Assembly (NCBI GenBank): GCA_008632985.1
Contig: QPGO01000299.1
Coordinates: forward strand, 1 to 64,000
Source: Psammoneis japonica
Taxonomy: Eukaryota
Length of the DNA stretch: 64,000 nucleotides
Reading direction: 5' to 3'
A program made the position numbers and the translations under genes. Positions 1 through 64,000 of this stretch are shown in pieces. The notes under the pieces were generated by a model. The model had not been told where the DNA came from and did no database searches. It saw only the letters and a list, made by a program, of their open reading frames with translations. How positions within the stretch are numbered: the first letter of the stretch is position 1; the number at the start of each line of letters is the position of its first letter.

Positions 1-1
1 T

Positions 2-1273
2 ATTCCTATCACTAGCACTCCCGGACCCCTTCCACATTCAGTGTCGGTGAGTACACATATTAACGTTCCTGCCGAAGCCAATGCCCTTCATTCTAGAAAG
101 AAGGGGATGTCGCTACCTTCTCGCAACAAGTCGTTGTGCTCAGGATGCGGCAAGCCGGCGAACAGCTTTTTAATGGCTATCGACAAGAAGTACCACCCAG
201 AATGCTTCAAATGTATTGGGTGTAATTTAGTCATAGATTCGACCGGGCCCTTTGCCTATATGACCATTGAGGGAGAGAGGCATCCGCTCCACCGAAAATG
301 CTACACAGAACTGTATGGGGTCAAGTGTGCTGTTTGCGGGTGTTCAATTCCTGCAGGACCCGATGGAAAGGTTTCTTTCGTGAAACATCCGTTCTTCGAT
401 ACAGAACAGATGTGCCCCAAGCATGCTTCCGACCCAGGGCGGCGATGTACTGGATGCCATCGTTTCGAGCCTGAAGGACAACCTTTCGCTGATTTGGGAG
501 ACGCAAGTCGTTGTGTCTGCTTCTCTTGTTGTCGAACCGTAGTAGTGGATGGGAACGATGCAAAGCCACTGTGGAGAAAAGTTATTCATTTCTTTGAGAG
601 CAAGTTACAGTTGCCTATATGGAAAGAAATGAGGGAAGTTCCTGTTCTGATTGTCGCGTTTGATGCTTTGAATGACCAGCTGATGAACTCGGGAGGTGTA
701 CATGGAGGTTCCTCTCAGATCATGACTCGCGGCCTGTGCCTTACTGAACACCAAAGCGGGAGGAAGTTCAAACTTTCTCGATTGAAGTTTGATAGGGACA
801 ACCAAAGCTTTGAGGCTTGTGATGTGGAAGAAAAAGGATTCACTTTCTTTCAGGTACCAGACGCGAATAAAGCCAACCCAGATGCGAGTGTCACCGCGAT
901 ACTCTGTCTTTCCGGCCTACCTGGAGATTTGGCAGCTAGTGTTCTTGCACACGAAGCGACACATGCCTGGATTAAGCTTCATCCTTCGTTTAAGATCGGT
1001 TCCCCCATCCCACCTATGGTAGAGGAAGGCGTAGCGCAGCTCGTAGCAATGTTGTTCTTGGCGGATGGGTTAGAACCGGCATCCACTGAAACCTATGGAG
1101 ATAAGGGTCCATCTGATGAGAAGTTGCGGCAGTACTTCAAATTCAGTATCGAAACAGACGACCATGAGATATACGGGGAAGGTTACAGAAGAGCGGCCAA
1201 AGCGTATGCAGATATTGGAATAGAAGCGCTTCTCAGCCATGTTGTTTTGTACAAAGAATTCCCTCTGACTTAA
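2..1273 (+). CDS. DA1/DAR-like protein (LIM zinc-binding domain, LIM-like Cys/His region, C-terminal zinc metallopeptidase); 5' end lies upstream of the window
   Basis: The frame is open from position 2 with no ATG before the LIM region. It has a LIM pattern (CSGC...HPECFKCIGC...HRKC), a DA1-like KHPFF...CPKH...CTGC...CFSC region, TRGLCLTE, and an HExxH motif (LAHEATHAW) followed by EEG. Composition is normal. Confidence 0.85.
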   Translation: MPITSTPGPLPHSVSVSTHINVPAEANALHSRKKGMSLPSRNKSLCSGCGKPANSFLMAIDKKYHPECFKCIGCNLVIDSTGPFAYMTIEGERHPLHRKCYTELYGVKCAVCGCSIPAGPDGKVSFVKHPFFDTEQMCPKHASDPGRRCTGCHRFEPEGQPFADLGDASRCVCFSCCRTVVVDGNDAKPLWRKVIHFFESKLQLPIWKEMREVPVLIVAFDALNDQLMNSGGVHGGSSQIMTRGLCLTEHQSGRKFKLSRLKFDRDNQSFEACDVEEKGFTFFQVPDANKANPDASVTAILCLSGLPGDLAASVLAHEATHAWIKLHPSFKIGSPIPPMVEEGVAQLVAMLFLADGLEPASTETYGDKGPSDEKLRQYFKFSIETDDHEIYGEGYRRAAKAYADIGIEALLSHVVLYKEFPLT

Positions 1274-1462
1274 AAAACACGCATGAGCTGATCGAATGCG
1301 CTTCAAACTATTAAGCTTTGTGATTCAAGCATCCGGCGGTGTTAAAATAATCAATCGTCACTTTAAAATACTTGCATTCCTCAATATGTAACGACACCTG
1401 CAGAGCGTAACCTGCGCTCGTCAAAAGACGATCACTTCACTCTGTTGTACTTTTCTAAGACC

Positions 1463-3183
1463 TCACATTTGCATAGGTTCTGGTCGATTCTCTGCATCAA
1501 AATTCATGTTCGACGAAGTAACACCTCGCGTTCCCTCCTTGGCTTTTTGCAACTGCTCAGGATCCAGATTTGCCGCTAGCCATGGATGTGTCAACGCCTG
1601 CTCTGCAGTATAACGATACTCGGTGTTATAAGAGAGAAGAGTGGAGACAAATGCCATGGCTTCATCTGATACATCTCGAAAAAGTTCGTGGGGGAATGTA
1701 TACTCCCCCTGAACAATTGATGCCTTGATAGCTTCATCATTCTTTCCGTAGAACGGAGGCGCCCCACTCAAAAGCATGTATACGATAACCCCGAGACTCC
1801 ATAAGTCACAGGCTTCAGTATATGACTTCTTCAAAACCTCTGGAGCTACATAGTATGACGATCCCACAACTCTACTTAGTCGAGTTCCTGGTGTGAAATG
1901 GGTAGACAAGCCGAAATCTATGAGCTTCAGCGGGCTCCATACGTCTTTTCCGGATTCAAGAACCCAGTTCTCGAGCTTGAGATCCCGGTGGCAGATGTGG
2001 CGAGAGTGAAGGAAAGCTACAGCTGATAGCATTTCTGCAACAGTTTTCGCTACGAACAGAACTAGTGTCGTCAGAAGACAGGGTGACAACGCATTCACAT
2101 TCGTTCGCGCAAAGGATTCAACTCACCGGCATACGCTTCCGTTACTCCGTGCTTTGGGTGAGTAGTCAATAAATGAAACAAATCTCCGCCTCTCCCAAGC
2201 TCAGTTATTATGAACAACTCGTTATCGACACAAAAGACATCAAAAAGACGAATCACATTATCGTGTCCGCGCAGCTCACGCAACACGTTGACTTCCTCTT
2301 GCAGTTTCCCTATGTACTTTGGGTCATTTCGAAGCATGACGCATTTGCATGCGAACTTCTTACGCTTGCCAGAGCGACCGGATGACGAGTGGCCTTCGGC
2401 TTCTCCGCGAGAAGCAATGCAAACCTGACCGTATGATCCTTTTCCGATAACTAAATCACGGTGGAGAAGGTACGCCGGTCGACGATGTGGAGTCGGAGGT
2501 TCCTGAGACGAATCTCCTGTGACATCGGGAGATGGGTAGTTTCCAGTGCCACAGTCTGGTACATTGCTATTCGTAGAGAGCGTGGACTTTTGATTGTTTC
2601 CGAACCGCGGTGCTGGAGCCTGGGGAGGAGGAAAATGCTGCGAAGCGTCACCGTCGGGAACCTGTGGGAAGGCGGTATATTGGAGAGGTGACCCGTTCTT
2701 GTATCGCTGATTAGCTGGCTGAGAACGACTCGAAGCTGACCGGGAAGGAGGTCTTGTCACCCGACTACGAGAGTTGGCATTACAATCAGATCCCGGTTCC
2801 CCGTTGGACAAAGGCCTTGACCGAGCTACCCGTGTCATCCGGCCGGTGGCCTGTTCATATCCTTTGGTGGAAGCAGAAGGCGTGCTAGATCCAGGAGAAT
2901 GCTGATAGCGTGTCTGGTGAGACATCTTACCACGCCTATCATCGTGGCGAGATAAATCGTTTCCTACGGCCACATTCTGCGCGGCAGCGTCATAGCCAAC
3001 CATTGGCTGCGAAGTCGGTGGAGCCGAAGTTTCAAGTGCAGCGGCTGCCGTCCCCGGTGCCATCTCGGTTGTGCGAGATTGTGAACGAATGCGGCCGTCT
3101 TCCAAATTGGCGTTGCCGCTGTTGTTGTCTTCGTTGTCAATGGTTTGCTGGCCAAATCCACCACGACGCAGCCACTTGCTCAT
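1463..3183 (-). CDS. CAMK-group (CDPK-like, no EF hands) Ser/Thr protein kinase; exons 3183-2127 and 2049-1463; about 547 aa with a long low-complexity N-terminus
   Basis: Kinase motifs IGKGSYGQV, FACK, HRDLKLEN, DFG, YYVAPE and DLWSLG are present. A 77-nt intron at 2126-2050 (GTGAGT...TTCGTAG) joins EAYA-A-KTVAEM in frame. The ATG at 3183 (MSKWLRR) is the inferred start. Confidence 0.9.
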
Positions 3184-3487
3184 TGTGGTCTCTATCGTAG
3201 CCGACTGAAGCAGGCAACGGGCAACGGCTGAAGCGCTCTTTACACGCCCGAAACAATAAGTACACATAGGTATTGTTATTATACGGTGTTTAGGTTTATA
3301 TATGATTACGGTGAATAGTTCGTCAATAATCAAATATTCACCAATGCCACCGAAACCTCCTTTTCCCCTGATACATGATTCTGACAAAATAATTGAACAT
3401 ATTAAGTTATTAATTTCTTTAATAATAAAAAGCTATTCAAGGCCTAATAATAAGTTATTCCTTACCACATGCACTCACACCATTTCT

Positions 3488-3532
3488 GTTCGGTACCGGT
3501 ATGACTGTACAGTACAGTGCAATACGTACATG
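3488..3532. promoter_or_regulatory. GTAC-rich tract upstream of the kinase, at the gene/repeat boundary
   Basis: Four GTAC motifs in about 45 bp (cggtaccggtatgactgtacagtacagtgcaatacgtaca). A regulatory role is inferred only from position. Confidence 0.3.
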
Positions 3533-5899
3533 AGACGGTCAGCAGCTCGCGAAAACTGTGAATTTTTGCATGCATGCGCCGCCAGCATGGGCTGTCACTT
3601 GCTTTCAGCAGTCAGGTGCCCCTGCTAGACTATGACAATCCCAAACAGCCACAATCACAACCCCTCAATGTGCTGGCCACAACCCACATTGGGTTGGGGC
3701 AGTTGGCTCCACATTGCAAAACACATTGGTTCCAGCATGTGTTCTCCTGCCACTCAAACCCAAGTGATTGCTTCTTCAGCATGATGGCTCCCTCTCTCAA
3801 CACAGAGTGCAAACCTGTGCTTCATTTGTGCGTGCTTGTTTGCATGTGAAGTTTCCTGCCTTATTTTTTCTGCTTGTGTGCACAATCTTGTCACCTGGTG
3901 CAACCAACATTGGCAGCAACAACAAAAGCACACCAGCTCTGTCACACACTGCCAACTGCAAAGAGGCCTTTTTGCTCAAAAGCTCCAGGTTGTGACGGAA
4001 CACTGTTTGCTCATGCACCACACAAAAGTCACAATGCACATTTCTGCATGTTCTTTTTTGCAATGAATTTTCATGTGCCCCACTGTTTTGAGAAACCCAC
4101 AGATTTTCATTTTGGCCATTCTTTCTGAAAACAAAATTTGGTGGTTGCATTTTTTCACATGTGAAAGATGCAGCTGACTGAGCACACACTAGAAATGACA
4201 CACTTCAAGCATTTGTGCTCAAGTCAATCACAACATTTCCTCTTTTTTGTTGGCTGTTGTTGGTTGTTTGACAGTTTTGTTGCAGAGCTTGCAGGCAAAA
4301 TTCTGTGGGGGGCAATGTCACGTACATGCCAATGTCCCATCTGTGGCTGAAAGGCACGGGCCAGCACCCAGTGCCAAAGTGACAATGTTCCACTGACAGT
4401 CAAATTGCATTGCTCTTGGTTGAGAGTCATTTCAGGTTGAGAACCCATGCATCATGCATCTGCAGGAAAACACACTGTTGCTCTCTCTTTTTCCACTCCT
4501 GGAGCGACGGATCGTCACAAGAACACTTGTGGCTTGCCCCACCTCCTGGCAAACAGTGCACATGTGACAAAGAGAGCAAGTCTGCAGGCAGCCCAATCTG
4601 TGCCTCATTGGGTCATGTCCAATCCATTGACACTGCCAGCTCCCCTCAAAGAACAACTGTTTGCAGCTTTGAGGTGCTCATTTCATGCAAAAATGCTCTC
4701 CAACAAGTTGAGTTTACACCTCAGCAACTGGGCCCAAAGAAAAGGGTCCACATGTAGAAGGAAAATGCAAGCACAGGCAATGCCCAAGAACTTGAGAAAA
4801 CTGACAACACTCTGACAGCCTTGTGTGCCATGGCACAGAGAGACAGTTTTGACCCAGGCAAGAGTGCAAACTCAACAAGTTGTTTCAAAAAGCCTCTCCA
4901 GTGTCAATGTCAATGACCCCAACAACTCAAGCTCTGTGGGACACTTGTGATCTGGCTGTGTCCATCTCAACTGTGCAGCTTAATTGCTGCATGAGAAAAA
5001 CACATGCAATGTTTGACAGCCACTGACACAAAAGTTGTGAAGGCAAGCAACGGACAAGTGGTGCAAAACAATTTTTTGAGCATCCCCGGATGGAACCTGG
5101 GCAAACAACAGCATTTTCATGTTTTTCCCACACAACTGAAAAACCAACACTGTGTTCTCAAACCACTCATAAAAAGCAAACAAAACTCACCCAGCCCATG
5201 AGCCAGTCCAAAGTGGCCACCCCTTGCTCTTGTTTCATTTAATTGCTGCCACAATCAAAAATCCAAAGATCACTGATTTTGACAGGGAAGATGTGAACAA
5301 AGCAGTTGTTGTTTTCATCTGCAGTGGCCACATTTGAGGCTTGAGAGCTTGAGAAATAGAGCACCTTGTGTTCGTCCAACTTGAGAAAAAGAGCTGCAAG
5401 GTGAGAAGACACCAGCAAGACACCACAAAGATCTCAAACTTGTTGCACAACTCTGCTTCCCATCAGAGCGCCATGATCATCCCTTGGAAGCAGTTTGCTG
5501 TTTTGGTGCTCAACAGTTTGCCATTTTGGTGCTCAACTCTGCTGGCAAATTGTCCAGCTCCGGCATGTGTCCCATGCTCAGAGGTGCAGACACCTTTGTC
5601 AAAAGAGACACCCTCCAGTCCTCTTGAGTGAAATGCCTTGAAAGAAGAATCAACCAATGACAAGTCTCACAGAGCTTGTTCTTGCCATTGCCATCATTGC
5701 TCCTTTGTCAGCATTGCCACGAGGCAAAGATGATGTGAGCTCTGCTGTCTAACCTCTTTGGGAGCATCGCCACATGAAAATGCCATCCCACCTGGCCATT
5801 CTTTTCCATCATCAGCCATGACTCTTCCATGTGTGCACCCTTTCGTCACAAGTTTGGCTTCAACGGATTTCTCATGGCTGCTGAGAGCAATGTGTTGTC

Positions 5900-8146
5900 A
5901 GTGTTTGGGTTGACCAACCAAATGCATTTTGAAGGGAAGCCTTGTGTCATCATTGATGTGTCAATGTTGTCCAGATCCATCAAAGATGACACCCATGGAA
6001 CCCAACTTTTGCCAGCAGATGTGTCTTGTGCATCTGCAACCATCTCTCCTTTCTCAAGTGATGAGCCCACAACATTGAGTCTAAAGCAGACAACAACTTT
6101 TGTTGTGGCATTGTTGACAATTTGTTCGCAGTTCCCCAATTTGGAGACAAAGAGCACAATGATCCCTCTGGGCACTTTCCATTGCAGCCTTCAATGAGGA
6201 GCTCACATTGGCTCCACACCAAATGAGGAAGTTCCTTGGGAGTGCATCAAAAGCAGCTGACAAACTGCAAGAGAACTTTTGACATTGATGAAAAAGCAGT
6301 GTGTGCTGGTGTGCTTGCATCAGGAAATTGCAAACTTCTCTCAGAGCAAGCATCAGAGTACAATGACAACTTTCACTCCATTCCTGCCTGTTTGCACCAT
6401 TGCATCACAAATGAAGAAGAAACATTGCTTTGCCACATGCCCTCCTGGTGCCCAAGTTTAGATGGAGATGGTGCTCCAAGAGCACGGGCATCTGGTCTTT
6501 GGAAACTGATCCCAGTCCTTGGATTTGTGGTAAAACCAAACCTTCTTTGTGTCCCATCACAATGCCATGGTCATTCCCCCAAGTGTTTGTGCTGGCTCCA
6601 AGAGAGGCCACTTTGGCCTCTTCTCACTTTTGCAGCTTTGTTGATGCAGGAACACCCAGATCAGCATGACTGGACCAAGTGAAGCTGTCAAAGTAAAAAT
6701 TTTTTCTCCTGCCCACCACACCCTTTTCTTTTTTGTGTTTTGGGGCAGGTGCTCACACATCTCTTGGGAACCAAGGGAGCTGCTGAGGATGTGAGCAAGG
6801 AAAGCTGATTGGATGTTGTGCCTGGAGATCATTGAGAGGACTAGTGGAAATGCCCTCTCCACATGGGGATTTATTTTTACAACAAGCTTCCGCCACAATG
6901 GGCAATGCCATGGTGTTTCTTTGTTGCTGAGCCCAGAAAGCTTGGATGACCCCCCAGGTTGACTCCAGGGTCATGCCTTTGAGCCCTCACTGCTGTTCAA
7001 GCAGCAAGACCCTGTGGAGGGTGTGGCAAATTTTTTTGCTCACCCCCCCAGTGTGACTTGCATGCATCTGCCAACAAGTGCATTGAGTTGTGAGACTCTT
7101 AGTTGCATTTTTAGCTTGTTTGGTTTCCCAATGCTCTCTCAGTGGTTTGGTTGTTGTTTGGGATCAAGTTCAAGCCTGGTGTTCATGCACATCAGCAAAT
7201 TGGATCCACCTCCTGAGATCCAATCTGTCACTTGCAAATTGCTGCAGGTTTGCTGCAGGTTTTCCCTCCTCCTGCATGAGGCATGAAAACTTTTGCAAAA
7301 CCCACACTTCCGGCATCAAGTGATGTTCAAATACAAAGCTGAGCATTGTTTGGAAAACACCCATGGCCAAGAGTGTGATCTGCCAAATGGTCATGAAGAG
7401 GGTGGAGAACAGCCCCAGACAAGCTGCAGCATGATCTGGAAGAGAAGCTTCTGAAGGATTCAACTTCATAACTCCAAAACAACAGCTTTGGACAACTCCG
7501 CTTTCTGTGACAAGTTTGGCCAGTTGTCAGCCTGACCAGTGCTTTGCACTGGCACAGGTGACATGAAAGACAAACTTTGCCATGAGAAAGAAAGTTGGTT
7601 TGTGGAATGATGCCACCTCATCTTAGGGTTTGGCATGCCAGCTCAGAAGACAGCCACTGTTCTTGCTCTGACAACTCATTTGGCTGCTCCTCTGACAAGA
7701 AAGAAGCAACTCCTTGGGCCATCCAAAAGCATTGGTTTTAACATGGTGTCAAAAAATTTTGACAATGCTGTGAGTTCAAAAGAAAATTCAATGTGGTGGC
7801 ACAAGCTTTGCACAAACAAAGCAAAACAACCAAATCTAAATTTTGAGCACCATTGCTCCATTGACCCACACTTTAAGCACACCAGCAAGTGTGGCAGAAA
7901 CTTGCAAGGATTGGCCAAGGTTGGCACCACCTTGTGACAATGCCTGCCTGAGGAGGCAACAGGGAACAGTGAGACAACACATTGCAGGGTTTGGAGCAGC
8001 AGCTGCCTGTCATGCCACAATGGCCAAGGACAGTTGCACTTAGAAATTGGTTCAAGAGCAGCAACATGGCCACCAGGAGTGGAAAGATCACCACACAGAG
8101 CAGAGAGCTTGACAAGCTGGCAAGCAAGGAAGGGTTGTCTCCAAGA
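5900..8146 (+). mobile_element. Highly decayed retroelement remnant, possibly DIRS/Ngaro-like; continues after the nested insertion at about 13447-13900
   Basis: Only fragmentary motifs remain (FxQFP, LGFVV, DGDG, VPG...ALS, W-x-QKNFDN). The sequence at 13450-13875 is similar to the minus strand of 34840-34990, so it is a repeat family. Confidence 0.3.
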
Positions 8147-8598
8147 CTGCGTCTGGTGGGGCAACAATCTGAGATGCAAGCCAGCATGGCAAAATTTCCG
8201 TTGCTGCAGAAAGTCGGATTTGTCCTACATTGTTAATTGCCTGATGCTAACACTGCATGCCGGCGTGCAGACAACTGATGTTGTGTGTTAAACCAAGCTA
8301 TAATCTCACACGCTCATGCCTGAGTTGATTCATGCAACACATCACCTGCCACGTGTCGTTAACACCACGTGGTTCGTCCCACTCATTTTCATCTCACCTG
8401 TTTTTACAACACGAACAATGGCGCCCCCCTTTGCCATTGGAAATGATTGTCCCATGTGCGGCAAACGGCAAACGTTTTCTCCCAACTGGTCTTCAACACC
8501 ACCTGAGAACTTATCTTCCCTGCAAACTGTCCTTTTCTCAAAGCCTTCGTGACGTTTCTTCCCGTCAATCTGACGCCGCTCATGGTGAACATCCCCAA

Positions 8599-9906
8599 AT
8601 GAGAGAATCAGATGAACAAGTGGATGTTTCTGCCTCTTCTACCCTCGGCTCTCCTCCATTCGAATTTATCTCCGCAGGGCCTGACTCCAACGAATGGCAA
8701 AATCCACAAGGTTACACCCGACACAATCCCCGCCCGTTGCACTCCAATCGTGCACCTTCATCTGTGCCAGAGCTGTGTGGTTCCCACAACAATTCTGTTT
8801 TTCCCCACACCGATGATGTTTCAGACTGCCAGTTTCCAGACCCTGAAGAATTTGTTTCCGACACCGAGGGTTCTACCACCAATGTTGCAGATTCTGGCCC
8901 TTTTTCCACAGCACTCGATCAAGTTGGACACCTCTCCGCGGATGAGGACCTTGTTGTGCCCAAAGTGCACAACTGCAAAATGACATCCATGGTCCGCATG
9001 TTGAATTTGTGTTGCTCCAAGGGTGTCCCAATCAGTGCAACAGATGAACTGCTGAGAACTGTGCAGGAGGAATTCTCCAGTGGTGGGTTGTCCATCACCC
9101 AACAAATTCCCTCTTCTAGAACTTTCATGTCCAAGCTCAAGTTGATGTTGCCCAGCATTGTGGTCCCGGTGTTGCAGTGCGTTCCTCTCAAGTCTGTGTC
9201 CATTGTCAACCAATTCAAGAACGACCTGCCTCAGGAGCTCTCTCCCGGCATCCCTGTGTACGACTTTTCACTCCAACTGCAGGATCTGTTTGACGATCCC
9301 CTTTTTGCCGATCTTTCAAATTTTGATGTTTCTCCTGATTCACGTTGGTCTCAGGTGCTCTCCAGTGAACCCATGTTGGACAAGAATGGTGACTGGAAAC
9401 TTTGTGACAATGCTGAAATGAAGGACGGTGAAACTTGCAGTGACTGTTTTCGTGGCAGCAATCATCCCGCCGTTCCCGGTTCCTTTCATGTGTTTGTTTT
9501 GCATTGCACTGACAAAACTGGGAAAGGACAGGTCGCACCTCATTCGATGGAGCCATTTGTTTTCTCTACAACTCTCATCAAGTTATGTGCCCGCCGTCGT
9601 TTTGAAGCATGGCGTCCTCTCGGATTCGTTCCGAAACACACAGGTTGCAAAACAAAGAATCCCATTTTCAGGCTGAATGTCAGAAATTACCGTGCACATG
9701 TTGCCGAGAACATTTGTTGCTTCAGTGATCAAGTCCCATTGGAATGGGTGGTGGACGATAAATGTGGTGACAGTTGGAACACAACAACGACATGGCAGGA
9801 GAAAATGGATGTTTGTCACAGAGTGGGTTGTAACCCAGCGGAAGAAAACAGCGACACAGTTGCAAAGAGGTTGTGTGACATTGTGAACACATGCGCTGCA
9901 GTGTGA
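8599..9906 (+). pseudogene. Plavaka-like transposase, N-terminal part only, mutated
   Basis: Motifs PVYDFSLQLQDLFDDP, VLHCTDKTG (read as xxYxDKTG), SMEPFVFS and AWRPLGFVP are recalled as typical of Plavaka-type transposases. Recognisable similarity stops near 9720. The 524-codon ORF has only 4 Tyr. Confidence 0.65.
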
Positions 9907-11639
9907 AGAGCATCACCTGGGACTACAACAAAACACAAAAGAATTGTCCTCAGCAATGAAAATTGAATTGTACACAATCTCTGGCTTATTTTGGTGACAG
10001 TGTGGAAAATTGAACAAAAAATCAACCCTTTTTTGACGACAGTGTGTCGATTTATATCCCAATTATGTGAAATCAAATCAACAAGGTGAAAGATGAACAT
10101 TAAAATTTTGCACTCACTTTCAGCGACACATGACAAACAAATGGTGCGATTAGAATCCCCGGTGTGTGGCCCCACAAAAAAAAAAATTTCGATGCCGGTG
10201 ACTGTGCAGAATCGAAATGGCACTGCAGCTGCCACCCATCACAATCCATCAACAGAGAATCGGTGCTTTGATCGAACATGCTGTGTTCCAATTGCCAACA
10301 GCATGACACACTGGGTGGCCTGAGATGCCTTGCATTGACCAAAGGCATCCTGGAATGTGTGTTTTCTTACATGAGCTACAGGATGATGTTGAGGGTGCAA
10401 TTTGTTAACCAACTGTTGTTGCCACACGTGCTCAATGCTTTGAGAGAAGCAGTAAAGTGAGACAATGCATTGAGAATGTGGAGGCGCGACTTTGGCGATC
10501 CCAGGTGCACTTTAATGTGGAAACACTGGGTGGACAGGCCACTGCGTGAATTGTGAAGAGAGCACATTGAGAGAGAATTTCGGATGATGAGTTTGCATGA
10601 AAAACTGGATAAAAACAGAACTTGTGTCGACTGCAGAGCTTTCAATTATTGTGTCTCGGTGGGACACATGGATGGTGACATGCACCGCAGGTACAGCTTG
10701 CAACCATTTATGAAAGGGTGGATAAAAAAGGAAAAGATCCATTGCGACACGTGCATGGACAAAGTGACGTTGACGATGGATTTGGTGGACTTGGAATTGG
10801 AGACACCGGTGCACGTTTCGCAGCAGCTGCCTTGCGCCATTGTGTTGGCTTGCCACAAAGGAGACAAAGAATGCCACTGCCCAAATGTCATGTGTGCTCT
10901 GCTGCCTGTCAGAGATGGTGAGGTGAGAGTAAGAGGAGAAACCAGTGTGGATGTGATTCATCTGGATGAACACAACAATGGTGACAGAGCCCCCTGGCCT
11001 TTCGCAGAGGGACATTGCCCCCCACTGGTGAGCGGAGACACAGCAGTGTACGACAAAGCACTCTTGGGATTGAGGGTGTTCTGCACTGGAGTGCACACAG
11101 CCAGACATGGTCACAACGGTGGATTGTACGAAGTTGTGGAGCACTTGTACGAAACGCACAAGACGGCGAGAGAAGAAGCGGGAGTCAATGAGGAAAACTG
11201 AAGGGTGACAGCAAGGCTGGGGCGATGAGTGAGGGCAAAGAGATGAGCCTAATTGCCTGGGCCTAGATGGCATAAAATCGAACTGGTGCATGCCAAATCA
11301 AGGACATTTTTAATGGAACAGCAAGTTACAAACAATGTCAAAACGGTGCTCTGTTCGTTGTGGGCAAGAAGCTCAGGGCGGCTAAGAGCATGGTGACCCA
11401 GATGGCATGGCGATGTGTCGCATGGCAGATAAAAACGCAAAAAGAAGTGTTCGGACTACAGCCCTTGCTTCTATGAAAATCTGGCCAAAAAAATAAAATC
11501 AGCTGGCAATTTGAAAATTGTGGCACACAACAGTGGGGAGTGCCAATGTTCTTCGCGCGGATCATGAAATGCACAGTGAACGGATGATGCAAGGCTGACA
11601 ATGACAAAACATGCCATTCAAAAGGAATGTAAAATTCAT

Positions 11640-13011
11640 CAATTGATGTTTGACAATGAGTGCTTTGAAAATTTTGGCATGCAATAAAAGGGAGTTTTTA
11701 AAAAGGGCCAACGGGTGTGCTGGCGGGCGCACCAAGGACTGGGTTCGGTCCAGAGGGAACAATTTCGTTGACACAACACGTGGGAACAGGTTGGCAACAT
11801 GTCGGTACAAAATGATTCATCAGGTGCGTATGTTGCGGTGACAATGCACAAACGGGTTAGCCCACTCACGCTGCTTGTGTGTCCTTCATCATGGTTGGCA
11901 CCCATGACACAACAGATGCAGGATCCCACAATGTCAAGATTGCGGGAATGTCAGTGCCAGCTTGGAGGCGGCAAAGAAAAAGTTTATGGACGGCCAGACA
12001 ACCGACTGCATTACGACAGCAGTGTGCCCCAAGACAAAGTTCGTGATGCACGACAAGATTGAGTTGGCATTCGGGAGCAAAATGCAGAAAAAGGTTTGCA
12101 AACACCTCAACGTGGACGCGGGTGACTGTGCAGTTTGGTGGGAAGAGAACAAGGAAAAGGTGAGGAAAAGACTGAACAGAAGAAGAAACAACAGACAGGA
12201 GGCATTTAGAAAGAAGATGGTTGGCAAGTAAAATTTGGGTGGCAGGTGGATGAGATGGAGCAGTGTTCTCACCCATTGATTCTTGCTCGGAAACGGCTAA
12301 GTACGAGGGACTAGAAACTGTCAAAGACATCGAAAAGGGCAGGGCATCACCTGACACTCACTTCTGGTTCTTGGAGAATTGCTGCTCCCTTGCAGCAGGA
12401 ATGGAACACTTTAAAACAACAGACAACCAAGGTGTCAGCGATTGGCCAACAACAAGTGCGGAAGCTTTTGCCAGGCTCATGTGTGACAACTGCCACAACA
12501 CGGCCTTGTCAGTGGCAGAGATCGAAGAGCAATTCGAAGCCAACGGAGGGGCGCAGCCACTGACCCAACCCGTGGCCCCCAAGTGCATTTTCATGGGGAA
12601 AGGCGCAAAACGAAATCTCAAGGATGGAACCAGGATGGGATCGACAAGTACAACAAACTCTACGATGCTGTGGCAAAGGAGAGAACGGATTGCGGCAGAG
12701 TCGATGCACAGCACCTGCAGACAAAGAAATTGGAGAGCACTCGTGGCAAGAAAAGAAAGAAGAAAAAGAAGGACAGCATGAGGGGATGGGCTGCTCCGAA
12801 AACTGATTGGAGCGACAGCGAGGAGGAGGCCACTGAAAGGAACGACGAGCAAGGGAGCGAAGAGGAAGAGGAAGAGACTCCAGGAGCAGCAGCAACCGAC
12901 AGCAGCACTTCGACACAAATGGGTTCTCGACAAAGAGGAGTGAACAACAACACACAAAAGCGACTGAGGGTGCAACAAGGACGCGTGCGGAACGGCAGCG
13001 GCGTTTGCTAG
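11640..13011 (+). pseudogene. Accessory ORF of the Plavaka-like element (frameshifted, probably one intron)
   Basis: Fragments ...LNRRRNNRQEAFRKKM, PTTSAEAFARLMCDN and GWNQDGIDKYNKLYDAVAKER, followed by a K/E-rich tail. It is homologous to 51540-52750 in the second TIR element. Confidence 0.55.
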
Positions 13012-13573
13012 CATGTGGCAGAAAATGACGGTGGCAGCGATGTTAACCAGGAAATCCACTCAGTTCGGAAGGTGCAGCAACATAGAATGTGAAAAGCATC
13101 AAAGTGTTGCACTGCAAAATGATGGGAATGTTGTCCATGTGCTTGTTAGATTTAAAGCAAGGTTTGAAAGCAATGTGAATTGGGGGCTGTCACAAAGGTA
13201 AATTGTTGCACGGTGAAAAGTGGATGAGTGTTACACTTGAAAATGTCAGAAACATTCTCCGCATGGTCATTGCATTTAAATTTTCTTGTGACACATGACA
13301 AAAAAAATTAGACAAGAAGTGAGCTTTCTGACACAGTGTGTAAAAATTTTTAAATTAAATTTTAAAAAAGAAATTCAGACATGACGGGCAAGAATGTCGC
13401 ACAAGAGTTCGCGCACTGTGTCAGATTGTTGCCCCACCAGACGTGGGAGGCAAGAAATGGGAGGACTTGATGACATGACCAGTTGCAGCTCATCTCACAC
13501 AGAAACAACACCAGAGCTCTCACAGAAATGCCCATGTGTGCAGCAAATGGATGCCCACCAAATGATGTGAAAG

Positions 13574-13849
13574 TGACAGGATTTGAACAGGATTTAGGTG
13601 CACGCGAAATGTCGCACGCTGTTTAGTTTACCGCACACAGTTTTGTGTGCTTTAGTTCCGCGCGTTCACGCGCGATGTAGTTTGCTTTCGAGCCACAAGG
13701 CTCACAAGAACAATGACAGTAGCCCAACCACACTGACTTGCATGTCTTTCGGCTCCTGTGACGGTCTCTGAGTGGAGACTCATCTGCCATTTAGACAGCA
13801 GCAAGGAGTTATTGTTTGAATTCTTGCCATTTGCCTTCAATTTCTGTCA
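13574..13849 (+). mobile_element. Solo LTR (276 bp) of a Copia family, with a 5-bp TSD GAAAG
   Basis: It starts TGACAG and ends CTGTCA (terminal inverted repeat). GAAAG lies at 13569-13573 and 13850-13854. It is homologous to the LTRs at 35582 and 54317. Confidence 0.9.
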
Positions 13850-14299
13850 GAAAGGATGACTCATTTTCACACTCCTGTGTGCCCCAGTGGAGGCAGCACT
13901 TTTGCCACTTAGAGTGAAGGACTTGACAGGACAACAGGGAGACAAAAGATTGTAGAGGACAGATGGGTGTGGATGAGAGCAGTTCTGAGATTAGACTGTG
14001 TGGTCATCCCAGGGTTTTTCAGGAGGGTGCAGAGTTTACACTGAAACCTGTTGGAAATTACACTTGAATCGGCAGAAAATTACAAAAAGTCAACAGGCTT
14101 GCAAACCACAAGGCATCAATGCTGGCTGTTTTCCACCAGAGAATGTCACTCAACATGCTGCAATGAAGCTGTGCCATTGGCAGAGATGGCCAAAATGAGC
14201 TGACAGCAGCAAGACCTGGGGAAACACTGTCTGAGAAGGGTGACATCAGCACCAGAGGGTGCACAGAAACACATGCAGAGGCTGAGGGTGAGCAGCTGA

Positions 14300-16100
14300 C
14301 ATCAAAAAGTTTGTGCAAACAAAACAACACAGACATGTGGTGGACATTGTTCAAGAATGGAGTTGCGTGCTGGTTGAACTTGATTGTCAGGACAAGAGCA
14401 TCCTGGCTTGTGTTCCATGAATTTGGCAGCCATGAAGGAGATGTCATCTTGAAACCAAAGAGTGGAAGTGCACTTTGCAGGTTCTTGTTGTTCATGTGTT
14501 TTTCCCTTGAGGTTGTGCCAACCAGCAAAGCATTGAAGAGCAGTTTCCTGCAGAAACCAAAAGAGTGTGAGTTGAAGTTCCTGTCCATTTTCTGTGTGGT
14601 TCCAGGTCCCTTTCAAGAGAGTGATTCTCATTTGAGCTGTGAGCCCCAAAGTTTTGTAAATCAAATGAAGTCCCTCATCTTCTGCATGAAACAATTGGAA
14701 AACAAAGGCCTTTTTGGAGGCCATTGTGAAGCATTGCTGAGGGTTCCAACAAAGAGAAACATGCCCAAAATGCAGGCCACATGGGTGGGCCATCTGGACT
14801 TGTGTCTCATGACAAGCACACAGCACAAACACAGCACAAGGAGAGCTGGTGCACAACACTTTGCACCAGAAGAGCTGGTGGACAAAAATTGGCATGGAGC
14901 TGACCACACCTTGGGTGACCATGGTCCTTTGTGTGCCAAGCTGATGCTGTGTCCTCAGCCCAAAGACAAAGCATCCAGATGGTGTGGCTGATGCCATGGG
15001 CACCCTCCCAGAACAAGACCAGCTCAACAGTTTCCCAAGAATGTGGTCACTGTTCCACGGGGAAAAGTTGTCATCTCACCCAGTGCACCCCCTTGTGTCC
15101 AGAACCTGTGGAAACTGTTGGTGAGAATGATGCCGGATTGGGCCTCAGATCAAGATGGTTTCCAAGTGACACCAAGTTAATTTTCATTTCTCTGCTGACA
15201 GCCCCAGCAACTCCATTGCAAAAAGAGTGTTTGCTGTCATGATGTGATTCATTGCCACCCATGTTTCCATTCCTGTCCATGGGAAAGGCACAAGTAGAAT
15301 GACTGGGCAATGGCAAAGTGGGGCACTGGCAGCCCAACCTGGAGCCATGTGTTTTGCACAAAGAGATGGTTGCATCACCAACATCAACCTGAAGCTTGTC
15401 ATAGAGAGATGCATCTGCAAAATGTGCTTCGTTGCTGGTGCCAGAGACACCTTTGAGTCCTCAGATGCACCTGCAGTGATGTTTTCAGATGAAGGAGAGT
15501 CCATGCATCAAATGATGACAGGCATTGCTTTCAGGGGTGTTAAAAGCCCTCCCCAATGGGCCTGCAGACCTGGCAGACAACCCAGGAATCATTGCTCTTG
15601 TTTCTTCGTGCAAAAAAGAGGGCATGGGTGATGCATTGTTGACACCTTGCACAAATGAAGAAGGGCATTGTTGCACATTATTTTGGACAGCATGTTTGTT
15701 GGCACAGATCAGTGCACATTGGAACCCACCCACAACAATGATTTGACAAACTTGTTTCCAAGGCAAAGTGAAAGAATTCTTGTGACAAATTGCCAGCCCT
15801 TGCTGACATGGTTGCAGCCAAACAGAAGCAAAGCAACTCTCAGCAGAAACTGCTGAAAGGCATGCTTGGATTGTGCTTGTACAAAGCAATCACTTTTCCT
15901 CCCTGTCAACATGTGCAAGAGCTGCATCTTGTGGCTGAGAGAAGGAAGCAAACTGCTCTGACCTTGCAAAAGAATGCAAAGATGGTCAAGAAGTGCCCCC
16001 AAATCCATGAGCTGCAGAAGTTTGCCTGTCCTGAAAGATGTGTGTGTCCATTGCTCAAGAAATGTCAGAAACTCACATGTGTTGTTGCTCATTTTCAAAA
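14300..16100 (+). mobile_element. Decayed retroelement remnant, possibly a DIRS/Ngaro-type RT
   Basis: The fragment MMTGIAFRGVKSPPQW (about 15510-15560) resembles an RT FGG..SP motif. The rest is unreadable. Confidence 0.25.
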
Positions 16101-16597
16101 AGAGGAAAACACAATGTCATGATGGAGAAAAATTTGAGGGTGGGTGGGTGATGCAGAGTGATTTGTCTGGACAAGCCAACACAGGGGAAACAAAAAGAAG
16201 AGAGAGTTCATGTGCCACCACCAATGGCCATGACAAAAACCAATGCTTTGAAAAAAAAAGTGTGTCTCCACAACAAAAAAAGATGGCTGTGCATTGGAAA
16301 AACAGACAACCAGAGAGTGGGGCAGGTCACTCTGCATCAGAAGAGCACACAACAAGAGAGCAGGATGGGCAAAACAAAGGGTTGGGATTGAGCAAAGCAG
16401 TGCACAAGTTCATTGGCATCAGCGGCACAGGCAAAAAAAATCAATGACTTGGCCATTCTCTTCTCAGCAAGCTGTGCACTCTGATGCAAACATGGCAACA
16501 TCAGCTGGGACACTCTGCAATGCAAATGACACAACAGCAAGAGTCAGGGTGCTTGGCATTTTACAAAGCTTGGAGAAAATTTGAACATTTTCTTGCT

Positions 16598-16738
16598 GCA
16601 AACACTCTCAAAATGGGTTGAGAGCAGTTTTTGGCAAGAGAGTGAGTGCTCTGCATTTTGCAATGCTTGCAAATGTGAGCTTCATTTGCAACCACTCTTA
16701 AAATGGGTGCAGAGCAGTTTTTGGCAAGGGAATGTTCT
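16598..16738. repeat. Two diverged direct copies of a ~45-bp motif, ~90 bp apart
   Basis: cactctcaaaatgggttgagagcagtttttggcaag versus cactcttaaatgggtgcagagcagtttttggcaag. Confidence 0.7.
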
Positions 16739-17249
16739 CTTGTTTTTCACATTTGAACAGAAAGATTTAAGAGTGTGATGTCTTGCAAAAGCTTCTCATG
16801 ACCTGCTTTAGAACAACTGGTTGTCACCAGAAAACTCTCACTTTGTGTTTGTCTCATTGTGAGACATTTTTTTGTCACACAGAGACAATTGCACTGGTGT
16901 GGTGAATGTGTCTGTGGAGCTGTCTGGGAACTCTTTGTTGTGCAAATGCAACTGAAGTGCAGGGTCACAGTTTCTAATGCCCACAAAAAACCTGCCCTGT
17001 TGCCACCTTATTTCTGAGTGGTGATTCTCACATGAGTGAACTTGCTGCCACAACGCAGCATAAAATGAGCAGTCAAATGCTCATCCAGCCCCTCCAGGGT
17101 GTGCTCATTGGCTTCTTTCTGAGCTGCACCCAGCTCCAAAGCTTCTGGGTTTTGAGCTCACTCACAATCCATCAAATTATTTGGCATGTTGGGAAAATTT
17201 GCTGAGAAACATCAGTTTTAAGATTGTCCTCTGCTGTCATCCAAAAATC

Positions 17250-19300
17250 CTTTGGGGCCACAGGTCAGCTAGATTCAGGCAATGTCATGAATGCCACATT
17301 TTGTCTGCACAGTTCTTGGCATCTCCAAGCCAGTGAACAGAGCATTTCTGTCAATGGGAAAACTTTGTCACTGGTGGCAGCACACAGGTTGACATCAGTC
17401 AAAATGGTGAAAGCACTGAGACATCAGGTGTTGAGCCAGTGATCTTGTTTTCTGCTGGGGCTCTGCCTCCCATGTGCTGTGCAACATTGAGAGCTTCTAA
17501 ACATCAGACAGCACATGTCTGTTTGAGCATTATGGAGAACCAAATGTGTGCTCTGGCTCTGGATGGTGGGACCTTGCAGCGCTGGACTGTGACAGAAAAT
17601 TGTTGATGGTGCATTGTGCAAAAGCAATGTGCACTTTTGTGTGGCCCTGTTTTGCAAAACATGCAGAGTTGGGCTTCAGCCACATCTGACCACAAAAACA
17701 AGTTTGAAACTGTTTGTCAAAGCAAAACTTGCCTTCAACCACTTGAAATTTTAACTGCAGAGGATCTTTCTGAATGGAGGGCACCTCTTGTTGGGTGCTG
17801 CATTCTTTGCAAATGTCCTTGGTTCATGTTTTAACCATCTCAGGTGTGCAGCCAAATGGAAGAGACTGAGGCACCCTGATGTCACCATGAACAAAGGCTG
17901 TCACTGCTTCCACATCATCACCTCACTTTCTTGTGCCACAGGGACAAAACCTGTTGTGCCTGGGGCTGTGTTGGCAAAGACATTCCCTCCAGCATCACAC
18001 CATGAACTGGCTTAACTTCCAGGTCAGTTGGTCAGAGGAACGCTTGTCTTTTGTCACTGGACCCTCAACTTCTTTGAGAGATGGCACACTCAAAATTGTT
18101 CACCAGGGGTGATGATGGATTTGGCAGATCATTGGCTGTTGCTCCATTGAGCTCAGGGTCAGTGCTGTCTTGGTGAGTGTTGCAAATTGCAAAAGCACAT
18201 GATGCAAAATCTTTGGCATTCCTGCTGCAAAACTTGAAGCAAAAAGCACTCCATTAGAATGGGCGAAGCAGCGGAATGATGTTGTGGACTCTGGAGCTCT
18301 TGGAAATGTGAACAATGCCTCCTTTGAGAGCTTTCTTCTACACCTTCCTTTCAGGTGTGATTCAAAGACTGATGTTGCTCTTTCTGGTGCAACTTTTGAT
18401 TTTGGAGTGCAACAGAGTGAGTCAGACTCTTTTCTTGAACTGTCCTGGGCCATTTTGAACAATCACCAACCCACTCATGGGCAGTTACTTGGGGATGATG
18501 ATTGATGAATTGGTCACTTGCCTCCCAAAAAGCACAGCTTCATGGGCTGTCAGCAGGTGAGGTTGACTTGATTCTGGGTCAACTCATGTGGCAGCAGTTG
18601 CAAAAAGAAGAGCATTCTTTGGTGGTCTGTGCTCTTTGGACCATGGTTGTGCAGTGACAGCTCACCATCAGGACTTGACAACATTGTGAAGTTGAAGCCA
18701 GCAGCACAAGTGTCAGCACGCAAGTCCAAGTCATTTGTGGTGATGCCCCCCAGCACTTTGAGCTGACAAGATGGTGAGGTGAACATCTGTTGAGAGTTGC
18801 CTGGAGGATTGCACAGTGCCAGCTGTTTGGGCAACTCCATCTTGCAGCAACCATTGAATGCTGGTGCAGTCATCTGCTGTTTTCTTGTCAACACCTCAGC
18901 TGAACTCAACACTGGCATCAACAGCCAGATGTTTCAGTGTTGGCTTTCCCCTGTTGCTCTGCACTGGCAACCTTCCCCACAGAGCAAATTTTATTTTCAT
19001 TTTCATTTTGGTTGTTGACAGCATGCCTGCAGTGCTCTGAACTTGGGGATGAATGTTGTGCAGCTGTGGAGACTGTGAATGATGGCAACTGCAGACCCAT
19101 TTCTGAGTCAGAGCATTTTGCAGCAAAACATTTGGTCATTTGAGTCGTGCACTCACTCTTCATGTGCATGCAGGAACACCTCCATTCATGAACAAAGATC
19201 TCCATTCACAAACAAAAAGCTTGCTCCAAGTTCATCTTGGTGCTCAGTGAGTGCTGCACAATTACAAATGGAGCCTTTGCTCACAAGGGCATGACTTCAG
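17250..19300 (-). mobile_element. Decayed Ty1/Copia (CoDi-like) fragment: protease and integrase remnants
   Basis: The minus strand has protease-like DLDLRADTCAAGFNF (about 18735-18690, compare ELDSHADTCVAG), integrase-like KPNSA..QNRA (about 17680-17640) and VHWLG...TLPES (about 17340-17270). Confidence 0.55.
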
Positions 19301-21436
19301 GGGGCAGTCAAACATGTGATCTTTGTGATGTGGGTTGTTCACAGGTGACATTTGGCTGTGTCAAAGAGTCTGCTCAGTGGAGTGAGTGCCAGTCATGCAG
19401 GCTTGCACAAAATGCTGCTTTTGTGCAGTGCGTCTGCTGCTGTGGGGGAGTCTTGCAATGCAAGATTTTGCTTGTGTGTGCCACTTGTCAGTGAGTCCAT
19501 GCTGCAAGCAGCCTTGCACTTGCATTTTGCCTTGCTTGACCAACCCTGATGCTGAGCTTTTTCTCCCAGCTGCTGCTTCTGTGGCCTCCCTTTTGTCTGC
19601 ATCTGCCTCTCCAAGTCCTGTCAACACAGCAAAAGGCAAGTCGGGAGCTCCATTTTTGGCATTTTCAACCAGAGTCTCAATGTGCTGCTGGTGGCAAGCC
19701 TTAAAACCGTTGAGCTTTATGGCATCCACACCAACCACACTCATTCTGGTCTTTGGTCTTGGGTCAGAAACACCCTTGTTCAAAAAAATCAAAGACCTTC
19801 TTGGTCTTGGCTGCAGGCCAGGTTCTTGCAACCTCTTTGTGACAGTGCTGAGTGCACACTCATTGACAGTGGGGCAACCCTTCTGGCATGCTTGGCAAGA
19901 GCCATCTTTGCATGGACATGGCCTGGTTCTTGCATGTGTTGGTGGCAGTGGAGCCCTCTGCCTGCTTCTTCAAGGCAAAGAATTTGTCACAACTGTCTCA
20001 AGTGTGGCTGGATGGCCTGATCAATGCTCACCCAGGTCTGTCAATCACTGGCTTCTTTGTTGTGGAACACAAAAAAATGCTCTCTGTCAAGATTTCACAG
20101 GGGCCAGTGGCAGCATCCTTGTCTGTCACAGGGTGTTTGGCAGTGAGCATTTCTGCAGTGACAACTTCATGGTTGTGATGAACAAGGCAGATGAGCAAGA
20201 CACCCATCTTGTGATTCTGTGATGATGGCGGCACACCTCTGTCTCCAGCAGCTCTTGGAGCATCAGCTGGCCACAGATTTTTTTTTGAGAAGTGCAGCCA
20301 ACTTGGAACAATCATCCAAGCCAGTGAACTTGAGCTGTTTGAGCTCAGTCAGATGCACTGTCTGGGTTGCAACAACTGGACTGGCAAGATGGCAGGCATT
20401 GAGACATGTCCTCTTGCCCTCATGCAATCTGCCCACACTTGCAGGGGGGGGGGGTTGGCAGCTCTTCCAGTTTGCCAAGTGTGGTGGGAACTGGACTTGA
20501 GTGTTGGCACCATCATTGACCACCTTGGCAATGGCTTTCAGCATTTTGCCAACTTCCATCAGCAGTGCCTGTTCCAGCATGTCACTGACAGCTGCAAAAA
20601 TCCTGCCATGCAATGTGCTGGCACATGTTTGGTTGTCACAACCACAGCACATTAGAGAGGCTGCAAAGGCTGTGCCAGTGGCAGTGGCCACAATGTGTGG
20701 CCAATTGTTTGGATTTTGGTGCATCAATTCTCACCTTTGAGCAAAATTGTGTGGTGGTTGGCTCACTTCTGTGAACCCTGTGAGCAAATCTATGAGCACA
20801 GCAAGCTCAATCTTTGCATGTTGTTGCATGCTGAGAACAATGCCAAGCTGACAATCAGACAATTGACATGTGCCAAGATGCCAAAGTGAACATGTCCACA
20901 TGTCTTAGCTTGTGCACAGCATTGGCATAATTTGCAAATTGCACTTTGATGATTGTCTTGGCACATTGCTGCTCTGACCAATGGAGCACACAGATCATGT
21001 TCACAACAATGTGCTGTGGTGGGCACAGCAAACATGGCAGTTGCGCCAGCTCCATGGGGCTGCCATGGCACTTGTTGCAATGATTGATTGAACACAATGG
21101 TGCCATCATTGCACAAATTCATGGTGTCCTCTTTGGTCAACTGAACATCACAGCACCAGCTTTGACAAAGCAAGTGAACGCGGCATGACAGCAAAAGAGT
21201 TGCTGGTGCAGACAAGAAAATGAGTTGATGCAGCAATCAAGAGGTGCTCCAAATCAAAATGTGAGAGTTGTGGAGCTGCACCCCACTGCATGGGCAACAG
21301 TTGATGCTGCACGAATGTGTTGTGCACAATGTGTGTGCACACGTCCATGTCCACAATGGCACACCAGCATCAACTCAAAATTGTTGAGAGTTGAGTCATC
21401 TTCCAATGCTTTGGTGCTGCTTTCCCAGGCTGCAGT

Positions 21437-21504
21437 AAAAATGGCAGAAGCCACAAGAGATGCAGAAGACAAAAATGGCAGAAGCCACAAAAGATGCAGA
21501 AGAC
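21437..21504. repeat. 34-bp tandem duplication
   Basis: aaaaatggcagaagccacaa(g/a)agatgcagaagac twice, with one mismatch. Confidence 0.9.
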
Positions 21505-22109
21505 ATGAAACAGAACTGCAGTTGGGTTGACAATCAAGCCAAAGAATTGCTGGAGCATGTGGAGGGCTCCATCAAAAACCCACAAGATCAATCAAGAAAG
21601 CACAAATCCAGTTGGGATGTTGTCAAACACTTGCTTCTCAAAGACATTGCAGGGAGAAATTGAAGCACTTTGATCACAACAGACAAAAGAGCATGGTGCT
21701 TGCTGCTGTGACAAAGTCAGGCAGTTGGGAGAATTTCAAGAAACAACATGACATGAAAAAGAACTTAAAAGGAACCAAGGGGAGCACTCAACATGATGTC
21801 AAGGAACTGCAAAGGGAGGTCAGAAAAGTCAGAGAAACTCACAACTGACTGCAGGCAAAGATCTCATTTTCCCAGAACCAGCCAGCCAAGGAGTTTGGAG
21901 TGCCAAGCCTTTCTTGAAGCTGTGAGTGACTGCTGCACAGCAGCATGATGTGATGGCAAGACACATCTGTCCTTGCCGCCCACCACTGGCACGTCAGAGC
22001 CAAAGTTGATGGATGGTTTCATGGAGCTGGCAATTGGTGTCAAAACAGAGCAGCTCTGTTGTGTCCCCTGGCTGACAAATCTGAACTCCATCAAAAATCT
22101 GTTTCAAGT

Positions 22110-22558
22110 GCAGCATGCATGCAGACAAAAGGTTGTTTTTGTCACGCCCTTTGTGACATTTAAAGGCTGTAACACGTCGCCATGGTGCATTGACTCTCAT
22201 TGGCAGCTGTGTGTTGCACTCCTCCCCATGCATCACGCGTCCACACGGCTCTTTACTGATGTGTGCTGACACTGCGCGGTTTTGGCGGAACAGTGTGGGT
22301 ACGTGCGAAGGAACATGCAGAACTGCACAGAGTTTTGCACGTTCGACAGTGATCAACGTTGCTGCAGACAACTCCCACTCAGGGTTTCGAACCCCTGGCC
22401 TCCTGCCTGATGGTTGCGATGAACCACTCCGCTATGAATTCACAACGCAGCATGCATGCAGACAAAAGGTTGTTTTTGTCATGCCCTTTGTGACATTTAA
22501 AGGGTGCAACACGTCGCCGTGACACATCAACTCTTGTTGGCAGCTGCACATTGCACAA
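22110..22558. repeat. Direct repeat of ~110 bp (22110-22219 and 22447-22558) enclosing a tRNA-like segment
   Basis: gcagcatgcatgcagacaaaaggttgtttttgtca...ttggcagctg...ttgcac occurs twice, 337 bp apart. Confidence 0.85.
22370..22441 (-). pseudogene. tRNA-derived sequence (SINE head or tRNA pseudogene)
   Basis: The minus strand has an A box/D arm TAGCGGAGTGGTTCATCGC (GCGG pairs with TCGC) and a B box GGTTCGAAACCC. The anticodon and acceptor stems do not pair. Confidence 0.55.
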
Positions 22559-23624
22559 GACACAAAAACCCACTTGGGGTGGACCGACCTGGAAGACTTC
22601 CCAAAGCTGGAACTCACACTGCCACTAAAATGCAAATGCTTTTCTGATGCTTTGCAAAAAAGGAGGACCAGTGTGCCCCAAAGAGCTCAGTCTTTGGTCT
22701 TGCACAGCACACCAATGAACAAAAAAGCAGGTGCATGGCTTCAGCTCATTTCTGCCATCTTGCTTGTTGCAACAAAACTGTTGCTGTGGAGTCGAGAAAA
22801 GGAACACAACAAATCACAATTTTGCAGTTTGTGGTGGCTCAAATGAGTCAACCACAATGGGTCTTCAGATTTTCCCAGTGCAGCATCAATTTTGAACAGC
22901 AGCTGAGACTCTTTTAGCCATGTCAAGTGGCACCCACAAATGATGATGCAAGCAATTTGGTTTGTCATTGTGAAAACAAATGTCGACATGTTTTCCATTT
23001 TTGTTTGGCATCTTTCAGCTTTTTCCTCCAACTTGTCATCTTCCTCCTTCTCCTCCTCCGCCTCCTTCTTCTTCTCCTCCTCCAACGCAAGCATCTCAAG
23101 CTCTGCCTTTGCCAACTTTGCCAGAGTTGTCTTTCCAAAATGCCTTGTCAAAAGCAATTCTTGTCCATGTGTCTTGGCTGATCTTTTCAAATTGTGAGTT
23201 TCATTCTTGTTTCCACTTGCTCCCTTCATCTTTCTGTGATTCTCTTGGCCTCTTGGGGTCCATGCAAATGGGTGCTGGCAGTGAGCGATTTGCTGTTTGC
23301 ACTCTCTTCATGTCCACTGATTTTTTCTGCCAACACTTGCGAGTGCCGTGCGTCCCAGCAGTTCTGAAGGACAAAGGACAGAGCTTCATCACTTGCCATC
23401 ACCGTCTCTCTACTGTGTCAACACTTTTGAAGCCAAGAGATCATCCAGAGTTCTCAACTTTGGTGGCACATGTTACAGGAACAAAAAGAGCCAAAAGGAA
23501 ACTAACGCCAGTGCCACTCTTCCTCGGAATTTCTATTTTAAAGTTAGACTTCATTTCCTTGCGGGATCGAAGGTGGATATGCTGTTTGCAATTTGCGAAT
23601 GTCTCCAAACTCTAGGACTGCACC

Positions 23625-26600
23625 TCAACCACTCATTAAGTTCATCTTTTCACATTCAACAGCTACCAGACGCGTGTTGAGACGGTCGTTCTGATCTCTC
23701 AGATCCTCGTTTTCCATAAGTAGAGTCTCAAGCTTTTTGCTAAGCTGCATGATTAACTTTGAGTCGTTCTCCTGGACTCGGTCTTTCTCTGCCGACTCCT
23801 GTAAAACGTTCTCTAGCTTGCCCCGTAAACTTAAGAGTTCATCTTCTTTCTCTGATAGATCTTCGTTACCCTGGAGAAGGAGCAACAGAAGCCGGTCATA
23901 CACCTCTCGTTCCTTGTTGATGGCATTGTGAACTTCGGACAACGGCACCATGATGTCGTCTTTCTCATCCAGTTGCTCTTCCACCTCGGCGTCAGCTTTG
24001 TGAAGACTGGATATACTTACGCCCTCATGAATCTGCATGTCAGCAAGAAGCCCACGGAGGCCATTCATGAGATCATTACGTGCTGACCTCGACTTGAATC
24101 GCAGGAAGTAAGAGCGAGATGCAGCCACTGGAGTGGGAGTTGCCTTCAAAGTGAGAAATAGACTACTCTGCCTGTTGTCCGTAGAGCCCTTGCTTCCGAC
24201 TTTATTTTTTCCCGTGCTTGATGTTGGAAGTTCCGTCTGATCATACCCAGAACATCCGGCCTTGACTTCAAGTATATCATGAAGCGACAGAGGGTCAAGC
24301 GCTGACTTGTCCACTTCAAAAGCACGAAATTGTGCGGGTGAGCATTGGGAGCATTGCACATCGACAGGTGAAAGGGAGGAGCAGCTTACCTCTGTGACGA
24401 CCGAGGGCCTTACTGAGGTAACCACCACGCATACTGAACGCCAAAACAGCCTGAACGAATAAATCTCCTCGCCGATGAAGCTTTACCGTCACTGGTGTTG
24501 CCGTGAGCGCAAATTCGTTTGTTTCTTCCGCACCAAGTTCCGCGTTGCAATTAAACTGCCACATAACGACATCAATTCCCTCCTCAAGCGTGCTGTTGAA
24601 CTTCTTCATCTTCACCTCAAAGCGATGCACATCATCCCTGGAAATAGGAATGGAGAAACAGCAAGAGTTAGTTCAGCTCTTTGTGCCCACCAAAATTGCA
24701 ATCGCCGCACGTACCGAAGAGCTTCTTCCCTTTCCTTCCGGTTTCGAACCTCATGCTTCCAACCGACTGCCATCACTTCCTCGGCGTCCTCTTCATTCGA
24801 TCGAGAAGAGAACCCGCGCCTAATCATAGGGAGGTACTCACTAGGAGACTTCAGCAAGAAAGCTCTTCTATCGCCTTTTTCTTCGCTCTTGTTGAATACA
24901 TGGTTGTTCTTAGCTTCGTCAATCCCCAACTTGTTCAGTGCGGTGACGACCTCAGGTGTCACAGCCACCTCTTCTAACTCCTGAATTTCGTCAATTCGTC
25001 CGACTTCAATAGACGCAGGCGGGATCTCCTTTTCCTCTTCCGCTCCGGTAACTTCTGGCGCCAAATCCGCAAGCGGGCTAGGGGCTTCATACGCTTGACT
25101 GCGGTGGGGACAGAAAAGTGACAGAAGGAAAGAAGAGCGGTGGTGAGGGGAGCCACGAAGTTTTTTGTGTCGGCATTTACTAGATAGACCACAACGAAGC
25201 ACGAAGAGATAACGAATACCTCACCTCTTCCCAGCCCTTCGAGCCGCGAGTGCAGCTATCTCGCCGACTTGTGCTTCATCGCGTGAGCGGCCCCCTCTAG
25301 AGTCAAGAGTCTGTGCAAGTAGAGCATCAACATCAGATTCTTCTAAGTTCACACCATTTATCGCAGCCCGCAACTTGATTATTTCGCCATCTGCTTCACG
25401 ACGAAATTTTCTTTCAGCTTCGAGTTCTTCTTCAAGCCTCGCAACGTGGGCCTTGTGCTCCGCAAGTACGTCTTGACTTACGTAGCTATCGCTGCTAAGA
25501 GTCGGGACAACATCATCGGCGTTTTCCACCCCCCGACGAGCCTTAGGAGATGAAGATGAGCGATGAGAAGTAGAATTCGCCATTCTCTGCATCTGCTGCT
25601 TATGGATATTCTGCCAGTGCTCTTTCTCCCTGGCAGATTCCTCTTTCTGTCTGTGCAATCTTGCTTCCAATTCCATTACAACAGCTTTCTCGCGTTCAAG
25701 TTCTGATTCCAATTCTTGGACGCGCTTTTCGAGTTTGACTATTTCAGCCTGCTTCGTCTCCATCTCTCTCTCGTTTTCAATTCGGGATGCATCTCCTTTC
25801 GCTTGGGCAGACAGCATCGCCTTCAGGCTTGCCATTTCAAGCTTCAGTTTCTCGTTGTTCTGCTTGAGCTTCCCGATGTCTTTCTGCTCCAGCTTAAGCT
25901 CGTTCAGTTGTTTCCGTGCTCGTTGCACACGACAACGACACTGCAGAGAAAGAACCGCGGATCTGAGCTTTGTAAAAATCACATGGCTCTTTCTCATCCT
26001 GATGAAAGTCTGAACCTTAACCGCCGCCAAAGTCTTGCGAACGCTGTAGCCACGGAAGAGTGCCTGGTACAAAACGGTACCTTTTCTCGCGCGGCGAAAA
26101 CGCTGGAGGTAAATGGCCATCCGAATATTATTTGTGAGCAAATGACCCGCCACGGCTCGACGCAAAGTCCACCATCTTGGAAAGGAAGAAGAAAAGGATA
26201 TAAGAAAATGACCAAGAAAACGATACGGGATAGCGCGGGATAGCAGCACGCGATTGAAAAGGGTTGGCTAACAAAACACACCTTTTTCGCCCAACATATC
26301 CCCTGTAGTACCTCTGGGCCGTGATCACAGCATTCGATATGATCAAGTACTGCTTCCGATGCTCAAGTCCTCTTACCCAACTTTGGATCAAGGTTGCAGA
26401 GGAGTGCTGCTGGAAAACACGATGAGCCTCTAATGCATCATGAGGTCCTTTCCTCATAAACACTTTCGTTAGACCCAGCTGCACGTCAGTTTTCGGAAAG
26501 GTCATTGGGATTGGCTGCGTCTGCATACGTCGTATTTTCTCTGACCTGCTGATGCCAACTTCATCAGGACTGAGTGATCCACTGGCGGCTGCAGCCTTCA

Positions 26601-29013
26601 GCTTCGCGCCTTCCTCGAGAGCGAGATCCAACAGCTTGACACAGACCTTCTGCGCTTCCTGTCCATCTAAGGACCAAGGGAGCGACGCCTCATCAACGGA
26701 GGGGAGAAGCATTCGGTATCTTTGGAAAAAACTTCCATGATCGAGACGAACCGGATAACCCATGCGTGCCACACGAACAGCCTCCAAGACGCCACCATAA
26801 CGCAGCTGCTCTGTAAGTCGTTTTCTAGTCAAAATCTTTGGTTTCGCTGCATCGTTGGTCTTGAGGCACCTAATGTAGTGAGGGTCTGTCTTTTCCACGT
26901 TTTCTATTAGACTCTGGAGTTGCTGCTTGAACTGCATGCCCACAGTTTTGGATTTCGGCGTTTTCCCCTTCCCACTTGCGCCAAGAGAGGAGGATTCTTT
27001 CTGGATGGCATAGATCTCCTTAATTAGATTGCTGGGTGCTGTCTGAAACAAATTCTGAGCGGTGAGTGGTATCTCATCCTTGTTCTTCTCCATGAAACCC
27101 GTTTCTGCAGAGTACTGCACTACGCCAGCAAAATGCCTCACACAGAAAACAGATTTGGACTTCTGGACGGGTGTTGCACTGAACCTCGTATTATCAGATT
27201 CTGATTGATTCGTTGCAGGAAGAAAGTGCTCGTACATGCGATTGGCCCAATTTCTGTCACTTCCTTTTGGGAGCCGGCACTCATCGTCGAGCATAGCCAG
27301 AATTCCAGTCTGCTTGGTTTGTATGGTATCAAGGCAATCTTGATTGTCAGGAAACGAGATAAACGCCCATTCGATTTCTTCTCTTTCGTACTCCGCCTGT
27401 TCCATCTTGAAAATGAACTTGTTGAATTGCTGCTGCAAAGCCTCGTTGGTGAAATTGATGCAGAGCTGCTCGAACGAATTCACCGCAAAGCATTCAAACC
27501 CGAATATATCAAGAACCCCGCATGTGGAACGAACATCAGTGTCATTTTCCCAAAATATGCTTTGATTCACTTGGTCCACAACCCAGAGGAAGAGCGCCCC
27601 GTACACGGTCTTTGCTACGGCGTCGCGCGCGTCAGTGGCTCTATCGGCAGTCAACTGTGTGGTGATCTCCTGTCCTCTAGCTACTATCACACGCTCCGTC
27701 AAAGCTGTTCTCAGCATATCAACATCCACACCAAGCAAGCGTGCAGAAGATGCGAGCGTTTCCACATCGGTGATCTTTGCAGCCTCTATGCCGCTTTCGT
27801 TCTCTTCCGATACGAAAGCGATCTGGCCGAGATGCAGCAAACCGGCAGTAAGCGATAGAACAGAGTCAATTTTTTCACTGGTCCACCCTAACCCCTTCAT
27901 CGCCTTGAGCGTGTACTTGAAGCCATCCTCGTCAGAGAATTCTCGCAGGTATGGGGCACCGCCTTGGCCAGTGTAATGGAAGTAATTTGGCAATTCAAGC
28001 CCTTGCGTGACGCCTTCGTGGAATTCGAAGATCTTTTTCTGCTCCTCTGATGCTCCACGAAGCAGCTGGTAGAAAATGTGATAGTTGCGCTCTCCAGAGG
28101 CGTGAAACGCCAATCGGACTTTCTCCAGAAGGTAGGTTTGAACTCTTGCACCAAGAAGATGGCCAGCGCGGCTGAACCCCAACTCAATGAATTTGCCAAA
28201 TCGAGAGGAATTATCATTTCGAAGTGTCCTGGAATTACCAAAGGCTTCCAATATTGGATTAGACTGAAGAACGCGATCCATTATTGCCGGTTCACCATCG
28301 CCGTCGTCAACTGCAATGTTTGCTGAGCCAAGTGTGGTCAGGTAAAGCATGACAATCTTCGTGGATTCGGTCTTCCCAGCCCCACTCTCTCCCGAGATGA
28401 GGATAGCCTGTGATTTGCGTTCCTCCCCCATCATCTGGCGGTACGACCGGTCTGCAATGGCATAAACGTGCGGCCCGAGCATTGGAGTGTCACTGCCTAG
28501 ATTCTGAGATCGCAGCAGGCCCTGGCGACGATACTTCTCAAGGATTTCCTTACGAAATGATGAAGTGCCAATAATGCAATTAGACAAAATTTAAGATAGG
28601 AAATTCAGGTTGATTCAAAGGGTGCTTACCGTTGTGTAGAGAGGGAGGCGTTCGAAAGGATTAAGAGCTATCAGAACGGGTCCAGTCCACGTGTAAATCT
28701 TCCCGTAGAAAAATCGTTCCGAGATTGCATGCAGGATTGCCGGTTCGTGCAAGTGCGGTAGTGTGATAAGATCATCGTCACGGCCATCGTCGCGATCAGC
28801 CTTGCTAAGCTTCGCATTAGCGAGTTCTACTCCTTCGTACTTCTTCTCACCAGTCTCTCCCACGGATAAAACGATTGGCCGAGTGAAAGCTTTCTCCGGC
28901 TTGTCGACTTGTTGCAGGTGAAGCTGATCATCTGTCTTCTTGACAACTTCCGCAAGTATCCAGGCTTCATCCCCTTCGGTGTCGCTGCACCAGACGTGGG
29001 CACCTGCCTCCAT
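23625..29013 (-). CDS. Myosin heavy chain (N-terminal SH3-like region, motor domain, IQ motifs, coiled coil, C-terminal PH-like region and coiled coil); 6 exons, about 1640 aa
   Basis: Motor motifs GESGAGKT, NPILEAFGN, NDNSSRFGKF, LDIFGFE, FEQLCINFTNE and HYIRCLK, plus IQ repeats. Exons are 29013-28630, 28548-26282, 26175-25225, 25098-24715, 24637-24390 and 24313-23625. The five GT-AG introns (76-126 nt) keep frame, for 4923 nt in total. Confidence 0.92.
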
Positions 29014-29119
29014 CTTTTCAGTCTCCTACCGATAAGCTTCTCTCCTCTTGCTATTCTTGGTTTGAGAGCTTAGACGACGTGGACGTGGGACGAAACGTAA
29101 CGTGGACGTGGGCGAGGAG

Positions 29120-29430
29120 ATAGGTACCGGTAGGTACCTAGGTAGACAAATGCTTTTGCTTTTTCGGCTTCGGCAGCGCACGTACCGTATGGAACGGTAC
29201 CGTACCACGTACATTAGGCACTGACTGTGCGTAGGCCGGCGTACAGCACGTACAGTACTGTACTGTATGTTACGGTAGACATTCAAAGATGAGCGATATT
29301 ATGACTATGACCACATTGTGCTGACGTGGCGCACCATCTACAGTTAGTACGGTACAGCCAGTGGCCGGCCGGCTGGATTGCGGAGTTGGAGAGTTTGCTC
29401 TCTGGGGCCTGCTCTCTACCGTACAGTAGA
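29120..29430. promoter_or_regulatory. GTAC-rich tract upstream of the myosin, at the gene/repeat boundary
   Basis: About 13 GTAC motifs in ~310 bp by manual count (e.g. taggtaccggtaggtaccta, gtacagcacgtacagtactgtac). Function is inferred only from position. Confidence 0.4.
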
Positions 29431-30217
29431 GTAGAAGGAGACCCTCTCCTTCCTCTTGTCTAGTCTACCTTGTTCCCACAAGCCTTCTCCCCTTTGACAA
29501 CTTCCTCCTCTACGTTGACAACTATCGTGAACACTTCACTCAACAGTCTGTCACTCACACCGCACCTCCAAGCAGCACTGCACGTGAACTCCTCACTCGC
29601 CCGCACCAAGACAGTTTGCGCAACCTGCACAACATGACATCAGAGGGATGCAGCGGCTTTCTCAGCCCCTTGCCAAGGAGGTGACAAGGAGACAACCACC
29701 AGGCAAGCCAAAGTGAATGTTTTTGTCTCCCCCAATGGAGTGTGCAGCTGCTCCTCCCTCCTCTGTCCTGCCTCTTGTCTTTTCTGCCATGCCCCACTCT
29801 TTGTCAGGTTCCAGAAGCAAAGCCTGTGCAAAACAGCAAAAAGCTCCCAGCTGTGACATGTGAGACAAGTGACATAAAACTGCCCTGCATTGATGCACAT
29901 GCCATGGCTTCAGAGTTGGTGGCAAATCTCTTCCCAGCAAAACAAGGAGGTGGGTGTTGTTGTTGGTCACGTGTCTCCCAACAGGAGAGCATGCAATGGT
30001 GCTTTTCTCCATTTGTCATTTTTTGAGAAGTTTTACAATCACACTCTTTGTCAGCTTCCAGAAGCAAACCCCCCAGCTGTGGGAAAAAGTGCCCCAAACA
30101 AAAAGAAAGAGCAGTGGCTGCAACAATCTTTGGGGTGACCCAGCACATGTGATTTTGAGCCTTGTGTGGCAGCTTCGGGGCAAGTGAAGACATGGCTCTC
30201 TTCACCAATTGAATTTC

Positions 30218-31470
30218 TCTTGAAATGTGCATCTGTGGACAAACCTGCAGCCACAAAAACCCTTAAAAGATGCGTGCCCTGTTCCAATCACTGCACGTCA
30301 GTGCGGTGTGAAGAGACACCCTCAACAAGCCAGAAAAGAAACACAACATGAGCACAGCATCAGGTGGTGAAGAGGAGTGTGCTGTCTTAAAAAAAATGAC
30401 TTTTTTGCACAGCCATCAATCTGCAAAATTTTGTTGCATGTGTCATTGTGCTGCAAGTGGCAATTGTCAAAAAACTTTAACGTGCTCCCATGCCCCAGCA
30501 CATGCTGGTGCAAGCAGACTTGAAATGTGCATCTGGGAACGAACTTGCTAACACAAAAACCCTTGAAAGAAGCATGCATTGTTCCAAGTGCCACACGTCA
30601 GTGGTGCAGCAAAGAGATCTTCTCAACTCACAATCCAGCAAAAAAGCCTGCAGCGGCATGTCACAGGTGTGGGAGGTGGTGCAAAGCAGGGCATCTTCTT
30701 AACCTGGGAAAACCATTTTTTTGTGCAGTTGTCAATCTGCAAAACAGTTTTGACACATGTGTTGTCATGCTGTGAGCACAGTCATTGTCAGGAAACTGGA
30801 ATGTGCTCCCATCCCCCAGCACACACCACCACAAGCAAACTTGAAATATCTGTCTGGGAACAAACCTGCCACCACAAAACCCTTGAAAGAAGCACACCTT
30901 GTTTCAAGCACTGCACATCAATGGGGCAAAGAGATTCTCTCAACAAGCAGCAAAAAAGACTGCAATGGCATGTGACAAGCACAGCAGGTGGAACAGAGTG
31001 GAACATCTTCTCAACCCAAGAAAACTGACCTTTTTGCACAGCCATCAATCTGCAAAGTTGTGACACATGATGTGTTGTTGTGCTGTGAGCAGCCATTGCA
31101 AAAAACTGGAATGTGCTCACGTGCCCCAGCACACATCACCACCACAAGCAGACTTGAAACATGTGTTTGGGAACAAACCTGCTGTGCCTCAAAAATCCTT
31201 GAAAAAAGCATGCCTTGTTTCAAGCACTGCATGTTGGTGCAGTGAAAAGATCCTCTCAACAGGCCAGCAAAGAAAAAAGCAACAGCATTGTGTGACAAGC
31301 ACAGCATGTGGTGCAGAGCACAGCATCTTCTCAACCCAAAAAAACTGATTTTTCATTGCACAGTTGTCAATTTGCAAAGTTTTGACACATCGGTCATTTT
31401 CTGTGAGCAGTCATTGTCAAAAAAAACTGGAATGTGCTCCCATGCCCCAGCACGCACCACCACAAACAGA
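30218..31470. repeat. Diverged tandem repeat, 4 units of ~300-320 bp
   Basis: The anchor cttgaaa...ctg(g)gaac(a)aacctgc...aaaaccctt(g)aaaga recurs at about 30219, 30519, 30840 and 31153. The downstream blocks (catcttctcaacc, tcaatctgcaaa, aaactggaatgtgctc) also recur. Confidence 0.85.
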
Positions 31471-34400
31471 GCATGTGTGATTTGCAGATTGTTTCAAGAG
31501 CCATTGTGCAAAAGCTTGCCAGTTTATCATTGTTGTGGTCAGAAGCAAAATTTCACAGTCAAAGCACCATTCACAGCTTGCCATGCATTCAATTGCCTTG
31601 CATTCATCCATTTCTAGCACAACCCATCATTGATCATCACTGTCCACAGATGCTTCATGTGTGCCTGCACTTGATGCTCATTGGCACATCCCAGTTTCCC
31701 ATGCTGCTCTTGAGAGCACAATCTTCATCAAGTCCTCATGCAGCTTTGATCCAATTTTTGACAAGCAAAGAAACAAGTTGTCCTTGCAGCACCGGCTTGT
31801 CATGTTGATGCCATGTGAACCTCTCTTGGTGGCCAATCCAGCTGGCAATTTTGCCAAATGGCTGGCAACAGCATGGCAGTGATTGCAGCCTCTTTTTTAT
31901 TTACTGCTGTTGTGTTTGCCGTTTTTGCATCATTTGTGAGAGTTTGTGTTGGGTTGTTGTTTGTTGCCCACCTGGTCATCAGCTCAAAACTCCACTCACA
32001 TGTCCCCAAAGCATGCTGAAGAAATTGCACCCTCATTTGAATTTTGCAACAACACAGCCAAAATTCACAATAATCTCATCTTCAAATCCGCAGAGCAATG
32101 TGCAAAAATTTCAACAGGTTCCAAGGTAATCTCATGCATCACAGATCATCCAAGCCAACAGGCTGTGTTTCTGGCTCCCTTCTTTCTTTCAATCGCAATG
32201 GTTTGCATTGAATCAAAAACAGCTCTTGTGCAGCAAGCCCCATCATTGTTGTGTGTTGCAAAAGGTGTCACCATGAAACACCTTGCTTCTCTCACACTGT
32301 CCAGAGTCACCTCCTCTAAAAAGCATGGCCAACTCCTGACCACCTGTCTTGCTGCCAAGAGCTCCTTTTGGCAATCACCTGCTGCAGGCAAGGACCAACT
32401 TGCACCCTCCAAAGATGGGAACACCTTTCTCTTGGGAACAGCCCAATGAACATTCCTGCTGGCAACATGGGCAAGCAAACTGTCTCAATGGTGGTGAACA
32501 CAAAGGGGAGAACTGTGGTGCTTCACCAAGCTCTGGCTGCCAACAGGCCATTTCTACTTTGAACCATCACAAGTGTGGCATTGAGCAGTGCAAGCAACAA
32601 AGTGCTTTGAGCATGCAGGAAGTCACAAGGGTGAGCACTGTGGTGCTTTGAGCTCCAACTGCTCCTTTTGCTTTGAACTGTCACAAGTGTGATGATGAGC
32701 AATCCCAGCAATGCAGTGCTCCAAGCATGGGAAGCTTGACAGGAAAATCAAAGTTGTCATGACTTTTCCAGCTGTGCACCAGAGACAAACAGAGCCACCA
32801 TTGCAATGCTTTGAGCTCTGCTGATTGAAGGTTCTTTGCAATGCAGGTTGTGGGAAGAGGGTGTGATGCATCATGATGGCACAGAGTGGTGTGACATTGT
32901 GGAAGGGTGCAACCATTGCAGATGAAAGAAATGTGAGTGGCGGACATTGTTGTTTTCTTTGTTGTTGGCCTTTGGTGCAACAAAAAATGTCCATCTGTTG
33001 CAAACTGCTGTGGAATTCACAAATGGCAAGACACAACTCTCAGATTCATTCATGTCAGTCAGAAAAATGGAGAGGGCAGCAACCTGAGACTCAAAGACAA
33101 ATCACATGCTCTGCATGCAGTCAATTGATTGCTTGTGACACCACTGCTTTTCAACACAGCCAGAGGCAAAATGATGGCAAGACAAGCAAATCATTTGCAC
33201 ACCACAATTCCAGAGCTCCAGAAAAGTAAAAACAATCCTGATGTTCTTGGGACAAATGCCTGATTGCCCCAGAGCTGAGAGGCAAGTGGGAGTGGTTGGC
33301 AGCAATGTTCCAGCAAAAAATTCAGCAAATGAGAGCCAGATGGCCCAAACACTCTGGCAGCAGTTTGGTCTTGCAAGAAACGAAAGGTTTGTTGGCACTG
33401 ACTCCAGCTCCCTGCTGTTAAAAAAGAAAACTGCAACAATGCTCTCAGCTTTGACAATTGCTTTGAAAAATTCAAACAAAAGTGGTCCATGCAGAAACAA
33501 CTCATTGCCAAGGCTGAGAGGTGTGTTTCACAAGCATGGGAGTCAGTTGTGTGTGCAGCAACATTCCAGAAAAAAGCCAATGCCAGAAACACAAGCACTG
33601 CAAAATCAGTGAGGAGTGCACGCTTGTTTTTTTTTTCCTTTTTTTCTCCAGCTTGTGTCATCAGAAAATGGACACCACATGCTCCTCCTTTTTGCAAAGA
33701 TGCAGCTCAGCAGAATTTTTCTTGTTTTCCATCTCGGTGGCATCCAAGCTGCTTGTTCTTCAATGCTCAGATGTGATTTGACATGCACCCACCATGGAGT
33801 TGAAGTGCAAAGGGTGGAGAGTTCTTGGCAGGCCCAATCAGATGTTCTCTTTCTTGTGCCTTGAAATGTGCACGTGGCAACCCCCATGCAGAATCTTGCT
33901 GTCTTCTTTGCCCACACATTGTGGTGCAAATCTGAGATCATCAGGAGAGAGCAGCATGTGCATCAGTTTTTACTCAATGTGTGGAAGCAGTGTCATGCAC
34001 TGCAAAACACCAGAACAAGCCACTGCCAACTTTCTCTTGCTGGGGGCCGATGACTCATGAAAATGCACATGGTGGCAATCCACACAACATCTTGCTGTCT
34101 CCTTTGTGCACATGATGAGGCATTTTACATCAGTGCCTGCAGAATTGTCCTTTGTGAGATCTGTGCTGTGCCAGTCTCCTCTTGGATTGTCATGATGAGA
34201 AAATTCTCCCCTGCTGTTTCTACAGTGAATTCCACACAACAGATTCCTTTGATGATCCCTCATTTGCAAAACATTTCTGGAACAATGCAACCTTTTTGAA
34301 CAAGATTCTGAAAATGCACACACACATGTCATTTTTTTATGTTTTGTTTTTGGTGTCTCCCACTGGGTGTTGTTGTTGGGCTTTTTCCATTCTTTGAGCA

Positions 34401-34499
34401 GTCAGCTGTGTGAAAAAGCATGTTTGGTTGATTTGCTGTCTCAACTTGAATTGCAAAATAGATGGATTTTCCAATCAAAAATTCCTGCTGCATTGTTTG

Positions 34500-35581
34500 G
34501 TGCACTGGGTGTGTGGGTCAATCTGGAACTTGGGTCCAGATGCAACAGCCCTTCTTAAAATGCAGACTTTTAATTTCACTGCGCACATGATGAGGCACAG
34601 ATCTGAGATCAACAGGAGAGAGTGGTCTGTGCTCACAAATGTCTTCTGCCACAGATGACCATGTGTGGAAGCAGCATGTGCTCTGTGAGACACCAACATG
34701 AGCTGCCACCATTCTTTCTTTTTGTCAATGTTGCATTGCAAGTTGATGAGCAGAGAGCAAGCTTTCTTGCTGTTTTTGAGCCTTGTTTCTGCTGTTCTTT
34801 GTCCACTGCAATTTTCATGAGGACTCATCACCCAGGCCAATGAGTGTGAACTTGAATCAACTTTTGGCATCATTTGATTGTCATTCATCTCCTGTGTGAA
34901 TCAGCATTTCCGTGCAAGATCTGGCATTGTTTCTCCAACTTGTCATGTCATCAAGGCCTTCCATTTCAGATCCTTTGGACCCTTTGAAGCTGTGGCCAAT
35001 GTTGTCAGAGTTGGCACTTGTTGACTGGGCCAGCTGCATCATGATCAAAGTGTGTGGAACAATTGTCCCATGAGACAAAGGCATTCTTTCAAGGCACCTT
35101 CCCTCTAGATTGCTGCCTTGGTTGCAGGCCAGTTGGGGGTTTTGCCAACACATGGCCCCATTGTCCCACCAGTCAAAAGTGACTTCATGCATCCAATTGT
35201 CTCATGTTGTGTCACTTCTTGGCCTCCTCCACTGACCCCTCTTTCTGAAACACTGTCCAAAAGCTGCAAAAGTTGGCTGACAAATTTGTTGCATCAACCA
35301 CCAATGACAGACATTGAGAGATCCATGCAGCCCTTTCAGGTGCTGCTCAGTTGGATGTCTGCTGATGTCAGTGCCAGCAAAATGGCAAAAAGTGCCAGCA
35401 AAAGGGAACTTGCTGACAACAAAGGTCTGATCCATTGGAGTGCACCATTTGCAGCTTGCAAGATGCCATCATCCCCTGCTCTTTCATGCTCACCAGCATT
35501 TGTGCCCCCTCTCCCAAGTGCTCTTCAACCCTTGACAATTGACCCAATGATGGGCAACACTTGGCACCTCACTCTCCTCCC
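34500..35581 (-). mobile_element. Decayed repeat related to the element around 13450-13900
   Basis: The reverse complement gaaatggaaggccttgatgacatgacaagttggagaaacaatgccagatc matches gaaatgggaggacttgatgacatgaccagttg...agaaacaacaccagagc at about 13455. Confidence 0.45.
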
Positions 35582-35831
35582 TGACAGGGTTTGAACAAGA
35601 TTTTAGTTTGTCACACATGATTGTGTGTGCTCTCATTTCCACACATGATGCATGATGCAGTTTGCTTTGGAACCACTTGGCTAACAAGAACAATGACAGT
35701 GGTGGCAATGTCACGAGACAACCATCTTTCAGCTCCTGCAACCGGTTCTGTGTGGATGCTCATTTGCCATTCAGACAGCAGCAAGGAGTTGTTGTTTTCT
35801 TCCACTCATTTCCTCTTCAATTTCTGTGTCA
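35582..35831 (+). repeat. 5' LTR of the plus-strand Copia element
   Basis: TGACAGGGTTTGAACAAG...TTTCTGTGTCA; homologous to 13574-13849 and 54317-54552. Confidence 0.85.
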
Positions 35832-36289
35832 GATTGACAGTCTCGCTCATTTTCATTCATTGAGCATTCATCATCATCATCGACAAATTTTCAATGATGC
35901 GCATTGTCAGTGGTGGAAGTGTGTGTGCCTGCTGACTTCATCATTGCTGAACATTTGGATTGGATCAGTGCATTTTGATCCACTCAAGGTTTCTCATCAC
36001 TGACACATCCATTCAATGGACATTTGTTCAGTCAATGATTCCCATGTTCCCAACACTTGAGATTCCAAATTCCCTGTGGTGGATCCTGCCCCAGGTTGAC
36101 AGACAAACCAACCTGCCCCACTCAGGCTCCACTGATCTGCATGCACTCAAGTGCATGCGACAACACTTTGATGACTCTGGCCTTGCTGCATGCACACCAA
36201 GTCCACTGCTCCACATCTGCCCTGGAATGCTGGTCCAGTGCAGCTCTGCAAGGTCCACGAGGATGACTGTGAGAGAAAGCAGCCTTGAT

Positions 36290-39200
36290 TGCAACAGACA
36301 GAGGGTCTGTCAGCACAATCTAATGTGCACCAAGACGACAGTGACAACAACACAGCACCAGTCAGAAAGAAAGTGAGTGGAGGAGAGATTTGATGAGATC
36401 CCCCCATCCAGATGCAGTGATGTCTGTCCACTGGGTGTGTGATTGTGAGCCACATCACAGGCATGCTTGGGTGGTGCAGCAGCAGTCGATGGTGCCTCTG
36501 GCAAGGGTGTGGGCATGTCCAGTGGTGGAATGTCATCCATGCAGTTTGTTGGCACATGCTGAGTCAATGAAGAACAACAGCTGGAAAGGGTCTTAACTGT
36601 GGGAGAAGTTGGGTGACTTGGGATCATTTTCAAGCCAATCAAAATTCTGTGGTGGGAAGCCAGGGTTACAGTGGGGTTTCTTGCAGGTGACAACCCAGTG
36701 CTTGGTGCATTGCAGGTGTCAAGAAATGCCTTTCAACAATGTGCAATGGATGTCAGCTGGGAATGTGGAAAATTTGACAGCATCATGATGGGGTGTCCAA
36801 GGTCAAGGTGGCAGCACGTGCACAGGAAGATCCATTTTGCCAAGCACATTGTGACAACCAAAATTGTGCTTCTCGGCAAGAGTGGCAATGTTGGGTAAAT
36901 GTTCAGCAGGTCTGACAGTTTCACACAGCTCTTCAATGCAATCAACTGGGATTGGAGTGGCCTTGAAGTGGGTGTTGTTCTCTTTTGGTGATGGGGATTC
37001 CCAGCCATGGGTTTTCAATGCACCTTCAATGTGGGCACATGCATTGATGGCAACTGAATCATCATTCTGGATGACATTGACTCCATTGAAACTTGTGCAT
37101 GGTCCAAGGTGCATGAAGGGGGGATTCTTTGTTTTCCAGTTGAAGGCATTTGCCAATGTGGTCAAAAATCTCAATGGCAACATCTTTGGATGGGGCTGCA
37201 AGTGCAAAGTTGTCAACTTGGCAAACAAGGAGGAGCACTTTGGCTCCCTTGCAGATGCTGGAGCAAATGCATTTGTCATGTTTTGCATTCCGGAAAAGGA
37301 GCTTGGCATCAGGAAGGATGGCATTGACATGTTTCTCCTGCAGCACACCACTTTCAGGACATCCTTGGAGTGCATGGAGCACGGGGAGGATGTGACTTGG
37401 GGTGAGTTTCTTGCCAAATTGTTTGAAGTGCCATTCTCGAAATGCAGCATTGGTCATGCAAAGACTGGATGCTTCAGACAGGGGTGAGCACACATGTGCA
37501 TCTTGTGTGTGTTCACCAAAAATCCAGCAACACAGTCCAGCACTGAGGGCAACGAACATTTGTTGCATCGCCTGTTCCACACAAGAGGAGCATGCAAAAG
37601 CAAGTTTGCACAGAGCTGGTGCAGCTTTGTTGGATCCATCTCCACATTGTCGGGAGCATCATTTGCTGGTTGTCTTCATGATTTGGTGGCCAATGGGGGT
37701 GCACAACAGTGACTCCTTTTGGGCAGGGTTGTGGTGGTCCACACATTCCCAGCTCATGGAACTGATGGAGTTGCTTGTGCTCCCCAGCTTCCCATTCTGG
37801 CCAAGTGGACAGTTTCTACAAACAGTGGTGGGTGAAATGGTCCAGCCCTTGCTCTTCTTCCATCACAGCAGTGCAAGAGATGGAGTTGATGTGTACATGG
37901 AAATCGTCCATTGGGATGGCCTCACCTCAGGGACATGCTTGTCAGGTAGATTGGCCTCAGGTGTGAATCTCATTGATGTTCCTTCATGGTGCATTGCAAC
38001 TGGTGGGAGTCCAGGTGGTGTTCAGGGGCAAAGGTTGTCTTGAAAGTTGGGGTCTCCTCCTGGAATGCTTGGCAGAGTGCATGTTCAGCATCGTCCATGA
38101 TGAACACATTGTGCTTGTTGATGGAGACAATGCATGTGCCCATGATCTTGTTCCTTGTGACCCTTGGGTGGAGAACAGAGCAGCAGCAGGGGATCAGTCC
38201 TTGATTCCGGATGCACAGACTCTGTCAATGAGTTCACAGTTGGACAGATCAAAACCACATGTCCAATCGCTTGGTTTTCATTTCACAGTGCAGGCAATGG
38301 CAGCAGCAAATGGGTCAGCACAGGTGTGAAACTGTGGCACACTTGTTGCCTCTGTTTCAGCCAGGAATGGAGTGCCTTGTTCAACATGTTGTGGATGTGT
38401 GATGTTTGGGGGCACTTCATCAAGGGGCAGGTCATTCATGCCTCGTCACAGCACATGTGGGTCATTTGCTTGACTTTGTTGGCAGCGGGGTCCCACCACA
38501 ATGCATTCTTGGCAGTGTCAGGGATGCAGCCAAGGAAAGTGCCTTTCTTTGACATGGTCTTGAGCTTGGCTTCACCGCCATTGGGTGGGATGATCCACAC
38601 ACGGCATCCAAAAGTGCAGAGTGAGGAGAAGTGTTCTTTCCTGCCAGTGGCTTTGGTGATGGGAGCCACTTCTTGGTCTCAGGATGGTGCAACATTCTTG
38701 ATTCGGATGAAATGGTCAAAAGCATGTGGCCAAAATTGGGTTGGGAGGTTGGCTCCGATGAGGAGTGTGAACTCCATTTTCAATTGTAAGATGTGAGCTT
38801 TCAACTGGTCAACATTGTTCAGAGGCACCAGCATGGTGCACCAGAGGGCTGAGCAATTTTTTTCTGCCAAATGTCCATTTTTTTCTGGTGGGCCCCACCA
38901 CTGAGAATGATGCTGATGTGCAAGGTGGCAGCCATGCTAACTCAACAAGCACCACTCAGTTTCAGCACTGCAAATTCGCCTTTGGCATGCCACAGCCAGA
39001 AACCGCGGAAACCACCACACCATGGCAACTCTACAGTCACTGCTTTCTCAATGGCATTGCCTTCAAGAGCCACAACAATCAACAACATTTTGTGTCTTGT
39101 GAACTTGTGTGTGGTGGAATTCACATGTGAGAGTGTAACAGGCTTGTTGTTGACTGGTGCGGTCGAAAAGCTGTGGGCAAAAAATTGAACATTTTAGCTG

Positions 39201-42200
39201 TTCTTTCTGCTGCTGTCAATTAACATCAAAGCACAGCAAGGCACACACATGTGAAGTTAATTGCATGCTGTCAGCACATGTCAGCGTCATGGTGAGTTTA
39301 TGGCTGTTGATGGAGCACAGTGCGTTTGCAGTTGCCATTGTCATCGTGTTTCGACAAGTCATGGAAAATTTGAAATCTCAAGCATTCGTGTCTGAAGGCA
39401 TGCAATGGCATGCAGGTTCTCCACATGTAAAACATTACACTGTGTGCAGAGCACGTGCATTTTTTGCATGTTCTAAGTTTGTGAACAAACAATGCATTGG
39501 CATTGATTGCCCAATGTGATGCACGTTAATGTCCACACACAAACACCAGGCTTACAGCCAGCAAAAAAAATGTGGATGTTTGGTAAAAAAAAAACAGGTG
39601 GGGCTGGAGGGGCACAAGTCACAATCAAAGTTGTCTTCAATGAGTTTTCAAACTTTGGGGTTCTTGTGTGATTTGCCACCTTGGTCCATGAATGAACATT
39701 TGTCACGACAGTTCGGGGAGTGCTTGTTGAGGAATTTCCAAAGCCAATTTACTGGGCTCCCTTTTGAAACACAAGCCATGGAGCATGTGAGTGTGATGGT
39801 CACAGACGGTGATTCAACATGATCCTCCATTGAAACCACCAGCATGGTCTGCTGTGCATTTGGAAGACTGTCCAGCAAATGAAAAGTCAATGGCAAGTCC
39901 TTGGTGGGGTTGCATGGCTGTGCAAGTGCTGTTGGGTCCGGTGGCTGTCTTGACCTGTTTTGCTTGGATGCATGCAGGGCATGCATGGAAGATGTGGCTT
40001 TCATGAGCAAACCTGGGTGCTCCCTTGATGTGCTTGTGAGCATTGTAAAGGTGGTGGTCACTGGGGTGGCCAAGACATTAGTGCCACAAGAGTCATTCAG
40101 TTTCAATGCAAAGAGACTGGATGGGGGTGCAAGTCGTTGCTGCTGTGGCAAGTCCATTGGTGGGCAGGTTGGATGGATGCAATGGCAGTGCATCACTGGC
40201 AGTTGAAGGTGCGGTGTCTTGTTGTTGTTGGGTGTCAATGCAGAAGGTTGCTTGTTTGCAGGCTTCTTCAAAATCTGATGCATCTTGGCAGGAGGTCTGC
40301 TGGGATTGGGCGCAGGCTTGTTCTGTCATGGGTGGGATCAACTCATGGGTGAATGCCTTTCCCTGTTGCAGTGCACCAGGTTCAGTGACTTCAAGGGCCT
40401 TTGGATCTCAGGGCATTGCTGTGTAGATGCATGTGCCAGTGTCATGTGATTTCTCAAGTGATTCTGAGGTGATGTTGGTCAGATCCATGCTGAAGGGGGC
40501 AGTGAAGTCACTTTCATCAATGAGGGCAGAGCAAAGCTTGGGGTGGTAAAAAGTGCAAATGGAGATGCAGCCTTCTGGCATGGTTGCTGAACATGCAAGC
40601 ATCCAATGTAGTGGGGCATTTTGTCTGATCCTTGTGTTGCTGGTTGCATCTTGACAGGACATGGGTTGCTTGGACTGAACTGTTGGCATTTGTGGAGGAG
40701 GTGCTGGTGTCCAGTGCACAACACCCATGTGCCCATGTCAACCTGAGCTCTGCAGATGGCAGAGTCAGATGTGAGATGGTTTGCAGGGATGATGGGTGTG
40801 CTCAGTTCTGCAAAGGGTGCATGAGGGGTGGTGGATGGCAAAAAAGGTGAGACATGAATGGAGCTCAGTGGGCACATGTTCATTTGCTCTTGCATGTCCA
40901 AGCATTCAAACATTTCATCAAGGAATCTTGGTTCTGCAGGTTCTTCTGGTTGTTCAATGTCTTTCTCTGCTGGATTGGGGTCACTCCCTTGATCTGCAAT
41001 GATGGGGTCATTGTCAGCAAGGGTGATGGGATCTGGAGTGTTGGCATGCACCTCATGTGCAACATTGCCAGTCTTGTCAGCTGGAGAAAGAGCTGGTTCA
41101 GTGGCAAGCAGCATGTCGGTGTGACTCTCTTTTGCAGCCACCCCCAATGTTGGTCTTTGTTGAAGCTTGGTGGAGTGGGTGGTGTTGCTTGTCCGAATTT
41201 GGTGATGACCCGGGTGAAAATTTTGATGATCATCCTGCCGGCCTTCAGAATCCATGTTGTGAGCACGCAGGTCACATTGGACAAATTGGCAGAATCGGAT
41301 GAGGTGTGATCAAAGGCACTCTGCATTGTTGGGATGGGACAAGCAGCAAAAAGGTGTGGGTCTCCACACACCATGCATGAGTGGTTCTGTGTTTTGTCCA
41401 GTGTCTTGATTCTGCAGATTGCTGCCTTGCAAATGCCGTGCAGTTCTTGGGCATCATCGTCTTCTGGAATTTCCACAGTGGGCACCTTGCTGATCAGCGA
41501 GTCTTGGAGGGTGCAGAGTCAACTTCATCAATGGGGGCACCTGCTGGTGGTTGGCACTGTTGGCATGGGTCATGAATGAACAGGTGAAGAGGGGTGCTTT
41601 GGGGGGCCTTGTTGCAGTTCAGGGCTGTCAGGTTCCTTGAGGATGGAAGTGGGCATCTCCACAATCTTCTTTGTTGCAGAGGTGCTTCTTGTTCATGTCT
41701 TTACATGCCTCAGCTGTCTTGCAGTGTGGGAACTCGCTGTGTCAGGCATTGCTGACAAAGATGTCAAAGACATGCCTGGATTGTCCAAAGCAGTGTCTGC
41801 ATCTTTGATGATGGCTGCAGGAAATTTTGAGCTTGGTGGCATCAAGTCATTCTGCATGGTGCACATCTTGAACATTTCAAAAGGTTGCTCATGCCAGGTG
41901 GGGTGGCAGTCAAAGATTTCCATCTCCAGAGCATTGACGGATGATGTCAGGGAACTTTGAGGTGGACGGGAATGCATCCTTTTCTTGCAGGCACTGACAG
42001 ATGATGGTTTTCATTCGTTCTGGCTGGATGAGCATGCAGAGTGACAGGTCATCAGTTTTTGTGCTCCCGGTGGTAAATCACCATTTGTCATGGTCTTTCA
42101 CAAAGCACCACAGTGGATGAATGTGTGTTCCATGGGCCACAGTGACTTTGGTGAGTGTTGCACACCATGATCAGATTCCTTGAGGGGAAATGTCATCGCA

Positions 42201-43500
42201 GACAATTGATTGGTGCAGGAATGCCTTGGCATCCCATTCAATGGCATTGATGCACAGTGTGCCATCTGCAAAGATGATGTGGTCGGTGCCATCGATGCAG
42301 TGCGTGTGTCCATTGGTTGGGGCAAGGCTGCTAAAGAGGGTGGTTGGTCCTTTCTGTTTGCGCTCACATCAATCTTTGACATCGGTGGGCAGACCTGTGG
42401 GATTGAACATGAACACAAGGGTGGATCTGTTGGAAGAGATGGGGGGTGCTGGTGTTTGTTGGTGTCTTCTTCACAGCACATTCAACAGTGTCTTTACAGA
42501 GCTTGGGGCCTGGGATGTGCTTGGCCAGTGCCTTGGTGAACTCTTCAGCTGTTCCGGTGGGGGTGCCACTGGTTGCTGGGCACTGACTTGGTGTCCTTGG
42601 CAGGCTTTTTAGTGTCAGTGGTGAAGGGGGCAGTGCTGACATGATGCCAGTTCTCTCATTCATGTTTCTCTTCACCAAAATGAAGGTGGTGAGCACTGAC
42701 CATGATGGTGATCATGTCTTCTCCAGCATTGACAGCTGCAGTCATTGCCTTGTTGAGTGTTGGTTGTTTCAGTTGGGTCTTGCATTTTCCAGGTGCATGA
42801 ATGTAGAGAACAGCTTCTTCAATGACAGGCCAATGCGTTTTACATCTTCAGTCATCGTGGCTTGGGGCATGAGTGCTTCATTGACCAGCTCTTGGTGCAA
42901 GATCTTGACAACATTGTGGCAGAGGTTGGGAGGTGCACATCCATCCAGAATGACTGAAGCGTGCAGAATTTTGTCTGAGCATGTGTTGTTTGGGCAAGCA
43001 TGGGCATCAGGATCACTGGAGTTGGGTCCAAATTCAAAGAGTGTGGACTCTGTCTGTGTCAAATCAACAGTGTCAGTTGATGAAGTGGTCATGGTGGTGC
43101 ACAAAAAATCCTGTGCAGAGCTCTGGCATGTGCTCTACGATGGTCCTGTGTTCACAGTTGGTGGGGAAAACTTGTGAGATGGAGATGGCATTTTCTTGAT
43201 GAAAATGGCACTCCGTGGCAAAGATTTTGCTTTGTGCAGGTGTTCTGATGACAGAGGAATGGCATGATGTGGTCACAACGTAACAGACAGAGGGTCTGCT
43301 GGCACAATCCAATGCACACTGGGACAGTGATGACAATGCGGCAGCACTGGTCAGAAAGAAAGTGAGTGGAGGAGAGATCCAATGAGATCCTCCACTGTCT
43401 GGGTGCACCAACATCTGTCTGCTGGGTGTGTGACTGTGAGCCATGTCACAGGCACACACAACTCATCACTCATGACTCGGTCAGGAGCTGTCTGATTGCA
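36290..43500 (-). mobile_element. Nested minus-strand Ty1/Copia element (RQVDD-type RT), decayed, with a deletion joining RNase H to a partial 3' LTR
   Basis: LTR-like direct repeats at 36290-~36466 and 43280-~43500. The minus strand has gag, a zinc knuckle CMVCGDPHLFAACP (about 41380), protease AQVDMG (about 40740), LWH*CLGHP...CPACIQAK (about 40090-39960), integrase FMDQGG / GANLPTQFWPHAF / LCTFGCRVW, RT ALQGCPESG / CQVDNF and RNase H FIDSACAN..STTGHA. Confidence 0.8.
38835..39597. mobile_element. MITE-like non-coding element inserted in the integrase of the minus-strand Copia
   Basis: It interrupts the integrase between ...DCDLCPS and ASEQ..PVESSH. It has imperfect subterminal inverted repeats (tttttttctgccaaatgtccatttttttctgg at about 38857 versus ccagcaaaaaaaatgtggatgtttggtaaaaaaa at about 39558-39594). 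A second, inverted copy lies at 54555-54897. Confidence 0.7.
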
Positions 43501-46137
43501 GTCTGTGTTGGTGTTCAGGGTGCACTTTCCCATGCTTGTTCATTTGTCCTTAGCCCACAACTGCATCACCCAGTGCATGACTTCAAATGAGGCATCAAAC
43601 ATGACCCACATGCCTTTGTGACTCTCAATCCCAACAAGCAGTGGCACACATGGCACACCTCCATCATTGCACAGGCCTGCTCCCAGGATGTTGACTGCAC
43701 TCTTGATGCAAAGTGCAAGCCCTCTACACCCAAAGACAAGGCATTGTTTGCTGAACAACAGAGGTGCATGTTTGCCATCTTTGAATGTGTCTTGCAAAAT
43801 GACAAAGGTGGGGCACTTGTTTGTGAGCATGTGGACTCATCTGATGCCCAAGCCATGTGTGACAAGCTCTCTGAGTGTGCTCTTGCATCCACCCATGCAT
43901 CACTTGAGTTGTCAACCCTTCTCACACACCTGGCCACTGCTCGTCTCAGTGATGGCACCTGGAAGAGATTCACCCAGGCCTTCACACTTCACCAGCAAGA
44001 CCAACTCCACAAGCACAAAGCCCTGTTCCCGACTTCAGACCACTTCTCTGCTGGCCAGAAATGCATCATGCTGGAGAATGCTGTCCACCCTGTCGAAGAA
44101 CTTCGTTCCATCAAAATTCAGGCTGTTGCACACAGAATGGCACAAGCCTCTCCCACAAGCAATGTTGTGAGCTCCTGCTTTCTGCAGCAGTGCAATGCAA
44201 CAGCAGCACTTCCACACCCAAGATGGCCTCTTGTGCCATGCCGTCTGTGCCCATGACCTGGCCCCTGATGACCCTGATGAAGATGCATTCTTTGACATTC
44301 ACAGCAACATTGATGTCATCCAAACTCATGCCTCTCAGACTCATGGCGCCCCACTCTCACCAAGGAACAGTGGCATGGCATCCCGCCAGATCACCACCAG
44401 CACCTTTGGGACACCCTCCCTCACTCCACCAAGGCTGTCATCCTTGGCTCGTGCACTGCCTGCACCAGCAACTGCCATGACTCACAGGCTGTTGACCTTC
44501 ACAACCTCCATCTGGGAAGTGACAGCAACATTGACTTTTCTGCCAAAACCCATGACCTTGCATCAGCTCCTGAACCATCTGATGCTGCAGATGATGTGGC
44601 AGATGCTGACCCCATCCTTGTGCACCTTGCAAAGCAACTCTGCCACCTGGCAATCTACAATGTCTCCTTTCACCCGACAAACCCCCTTTGGCCCACTCTG
44701 GCAAGAACCCCCCTGGCTTGAAGTTCTCACATGGCACTGCCACTGACATTGAAATCAATGGACACACTTGTCATTGTGTCAACAATCACAATGTTGTCCG
44801 CTTTGCTTCCACTCACAACTTGACATGCACAGGTGCTCTGGTGGATCTAGTGAATCATGGCATCAATGGCAGAATTGCTGGTGATGATGTTCATGTCATC
44901 GTGCACACTGATCAGCAGGTTGACATGCAAGGCATTGACAACCACCAGCTTGTCAACATTCCCATCGTCACTGCAGTGTCTTCCACATGAAATGCAGACC
45001 TGCCATTGCCTTCCTTCACCAGTGTGCCTCTGCACTGGAAAGGGCAAGACCATTCATTCTTGCAGCCAGCTCAAGTGGTGCAAGCATGATGTCAATGACC
45101 AGTCCATCAAGATTCCCAATGGCCTGCAACACATCACCACCATCGATGGCTGTGTCATTCCCATCAACATCAAGGGCGGCCTGCCGCACATTGCCATGTG
45201 TCCATGCACCAATGATGAATGGAATGTTCTGCCCCATGTTGTCATCACTGGTGATGACACCTGGGAACCATCTGTGCTTGACAAAAAGTTCATTCTGATG
45301 ACAAGAAATTCACAATGCGATGCTTGTGGACTCCATCCTTGACAATCACATCCTCCCCCACATCTGATTTCTGCTGTGAATGCCACAAATGTGATGGCAC
45401 CCCCAACAATCCTGACTGTGAGTCCCTGCACCCCTGTTGTGGTTTCCTCCCAAAGGACACTGATCCCTGCACTTTTGATTGCATGACCCAACATGCCAGC
45501 ATGCCCGGGCGGCATGCACCTGAAAAAGGCACACAAGTTGCCCAACCCAGCTCTCAATGTTCACTGGCACAATGAACCCATTGCCACTGACACCATGTGC
45601 TCTGACACTCCCGCCATTGACTCCAGATGTGTCAGTGCACAGCTCTTTGTCAGCACAGAATCCCTCATCACTGATGCATGTGGCACCAAGATGGACAAGG
45701 AATTTGTTGACACAGAAAACATTCACAACTGTGGTGCTCCATCCAAGCTCATCAGCAATCATGCTCAAGTTGAGATCAGCAACAAGGTCCTTGGCATCCT
45801 CCATGCTCTCTTCACATCTGGTTGGCAAGCAAGCCCCATCAACAGCACCAGAACTTTGCTGAACACCGCTGGTGCCAAACTGTGAAGAACATGGCCAACA
45901 CCATCGTGAATCATCTCGGCTCCTTGGCCCACACCTGGCTCCTTGCTCTCATGTGCCTGTGTTTTGTGCTCAACCACATGGGCATCTGCCAAGCTCCACT
46001 GGCATGCTCTCACTCTAAAGTGCTGTCTGGATCAATTCCTGACATTAGTCCCAACTCCATTTACAATGGTGGGAACTGTGCACTGCCACCTGGATGATTC
46101 CGACTGGCCATCTGAATCCCGCGAGTTGCAAGGTTGC

Positions 46138-46591
46138 TTCATTGGCATTGCCAAACACGTGGGCCATCAAGTGACCTTCAAGATTCTCTCTGATGACTCC
46201 CAGAAGATTTTTTGCCGGTCTGACATCCATTCTGCTGCTGGTGACCCGTTGATGCACAATTTCTTCCTGATGGGGAGTCTGCTGCACCCATCATCAAATC
46301 CCATCACAACTCCAAGGATTCCCCAAATTTGTCAGATGGGAAGGAGATCAGGATGCCCAAGATGACAGTCTTTGACCCTGAGGACATTGTCGGACACACT
46401 TCATTGGCATTGCCAAACATGTGAGCCATCAAATGACTTTCAAGGTGCTTTCTGATAACACTCAGAAGATTTTTAGCTGGTCCAACATCCGTTCTGCTGC
46501 CCATGACCCGTCAGCTTGAAATTTGCATCTTGATCCTCCTGATGGGGAGTCTGCTGCACCCATCATCAAATCCCACTGCGACTCTGAGGAT
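46138..46591 (+). repeat. Internal duplication (~185 bp twice) in the Copia integrase C-terminal region
   Basis: ttcattggcattgccaaaca...cctgatggggagtctgctgcacccatcatcaaatccca...ggatt occurs at 46138-46320 and 46400-46591. Confidence 0.85.
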
Positions 46592-49565
46592 TTGCTGGAT
46601 TCACCAAGCTGTGCACTTGTTTTGTGCCACACCATGCTGCAAGTGCAGGCATTGAGTGTTCCAGGACTGCAAGCATGCCCCTCAGCCCTTGATGGGTGCA
46701 ATGGCAGCCACAAGTGGGGAGATGCAACAGATCTTGAGATGACTCAGCTTGGTGAGTGTGAGGTCTTCCATGATTGTGGACAACACAAGGACTCTAGCAC
46801 CCCAGCAGGACACAAGAAGATTCAGGTGCACTTTGTCCATGACATCAAACATGATGGCAGGCACAAAGCATGACTTGTTGTTGATGGACACCTCACAGAC
46901 ACACCTGTCAACAGTGTCCACTCTGGGGTGGTGTCCCTCTGTGGCCTCTAACTGATGATCTTCCTAGCCAAATTCAATGAGCTGGAGACATGGGTGACCA
47001 ACATTGGCAATGCCCACTTTGAAGCTGTGACCAAGGAGAAAATGTGCATTGTTGCAGGCCCCGAGTTTGGAGAATTGGAAGGACACATCCTTGTCATCCA
47101 CAAGGCTCTGTGTGGCCTCCACAGCTCCAGCCTCAGGTGGCACAAGTGTTTTGCCAATTGCCTTTGAGCTGAAGGATTTTTCCCATGCTGTGCCAAACCC
47201 ACATCTGGTTGTGCTGAAATGGCATCAGAGGCCGCAACACAGTTGTGTTCAATTCTCTATGTGTCATTTTTGACAATTAACGTCATGTGTGTTAATCTTT
47301 TATTTCAAAGTTTTGCATGCAAAAGGCAACATCACACTGCCTTTATTTGACGCATTTTATTTGGACGTTTGTCACCTGTTTCTTTTCATTCATGTTTGAC
47401 AATTAATTTAAAGACTTCCTTTGCTTGAATCTGATGCATTGCAATTTGATGGTGACATTGCTTTTATTGTCAAACGTTGTCTTTGAGAGTTGTTTTCAAT
47501 GGCTCCAACTTGCACATGCCTCACCGCAGTGGCTGGCACACCCTCTGTGCCCAAGTCACTCCCATTTACACTTCTCGCCTCATTTTTCCAGCACTTTCCA
47601 GAATTTTAGTGCCTGGCTCTCTACCCGGTTTCGAGCACACATTCTACATGCACAATCATCTGCGCATTTCATGACAGCACATCCTCTCCCCAAACTACAT
47701 TTGACCAGAGCATGCACTGTTGTGATTCACGCACATTCTACGCAAATCACAACTGACTTCTTGCCATGGCAGTCGATGATTTTACCCCATCCCATGATGA
47801 GGTTGACCCCAACCCATCCTTCCAATTTCCCGATGAGGTTGATTTTGATGACATGGAATGTTCAACCAATGGATTTGGAATGGAGTTGTTTGGTCCCAAG
47901 CTCAAAAGCATGCTTTCAACGTGTGCATCCAAAAAGCAGTTTTTGGAGACAACAAAATGGACTCCCTCTCCGCAATTCCTCGCTTTTCCTTTCCTTTGCC
48001 ACAAGCCAAAGTGACGTCAAATTCCACATGTTGCAGAAATTATCCACACCAACAATGTCATCAGGAAACCTCTTGGATGCCCCGATGTTCGGTCTCACAT
48101 CAAGACTCGTGGTTGGTCCCTGAAGAAATCCCATGCACTGAAAGGTCAATGTGTTCTTCCTTGTCAAAATTTGGACGAAGCTCTCTGTTTCTCCAAAATG
48201 CCCGGAGAGACAGTCAAAGAAGAGGAGCATGGCATGCAACTTCACTGCAACATCAAAGCAATGGTAGAATTTGTTTGCATGATCATCACCGGTGACAACC
48301 CAAATGATCCTGTTTCTGGCAAGCCTTGTTTCCATTTTTTACAGTGCAAAAATCTCCAATCATTGATCAATGACCATGCACAAGACCTTCACGTTGCATT
48401 CTTTGTTGCCAAAATTGTCATGCATCATGTCCAGTGCAAACAAAAAGACTTTGACTGTTGGTTCATGCAGATCTTCTGCCATGTCAACACCCAAAAGGAG
48501 TGGCACATGTTTGTTGACAGCTTTCCAGTCACATGTGATTCTAACAACCTGGGATCCCAGGTGGATGAGATCAAGGAATTCCTTGTGCCAGACAAAATCG
48601 GTGACAAAGAATTCTGTGACAATGGCAGGTGATTCCCTTGCCCATTGGGAGGCGCACGAAGAAAAAATCAAATGCATGTTGAATCATGAATTTGGGAAGT
48701 GCTGTCCCAAGGAGCAACCTGGTGCATGACCCAGGTGTGGCAAGTTGCTCACAATTCTTGATTGCAGAATGCATGATGAGAGGGCTGACTGCATGGATGA
48801 TGACAACAAATGAAAACATCAATCCAAAGCCAAATGCAAAATCAGGAGGACCTGCAAAGATGGCACCTGTTTGCATGACGGCAGGCCCACTCCCCCCATT
48901 TTTCCTTCACCTCCTGCGTGCATGTGTTGTCTCATGTTTCCTTTTTCCCTGTTGTTTTTACATGCCCCACAAGAGCCTTCCTTGGCTGTCCCCAACAAGA
49001 AGTCCAGGACTGTATCACGCTTGAGCCCGGCACATTCTCCAGCATCCGGCGCAACGTGCCGTCGTCCAGGGAGGTGCACCGCACTCTCACCACCAACCTT
49101 CCCACTTTGGCAGAAACTGTGGATCATGCAAAATCCTCTTCTTCCCCAAAAGGTCCTCCCTCCAAGCTGCCTGCCTCTTGGCCTGTTGTTGCTGCAAATT
49201 GCTCTGTCATTGCATCTCCTCCACCAGACCCCAATGACATGTCATGGCTGGACAAGTCTACCCTCCACCAGCACTTTGACCCATCCAAGTGCTGATCTGT
49301 CACATCAGAGGAAGTTGCTGCCCATGTGCAATGCCTTCACATCATTGACAAGGTGACCAACACTGAGCATGTGCTGCACCATTCCACCGCCGACTTTTAC
49401 CTTGCAGACAACCTGAGGGAAAACTGGCACATTTTTCCAACAAAACCCCCACAAGCAATCCCACCACTGCCGCTTGTGTCAGAGCTGAGCACCCTCCTCA
49501 CCTGGATCACCACTCAGACGAACTCTTCATAGCCCAACAAGCAAACTCTCTGCACAAAGGGCACT

Positions 49566-51212
49566 TTGGTTGCCTTTCCTGCCCTTTTGCTTTTCATTTT
49601 GTTGAAGGGTGAGTCAGAACTAAAGCGCGATGGATTGCTCACATTTGAGAAGGAAGACAGACGAAGGATCAAGTTTGGCTGTGCTGGGCGCTCGCATCAT
49701 CCAAAGGAGCCCGGCCCCACCAAATCTGCTAAACCCAAGGCCACGTGTGTTCTTGATGTTTTTGATCCTGATAAAAACTTCGAAGAAAAAGAGTCATCCA
49801 AAATCAAGGCCATGGTGGCAGACATTCTCGACTTGATTCAGCTTCACGAAAACAAGGTCAAGCTTCGGAAGCTTGGCAATCCTCCACCATTCAACTGGTT
49901 GCTTCACTGCGATGAGCATTTGAAAGCATTTTGCAACAAAATGGGTTGTCTGTGTTTCCAATGGGAGGACGTCACCATGCAGGGATTGTGCACATCCCGT
50001 GGTCAATGCTGTGATGGACATTGTGGCAGAAAAAACTGCACCTGGCATCAACACAGGAAAACAGCTGCTGGTTGTTTCTTTGTCATGGATGCCTTTGGCA
50101 ATGCATGGTCCTGCAAGGCAGTCACCAACAGCAGGAGTCCCATTGGTCAATGCCACGATGACAAGTGCAACATGAAGCCGATGCTGACTTGGATGCACCA
50201 CAACCGAGCTCAGCTTGACTTTGCACTTCAAGACATGGACCTCCAACATGACGGTCCCACCCATCCTGACTTTGCGCTGACTGCCAGCACCTTCAAAAAT
50301 CTCTCACTGGATGACAGCAGGCCATGGAATGATGTTGTCATTGGCGGAGGCGGTGACACGGGAATTCCCAAGGTGCACATGGATCGGCTGAAGTTCCCTG
50401 AGCAAGCAAGGAATGCTCATAGATCCAGGCAGCATTGGAACTTAACAGCAACACACACGGGCAGGCAAGGAGAACTGATTTGTGAAGGCAGTTGGTTGCA
50501 CGGCTGTGACAATGATGAGATGCTAGATCTTTTAGCTGCTGGATCGAGGGGGGATGAGCTCTGTTTGGTGATTGACAAGCAAGATGTTGATGCGTTGAGA
50601 GAAACGTCAACCGTTGGCTTGCCCACCTGTGGAATGGACAAAAATGGGAGGTGCAGACCACTTTCATTGGAAGACAGTCTAGGAGGTGTGTGCTCCCTGG
50701 TCATGGACAGGAAAGGCATCGCATTTGATGCTGGGAAGCTTGCGGACTTGTTCGAGTGCCAAGTCAAACAAGACTCACCCTACAGGTTGTGGCGTTGTGA
50801 TGAATTGGAGTTCTTTGAATTGACACCAAGGACTGTTAACAGTTGGACATTGGAGATCATTGAGAAGAAGAACTTCTGTGATGATTACAAACATTGTTGT
50901 GAAGATAAGAAGGAGATGAGACAGTGAAGACATTGTCTTAAAATGAAGAAAGAAAAGATCCGTCATGATCACGTTGAGCGTTTTGTCCGTTGTGTTCGTG
51001 GGGTGATGAATGCCTTTGATCACATGACTGATCACTCTTACAATGGAAGGTACAGTGATTTTGTCATTGTCCATTTGGAGGAGGATGCCATGGAAGAATT
51101 GGACCAGAGATCGATTTTGGCACCAAGCAGCAATCAGAGGTTAGAGCACATGGATGCAAAGTTCAGACCATCACAGGGATTAATGTTCATGCACAAAACT
51201 GCACAGTTGTAA
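49566..51212 (+). pseudogene. Cargo ORF of unknown function inside the TIR element (453 codons plus a downstream fragment)
   Basis: A long protein-like ORF with only 2 Tyr and excess Cys/His. No family is confidently recognised. Confidence 0.5.
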
Positions 51213-51539
51213 GTTTTAAATGAGATGATCAAGCCAAACATCAAATTTGTCATTGACAATTATGTTCAACATTTGAACTGAATGTTTCATCCCTTGATTT
51301 GGAACAAATGCAACCAGGGATGTTGTTTTCAAAGAAAAACACGTAGATTCCTAATTGTGGTTGTTTTTGAAAGCAATGCCACCAGTTGTGAACACATGAC
51401 GAAGGGAAGCAGCATCACCTTTGGAGTGTTGAGGAAGAGGTTTGAAATTTTGCAATGGCAAACTTCCTCTGAGACCTGCTGCACTGCACAATCACGGCAA
51501 ACTGCAGGCCTTTGCCACAAGACATGCATTAAGTTGAGG

Positions 51540-52760
51540 GCAATGGCAAGGAATGAGAAAAAGGTGGAGAAGGATGGGGCAACAGCAGAGGCACCACCAA
51601 ATGGCCCAAGGCCAACAGCAGCATTGCAGCAGGCGGGAGCTGCAAGTGATCACCAATCACTGAAGAGAGAGGTGGAAGAGGTGGCACGGAGAGAGCCATT
51701 CCCAAAAGCGAAATTCCTCATGAAGGCAGACATGGCAAGTGGTGGCAAGGTGTTGCAGCCAATGCAGAAAAACACAGCAGATGGCAAGTTCACCAAGCGC
51801 GAATGGGCAGGATTGTGGGAGGACTGGGTGAAGAAAAGCTTTCTCAATGCAATCAATGCAAAAAGAAACACTGTGTGTCAGACGACAATGAAAAGTGCAA
51901 TGAGTGGCAAGCAAGGTGGAGGTGGGCATTTCCAAAATGGGCATGGGTGTGGTGCTGCTGATGAGAACCTGATTTTGCTGCAGTCGTTGTGACAAAAAAA
52001 CAAACCACAGAAATCTGTGGCAGGAAGAAACCGGCAAGGACCACCAAGAAAATCAAGAAGCAGAGAAAGGACGAAGCCGGCATTGAAGAAGAATTCGCAG
52101 CAACTTGGGAGGATGAGACAGTTGACACTGTTGTGTCTGAGAAGCAAAAGAACAGGGAGAGGTGCACGCATGGTTCTACAAAAACATCCTAAAATTCATG
52201 AAGAGCACTGCGATGTGGAGAAGGATGGTGGAGTCCAGCAGCACCAAGGCTGCAGATCTGGCTGTGGCAAGCGATGAGGCACTGGCCCTTTTGATGATGG
52301 AAAACCACTGGAAGGTTTGGGAGCACAAGACCATGCTGGAGGGAAAGGATGAAGGGAGCGATGAGGATAAACCAGCACTGTTGCACACAGACCCGTGGTG
52401 ACAGCGTGACTGGTGGAAAGATGAAGGAATGCTGCACTTCAACGCCCTGCTTTGGGAGGTAAAGGAAGACAGGGCAAGTGAGCAGGGTGTGCATTTCAAC
52501 ATGTGGCACACCGATGGAAAGAAAAAGGAGAGCAAAGGCAAAGGAAAAAAGGGAAGAAACACTAAAAAACCAGCGGATTCAGAGATGAGAATGCAAGCAA
52601 CAACAGAGCTGTCTAGTGACGATGAGGAGGACAACAATGCAGCAGAAAAACAAGGTGACAAAAAAGATTATGAGGAAGACAACAATGTCCAAGAAGACAG
52701 CGACAACAGCAGAGAAAGAAAAACTCCAGCACAGGCAGGTTGGAGATGTAAATCAATGGG
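51540..52760 (+). pseudogene. Accessory ORF homologous to 11640-13011
   Basis: AINAKRNTVCQTTMKS, VASDEALALLMMENHW and WKDEGMLHFNALLWEVKEDR parallel the motifs in the first TIR element. It has an acidic/basic tail. Confidence 0.55.
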
Positions 52761-54316
52761 GACCACAGCATTAACTCAGTGTTCATTGACATTCCATGTT
52801 AAAAAGGAAATGCTGTTAATCGCTGTTGGTTGAGGAAAGTGGCCTAAATTCATTGCACACAGCACCAAAAACACAAAAACCAGCACATGACACAAGAGTG
52901 ACAAACAATGTTGATTGTCAGGTTCTATGGTGAAGGAAAGCAGACACAAAATGGGAAGAGAGGGGGGTGTTTGAAAGTTAAAGTTGATTTCTCGTAGTTA
53001 AAAAGATGTCTCCATGGATGATTTAATTAACCATCACAGATTAAAAATCATTGCCAGCTGCACAACTAACAAGATTTGAAACTATAAAATTGTTGTCTGT
53101 AAAAGGAACAAAAATCACTGTGAAAAGGGATGAGTGGATCACCACATTGCGGCCTCTGATGGGTGACCATTGTGAATGTGTGGAAGTGCACATGGATGAC
53201 CCATGGCCTTCCCCATGAAAGATCCTTGGGCCTTCCTTAAAACTCTCATGGAGAAATGCAAGTTCAAGCTCAAAGGCACTGGACCATTGGAATTTCACCT
53301 TGGCTGCAACTTCTCTCGTGACTCTGATGGCACACTGTGCCTTGCTCCTCCCAAGCACATTGAGCACATGGGGTTGAAAAATTACAAATGCCTTTGTGCA
53401 GAGAAGCCTTGCAATGGTGTGCCATCCCCTTTTAAAAAGGGAAACCACCCCAAGCTTGACACCTCCAAACTGCTGCTCCCTGATGGCATTCATCAATTTC
53501 AGTCCTTGGTTGACTCTCTGCTGTGGGCTGTGTTGCTTGGTTGCATTGTCATCACTGTGGCCATCATGTCTCTCTCTGGCTTCCACATGCCACCCCATCA
53601 AGGCCCCTGGATTGTGCCAAACGTGTCTGCAGATGCTTGTCAAAGATGCAACATGGTGCCCTGTGCATGTGCACACTGAGGAACCCAACCATTTGGACCT
53701 CCCCAAGCCTGTGTGCAACTGGGCTCAAACCATGCATGGTGATGTGGAAGAATTTTTTCCTGAAGATGCACCCAAGCCTCTTGGCAAGTTTGTCACAATG
53801 ACCCACTGTGTTGATGTGAACTTGTTCTCCATAGCATGCTCACTTGATGCTCCATCACAGGCATCATTCATTTTCTTGACAAGTTTCTCGCTGATTGGTT
53901 CTCCAAGAAACAAGCCACAGTCAAGACTGCAACTTACAAATCTGAATTAGTTGCCACCAGGATGTGTGTTGAACAGATCATTGTTCTGTGCATCACATTG
54001 CATTGCCTTGGCATCCAAATCCATGACACATGTTAAATGTTCGGGGACAACAAGTCAGTTGTGGACAGTGCTGCCACTGTCCCGCACTCCAAGTTACACA
54101 AGCGACACATGGCCCTCTTGTTCCATCATGTGCTTGTTGCAATTGCCTCCAGTTTCCTTGAGTTCCACTTTGTGGAAGGTTTCTGCAACCCTGCTGACAT
54201 CCTCAGCAAACACTGGGGTTGCTCCCAGGTTTAGAACCTCCTCCATCCTCTCATGTTTTAGAACTTCAATCTGACTTTGAATCTGTCTCTGTGGACTCCT
54301 CAAGCAAACTGGGGAG

Positions 54317-54552
54317 TGACAGGATTTGAACAAGATTTTAGTTTGTCTTGCAAAATTGTGTGTGCTCTCAGTTCCACATGTGATGCATGATGCAGTTTGC
54401 TTTTGAGCCACTCAGCTTGCAAGAACAACAACAGCAGTGCCGACAACATGACACACATCTTTCAGCTCCTGCAACAGTGACTCATCTGCTGTTTAGACAG
54501 AGCAGCAAGGAGTTGTTGTTTTCTTCCACCCATTTTTTCTTCAATTTCTGTT
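54317..54552 (+). repeat. 3' LTR of the plus-strand Copia element
   Basis: It follows the PPT GGGGAG. It reads TGACAGGATTTGAACAAG...TTCAATTTCTGT, and its 3' end abuts the MITE-like copy. Confidence 0.85.
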
Positions 54553-54554
54553 GA

Positions 54555-54897
54555 CAAATGCAACACACTCAATCAATGACAACAAACTCACCATCATGCT
54601 GACACATTTAGACAGAGCACAAATGGTGTCACATGTGGAAAAACAGCTGAAATGCTCAATTTTTTGCCTGTCAGACAAAACGTGCTGTTGATTTTTGTGG
54701 CTCTCAAAAGCTGTCAAGAAAATGCCAACTGCAGAGTTGCCATTGTGAGGTGGTTCCTGGGGCTTCTGACTGTGGCATTCCTGTGGTGAATTTGCACTGA
54801 AGCTGAGTTGTGCTTGTCAAGTTAGCATGGATGCAGCTTCACACATCACATGCCCGCCATTCTCAGCCCAGTGGCAGGGCCCGCAGCAAAAAAATGA
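54555..54897. mobile_element. Partial inverted copy of the MITE-like element at 38835-39597
   Basis: Blocks aaactcaccat, aacagctgaaatgctcaattttttgcc, agagttgccat, gaatttgca, gttagcatgg and cattctcag match the reverse complement of 38880-39330. Confidence 0.7.
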
Positions 54898-57119
54898 ACC
54901 ATGATTCAGCACAAAAAGCTGAGGGCATGAAAGAAGTCATTTTTTATCTCCTTTTTGATCCTGGTGGCTGCAGCATGTCTGAGGATGATGATGAGACAAC
55001 ACTTTCATCATTTCCAATCACTTTCAGTTTGAATGAAAAGGGCCCCATTAATTCCAAGGAACTCAAGAGCTGTTTTGTGAAAGCAGCAGTCTTGTCAGGT
55101 GTTGGACCAATGTTTTGGATGCTCCAGGGAAAAGAGTGTGTGAGCGCATCAATGGCAGTCAAGGTTGAACAAACACTGAGATGCTTGCCAACTTTGCTTG
55201 CTTGGAAAACTGGATTTCCCTGCAGGTTCACCAAACACAACTCTCCTTCTGCAAATTGTGGATCAGCCACTTGGATTGTCCAAGTCTTTTTTCTTAAGAA
55301 ATTTGAGAAGCTGGGGGAGTGCCAGCCAGGTTGGAGTGCTGAGTGACAATCCCAAACATGAGTCTGGATCACCTGAGTGGTGTGGATGTTGGGATGCTTG
55401 TCTTTGGCAGAGAGCTTCCCAACAGAACATTCTCCAAGAGAGAGGAGCACCAAAAAGTGGAAAAAGTGGGCCCTGAACCATTTACATGAGCTGCATTGAA
55501 AAACAAAAGGGAGCACAGCATGTGAGTCAGCACAAAAAAATGATGAAACAGAACTGCTGACACAGAGAGGCTGATCCAATGACAGCTTGCACCTTCAATG
55601 TTCACAGGAGGAACTCTCAATTTTTTGGCTTGTCTTGTCGTGACATTTTGGGTTCTTCCTTTAGAATGGATGGCAGCATGTTCAAGAAGATGCTTTTGGC
55701 ATCCAGCAGCATGAAATGAGCCCAATGGGGGTCACAAACACCACAGAGAAAGACAAGATGCAGTCTCCAACTCCAAATCCATGGGGGGTCTTTTCCTCCA
55801 GACTGGTGGCTCTCTTTTAAATTCTGGCAACTTTTTGATGGCTGGCAAGCAGGAAGAATGGAAAAAAGCTCTGGAGATGCACTTCAAGGCAAAAAGGGGA
55901 AAAACATGTCAGCAACAATTGGTGCCAAACTCACACAATGCAACACAGCACACCACATGCCATGCTGCCCATGCAAGGAGTGATGACTGCCCCTGCATTG
56001 GTGTGGAAAGTGTGGTGTGATGTCATGGTGATGCAATGTTCACATGAAGGGTTGGATGACAGAACCCTGGGAACTGAACTTTTGGTTGGAATAGAGAAAA
56101 TCACAATTCTTTGTTTTTTCATGCAAAATGCCTTTGCAGTGTGGTCTGCATGGCAACACAGGGGCCCTCAAGTTCCAAGCAGCTGAAAAAGCTCTGCCTG
56201 ACAATGATGGCAAAATGCAACAATGGTGTTGCTCACTTGGCTTCTTTCTGTTGCAATGTTGTGCACCAGCCCACCCAGCAAACAACAACAACAACAGAAA
56301 GTGCAAGCTTCTGCAAAGCACCAGAAGGAAGCATTTTGTGATTGATTGTTGCATGAGTTCTACAAAGAATTCTGAGCAAAATTGATTGTCAGGTCAGGAG
56401 GCTGCAATGAACAGAAAGCTTTTTATTTCATTCTTGCAGCAAACTTGCACTGGTGTGTGTTGATTTGGTCATTGCTTTGCAACCCCAAAAGAGACCAGAA
56501 TGTGCTGCATCATGGTCAACCCATCTTGGCTGTCATTGGAGCTTTGTTTCTCAGTGCTTGAATCACACAGAAATTATGTAGAAAAACAAATTTTGTCAGA
56601 GTCAACAAGAAGAAACTTTGTCTCAGTGTTGCCCTCTGTTTCAATCATTTGCATCATTGGGAAGCTTTTTTCTCCACTTTTTAGTCATGTGTTTTTTGCA
56701 AAAAGTTGGAAAAACTCATTTGCCTGGGTCATGTCATCTGACAGTTCACATCAGGACATTTTCACACATCTGCCAGGTGTCACTTCACTTGTTTTAGCAT
56801 TTGCACACAATTTTCTAGGAAAAATCCACTGTTTGAGAATTTACAGAGATTCTTTGTCATTGGTTTGGGGGACATCTTCGGAAGTGAGACTGTCGAAGAA
56901 AGTTACGTAGAATTTGCACTAAAACAGTCTGTCAATCAGTGCGATTGGGGCATTTGGGATCACTGGACAGATCCCATGTGTTTTTTTGTGTGCGCACAAA
57001 TTGCACTGGGAAAACCCCCAAATGCACTGGCGATCAGACCGCCTTCATTGATCTCACTTCCAAAGACGCCCCCCAGGTTGTCCTCATTTTTGAATGTTTT
57101 TTATGTTGTCCATTCACAA

Positions 57120-58272
57120 AAGTGTGGCAGCCCACATTCAAGACAGTGATTGAATGTTCTGAAAATCCACCTCACAACTGGCTTGTCTTTTGGGAGCTCT
57201 GTGTTCAAAAGGGGTCATTTGCTGCTTTTTTTGCTTAAAGTTGGCCGAATGGCTCATGATTTGCACCATTTTTCCTGAATTTCACTGTGCTTCACCATGG
57301 TAAAAACATCAAGCCACAAATCTGTGACATGGGCAGTCTGTTTGCCCACTCTCCTTTGTTTTGTGTTCATTGTGTGTTAAAGGTCATGTGTGCTGCACCA
57401 ACTGTTGTGGATGGAAAACTGCATTTTGCTTGGAGAACTGTCAAGATTGCGATCATCATTGTGCTTCGATCACGGCACCTGTTTGTGGATGGACAACTGC
57501 ATTTTGCTTGGAGAACTGTCAAGATTGCAATCATCATTGTGCTTTGATCACGGCACCTGATGTTCTCCTTTTCTTGCACCACTTGGTGTGAACATGAACA
57601 ATTCTTGTGTTCAACAATGCACACCACAAAGAACCTCATTTAAATGTTGTGGCATTTCTGGGATGAAGGTGGGGATGACCCCCCTCAAGTGGTCATGAAA
57701 CAGGCATGAAATCCATGCCCTCAGTTCAAATTTTAGGAATCCTTTCTTTCTTCAGTCTTTCTCTCACATGATGTCTTGAAAATGTGATGTCATTTGGTGA
57801 TCATGATCAATGGGAGTGGCAGCTTCACCAAGACAATGTGGCACCAGATTCTGATTAGATCACAGTGGGAAATGGTCATTCCATGGTAGAAAAATTGTGA
57901 AAAACATGAGCTCTCCAAGACATTGTCTTGTTGCCTGGCCAACAAGTGATCCCAATTGCTTCACGCAAAAGAAAAAGGAGTGAGACAAAAAAGTGGGTGT
58001 CATGTGGTTGATGCAGTCATGTGAATGAGAGGGTGGTGAACTTGCGTGCAAACAAACAAACTTGCATGCACCATCTGAATGGAATCTGGTGCCCAAATTG
58101 CATTTGAGCAACAGTGTTGGCCAACTTGGGAGGGTGGCACCAAAGCCATCCATTGAAAAAATGGGTTGATGTCAATCGTCACAGGCAAACGTGTGGCAGC
58201 GGACAATCAAGACAGTCACCAAATGTTCTGAAAACTCAGAACTGGCCTGTCTTTTGGAAGCTCTGTGTTCAA
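57120..58272. repeat. Two diverged copies of a ~90-bp repeat (about 57120-57210 and 58190-58272)
   Basis: gtgtggcagc...tcaagacagt...aatgttctgaaaa...aactgg..tgtcttttgg.agctctgtgttcaa is present at both sites. Confidence 0.75.
57405..57559. repeat. 78-bp near-perfect tandem duplication
   Basis: ttgtggatgga(a/c)aactgcattttgcttggagaactgtcaagattgc(g/a)atcatcattgtgctt(c/t)gatcacggcacctg twice, with 3 mismatches. Confidence 0.95.
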
Positions 58273-59399
58273 GCATTTCAAATTTGTGACAAACACCTGT
58301 GTGCAAAATGCAAAAAAAAGGCAAAACAACAATGAACGAGAGCTTGTGGGCTCATGTTGTTCAATGTGGTGTTCATTGTGGACTTGTCATCCTGCCATTG
58401 CAAGAGATGACAGCCAAGCAATTGACTGGCTGCACAAGTTGGATGCCCAAAAAACTCTGCATTGTTGCTGCAATGCAGAATTCTGCTGATGAAGGGTCTG
58501 TCCTTTTTGAGTGAAGAAAGGCCCTCTTTGCAACACTGGGGATGGCATTCAGAACCGTAAATCTCACATGCAAGGTGCTGCAGTGTTGTCAATTGACAAC
58601 AGCAAAAAACAAAAGCAGCATTGAAGAGTAAAAAGCCCATCAATTTTGGAAACAAAATCAACTTTTACAGAGACACAAAAAAGGCAGAGGACAGCAGGTT
58701 TTTTCCCACTTGCAGCACTTTTTTGTGGCAAAAGCCATGGCAGCAGGCACACCAGTGCACAAAACTAAGTTGAACAGGTCATCCAGAGTTGTGTGAGCTG
58801 GGCAACATCACAGATGTGAATGTGAACATCACCGGAATGTGCCAACTGCTGTTGGCAGCAGCAGTGTTGTCCTTTGCAACTGCAGCGCCAGCAGCTGAAT
58901 TGCTGCCAACACTGCCAAACATTCTTGTGACACTTTTCTGTGGTTCTGTGCACTTTGGACCAAACAACAAGCAAATGGAGTGGGTGTCAGGTGGATTCCC
59001 AGTGTGTGTAGCTTCTTTGGGCACAGATGCAGCTGTTCTGTGTTGCAATTGCTGCCTCAACTGTGTCTTAGCCTCCCCTGGGGCATTGGCCGTGGCTTGA
59101 TCTGGCGGGTGTGAGGCTTTCGGCTGCGGCATCACCTCTGATCATCGTGCTTGCTTCGTGGACTTTGACACATTGGCCTTGTTTGGCAACCCATCAGTGG
59201 ATCTCCCAAAGGCTTTTTTCAGAAACATTTGGGCTTTGTCCAAACCTCACATCACAGCACATCTTCAGTCTCTTGGCCCAATGCTTCAGAGTCAATCTGT
59301 GTTGGAGCAGTCCATTCAGTTGAACTAACTTGATGCCCCAGATCATGCCCTGGCAGAATGATTGGATCGTGACATTGTGCAATTTTCTCTGGCAGCTGC

Positions 59400-61689
59400 C
59401 AAGAAATGCCATGTTCATTGTGAACCTGACCTGGTTGGTTGAGCTCACTGATCTGAGATGCCGGGCACACACATTCACTGGGTTGGTTTCCATGATGTGA
59501 ACCAGGTTGGATTGTGTCTCACAAATTTGCTCTGTTCGAGAACATCTTCATGTCTCCTTTCTCATTCCAGACACCTTGCAAAGGTGCCAAGAGGCCCTGT
59601 GCTCCACTCAAGCAGAATGCAAGAAAGTGGCAGCCGAGAGTGTTGGCTGTCGTGAATGTGAGATGTCCACAAGGATCACAGAATTCGATTTTGAAGGTGC
59701 CAAATCCTCCCGTGCCCAGGCCACCATCCTGCAAAATGTCAGGAAAGCCAAAGAAATGAAAAAATTGTTCAAAAAGATCAATGCATGCAATGCTCAATGG
59801 GATGATGGCATCAACAACGTGCAGGTTCCTCAAAATCCTGCTGTTCCCTCAAAGGAATGTCATGACTGGATGACCATCGATGCACCGGAAGACATCGCCA
59901 CTGCTCTTCATCAGAGAAACCAAAAACATTTTGGTCAAGCAAAAGGCACTCTACCAACTGAACCTCCTCCATCTGTGGATCCACGTTATGATGGTGACAC
60001 CACAATGGCAGAACTTATCTTGGATGGCAAGTGCAATGCAACCACTCTGAATGATGCTGCCGCATTGTTCATTCAACATTTGTGGCAGCAGTCTACGGTG
60101 TCAGTTTCTAATTTGTTGTCAGCATCCGACCTTGAAGGGAAAATCAGATGTTGGAAAGAATCCACTTCCACATCAATTTACTCCGGCCTTGACCTTGGTC
60201 ATTGGAAGGCAATGCATGCATCTCATAAATTTTCTGAGTCAGTTGCCTCTGACAGCACCCCCACAGCTGACAAGGATGCTTTGGATGAGGTCCAACGTTC
60301 TCTCATTCAGGTCCGGTTGAATCTGTTGAATTGTGCTCTCAGGTGGGGTTGCTCCTTTGACTGCTGGAAAGATGTTGTGAACATCATGATTTTCAAAGAA
60401 CTGGGAAACAACAAGATTTGTCACCTCTGTGTTGTGCACACACATGAAGCAGACTTCCAGTTAATCTCAAGTGTTAAGTGGCGTGCCTTGGCTCAAAACA
60501 TGGAGAAACGCAGGCTTTGTGATCCTGGCATCTACAGCACTCATCCCTTCTTAAATGCCAAAGATCCCATGCAACTTGAAGAAATGATGCTTGAGATCAG
60601 CAGAGCTTCCTGTAAGACTGCCGTGCACAGTGACGATGATTGCACATCTTGTCATGACCACAACATCCCTGCGTTGGTTGCAATTGAAAGCCAGAGCAAT
60701 GGAACACCAAGGGAAGTCACCCAAGTTGCCAGATCCATGATTCACAAGGCTTGTCATTGGCTGAAAACAGTGTTGGGTTTGCCTCGTCCTTCACACTCTC
60801 ACTTTGAAGAATTTCCAACATGTGGCTCAGGACAGGGCAGTGGCAACTTTCCATTCTGCTGGAACCAAATCTGCAACAGTCTGTTTGCAACATTCAATCA
60901 ACATGCACACGGTGCATTTTTTGAGACTCCAGATCACTCCTTGTCCCTCAGAGTGTTTGCATGTGGATGCATTGACAATGTGGGTGCTGGACCTAGCCTT
61001 TAAGATGCAGGAGGACAGTCAACTTTGGTGTGACCTTTTTGAATGCCACTGGCCATGAGTTGGAGCTTCCAAAATGTTCTTTTCACGCAATGGAGTGGAT
61101 GTTCACCAACAACAGCAAACCTTACCTTCGAGCATGCAATGATGAGATCAACATTGAAATTTCATTGGCAGATTGCATGACTGTGAGGTCCAGCAAACAA
61201 TTGTCAGCATGTTCTTCTCACAAGACACTTGGACACTGTAAAGCTCCAGCAGGAACCCAAAAGACTCAATTTTCTGCCCTCAAGAAAAAGAGTGACAATG
61301 TGGCTCTGTTTTTGTTTGATCATGTCCCCTTGACCGGCATGAGGCTTGGACTCATTGCTTTGCCTGCCATCTGTCTTTGATCACGTGTGTTCTGCCAAAC
61401 ACCCACTTCATGAGAAAAGAACTGCAAGAAGTCCAAAGGAAAGCCATTCGCAGCATCTTTGCAAAGTGCGGATGCAATTGCAACATGAAACGTGACATTC
61501 TATTTGATCTGCACTCATTGGGAGGTGGCGGTTTCAGGTCTTTGGATGTGGAGGAGGGAGTGGCACAGATTTTACAGTTTCTCCGACATTGACATGGCTT
61601 GGGGCAACCACAGGCTTTGTCCCAGATTGCGGCAGCATGGACTGCAGTGAGACAATGACTGGCACATGATGGAGGTGGTGCTCGAGTCA
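59400..61689 (+). mobile_element. Non-LTR retrotransposon (Ambal-like LINE) RT region, decayed
   Basis: The ORF at 59507-61003 and following fragments show WKESTSTS..SGLDLGHWKA, VNIMIFKELG, HTHEAD, DCTSCHDH (CYDR), CGSGQGSGN (YGxGQG), GCIDN (xxDD), TGHELELPKC and SLGGGGF. Confidence 0.8.
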
Positions 61690-64000
61690 TGCACATTCAC
61701 CAATCAAGAGATTTACGGACCAGCGGTGTCGGGACAATCTAACGGATGTCTAGGACAGATGACAATCGTGTGCTAAAGTGAGCAAAGGAGAGATCATCGG
61801 ATCTCTCCATGCTGTCTATGCTAGTCTGTCCGACACAAGGGAGTGCACTCCCCATCTTGGATGTCTGTCACCCTCCCCTGATGAGCAATGCAATGCTCAA
61901 CAAGAAAGAAAAAGATGATCCGAATAAAAAGAGAGGACCAGAACAGCAGGAATGAAGAGAAAGAACCAAAAGAAATGGCCAAGACTTGGTCCGTAAACAC
62001 GACAACAATCAACGACAATGTCCCATCCCCAAACGACAAGCGGCTGTCGGGAATGAGAGGCATCCAACCACAGTCAGTGCATCGGTCTTCGACAAAAAAT
62101 GTCAAAGGTAGTTCCCAATAAATCTTTTTGGATAAATTGAGTCGTGCACCAAAGGATAATTTCTTCAATCCACAAATAATCGACGGCAATGGGACATTCT
62201 GGCGAGTCACAATGTTGCCAAAAAATGTCATCAGAAGAGATGGGGCCAAAAAATGGAAATCCACCATGGCAGATGATGCGGCGAAAATGAAGCAATGGCA
62301 ATCCACCTGACAAACCAATGCTTCTACCACCATTTGTGTAGCCCCTGAAAAACATGTTGGGCAAACAAAATAGATCATAAAAGTCGCTCAACGTCGGAAG
62401 AACATTTTTTGATCAGGGGAGGGATTCCTGTGGCACAGAGGAAGCATGTCAGGCCATTGAGAACTCAATCTTTGACCAAGACACCTTGCTTGATGATCAT
62501 GTTTTGCACGCCGTGCGATGCTCACCTCACATCGGCAATGGTGGACAGGTCCGGAGTGCCGTGAAAAGTGCAATTAGATGCGACAACGGTCCTGACAACA
62601 GAGGAAAGAGATGAAATAGCGGGAGGTGACGAGACTCGGTGGCCCTCTTTCAGGGTCACCCTGCTTCCATTGGTCTTGATCGGACAAGAGAAGGAATGGC
62701 AGCATCGTACATCCGAAATTAATGACGGCCGAACCAAAAATCCGAATTCGAATCTCAACTTGACAACCAACAAAGTGCTGGCGGCATCCATGTGTAACAG
62801 ACCACGGCGGCGCATGGGTGGCAAGCAACTCGGGTGTAACCTTGACAACAGAGGATGGTCCATAACTGGGGTGAATGTGGCCATCTTTGTATGGAACAAT
62901 AGAATGGCCAGAAACAAAAAACTTTGGGGTCTTGAGCAGGCAGGAGCAGAGTTCGGCAGGAAGTGCCACTGATTTGGCAGGGATTGCAAGGGATCCCGCA
63001 TCAACATCTGTAGATTGCTCACCCACAGATTCCACAACAGACATGGTAGACTCGACATTCAAGGAATGAGCATCCATGGGGTCCATCCGAGTGTCCACAG
63101 TGAGTGCATCTGTAACATGACACACAACAGCAGTGTCAGTGTCACATGCAGCAGACCCAGTAACTGGGCACAACTTGGACTCAGCACATGCATGAGAACT
63201 CGAAGTGCTCTTCAATCCATTAGTCATGGCTTGCCCATGCTCGTTTGGACCAGGCAAATGAGTTGCTAAGGCCTTGGCAAAGTCTTCAGGAGCAGGACCT
63301 GTAGCAGCAACCGGTGGAGATACAGAACTTGAGGTTTGAGATGACTTTCCATGTGGAGCATCGGACATGTCGTCCCAACATGCAAAAGATGGAAAATCCG
63401 GACGGAAGAAGAGAAATGTGGTCTCAACATAGACCGTCATGGTGTCGTGACCGTCTGAAATTGCCTTGATCATAGCCTTCTGAAGATTGGTGAGGTTTAG
63501 ACGAATCGGAGAAGCTTCAGGAGCAGCTACAAAGAGAGGAGCTTTATCCATAATCGGACCAATCTGTGTAAGATCCTTAGTCAGTGTAGCCTTGGGGATG
63601 ATGAGGTCATGAACGATCTTGTGACGGAGAGTGGCAACAGCATGGCTCTTGAGGCCTTGAGGAGTAAATCCATCCAGAAGTTCTTTGGGAGCAGGCATCT
63701 CGTCGGAATTAAGGACGTTCAGGTAATGATGGGCATCTGGTGAGAGATGCTGGGGGTTGAATGCAACCAGTGTCGACTTGATCTTGGTCAAATCGAAGGC
63801 GTTTTGATTTTTGTTCACCATGGTTGCGCGGGAAAAAAAATCAAATTCCTGCGTAGAGCTCTGGTGTGTGTTCTACGGTGGTCGTTTGATCACAAATCAA
63901 GAGGTGAAAAAATAGCTGTGACAATGATGACGATTTCAACAAAGAAAAGGTCGCCAAAATCACACAACAGGCGTTGCAACAGAGGAGCACAGAGGAAGAA
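61690..64000 (-). mobile_element. Minus-strand LTR element carrying gag only (no pol in the window); relative of the 36290-43500 element; 5' LTR is beyond the window
   Basis: The putative 3' LTR at 61690-61847 is bounded by TGCAC...GTGCA and preceded on the minus strand by a PPT GGGGAG (61848-61853). Its core aaagtgag..ggagagatc resembles 43360-43395. The leader at 63843-63930 resembles 43107-43190. Confidence 0.65.
62574..63821 (-). CDS. Gag-like ORF (415 aa) of the LTR element
   Basis: ATG-initiated ORF. PEDFAKALATHLPGP is homologous to AEEFTKALAKHIPGP at about 42550-42505 in the nested Copia gag. Confidence 0.6.
   Translation of the reverse strand: MVNKNQNAFDLTKIKSTLVAFNPQHLSPDAHHYLNVLNSDEMPAPKELLDGFTPQGLKSHAVATLRHKIVHDLIIPKATLTKDLTQIGPIMDKAPLFVAAPEASPIRLNLTNLQKAMIKAISDGHDTMTVYVETTFLFFRPDFPSFACWDDMSDAPHGKSSQTSSSVSPPVAATGPAPEDFAKALATHLPGPNEHGQAMTNGLKSTSSSHACAESKLCPVTGSAACDTDTAVVCHVTDALTVDTRMDPMDAHSLNVESTMSVVESVGEQSTDVDAGSLAIPAKSVALPAELCSCLLKTPKFFVSGHSIVPYKDGHIHPSYGPSSVVKVTPELLATHAPPWSVTHGCRQHFVGCQVEIRIRIFGSAVINFGCTMLPFLLLSDQDQWKQGDPERGPPSLVTSRYFISFLCCQDRCRI

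What the first reader, a model, noticed from the sequence alone, without database searches (positions are those of the whole stretch)
3550..63250. Repeat-restricted TpA>TpG/CpA hypermutation: a candidate RIP-like genome-defence system acting on A:T pairs
Seen: TpA is nearly absent across about 3550-23400 and 29550-63250, TG/CA are abundant there, and the three host genes have ordinary TpA and Tyr usage. Conserved Tyr in unrelated transposon classes is systematically Cys (TGY) or His (CAY). Copia RT examples are GYKK>GHKK, VYD>VHD, NAY>NAH, KALYGL>KALCGL and HYEYVxVYVDD>HCECVEVHMDD. LINE RT examples are HIYEAD>HTHEAD, CYD>CHD and YGxGQG>CGSGQG. Long ORFs keep only 4/524, 2/453 and 3/498 Tyr. 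Established: 5mC deamination explains CpG>TpG/CpA, and fungal RIP is C>T and creates TpA; neither removes TpA. Ancestral residues are recalled family consensus. Inference: a process targets repeats or heterochromatin and causes A>G at TpA on both strands. I know of no described pathway for this. Candidate mechanisms are a TadA/ADAT-like DNA adenine deaminase, pol-eta-type WA>WG patch synthesis, or mispairing of a modified T or A.
Basis: partly seen in the sequence, partly recalled or inferred. Interest (0 to 1): 0.95.

Follow-up and report, generated by a model that had tools for sequence, protein, structure and literature searches.

The report
TpA-to-TpG/CpA hypermutated diatom transposon blocks
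In a diatom chromosome, two blocks of dead transposons have had nearly every TA and CG step converted to TG or CA while neighbouring genes are untouched; the TA conversion is a rare kind of targeted mutation seen directly so far only in one unrelated alga.

Summary
Across about 3,560-23,400 and 29,560-63,250, TpA o/e is 0.12 and 0.10 and CpG o/e is 0.25 and 0.20. TG and CA are about 1.8 and GC content is unchanged. Host genes and unique non-coding flanks are normal, and three of the four edges are sharp within about 150 bp.

I polarised the changes with real relatives. In a Copia and a LINE element, conserved Tyr is kept at 2 of 32 columns (15 Cys TGY, 13 His CAY). The host myosin keeps 18 of 18. 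Arg shows the parallel CpG pattern. Paralogous copies differ by 61 {TG,CA} double transitions, against 9 or fewer for any other class. So conversion happened in place, on either strand, after duplication.

TpA loss follows a flank rule (T-A-T > T-A-C/G > T-A-A). CpG loss is flank-independent. This points to two processes confined to one domain.

A 2026 preprint saw TpA>TpG/CpA hypermutation of integrated viruses in Bigelowiella natans, with the mechanism unknown. This window extends that signature to a diatom, at near saturation, on three transposon classes, and adds the flank rule.

The parts
3560..23400 (.). Depleted block 1: TpA o/e 0.12, CpG 0.25, TG 1.78, CA 1.72. Sub-blocks: 3560-8000 (TpA 0.09 / CpG 0.10), 8001-14000 (0.23 / 0.58), 14001-22000 (0.07 / 0.06).
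8563..9792 (+). Fragment of a Plavaka/KDZ-type DNA transposase (class II) inside the 525-aa ORF 8329-9906. It is partly converted: xYTDKTGKG reads HCTDKTGKG, while the Tyr of RNY is kept.
   Evidence: Five relatives were found and one carries PF18759.
29560..63250 (.). Depleted block 2: TpA o/e 0.10, CpG 0.20, TG 1.79, CA 1.81. The left edge is sharp and the right edge is gradual.
30219..31470 (+). Tandem array of about 4 units of about 310 bp. Copies are 73% identical in four letters and 89% in purine/pyrimidine coding. The main alignment has 31 {TG,CA} double differences.
35582..36466 (+). LTR-like repeat. Its two ends match 54317-54551 and 43279-43457, which flank the Copia body. The 36290-36466 / 43279-43457 pair is 76.7% identical in four letters and 97.2% in R/Y coding.
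43564..47200 (+). Copia-type (RVT_2) polyprotein, 5' part (gag to mid-RT), with in-frame stops and frameshifts. TpA o/e 0.07, CpG 0.13.
47201..53199 (.). Nested insertion of about 6 kb that splits the Copia. It is less depleted (TpA 0.17, CpG 0.34) than the element it interrupts. It holds the 464-aa ORF 49533-50927, which has no recognisable family.
53203..54258 (+). Copia polyprotein, 3' part (RT catalytic motif onward). YVDD reads HMDD at about 53186.
59071..61829 (+). Non-LTR (APE + RT) retrotransposon fragment, truncated at both ends. It matches residues of about 273-1200 of relatives of about 1950 aa. TpA o/e 0.13, CpG 0.31.
23411..29523 (-). Host myosin V gene and flanks, used as the internal control. 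TpA 0.56, CpG 0.92. 18 of 18 conserved Tyr and 55 of 59 conserved Arg are kept.
1..3527 (.). Host DA1-like LIM gene (+) and protein kinase gene (-), used as the internal control. TpA 0.71, CpG 0.97.

Best explanation
The two blocks are silenced, transposon-rich DNA of a diatom. They hold a Copia LTR element, a non-LTR element, a Plavaka-type DNA transposon, a tandem array and unclassified sequence. Two separate context-specific transition processes have rewritten them in place at the DNA level.

The first is CpG>TpG/CpA. It is flank-independent, as expected for deamination of 5-methylcytosine.

The second is TpA>TpG/CpA, that is, A>G at 5'-TA-3' on either strand. It has a 3'-neighbour rule of T > C ~ G > A and has run to near saturation. 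It leaves the same signature that was seen arising de novo in Bigelowiella natans mutation-accumulation lines.

Both processes stop at the same domain edges and both accumulate with the age of the insertion.

My committed mechanism for the TpA process is inference only, at about 0.35-0.4. An enzyme is recruited to silenced chromatin and deaminates adenine to hypoxanthine in duplex DNA by base flipping. Hypoxanthine is then copied as G.

A side effect is that TAA and TAG disappear. Dead elements therefore keep long open frames, the opposite of fungal RIP.
For: Shown:
- Composition and edges.
- Polarisation in the Copia element. I used 37 full-length relatives chosen by length (>=1700 aa) from the 120 listed. 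That gave 577 columns with at least 15 relatives and at least 80% agreement. Tyr is kept at 2 of 24 (13 TGY Cys, 7 CAY His, 1 Gln, 1 Phe). His is kept 23/23 and Cys 4/4. Arg is kept 8/39 (15 His, 7 Cys, 2 Gln, 2 Trp, 2 stop, 1 Lys, 1 Thr, 1 Leu).
- Polarisation in the LINE element. 150 relatives gave 168 columns. Tyr is kept at 0 of 8 (6 His, 2 Cys) and Arg at 6 of 12.
- Control with the same pipeline on the host myosin. Tyr is kept 18/18 and Arg 55/59. Fisher p is 1e-11 for Tyr and 2e-13 for Arg.
- A>G at second codon positions not preceded by T is rare in the Copia. K>R, N>S, Q>R, H>R, D>G and E>G total 4 of 160, against Tyr>Cys at 13 of 24.
- The family is not intrinsically TA-poor. 80 related LINE loci have TpA 0.53-0.85. 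Relatives have median Tyr of 3.5-4.1%, against 0.4-0.8% in the window's ORFs.
- Conversion happened in place and on both strands. In 10 non-redundant paralog pairs (3 overlapping sub-alignments of 13 dropped; 2442 columns) there are 61 {CA,TG} double transitions. Every other class has 9 or fewer, and {CG,TA} has 0. R/Y coding raises pair identity from 73-80% to 89-97%. Tyr sites split 15 TGY to 13 CAY.
- Flank rule. Chi-square is 224 for a flat model and 41 for the half-site model. CpG is flat at 16.5 on 15 df.
- Age gradient. The nested insert has 0.17/0.34 against 0.07/0.13 in its host Copia.
- Precedent (abstract plus Results and Discussion read). In B. natans, 230 of 231 SNMs in two viral regions are A>G or T>C, all at TpA.
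- Indirect read support. One DNA run's contigs hold 0.96 of 1038 sampled 31-mers of 20001-30000, and about 38% of that stretch is depleted block.
Against: - No enzyme, modification map or genome was available.
- Read-level support is only indirect.
- Repeat dependence and a defence function are untested.
- The only characterised DNA-editing ADAT2 prefers GAA for adenine and TCG for cytosine (PMC10354150, passages). Neither matches T-A-T or the flank-independent CpG loss seen here.
- The half-site model still leaves misfit (chi-square 41 on 12 df).
- Surviving TpA may partly be newly created sites rather than resistant ones.
- Base-composition skews at 40-46 kb are unexplained.
- CpG methylation of these blocks is inferred and was not measured.
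- Only two elements could be polarised. The third has just five relatives.
Confidence: 0.8

Rival explanations
1. A modified thymine at TpA causes T>C. For example, a TET/JBP-type dioxygenase could make 5-hydroxymethyluracil or a base-J-like derivative, which then mispairs with G or is processed by an error-prone glycosylase pathway. Seen from the other strand, T>C is the same A>G.
For: The data cannot tell whether the purine or the pyrimidine of the T:A pair is hit, because TpA is its own reverse complement. From recall, not from any call, dinoflagellate 5hmU is enriched at TpA and TpC. The domain restriction fits a chromatin mark.
Against: No call gave evidence for 5hmU in diatoms. From recall, 5hmU paired with A is only weakly mutagenic. 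No genome was available to look for JBP/TET genes.
Confidence: 0.15
2. One dual-specificity deaminase, such as an ADAT2-type enzyme that deaminates both A and C in DNA, produces both the TpA and the CpG losses.
For: Both losses share the same edges and co-vary across sub-blocks (Spearman 0.51 over 51 one-kb bins). Amphioxus ADAT2 deaminates both A and C in DNA (PMC10354150, abstract and passages).
Against: The flank dependence differs: strong for TpA and none for CpG. The two losses are uncoupled in the LINE, where Tyr is kept 0/8 while 4 CGN Arg codons survive, and in database relatives P0290 and P0374, which lose Tyr but keep Arg (only 4-5 columns each). TCG is not preferentially lost, unlike with BjADAT2.
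Confidence: 0.12
3. Pol-eta-type error-prone patch synthesis at WA motifs (WA>WG), recruited to repeats.
For: TA is a WA motif, and A>G is the characteristic pol-eta error (recalled).
Against: AA is not depleted: AA o/e is 1.20-1.23 in the blocks and 1.09-1.15 in the host. At polarised AA sites, K>R is 1/30 and N>S 1/14 in the Copia, against Tyr>Cys at 13/24. Near-total removal of TA with almost no transversion signature is unlike patch synthesis.
Confidence: 0.04
4. Sequencing or assembly artefact: modified bases in transposon DNA are systematically miscalled, so CG and TA are written as TG or CA.
For: The platform is unknown. The only holder runs come from one sample and may be the assembly's own source.
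Against: Contigs of run X1 hold 0.96 of the sampled 31-mers across a stretch that is about 38% depleted block. Noisy reads would not give that. Miscalls on opposite strands would conflict and would leave or create TA, not remove over 90% of it. Depletion scales with insertion age. Database proteins from other sources (P0290 from ENA, P0407 from Logan, P0374) show the same Tyr>Cys/His pattern. The same signature arises de novo in Illumina-sequenced B. natans lines.
Confidence: 0.04
5. RNA-level A-to-I editing (ADAR-like) of retrotransposon transcripts before reverse transcription, so that copies arrive already mutated.
For: From recall and as cited in the B. natans discussion, ADAR favours a 5' U. 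Two of the affected elements are retrotransposons.
Against: Both strands are hit about equally within one element (Tyr 15 TGY to 13 CAY). A DNA transposon, a tandem array and non-coding DNA are affected too. Tandem units and LTR-like pairs differ by {TG,CA} doubles, so conversion followed duplication. The depletion stops at block edges rather than at element edges. From recall, ADAR disfavours a 3' U, whereas 3' T is the best context here.
Confidence: 0.02
6. The low TA and CG content is an intrinsic or selected property of these transposon families (word avoidance), not mutation.
For: None beyond the composition itself.
Against: Relatives have normal TpA, CpG and Tyr content. Catalytic motifs are destroyed (YVDD>HMDD) and the Copia carries stops and frameshifts.
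Confidence: 0.01

Closest known systems
TpA-targeted hypermutation of integrated viral DNA in Bigelowiella natans (Mettrop et al., bioRxiv 10.64898/2026.01.13.699255; abstract, Results part 1, candidate-enzyme section and Discussion read; supplements closed)
   Same: Only A>G/T>C transitions occur, all at TpA, giving TpG/CpA. The process is confined to foreign or mobile DNA and spares host genes. The long-term footprint is clusters of 1-kb windows that are TpA-poor and CpA+TpG-rich. Low-TpA coding sequences there are enriched in RT, endonuclease-RT and DDE domains. The mechanism is unknown in both cases.
   Different: - Lineage: a stramenopile (diatom) here, a rhizarian there.
- Degree: near saturation here (TpA o/e 0.07-0.12), against Rho 0.45 for the NCLDV region there.
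- Targets: three transposon classes here rather than giant-virus and virophage insertions.
- Co-extensive CpG loss here. I saw none reported in the parts I read.
- A 3'-neighbour rule and sharp edges are described here. I saw none in the parts I read, and their Table S2 could not be opened.
- No de novo rate was measured here.
Fungal repeat-induced point mutation (RIP)
   Same: Both are transition-only, dinucleotide-specific, DNA-level hypermutation that inactivates mobile elements in place and leaves neighbouring genes intact.
   Different: RIP is C>T, mainly at CpA, and it creates TpA and stop codons. Here A:T>G:C removes TpA and removes TAA and TAG, so frames stay open. Duplication dependence, pre-meiotic timing and RID/DIM-2 could not be tested.
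5-methylcytosine deamination in CpG-methylated transposons (diatom TE methylation by DNMT5: Hoguin et al. 2023, PMC9998398, abstract read)
   Same: It explains the CpG>TpG/CpA half of the signal: flank-independent, confined to transposons and dependent on age.
   Different: It cannot remove TpA. CpG o/e of 0.06-0.13 is very low, so an active component cannot be excluded.
ADAT2/TadA-family deaminases acting on DNA (amphioxus BjADAT2, PMC10354150; abstract and passages read)
   Same: The chemistry proposed here (A>I in DNA, and also C>U) has been demonstrated for a eukaryotic enzyme.
   Different: BjADAT2 prefers 5'-GAA-3' and 5'-TCG-3' and hairpin or single-stranded DNA. Here the contexts are T-A-T > T-A-S > T-A-A and any CpG, on both strands of chromosomal DNA.

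Membership tests
B. natans-type TpA hypermutation of foreign DNA | Substitutions are almost only A>G/T>C and fall at TpA | tested here: met
   Conserved Tyr (TAY) is kept at 2/32, with 15 TGY and 13 CAY. A>G at non-TpA second codon positions is 4/160 in the Copia. {CA,TG} doubles number 61, against 9 or fewer for other classes.
B. natans-type TpA hypermutation of foreign DNA | Confined to foreign or mobile DNA; the standard genome is spared | tested here: met
   Host genes have TpA 0.56-0.71 and unique flanks 0.97. Host myosin keeps Tyr 18/18. Only one window was examined.
B. natans-type TpA hypermutation of foreign DNA | [quoted passage not shown] | tested here: met
   50 of 64 windows qualify, in runs of 8, 10 and 32.
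B. natans-type TpA hypermutation of foreign DNA | De novo rate about 1000-fold above background, active in only some lines | not testable with these tools
   This needs mutation-accumulation or pedigree sequencing.
Fungal RIP | C>T at CpA (or another CpN), creating TpA | tested here: not met
   TpA is removed, not created. CA is enriched to 1.7-1.8.
Fungal RIP | Requires duplicated sequence above a length and identity threshold | not testable with these tools
   No genome is held. Few repeats occur within the window.
5mC-deamination decay of methylated transposons | CpG>TpG/CpA without flank preference, restricted to methylated DNA | tested here: inconclusive
   The CpG loss and its flat flank profile are shown (Arg kept 14/51; chi-square 16.5 on 15 df). 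Methylation itself was not measured.
ADAR-type RNA editing fixed by retrotransposition | Changes only on the transcribed sense strand, acquired before integration | tested here: not met
   Both strands are hit equally. A DNA transposon and a tandem array are affected. Copies diverged by doubles after duplication.
Pol-eta WA>WG mutagenesis | Both AA and TA are targeted | tested here: not met
   AA o/e is 1.2. K>R is 1/30 and N>S 1/14.
ADAT2-type DNA deamination (BjADAT2) | Contexts 5'-GAA-3' for A and 5'-TCG-3' for C | tested here: not met
   T-A-T is the best and T-A-A the worst context. TCGN o/e is 0.17-0.24, the same as other NCGN. This does not exclude a paralogue with a different specificity.

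The most novel reading that the evidence does not exclude
A dedicated DNA A:T>G:C editing system is shared across the SAR supergroup (Rhizaria and Stramenopiles) and perhaps more widely. It reads a silent-chromatin mark and converts TpA on either strand of duplex DNA, with a T-A-T > T-A-S > T-A-A rule. It works alongside 5mC decay to erase transposons and integrated viruses without creating stop codons. Its enzyme would be a natural double-stranded-DNA adenine (or thymine) editor of a kind not yet characterised.
Probability: 0.4. Interest if true: 0.92.

Novelty: new member of a known kind. Interest (0 to 1): 0.8.

Why it matters
Targeted A:T>G:C hypermutation of DNA was, in the searches I ran, reported only once: a 2026 preprint on a chlorarachniophyte, with no mechanism. 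Finding the same signature at near saturation in a diatom has several consequences.

- The process is not a peculiarity of one alga. It attacks ordinary transposons as well as viruses, and it runs alongside CpG methylation decay.
- The analysis gives concrete constraints on the enzyme: it acts on both strands of chromosomal DNA in place, it follows a 3'-neighbour rule, it has sharp domain edges, and it is independent of the CpG process.
- Diatoms include genetically tractable models, so the enzyme hunt could become feasible there if those species share the signature.
- A natural editor of A:T pairs in duplex DNA would interest both genome-defence biology and base-editing technology.
- There are practical consequences for annotation. 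Such blocks escape Pfam and repeat detection, and they produce many spurious long ORFs because TAA and TAG vanish.

Tried and rejected
- Whole-genome look-up: none is held for this window. Copy number, family consensus sequences and a search for deaminase, TET/JBP or polymerase genes were therefore impossible.
- Pfam on 245 ORFs of 90 aa or more in the blocks found no RT or integrase, only a few weak sub-threshold matches. It also found nothing credible in the long ORFs. The elements were recognised only through searches with relatives.
I did not repeat it, so there is no base-level read evidence. No RNA holder was listed, which says nothing about expression.
- ESM Atlas gave no usable hit for ORF 49533-50924 or ORF 62577-63872.
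- Earlier scan notes held nothing on this genome and only unrelated phage cases by keyword.
- The R/Y-coded self-comparison revealed no additional large repeats above the reversed-sequence control (maximum 86 bits).
- The metagenome scan for LINE relatives returned only normally composed copies. It required an intact RN[QR]xHFGQA motif and kept the best 80 of 142, so it is biased against hypermutated copies and says little about how widespread the process is.
- The strand asymmetry I first read from o/e values proved to be a normalisation effect of base-composition skew. Polarised sites show no significant strand bias.
- Literature searches found no report of TpA hypermutation in diatoms or other stramenopiles. 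The library lacks most subscription journals.
- The first all-against-all blastp timed out. I reran it for the LINE set only, so the Copia set was not scored that way.

Full report

Yes. In 1-kb bins, TpA o/e falls to 0.00-0.32 and CpG o/e to 0.02-0.68 across about 4-23 kb and 30-62 kb. TG and CA rise to about 1.4-2.5, and GC stays at 0.42-0.52.

Over whole blocks:
- 3560-23400 has 167 TpA (o/e 0.12) and CpG o/e 0.25.
- 29560-63250 has 243 TpA (o/e 0.10) and CpG o/e 0.20.
- The host parts have TpA 0.71 and 0.56 and CpG 0.97 and 0.92.
- The unique non-coding host flanks have TpA 0.97 and CpG 1.03.

Fifty of 64 one-kb windows meet the thresholds used for Bigelowiella natans, in runs of 8, 10 and 32.

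Three edges are sharp. Dense TpA ends at 3527 and at 29523 and resumes at 23411. The right end is gradual: 0.28 at 61.8-63.25 kb and 0.35 beyond.

**2. What the window holds**

The host genes are a DA1-like LIM protein, a protein kinase and a myosin V with an 820-aa exon. The myosin's named relatives are diatoms (Bacillariaceae sp., Thalassiosira exigua) and its best hit is 77% identical. No whole genome is held for the window.

Pfam finds no RT or integrase in any of the 245 ORFs of 90 aa or more in the blocks. The abundance of such ORFs on both strands is a by-product of TAA and TAG being at 0.1-0.2 of expectation.

Searches with relatives recover three element classes:
- A Copia (RVT_2) element on the + strand at 43.56-47.2 and 53.2-54.26 kb. 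It is split by a 6-kb nested insertion and flanked by LTR-like repeats.
- A non-LTR element truncated at both ends, at 59.07-61.83 kb. Its relatives carry Exo_endo_phos and RVT_1.
- A Plavaka/KDZ-type transposase fragment at 8.56-9.79 kb.

There is also a roughly 310-bp tandem array at 30.2-31.5 kb.

**3. Polarising the changes**

For the Copia I used the 37 relatives of 1700 aa or more, out of the 120 listed. I kept columns covered by at least 15 relatives with at least 80% agreement, which gave 577 columns.
- Tyr is kept at 2 of 24. Thirteen are TGY (Cys), seven CAY (His), one Gln and one Phe.
- His is kept at 23/23 and Cys at 4/4.
- Arg is kept at 8 of 39. The rest are 15 His, 7 Cys, 2 Gln, 2 Trp, 2 stops and 3 others.
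- Other residues are kept at 52-100%. The main other changes are E>K (11), D>N (8) and V>I (8). These are G>A changes at first codon positions, as expected from CpG spanning codon boundaries.

For the LINE I used 150 relatives, with columns of at least 30 relatives and at least 70% agreement, giving 168 columns. Tyr is kept at 0 of 8 (6 His, 2 Cys) and Arg at 6 of 12.

The same pipeline applied to the host myosin keeps Tyr at 18/18 and Arg at 55/59. Fisher p is 1e-11 for Tyr and 2e-13 for Arg.

A>G at second codon positions not preceded by T (K>R, N>S, Q>R, H>R, D>G, E>G) totals 4 of 160 in the Copia, against 13 of 24 for Tyr>Cys. So A>G at TpA is elevated at least 20-fold over A>G elsewhere.

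Intact relatives encode Tyr. Their median Tyr content is 4.1% (Copia set) and 3.5% (LINE set), against 0.4-0.8% in the window's ORFs. Eighty related LINE loci from metagenome contigs have TpA o/e 0.53-0.85 and CpG 0.45-1.12. That scan is biased towards intact copies.

**4. Where and when it happened**

Ten non-redundant paralog pairs within the window were compared (3 overlapping sub-alignments of 13 were dropped; 2442 columns; 286 transition mismatches). They differ by 61 {CA,TG} double transitions. The other classes give 9, 5, 4, 3, 3 and 1, and {CG,TA} gives none.

This pattern means that one ancestral TA or CG was converted to TG in one copy and to CA in another. The conversion was therefore independent, after duplication, and could hit either strand.

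Purine/pyrimidine coding raises the identity of the same pairs from 76.7 to 97.2%, 72.9 to 88.7%, 79.9 to 92.0% and 79.8 to 89.9%. Transitions therefore dominate the divergence.

Polarised Tyr sites split 15 TGY to 13 CAY. Arg sites split 12 TGN to 21 CAN. Neither split is significant.

The nested, and so younger, insertion is less depleted (0.17 TpA / 0.34 CpG) than the Copia it interrupts (0.07 / 0.13). Across sub-blocks the two losses co-vary. TpA falls first and then floors at about 0.07.

Together these results exclude editing of a sense RNA before integration, and they indicate gradual accumulation in place.

**5. Two processes, not one**

TpA survival depends strongly and symmetrically on the flanking bases. 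ATAT, GTAT and ATAC have o/e of 0.01 or less, GTAC 0.08, CTAG 0.10 and TTAA 0.29.

A per-strand half-site model gives survival of 0.13 for T-A-T, 0.28 for T-A-C, 0.32 for T-A-G and 0.58 for T-A-A. It lowers chi-square from 224 (flat model, 15 df) to 41 (12 df). CpG loss is flat across flanks (chi-square 16.5 on 15 df).

The extents are also partly uncoupled:
- The 8-14 kb sub-block has TpA 0.23 but CpG 0.58.
- In the LINE, all 8 conserved Tyr are converted while 4 CGN Arg codons survive.

**6. Artefact?**

Contigs of one public DNA run hold 0.96 of 1038 sampled 31-mers across 20001-30000, and about 38% of that stretch is depleted block. That run may be the assembly's own source, so this support is weak.

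Other arguments against an artefact:
- Strand-conflicting miscalls would not remove over 90% of TA.
- Depletion scales with insertion age.
- Database proteins from other sources show the same substitutions. P0290 (ENA metagenome) reads SCCDRI, FHQHC and PICGAGQG where relatives have Tyr. P0407 (Logan) reads HTDKTGKG.
- In an all-against-all scoring of 116 LINE relatives, P0290 keeps 0 of 4 and P0374 keeps 1 of 5 conserved Tyr, while keeping 8/9 and 6/8 Arg. These are small numbers and count only as hints.

**7. What is known**

The searches found one direct precedent: Mettrop et al., bioRxiv 10.64898/2026.01.13.699255. I read its abstract, Results part 1, the candidate-enzyme section and the Discussion.

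In B. natans mutation-accumulation lines, 231 of 302 nuclear SNMs fall in a 186-kb single-copy, silent NCLDV insertion and a 25-kb virophage insertion. Of these, 230 are A>G or T>C, and all of those are at TpA. The rate is about 6e-7 per site per generation, and the process is active in only some lines.

Genome-wide there are 124 clusters of TpA-poor, CpA+TpG-rich windows. Low-TpA coding sequences are enriched in RT, endonuclease-RT and DDE domains. The mechanism is unknown, and an ADAT2 homologue is proposed. The word 'diatom' does not occur in that paper.

The one characterised DNA-editing ADAT2 (amphioxus; PMC10354150; abstract and passages) prefers GAA and TCG and hairpin or single-stranded DNA. 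This does not match the contexts seen here.

Diatom transposons are CpG-methylated through DNMT5 (PMC9998398, abstract). That accounts for the CpG half of the signal.

**8. Verdict**

The finding is real and unusual. The core inference holds: a transposon-restricted A:T>G:C process at TpA, acting on both strands.

It is not categorically new, because the same signature has been described in one rhizarian alga. It is a new member of that barely known kind in a different lineage.

New features here are near saturation, three transposon classes as targets, co-extensive but mechanistically separable CpG decay, a 3'-neighbour rule, sharp domain edges, and preservation of open frames.

Repeat dependence, a defence function and the enzyme remain open. 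My preferred mechanism is enzymatic adenine deamination in duplex DNA of silenced chromatin. That is inference, at about 0.35-0.4. A modified-thymine route is the main rival.

Noticed in passing
window, both depleted blocks, e.g. 10512-11297 (-) overlapping 10557-11201 (+): Many overlapping ORFs of 200-280 aa lie on both strands with no family match. They arise because TAA and TAG are at 0.1-0.2 of expectation, leaving TGA as almost the only stop. Gene finders would over-call genes here.
   Followed up: yes
window 62577-63872 (-): A 432-aa ORF straddles the gradual right edge (TpA 0.28-0.35, CpG 0.59-0.69; 5 Tyr, 13 Cys, 20 His). It has no Pfam or Atlas match. It could be a partly converted element or a gene, and the block may continue beyond the window.
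   Followed up: partly
window 49533-50927 (+): A 464-aa ORF inside the nested insertion (2 Tyr, 27 Cys, 19 His) has no Pfam or Atlas match. The class of the nested element is unknown.
   Followed up: partly
window 40001-43000 and 44001-46000: Strong base-composition skews that switch near 43 kb. The + strand is G+T-rich at 40-43 kb (keto skew +0.2) and C-rich at 44-46 kb (GC skew -0.25). It is unclear whether this is ancestral element composition or strand-biased mutation.
   Followed up: partly
proteins P0290 (ENA metagenome), P0374, P0407 (Logan assembly): Database relatives of the LINE and the Plavaka-type elements carry Cys or His at family-conserved Tyr positions while keeping Arg. This suggests TpA-specific conversion without CpG loss in other datasets.
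   Followed up: partly
window 30219-31470: A tandem array of about four 310-bp units has diverged to 73% identity almost entirely by transitions (89% identity in R/Y coding).
   Followed up: yes
window 2-1273 (+): A DA1-like protein (LIM plus DA1 peptidase domain), a family best known from plants, is encoded as a single long exon in this diatom.
   Followed up: no
window 29561-29654 and 3577-3580: At both sharp left edges, a few CpG persist for about 50-130 bp past the last dense TpA. The TpA edge therefore lies slightly outside the CpG edge.
   Followed up: no

Follow-up and report, generated by a model that had tools for sequence, protein, structure and literature searches.

In the transposons of this diatom, a pyrimidine after the A of a TpA step speeds its change to TG or CA about three- to fourfold. 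The trace is a bias among surviving TA sites in favor of YTAR over RTAY, confirmed in direction, weak and thin in the block at 3600-8146 and strong elsewhere in the window (the whole 64,000-nucleotide stretch analyzed here). We ascribe this bias, at a probability of roughly one half, to a DNA-level A:T>G:C process that targets inserted transposons on both strands, prefers 5'-T-A-Y-3' and is likely the work of a host adenine deaminase.

Surviving TA sites in the window

The block at 3600..8146 (4547 b; neither it nor the other large blocks described here is assigned a strand) is decayed, repeat-derived DNA depleted of TpA and CpG to saturation, with O/E values of 0.06–0.11 for TA and 0.05–0.13 for CG across 4001-8000. 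The 29 TA sites that remain comprise 15 YTAR, 6 RTAR, 5 YTAY and 3 RTAY, the last at 4322, 6358 and 7331. An earlier note on this DNA had called most survivors YTAR; YTAR is the largest class, but at only 15/29. Its scarcity of RTAY tetramers was borne out (GTAC 2, ATAT 0, GTAT 0, ATAC 1), and all four of its example hexamers were located (TTTAAT at 5238, CTTAGG at 7622, TCTAAA at 6080 and 7835, ACTAGA at 4188). The YTAR-to-RTAY contrast gives p=0.0075 in a binomial test; judged by 2000 shuffles that preserve dinucleotides, it weakens to p=0.0475. The expected RTAY products are abundant as claimed (25–37 of each), but this abundance is non-diagnostic of TpA loss because CpG decay, also near complete in this DNA, yields identical products (GCAC/GTGC, ACAT/ATGT and so on).

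A six-frame scan of 3600-8146 found no Pfam families. Its best match elsewhere in the searchable genome is 74% over 460 b and, with no close copy there, changes of the block itself cannot be polarized. Translations of seven loci (three tyrosine-recombinase-like, Copia and Gypsy loci, and two DNA matches) were searched against the block by tblastn for its element family, and only the two loci already matched at the DNA level were recovered. A segment of about 100 b on the + strand (6622..6724) is shared at 69–90% with a multi-copy family that resembles a tyrosine-recombinase retrotransposon by motifs picked out by eye, with no Pfam match.

The left edge of the depleted block is sharp. AT-rich, unmutated DNA upstream of the kinase gene (3201..3540) holds 14 RTAY sites within 3260-3526, versus 3 in the following 4.6 kb. 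The adjoining DNA at 8147..14000, low in TpA (O/E 0.18–0.26) with CpG partly kept (0.55–0.60), may represent the same decay at a less advanced stage. A second saturated, TpA/CpG-poor block (14001..22000) and a large repeat domain of the same kind (29501..61500) were counted in the window-wide survivors, the latter as main contributor. Spared host genes at 1..3432 (LIM/DA1-like, protein kinase) and 23501..29500 (myosin and neighbors) served as controls and lack the YTAR bias.

Scored in 500-b blocks, the window holds 40.5 kb of CG-poor and 11 kb of CG-rich genic DNA. The CG-poor blocks retain 242 TA sites, distributed as YTAR 113, YTAY 71, RTAR 47 and RTAY 11 (p about 1e-22); with 3501-8000 removed, YTAR still stands at 99 versus 4 for RTAY. 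The genic blocks are reversed, with 117 RTAY and 73 YTAR among 395 sites. A uniform depletion of NTAN tetramers, the outcome that would speak against the bias, is thereby excluded. TA O/E lies at about 0.5–0.66 in gene blocks and at 0.02–0.2 in most repeat blocks, a restriction to repeats with host genes spared of the kind described in Bigelowiella.

Flank preference from polarized changes

Changes in retrotransposons were polarized because tetramer counts cannot say which flank matters. The target proposed in the earlier note, 5'-TAY-3' with A>G, is not derivable from tetramers alone because the same tetramers would survive if the preference were for a purine two positions 5' of the A. Product polarity in three sets of retrotransposon data from other parts of the genome (600 TA sites, TA-rich reference copies) supports that target. 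RTAR sites went mostly to RCAR (72%, 67% and 83% in the three sets) and YTAY sites mostly to YTGY (72%, 74% and 73%), and at asymmetric sites the changed A was the one with a pyrimidine next in 231/274 cases. The drop in negative log-likelihood was 396 for a +1 model versus 51 for a -2 model.

A joint fit with site bootstrap gave relative rates by +1 base of 4.26 (3.55–5.85) for C, 4.14 (3.35–5.69) for T, 1.60 (1.20–2.11) for G and 1 for A. The order is finer than an R/Y split (C, T > G > A). The footprint reaches beyond the +1 base, running over 6 bp from -3 to +2, with no effect on rate at -4 and +3. Each TA step holds one target per strand and therefore RTAY, with two good targets, is erased and YTAR, with none, lasts; the longest-lasting context is TTAA. 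The fitted rates predicted window survivors out of sample (rho -0.89 for 3600-8146, and -0.87), with +0.67 in the genic control. T at -3 protects, and this effect was replicated in the window (1.81x among survivors versus 0.95 in genes). The distal footprint bases act largely on the whole TpA-centered site; a purely site-symmetric effect holds only partly, as strand choice was slightly shifted too (odds 0.65–0.78).

The match of TAY to a Tyr codon proved a coincidence. The three codon phases changed alike (48%, 49% and 45%), and both selection on codons and a link to Tyr were rejected. The tyrosine-recombinase-like family gave marginal polarity (47 vs 29, p=0.05; 26 vs 13, p=0.053), and pooling all ten divergent copies gave none (29 vs 25); with TA already scarce in each of its copies, the family is poorly suited to the test.

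Mutation spectrum, strands and domains

A:T>G:C transitions occurred almost only at TpA, another feature of the Bigelowiella type. Polarized TA>TG changes reached 1120/6237 (0.18), and A>G at other dinucleotides was rare (AA 43/9189, 0.0047; CA 44/10917, 0.0040; GA 19/11230). The elevation of AA>AG that the earlier note had proposed to look for is absent, at about 3% of TA>TG and with AA no hotter than CA. Transversions at TA numbered 14, about 1% of TA changes, and back-mutation of TG to TA ran at 0.0015.

Within hit domains, TA>TG rose to 0.41 versus 0.0079 for CA>CG, placing CA at about 2% of TA. Non-TA A>G was 3- to 14-fold up in these domains, and non-CpG C>T was not up. These rare non-TA changes favored a pyrimidine at +1 by 8-fold (57/5911 vs 8/6860); in spared domains the bias was absent (7/6218 vs 8/6866). 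A single enzyme that strongly prefers T at -1 would be expected to leak in this way.

Both strands were changed, with 1179 TG and 1002 CA products in 23 copies. Same-strand clustering was absent at 10, 30, 100 and 1000 b (1100/2157 neighbors, null 1097), and the sense/antisense ratio of 0.84 (0.77–0.96) reflects a slight excess with A on the antisense strand. A deaminase working processively along a displaced non-template strand is at odds with the unclustered strands and with this ratio. In 14 elements, TA changes affected 82/194 sites in the 5' LTR versus 7/194 in the 3' LTR; the 5' LTR was changed from its first TA sites and the equivalent 3' LTR sites were spared. Each copy acquires its changes independently and after insertion, as single events dispersed within bounded domains, the 5' LTR side first.

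CpG decay showed no R/Y flank bias, with losses of 0.095–0.116 in all four classes, and a flank preference common to CpG and TpA decay was rejected. This difference between a pyrimidine-side decay and TpA decay was counted for adenine deamination.

Comparison with known systems

Repeat-induced point mutation (RIP) of ascomycetes converts C to T at CpA, creating TpA, and is homology-triggered, premeiotic and RID-dependent. It shares with the diatom process post-insertion, heritable, dinucleotide-specific transitions that wreck repeats and spare genes. Here, however, TpA is lost rather than created. A homology trigger should also hit both LTRs, whereas the 5' LTR was strongly favored in the 14 elements, and the trigger is therefore not repeat homology as in RIP.

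The closest known system, as far as the preprint's main text describes it, is the TpA hypermutation of integrated NCLDV and virophage DNA in Bigelowiella natans (Mettrop et al., bioRxiv 10.64898/2026.01.13.699255). According to that text, both processes comprise A>G/T>C at TpA on both strands, confined to foreign or repeat DNA, with long-term TpA loss and CpA/TpG gain. Host and targets differ: here a diatom and its LTR retrotransposons, near saturation, there Bigelowiella and NCLDV/virophage DNA. The preprint measured rates directly, reports an approximately 1000-fold raised rate active in some lines only, and proposes ADAT2 as the enzyme (bioRxiv 10.64898/2026.01.13.699255); here the process is known from sequence comparison. 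A term search of its whole main text found no flanking context, and no 5'-end polarity was seen in that main text. The preprint also names RIP.

The TadA editors ABE8e-YA and ABE3.1 are reported to make A>G changes in DNA with a 5' pyrimidine preference and YAY > YAR (PMC12528748). The same +1 order is seen in the diatom, at non-TA sites too. CA is edited efficiently by these editors but not here, and they are engineered, Cas9-tethered and act on a displaced single strand, whereas the diatom process is natural and lacks strand clustering. Fungal A-to-I mRNA editing by Tad2-Tad3-Ame1 (PMC11156358; see also PMC11087585), a repurposed host tRNA deaminase, shares a strong U/T at -1. Its +1 preference is the opposite, favoring A or G where purines are slowest here. 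Nor does an RNA substrate agree with changes on both strands and a spared 3' LTR, since a retro-copied RNA edit would appear on the sense strand only.

The pol eta/non-canonical AID signature, which consists of A>C and A>G changes at WA (PMC4686820), has in common A:T-directed mutation that includes TA. Pol eta mutagenesis was rejected: AA changed at 0.0047 versus 0.18 for TA, and the A>C partners are missing (14 transversions versus 1120 transitions). A>G in TAY and T>C in RTA are the same event on opposite strands, inseparable from sequence, and context alone is no proof of adenine chemistry.

Proposed mechanism and alternatives

The TAY fingerprint likely points to an enzyme that deaminates adenine in DNA. 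Its target would be an A after T, best with a pyrimidine at +1, on either strand of inserted transposon DNA. The hit domain may consist of silenced chromatin with CG methylation, nucleated at the element's promoter end. There, an enzyme with a TadA-like substrate pocket would turn A into inosine over many cell generations, and replication would fix inosine as G.

The strongest competitor, which we consider improbable though worth weighing, is thymine chemistry, in which, within silenced chromatin, the T of 5'-R-T-A-3' is oxidized (5hmU/5fU) or converted by amination into a C-like base, giving T>C. Its spectrum is formally identical to A>G in TAY, the antisense-A excess equals T>C on the sense strand, and a TpA-dyad-centered footprint whose distal part acts on the whole site would suit a duplex-binding, base-flipping enzyme. 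Against it, Tet_JBP gave 0 matches in the genome at E<=0.1, in an assembly that may be incomplete, and CpG decay, a known pyrimidine-side process here, lacks the 5'-R preference. We know of no citable precedent for T-to-C amination in DNA, which we also count against it.

Somewhat less probable is that a polymerase distinct from classical pol eta, acting in error-prone repair or translesion synthesis, misinserts G opposite T at RTA in repair patches in methylated transposons, for example at sites of 5mC deamination. Scattered events on both strands would agree with this, as would the coincidence of hit domains with 8-fold faster CpG decay (83/3423 vs 10/3300). TA loss nevertheless far outruns CpG loss (160/215 TA versus 11/273 CG in one element, L132), there are hardly any transversions, and AA changes no more often than CA. 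Polymerase infidelity would, moreover, not readily yield a dinucleotide specificity of roughly 40-fold.

We think it unlikely that the adenine in TAY is first modified, by N6-methylation or another adduct, by a sequence-specific writer whose motif we see, the mark then being deaminated or miscopied. A writer that modifies DNA would suit both the 6-bp footprint at a palindromic step and the bounded domains, which resemble chromatin domains, but to our knowledge 6mA is not strongly mutagenic. The 29 sites of 3600-8146, with their shuffle p-value, might suggest a context-blind TpA loss overlaid by small numbers, back-mutation or a composition inherited from codon use, avoidance of stop codons or AT-rich tracts. 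Product polarity and the joint rate fit refute this: polarized changes from TA-rich references show the preference in each of the three data sets and in every codon phase, genic DNA is biased the opposite way, and TG>TA runs far below the forward rate.

For the adenine deaminase reading, the genome was searched for candidate enzymes. PF00383 gave 9 matches, including a dCMP deaminase, a RibD-like protein, two TadA/ADAT2-like proteins and two others; A_deamin gave 4 matches in 2 loci and C5 methylase 27, and none of these matches could be linked to the process. The genes of TadA type are candidates only and look like ordinary tRNA editors. One of them begins, by eye, with a hydrophobic, signal-like stretch.

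More tentatively, the process could be a natural adenine base editor: a duplex-DNA host deaminase with a 6-bp, TpA-centered site, best at TAY, that is loaded at the promoter end of new retrotransposons, spreads downstream with silencing chromatin and destroys elements without a homology trigger, the Bigelowiella process being the same SAR-wide system.

Distribution and significance

None of 80 metagenome Copia relatives had a TA O/E <0.3, which is not evidence of absence, as all but one of the six patterns used in the search match only where Tyr codons are intact; short-read assemblies also merge copies. Literature searches returned no usable report on TpA mutation of transposable elements in diatoms, nothing on A-to-G hypermutation of repeats in diatoms and nothing usable on the TadA motif by topic. 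TpA hypermutation has been reported once before, in a preprint on an unrelated alga whose main text gives no flank context. The fingerprint described here consists of T at -1, C/T at +1 favored 4x and G 1.6x over A, a footprint from -3 to +2 and a leak to AAY/CAY/GAY. It excludes pol eta, argues against the native Tad2/Tad3 preference and can be checked against the Bigelowiella list of 231 de novo mutations. It also turns the enzyme question into a direct test, since a candidate must give the same order in vitro. If a natural DNA adenine deaminase is indeed responsible, it would constitute a new eukaryotic genome defense, relevant to base editing.

Surviving TpA sites in the window

The window (G000:C298:1-64000, within the 91.4-Mb genome assembly G000) is of diatom origin, the named homologues of its first gene coming from Bacillariaceae, Chaetoceros, Stephanocyclus and Conticribra. 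Observed/expected ratios (O/E) for TA are ~0.5-0.66 in its gene blocks (LIM/DA1-like, kinase, myosin), and most of its repeat blocks have values of 0.02-0.2 for TA, 0.03-0.3 for CG and ~1.8-2.0 for CA/TG. The depleted block at 3600-8146 starts sharply, with 14 RTAY sites in 3260-3526 versus three over the next 4.6 kb. Its 29 TA sites comprise 15 YTAR, 6 RTAR, 5 YTAY and 3 RTAY, and the YTAR-RTAY difference is borderline there (12 vs 5.3 ± 3.8 in 2000 dinucleotide-preserving shuffles, p = 0.0475). The 242 TA sites of all CG-poor 500-b blocks (CG ≤ 8; 81 blocks, 40.5 kb) divide into 113 YTAR, 47 RTAR, 71 YTAY and 11 RTAY, whereas the 395 sites of the 22 CG-rich blocks (11 kb) divide into 73, 110, 95 and 117. 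Survival of YTAR over RTAY, as claimed in an earlier note, is thus real, and genic DNA shows the reverse. The plentiful product tetramers cited in that note prove little, since CpG decay yields the same tetramers.

A short non-coding segment (window 6440-6724; L017:1340-1600) is conserved between this saturated block and a tyrosine-recombinase-like retrotransposon family, and is surrounded by heavy decay. A decayed tandem array (period ~300-310 b, units 70-73% identical) lies at window 30219-31470.

Product polarity and sequence footprint

Each TA step presents one adenine per strand. Under a TAY preference, and equally under a same-strand RTA preference (a purine two bases 5' of the A), RTAY would be lost and YTAR would persist; the two are separable at RTAR and YTAY, where opposite products are predicted. 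Because this test needs TA-rich reference copies and the window has none, three retrotransposon sets were taken from other parts of G000. F1, a young Copia element (6577 b), has 30 loci projected on one real copy. Four loci were set aside as reference and anchors, two split copies were joined, and L130 was removed because all 62 of its products are common with L133, leaving 23 copies and 243/254 internal TA sites; one of these two Copia copies (contigs C334 and C27) was thus duplicated after mutation. F2 is a Gypsy fragment (RVT_1; best 19 of 43 matches) with 108/129 sites kept, the other 21 having one product common to nearly all copies, and F3 is a single Copia pair (249 sites). Mean product concordance between copies of 0.60 (F1) and 0.68 (F2, before the site drop) indicates mostly independent hits.

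RTAR changed to CA in 110/153 (F1), 226/338 (F2) and 48/58 (F3) cases and YTAY to TG in 563/784, 253/342 and 38/52, where F1 counts cover copies at ≥91% with the dependent copy still in and F2 counts precede the site drop. With each site counted once, the A with a 3' pyrimidine was favoured at 231/274 asymmetric sites. These data support and sharpen the earlier proposal of TAY as the preferred target. Polarity was weaker in a fourth, already TA-poor family (47 vs 29, p = 0.05; 26 vs 13, p = 0.053; 29 vs 25 with all ten copies).

Rates came from a competing-risk fit to 6515 observations at 600 sites, in which each combination of copy and 800-b block had its own exposure and intervals were bootstrapped over sites. 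Relative to A, the rate ratios at +1 were 4.26 (3.55-5.85) for C, 4.14 (3.35-5.69) for T and 1.60 (1.20-2.11) for G. The corresponding values for C, G and T were 0.73, 0.65 and 0.57 at -2, 1.91, 1.61 and 1.74 at +2, and 0.72, 0.89 and 0.41 (0.30-0.49) at -3; every interval at +3 and -4 includes 1. The +1 term alone improved the fit by 396 log units and the -2 term by 51, and the +1 order is the same in each family except F3, where G and A are equal. The footprint is six bases with the TpA dyad at its centre. Its distal bases bear mainly on a site's chance of being hit and less on the choice of strand, a hint that the duplex may be recognized. The order of ten tetramer classes among window survivors is predicted by the F1 fit, with rho of -0.89 in 3600-8146, -0.87 in other CG-poor blocks and +0.67 in genes, and T at -3 is enriched 1.81-fold among window survivors vs 0.95-fold in genes.

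Mutation spectrum

In 15 young F1 copies, A>G was found at 1120/6237 TA, 43/9189 AA, 44/10917 CA and 19/11230 GA dinucleotides, alongside 120/8689 CG>CA, other G>A at 0.0015-0.0033 and 14 transversions at TA. AA>AG, the earlier note's check on pol eta, is not elevated, and together with the few transversions this excludes pol eta, whose signature is described as A>C/G at WA (PMC4686820).

Relative to spared domains, non-TA A>G rose 3- to 14-fold and CpG decay 8-fold in heavily hit ones, with non-CpG C>T unchanged. The 65 off-target A>G events in hit domains (57 sites, 11 copies) favoured a +1 pyrimidine (57/5911 vs 8/6860 for purine, p = 4e-12). This bias is absent in spared domains, so "A followed by Y" belongs to the mutator; T at -1 contributes roughly 50-fold further. 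CpG decay shows no preference for R or Y flanks and is therefore a process separate from TpA decay within one domain. CpG>TpG in F1 copies was 0.066 after A or T vs 0.037-0.044 after C or G. The tyrosine-recombinase-like family (L031-L036, L044-L047), which has split direct repeats, combines TA O/E of 0.12-0.28 with CG of 0.62-0.80, placing CpG loss after TpA loss.

Layout of hits along elements

TA sites were changed at 82/194 positions in the 5' LTRs and 7/194 in the 3' LTRs of 14 full-length F1 elements, most chosen by RT profile and the rest by their 3' half, a choice biased toward copies with spared 3' ends. Both LTRs are identical at insertion, which means that the DNA was already integrated when it was changed and that homology by itself does not set off the process. 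The 5' third exceeded the 3' third in 14/23 F1 copies (reverse 2, level 7) and in 13/19 F2 copies (reverse 1, level 5), the latter chosen by overall similarity, and context does not account for the excess. In the G000:C37:567997-574573 family (L097-L113) and L153-L171, TpA loss reaches the 5' LTR and 5' part first, which is not a homology-triggered pattern.

Hits are confined to bounded domains, with sharp ends in several copies, and hits are even across the three codon phases. Neighbouring hits do not cluster by strand (1100/2157, null 1097 ± 20). Sense-strand A>G is slightly rarer after context correction (0.84, 0.77-0.96), and off-target events lean non-significantly toward the sense strand (p = 0.059).

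Discussion

Adenine deamination, at a probability of about 0.5, is our preferred mechanism for the demonstrated motif, spectrum, action on both strands, post-insertion timing, domains and 5' polarity. Because A>G in TAY and T>C in RTA are indistinguishable by sequence, some weight goes to other routes: chemistry on the T side would fit the same products and is the least unlikely of these, error-prone repair is somewhat more doubtful, and a prior adenine mark is improbable.

Candidate deaminases in the genome are two TadA/ADAT2-like genes, together with A_deamin (ADAT1/ADAR-type) matches at two separate loci (L181-L184; contigs C40, C79); TET/JBP had no match in the genome. At L148:313-1785 (minus strand), a deaminase-like segment shares its reading frame with a 2OG-Fe(II) oxygenase domain. 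Among 27 C5 methylase matches genome-wide, the C5 DNA methyltransferase copies L178-L180 (contigs C301, C297) sit in TA-erased DNA and have nearly lost Tyr codons (0-0.5% Tyr).

The YAY > YAR order is that reported for an engineered TadA (PMC12528748), opposite to the +1 A/G favoured by fungal Tad2/Tad3 editing and unlike the slight G preference of ADAR, both as described in PMC11156358. Where its features can be compared, the diatom process departs from RIP, from pol eta and from RNA editing by Tad2/Tad3. On the same basis it agrees with the hypermutation described in Bigelowiella, in which integrated viral DNA changes A>G/T>C at TpA only and for which ADAT2 is proposed (bioRxiv 10.64898/2026.01.13.699255); our literature search found no prior report of such a process in diatoms. 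In Phaeodactylum, young transposons are described as silenced by DNMT5-dependent methylation (PMC9998398). The faster CpG decay suggests that the hit domains here may likewise be CG-methylated chromatin, and a host enzyme would deaminate adenine to inosine slowly, in the course of many generations.

Follow-up and report, generated by a model that had tools for sequence, protein, structure and literature searches.

Among the closest described parallels to the DNA considered here is that in Bigelowiella natans, where TpA-only hypermutation of silent integrated viral DNA has been measured in mutation-accumulation lines (Mettrop et al., bioRxiv 10.64898/2026.01.13.699255). In the parts of that report drawn on here, TpA changes to TpG or CpA in foreign or silent DNA only, over the long term TpA is depleted while CpA and TpG increase, and TpA-depleted coding sequences are enriched for DDE and reverse-transcriptase domains, all of which has its likeness in what follows. 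There are also differences. B. natans is a rhizarian and the present organism a diatom; the process was measured directly there and is here deduced from composition and copies only; the targets there keep much TpA (Rho 0.45), in contrast to o/e values of 0.06–0.09 in old DNA here; and those parts of the report describe no CpG loss alongside, whereas here the two losses come together. The decay of methylated CpG in vertebrates, plants and diatoms (for the last, PMC5124317 and PMC9998398) shares with the present case the change of CpG to TpG or CpA across repeat blocks of kilobases to tens of kilobases with genes spared, and diatom methylation, in the sections of those two papers used here, is mainly of CpG and concentrated in repeat blocks, which reach 30 kb and lie between stretches of gene-rich DNA free of methylation. 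Such decay cannot, however, yield TpA loss, and methylation of the DNA under study is presumed by analogy. Fungal RIP likewise places context-specific transitions in repeated or foreign DNA and erases the coding capacity of transposons. It converts CpA and TpG to TpA, and as a candidate it was rejected, the direction here being the opposite, with TpA depleted and TG and CA at o/e 1.5–2.5 in old DNA. As to the transposon at the centre of this analysis, element 1, it has in common with Plavaka or CACTA-type (KDZ) elements its terminal inverted repeats (23/23) and an open-frame family that reaches PF18759 through distant members, and is unlike them in having the N-terminal part of the transposase only.

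The window, by which is meant the whole 64-kb stretch analysed, is nuclear DNA of a diatom, with a myosin gene whose identity among the 120 homologues listed is at most 77%, the organisms named being Bacillariaceae sp. and Thalassiosira exigua. Its two gene blocks, their non-coding edges included, have CpG o/e 0.93–0.97 and TpA o/e 0.57–0.67. In old blocks CpG o/e is 0.06–0.15, so that CpG depletion with TpG/CpA gain is confined to repeats, and TpA depletion likewise spares the gene blocks, with a fall over some 100 bp at 3635 and at 29525. The ratio of TpA o/e to CpG o/e is 0.64 in genes and 0.37–0.52 in the repeat blocks as a class. Around element 1 the old DNA is at 0.06–0.09 for both dinucleotides alike, and the view of the first-pass annotation that old host DNA on both sides has lost both holds for the left side and for 14001–22000 (Table 1), though not for all of the right side. 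That flank is not old throughout: past 13447–13559 it has a distinct, very high-copy element that retains CpG, at 13560–13900.

Table 1. Coordinates of the features discussed, by position in the 64-kb window
Feature	Position	Strand	Remarks
Old repeat-derived DNA, left of insertion	4001..8146	.	CpG o/e 0.085, TpA 0.088; TG and CA about 1.5–1.9
Three bases added to the repeat by the first-pass annotation	8147..8149	.	CTG; partner 13444–13446 is CCA in the same orientation; Y-Y-R match only
Left terminal inverted repeat, element 1	8150..8172	+	23/23 complementary to 13421–13443; 1 CpG, 0 TpA
ORF1, 524 aa, Tyr-poor	8332..9906	+	nt 8563–9690: N-terminal part of Plavaka-like (CACTA-type) transposase
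Rest of element 1	9907..13420	+	Purine-rich + strand; open frames 10584–11201, 12263–12781, 12583–13011; transposase core not recognisable
Right terminal inverted repeat, element 1	13421..13443	-	Pairs 23/23 with 8150–8172
Young copy of another, short element of very high copy number	13560..13900	+	14 CpG, 8 TpA; served as internal rate test
Old repeat-derived DNA, right side	14001..22000	.	CpG o/e 0.057, TpA 0.068; 25 CpG and 38 TpA vs 1868 TG+CA
Second TIR element, intermediate decay	47223..53161	.	Perfect 15-nt inverted ends 47223–47237 / 53147–53161; CpG 0.34, TpA 0.17

Element 1 belongs to a multi-copy family of Plavaka/CACTA-like TIR transposons; it is a young copy, truncated internally, and lies inside much older repeat DNA. 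Its youth is seen in the perfection of its terminal inverted repeats, and contig depth across it is 360–2661 against 31.5 in unique flank; the family is put at about 20–80 times single-copy depth. The limits first proposed, 8147 to 13446, were right as to inverted ends and may be three bases too wide on each side; the outer triplets are TG/CA discordant and match as purine/pyrimidine only, a fit that chance would give with a probability of 1 in 8. The only candidate target-site duplication is a 2-bp TG repeat (8148–8149, 13444–13445) in TG-rich DNA. A single contig of run X1 joins 7943 straight to 13444, the first base past the right arm, which is a hint about the boundary only. ORF1 gave no match in a Pfam scan, and no Pfam family reached threshold in the remainder of the element. 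ORF1 is 48% identical to the homologue P0121 over aa 203–453 and 40% identical to P0122 over 8563–9690; the P0121 family has 640 matches, and 2 of its 10 scanned members pass the PF18759 Plavaka cut-off with 1 just under. As the homologue matches in element 1 all stop by 9708 (123 of 123), and residues 337–738 of P0121 have no counterpart anywhere in the 64-kb window, the copy is truncated and presumably non-autonomous.

That this element keeps many CpGs and is nevertheless poor in TpA and tyrosine, as had been noticed at the outset, is confirmed: between 8150 and 13443 there are 182 CpG (o/e 0.61, Poisson 95% 0.52–0.70) and 81 TpA (o/e 0.23, Poisson 95% 0.18–0.28), and of the 524 residues of ORF1 only 4 are Tyr (0.8%), Cys and His amounting to 4.2% each. 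The strings then quoted as examples lie at about 8545–8580 and 12981–13005. The element at 47223–53161, which had been said to have the same pattern more weakly, has CpG 0.34 and TpA 0.17, with no DNA similarity to element 1, nor protein similarity at E 1e-3, except in a low-complexity stretch.

Were these dinucleotides lost by conversion where they stood? Pairs of repeat copies are 85–97% alike as purine/pyrimidine strings vs 70–80% in letters, and the density of Y-R steps per bp is constant (0.227–0.240 in gene blocks, 0.243 in element 1, 0.232–0.243 in old DNA), while the share of these steps that is CpG or TpA goes from 0.41–0.43 in genes through 0.20 in element 1 to about 0.03–0.06 in old blocks. 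Conversion thus occurs in place within repeat DNA. Deamination of 5-methylcytosine in CpG is a C:G to T:A change, and the change of TpA to TpG or CpA is A:T to G:C; TpA loss therefore cannot be a by-product of the former, is chemically separate, and on this point the first-pass annotation was correct.

It had gone further and considered TpA loss uncoupled from CpG decay, apparently faster, and acting soon after insertion. The two depletions, however, fill the same blocks, and their change points, 3585 (CpG) and 3635 (TpA), and 29655 and 29525, are only 50–130 bp apart at both gene borders. Over 53 non-genic 1-kb tiles CpG and TpA correlate with r 0.76. Tight co-variation of the two losses had been named beforehand as the observation that would speak against uncoupling, and it is what seven intermediate repeat blocks display (r 0.93, log-log slope 1.07). 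When each block is given a single age, the model accommodates every one of the 11 repeat blocks (deviance 13.2–15.5, 9 df), and as the fall is proportional while CpG goes from 0.73 to 0.15, a second, slower TpA phase is not visible. Element 1 is on the trajectory common to the remaining repeat blocks, in which TpA o/e amounts to some 0.4–0.5 of CpG o/e; its own ratio, 0.37, does not differ from their 0.47 (p 0.095). With both losses rising together in the same repeat blocks, TpA loss looks separate in chemistry and the same in its targets, rather than earlier and independent. The initial interpretation, taken as a whole, is partly supported; its ‘uncoupled’ and its action soon after insertion are not.

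How much faster, if at all, is TpA lost? The 53 tiles give a TpA:CpG rate ratio of 1.5 (95% 1.1–2.3) under one set of assumed floors, with mild overdispersion (deviance 72.4, 51 df), and the 11 blocks a ridge of 1.0–1.8, set by the starting TpA; alternative floors shift the best ratio between 0.65 and 1.9, and these models take as assumptions the floors, the CpG at the start and one starting TpA for all. With a gene-like starting TpA the fitted ratio is 1.5–2.0 (tiles 1.7); ratio 1 with that start was rejected (deviance 59.5), as was ratio 3 (deviance 41.0 on 9 df for the blocks, 2dNLL 13.2 for the tiles). Pooled old blocks contain 105 CpG, 132 TpA and 5421 TG+CA. On these counts the ratio equals the GC-to-AT bias multiplied by 0.80: with the bias estimated here from 21 private transitions, 1.6, it comes to 1.3, and with the 2.21 quoted from an account of P. 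tricornutum (PMC6604790), to 1.8. The same counts, equilibrium being assumed, make the rate of TpA loss some 41 times that of the transitions that regenerate TpA.

The young high-copy copy offers an internal comparison, the summed contig depth over 13584–13817 being 370,880 vs 31.5 in unique flank. Compared with the majority sequence of its family, it has a CpG to CpA change at each of 13602, 13616, 13635 and 13726 and a further difference at 13728. The resulting tally, 4 of 18 CpG and 0 of 8 TpA lost, presumes that the 40 variable places listed, out of 1251, include every near-fixed difference. Two old copies (35582–35827 and 54317–54551), which are not mutually independent, have at its TpA sites TG 5, CA 4, TA 3 and other 2 (14 comparisons), and at its CpG sites CA 7, TG 5, other 15 and CG 0 (27 comparisons), so that retention is 0/27 for CpG vs 3/14 for TpA (Fisher 0.034). 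The young element disfavours a ratio of 1.5 or above (2dlnL 4.5), and gives no support to TpA loss acting soon after insertion. Together these figures lend weak support to a TpA loss per site of about 1–2 times that of CpG; ‘faster’ survives at most in a modest form, and the neighbouring high-copy family points in the opposite direction.

The reading to which we incline, with a confidence somewhat above even, is that two transition channels run side by side in the repeat compartment, in the same blocks with common start and stop borders, and deepen together with age, element 1 being a young copy on the shared course. The one from CpG to TpG/CpA (C:G to T:A) would most likely be deamination of methylated CpG, the role of methylation being carried over from other diatoms; the one from TpA to TpG/CpA (A:T to G:C) would most likely be a TpA-directed editing or mispairing process of the B. 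natans type, by enzymes as yet putative. Both would operate at some 40–50 times the rate of the ordinary transitions by which CpG and TpA are regenerated, and some part of the TpA deficit of element 1 was probably inherited from a decayed source copy, not gained after insertion. Could instead an independent TpA-directed mutation strike soon after insertion and clearly faster, by two- to threefold or in an initial burst, and so leave young elements TpA-poor and CpG-rich? We regard this as rather unlikely, though it would account for the lower TpA:CpG ratio of element 1 than of genes (binomial p 3.7e-5), for the tile ratio of 1.7 with a gene-like start, and for near-full CpG with very low TpA at 12501–13000 (acidic coding; CpG o/e 0.82, TpA 0.11) and 22145–22585 (0.70 and 0.24). 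Extrapolated to undecayed CpG the repeat blocks have TpA 0.41, vs 0.57–0.67 in genes, and such an offset is the pattern expected from early extra TpA loss and counts against parallel channels. ORF1, moreover, retains tyrosine far less than arginine: in comparisons with 149 homologues at Tyr columns (5 columns only) it has Tyr in 7.7% vs 41% between homologues, with His in 12.7% and Cys in 12.2%, and at Arg columns (7 only) it keeps Arg in 27.7% vs 39% in the homologue control; and the TpA process of B. natans is described, in the parts of its report used, as proceeding in bursts, with rates in certain lines of as much as 2e-6 per site per generation. Early and fast loss is nevertheless at odds with the rejection of ratio 3, with the proportional fall, with the counts from the young and old high-copy copies, and with a TpA number slightly above that of CpG in old DNA. 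Also against it, among 35 places where at least 93% of other-copy depth disagrees with element 1 in the window (from the 40 of 1251 variable places listed, and under-representing sites mutated in many copies), 11 are transversions and 14 plain transitions, with gains of 4 CpG and 3 TpA and losses of 2 CpG and 1 TpA. A related speculation, which we think doubtful, is that a TpA-editing defence of diatoms, like that of the chlorarachniophyte B. natans, hits new insertions before methylation-linked CpG decay and that families evolve to be TpA- and Tyr-poor, the gap between genes and repeats (0.64 vs 0.37–0.52) being the footprint of the early strike.

That the low TpA belongs for the most part to the transposon families themselves, which would be intrinsically TpA-poor or under selection against TpA on account of host editing, with decay in this copy and its recent forebears contributing little, seems to us distinctly unlikely. 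Tyr is 1.9–4.7% in the ORF1 homologues (60 of 151 listed) except in P0121 (1.1%), P0122 (1.3%) and P0171 (1.2%), and the first two are related, intact-looking frames of other assemblies; P0122 keeps 7.8% Arg, its Cys and His contents are normal, and two of the conserved Tyr columns are occupied in it by Phe, a conservative change that also removes TpA. Equal rates can be accommodated with a best-fitting starting TpA of 0.35 across the repeat blocks, and the acidic coding tile is again in keeping with a TpA-poor family. In ORF1 itself, however, conserved Tyr columns are filled by Cys (TGC) and His (CAT), and Cys+His make up 8.4% vs about 5% in homologues, which is decay and not conservative avoidance; selection at the protein level is unlikely for a truncated non-autonomous copy; and the TpA:CpG ratio is common to unrelated blocks. 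Modified bases are able to produce systematic miscalls, and the CG and TA deficits could in principle be base-calling or assembly errors at such bases, for which the present data contain no supporting sign and which we consider very improbable. Contigs of a public run, possibly the assembly's own source, match the depleted stretches 7500–8177, 11632–12088 and 13823–14273 with 0 other letters in each, old repeat copies differ mutually by independent TG/CA choices, and proteins of other assemblies carry a matching Tyr-to-Cys/His pattern.

If the parallel losses are real, repeat DNA of a diatom loses TpA as thoroughly as CpG, TpA-directed mutation would be present in a second major marine-algal lineage, its first experimental description, going by the B. 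natans report, dating from 2026, and the TpA process would have targets in common with DNA methylation. The relative speed of the channels bears on the dating of insertions and on whether one chromatin state directs both. Because of the double loss, ordinary similarity searches miss repeat families that a search in a purine/pyrimidine alphabet recovers. The double loss also removes the codons for Tyr and two of the three stops, so that dead transposons retain long open frames, and these mislead gene finders; open frames of at least 130 aa number 104 in the 64 kb.

Some 50 of the 64 kb here are non-genic, and their composition is extreme. Over the whole window the o/e values are 0.34 for CpG and 0.19 for TpA, with TpG at 1.68 and CpA at 1.67, and there are long stretches in which CpG and TpA are both below 0.1 and TpG and CpA rise as high as 1.5–2.5. 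The window is diatom nuclear DNA. Homologues of its myosin, among the 120 listed, are at most 77% identical and the only organism names they carry are Bacillariaceae sp. and Thalassiosira exigua. The loss of nearly all CpG and TpA, the two self-complementary pyrimidine-purine dinucleotides, from the repeat DNA of diatoms appears undescribed in the literature searched, which yielded no report of joint CpG and TpA loss, or of TpA hypermutation, in diatoms. Window-wide, TAA and TAG disappear and in-frame TGA arises almost only from CGA, and dead repeat DNA therefore retains long frames on both strands. There are 104 frames of at least 130 aa in the 64 kb, and a Pfam scan of 81 non-genic ones outside the transposon termed element 1 left 79 with no match and two with weak, irrelevant matches. 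Open frames in the repeat DNA of this window are no evidence of genes.

Features of the window, with CpG and TpA o/e where given
Feature	Positions	Strand	CpG o/e	TpA o/e
Gene blocks (two)			0.93–0.97	0.57–0.67
DA1-like LIM protein gene	2–1270	+		
Protein kinase gene	1466–3432	-		
Old left flank of element 1	4001–8146		0.085	0.088
Element 1	8150–13443		0.61 (95% 0.52–0.70)	0.23 (95% 0.18–0.28)
Perfect inverted repeat of element 1, 23 nt	8150–8172 and 13421–13443			
ORF1 of element 1, 524 aa	8332–9906	+		
High-copy element	13560–13900			
Old copies of the high-copy element	35582–35827 and 54317–54551			
Old right flank of element 1	14001–22000		0.057	0.068
Block with two tandem copies	22145–22585		0.70	0.24
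Myosin gene	about 23628–29025	-		
Tandem array	30219–31470			
Strand-asymmetric block	36001–46000		0.15	0.063
Element 2	47223–53161		0.34	0.17
Open frame, 500 aa	59501–61000	+		
Open frame, 432 aa	62577–63872	-		

Is the composition of element 1, probably a truncated Plavaka/CACTA-like TIR transposon, as the first-pass annotation had it? The contrast is real and significant. The element has 182 CpGs and 81 TpAs, and its TpA:CpG o/e ratio of 0.37 compares with 0.64 in genes (binomial p 3.7e-5), though it does not differ significantly from that of the other repeat blocks (0.47, p 0.095). ORF1, its Tyr-poor frame, has four Tyr, with Cys and His raised. The description of a CpG-keeping, TpA-poor and Tyr-poor element was accurate, both of the strings quoted in its support occur in the window, and element 2, said to have a weaker version of the pattern, is at 0.34 for CpG and 0.17 for TpA. 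Some details need adjustment. The flanks were taken to be older sequence that has lost both dinucleotides, and that is so for the two blocks tabulated, but the first DNA on the right is the CpG-retaining high-copy element. The limits set for the TIR element, 8147..13446, include three extra bases that match as purine/pyrimidine only, beyond the perfect inverted repeat; extension in the purine/pyrimidine alphabet gave just three more matching bases, a longer two-letter alignment being without meaning. A metagenome scan for the TIR pattern gave 0 matches. Element 2 has its own perfect 15-nt inverted ends, and DNA and protein comparison found no relationship between the two elements.

A word-indexed search of near-length proteins with ORF1 gave, among 3316 candidates, one match: P0121, a Plavaka-like protein from a public assembly with 48% identity over residues 203–453. 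By exhaustive search its family has 640 proteins; two of 10 members scanned pass the Pfam Plavaka transposase cut-off and one is just below it, and none of eight frames of element 1 reached the Pfam threshold. Comparison of 151 family members with the window gave 124 matches, all but one within 8563–9708, the remaining one, at 59717–59962, being weak. Since those matches are so confined and residues 337–738 of P0121 have no counterpart within the window, element 1 holds only the N-terminal part of a transposase, and would presumably have been moved by others. P0121 and P0122, both related to ORF1, are Plavaka-like and open over 738 and 717 aa, with 1.1 and 1.3% Tyr; conserved Tyr columns are occupied by Cys or His in P0121 and by Phe in P0122. 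The 500-aa and 432-aa frames towards the right end of the window lie in moderately decayed blocks and neither has a Pfam match; for the former a single weak match was obtained, with the C-terminal part of another Plavaka-like protein (P0208, E 0.003).

When contigs of a public run were placed on a 7-kb stretch at 80% likeness, their summed depth was 360–2661 over element 1 and 31.5 over unique flank, and so the family is multi-copy. Its copies range from below 90% to above 99% alike; the contigs per likeness class number 767, 1239, 950 and 680, figures that cover the full 7 kb and include the high-copy element. Forty of the 1251 variable places are listed, and among these are 35 near-private differences in element 1, at which the window's letter disagrees with at least 93% of the other-copy depth; that letter was assembled at 15 of them, where its depth is one to three times that of single-copy DNA. 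Sorted by context, there are 11 transversions and 14 plain transitions, with gains of 4 CpG and 3 TpA and losses of 2 CpG and 1 TpA. If these 35 places are private changes, the copy would be young (about 0.7%). The list gives no loss rates for CpG or TpA as it is blind to sites that mutate in other copies too, and the tally over all variable places (A>G 244, G>A 242, C>T 214, T>C 192, transversions 359) is one without context, in which losses in the window and in other copies are mixed.

From the composition of element 1 it had been argued that TpA loss is uncoupled from CpG decay, apparently faster, and active soon after insertion. The evidence supports neither the uncoupling nor an early phase linked to insertion. 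Mapped at 500 bp, both depletions lie in the same blocks, and at two clean gene/repeat borders the change points fall at 3585 for CpG and 3635 for TpA, and at 29655 and 29525, respectively. Between CpG and TpA o/e the correlation across 53 non-genic 1-kb tiles is r 0.76. Through seven blocks of intermediate decay CpG goes from 0.73 to 0.15 and TpA from 0.34 to 0.063 (log-log slope 1.07, r 0.93), and a model with a single age per block and one rate ratio fits 11 repeat blocks (deviance 13.2–15.5, 9 df). Tight co-variation of both losses, the very outcome that the annotation had itself set against its proposal, is what is found in this window: both processes are aimed at the same DNA and are advancing together. 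The block pattern agrees with the known layout of diatom methylation, which concerns chiefly CpG and is found on repeat blocks up to 30 kb long, between unmethylated gene-rich DNA (PMC5124317 and PMC9998398).

Though the two losses travel together, TpA is lost by mutation in place and by chemistry of its own. Pyrimidine-purine step density per bp is 0.227–0.240 in genes, 0.243 in element 1 and 0.232–0.243 in old DNA, and the share of those steps that is CpG or TpA goes from 0.41–0.43 through 0.20 to about 0.03–0.06. Repeat pairs within the window resemble each other much more closely in the purine/pyrimidine alphabet than base by base (97% and 77% for 36290–36466 versus 43279–43457), with many TG-versus-CA discordances, and a conserved Tyr column of the transposase family is TGC in the window and His in P0121. 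Because TpA to TpG or CpA is an A:T to G:C change, deamination of 5-methylcytosine cannot cause it, and the earlier view of TpA loss as a process apart from 5mCpG deamination is upheld. That view is sound, and the same kind of process now has experimental precedent in another alga, Bigelowiella natans: as given in a 2026 preprint (bioRxiv 10.64898/2026.01.13.699255), a TpA-only process was measured in mutation-accumulation lines, where its rate in integrated, silent viral DNA is about 6e-7 per site per generation, TpA-poor coding sequences are enriched in transposon domains, and the proposed cause is an ADAT2-like adenine deaminase. In the present repeat copies, TG-versus-CA discordance is greater than expected from the few surviving CpGs and TpAs, one pair having 14 of 46 steps discordant with transversions at just 1.7%. 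The excess suggests very CpG/TpA-rich ancestors, strong between-site rate differences, or TG/CA cycling via short-lived CpG/TpA. For ten within-window repeat families the pair counts were too saturated or too small for rates.

How much faster, then, is TpA loss? At most modestly: within the window its rate is about 1–2 times that of CpG loss, a ratio on which the lines of evidence disagree. The tile model, with an objective 1-kb partition, gives a TpA:CpG rate ratio of 1.5 (95% 1.1–2.3) with mild overdispersion, and the best ratio shifts over 0.65–1.9 with the assumed floors and starting CpG. The block model has a ridge, with ratios of 1.0 at a starting TpA o/e of 0.35, 1.4 at 0.45 and 1.8 at a gene-like 0.6; given a gene-like start it rejects a ratio of 3 (deviance 41.0) and also a ratio of 1 (deviance 59.5). 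Old DNA pooled has 105 CpG, 132 TpA and 5421 TG+CA, and if it is at equilibrium both losses are some 40–50 times faster than the regenerating transitions. The equilibrium TpA:CpG loss ratio is 0.80 times the GC-to-AT bias, i.e., 1.3 with the bias of 1.6 from 21 private transitions here and 1.8 with that of 2.21 measured in Phaeodactylum (PMC6604790). Retention in ORF1 is far poorer for Tyr (7.7% against 41% in the control) than for Arg (27.7% against 39%), on just 5 Tyr and 7 Arg columns. The claim of greater speed survives only in this reduced form, and the high-copy family, the one whose majority letters are readable, points against it. Relative to the majority, four CpGs have become CpA in its young copy and no TpA has gone (4 of 18 sites versus 0 of 8), counts that disfavour ratios of at least 1.5 (2dlnL 4.5), and in the two old copies 3 of 14 TpA sites survive, against 0 of 27 for CpG (Fisher 0.034, the two not being independent).

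The high-copy element is short, with a contig depth of 370,880 versus 31.5 for unique DNA in the public run, which puts it in the region of 10,000 copies. The majority sequence, rich in CpG, has the motif TTTAG four times. It may be a SINE, a MITE or a satellite unit, and Rfam gave nothing meaningful on 13300–14300 (one match, E 0.67). Three metagenome loci with its conserved 21-mer and a CpG o/e of 1.1–1.2 were set aside, the match, of only 21–22 letters, being chance.

As to timing, repeat blocks extrapolated to undecayed CpG have a TpA o/e of 0.41 versus 0.57–0.67 in genes. This offset could be an early strike after insertion, as first proposed. It would also arise if decay was inherited via source copies that had long been part of the repeat DNA, a plausible course given a non-autonomous family whose copies differ widely in age, or were the families intrinsically or adaptively TpA-poor. 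In keeping with the last, P0122, which comes from another assembly, has few Tyr but normal Arg, Cys and His, and the Phe it carries is at two conserved Tyr columns; judging by P0121 and P0122, other organisms carrying this transposon lineage seem to be under the same pressure. A rough calibration from the private plain transitions and the equilibrium rates, dependent on 35 places among the 40 of 1251 listed and on the equilibrium assumption, suggests that, since its split from the family majority, element 1 has lost only around one fifth of these dinucleotides, and most of its TpA deficit would therefore predate insertion.

Some local features may be added. The block at 36001–46000 has strong strand asymmetry, GC skew reaching +0.24 and then -0.23, and its CpG o/e is about 2.4 times that of TpA (counts 92 versus 40), in contrast to the oldest blocks, where TpA slightly exceeds CpG. 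The block at 22145–22585, which lies directly downstream of the myosin gene and contains a tandem pair of copies of about 110–135 bp, retains CpG and is low in TpA. The four units of the tandem array, each of about 315 bp, are 70–73% alike in letters and 85–89% alike as purine/pyrimidine strings.
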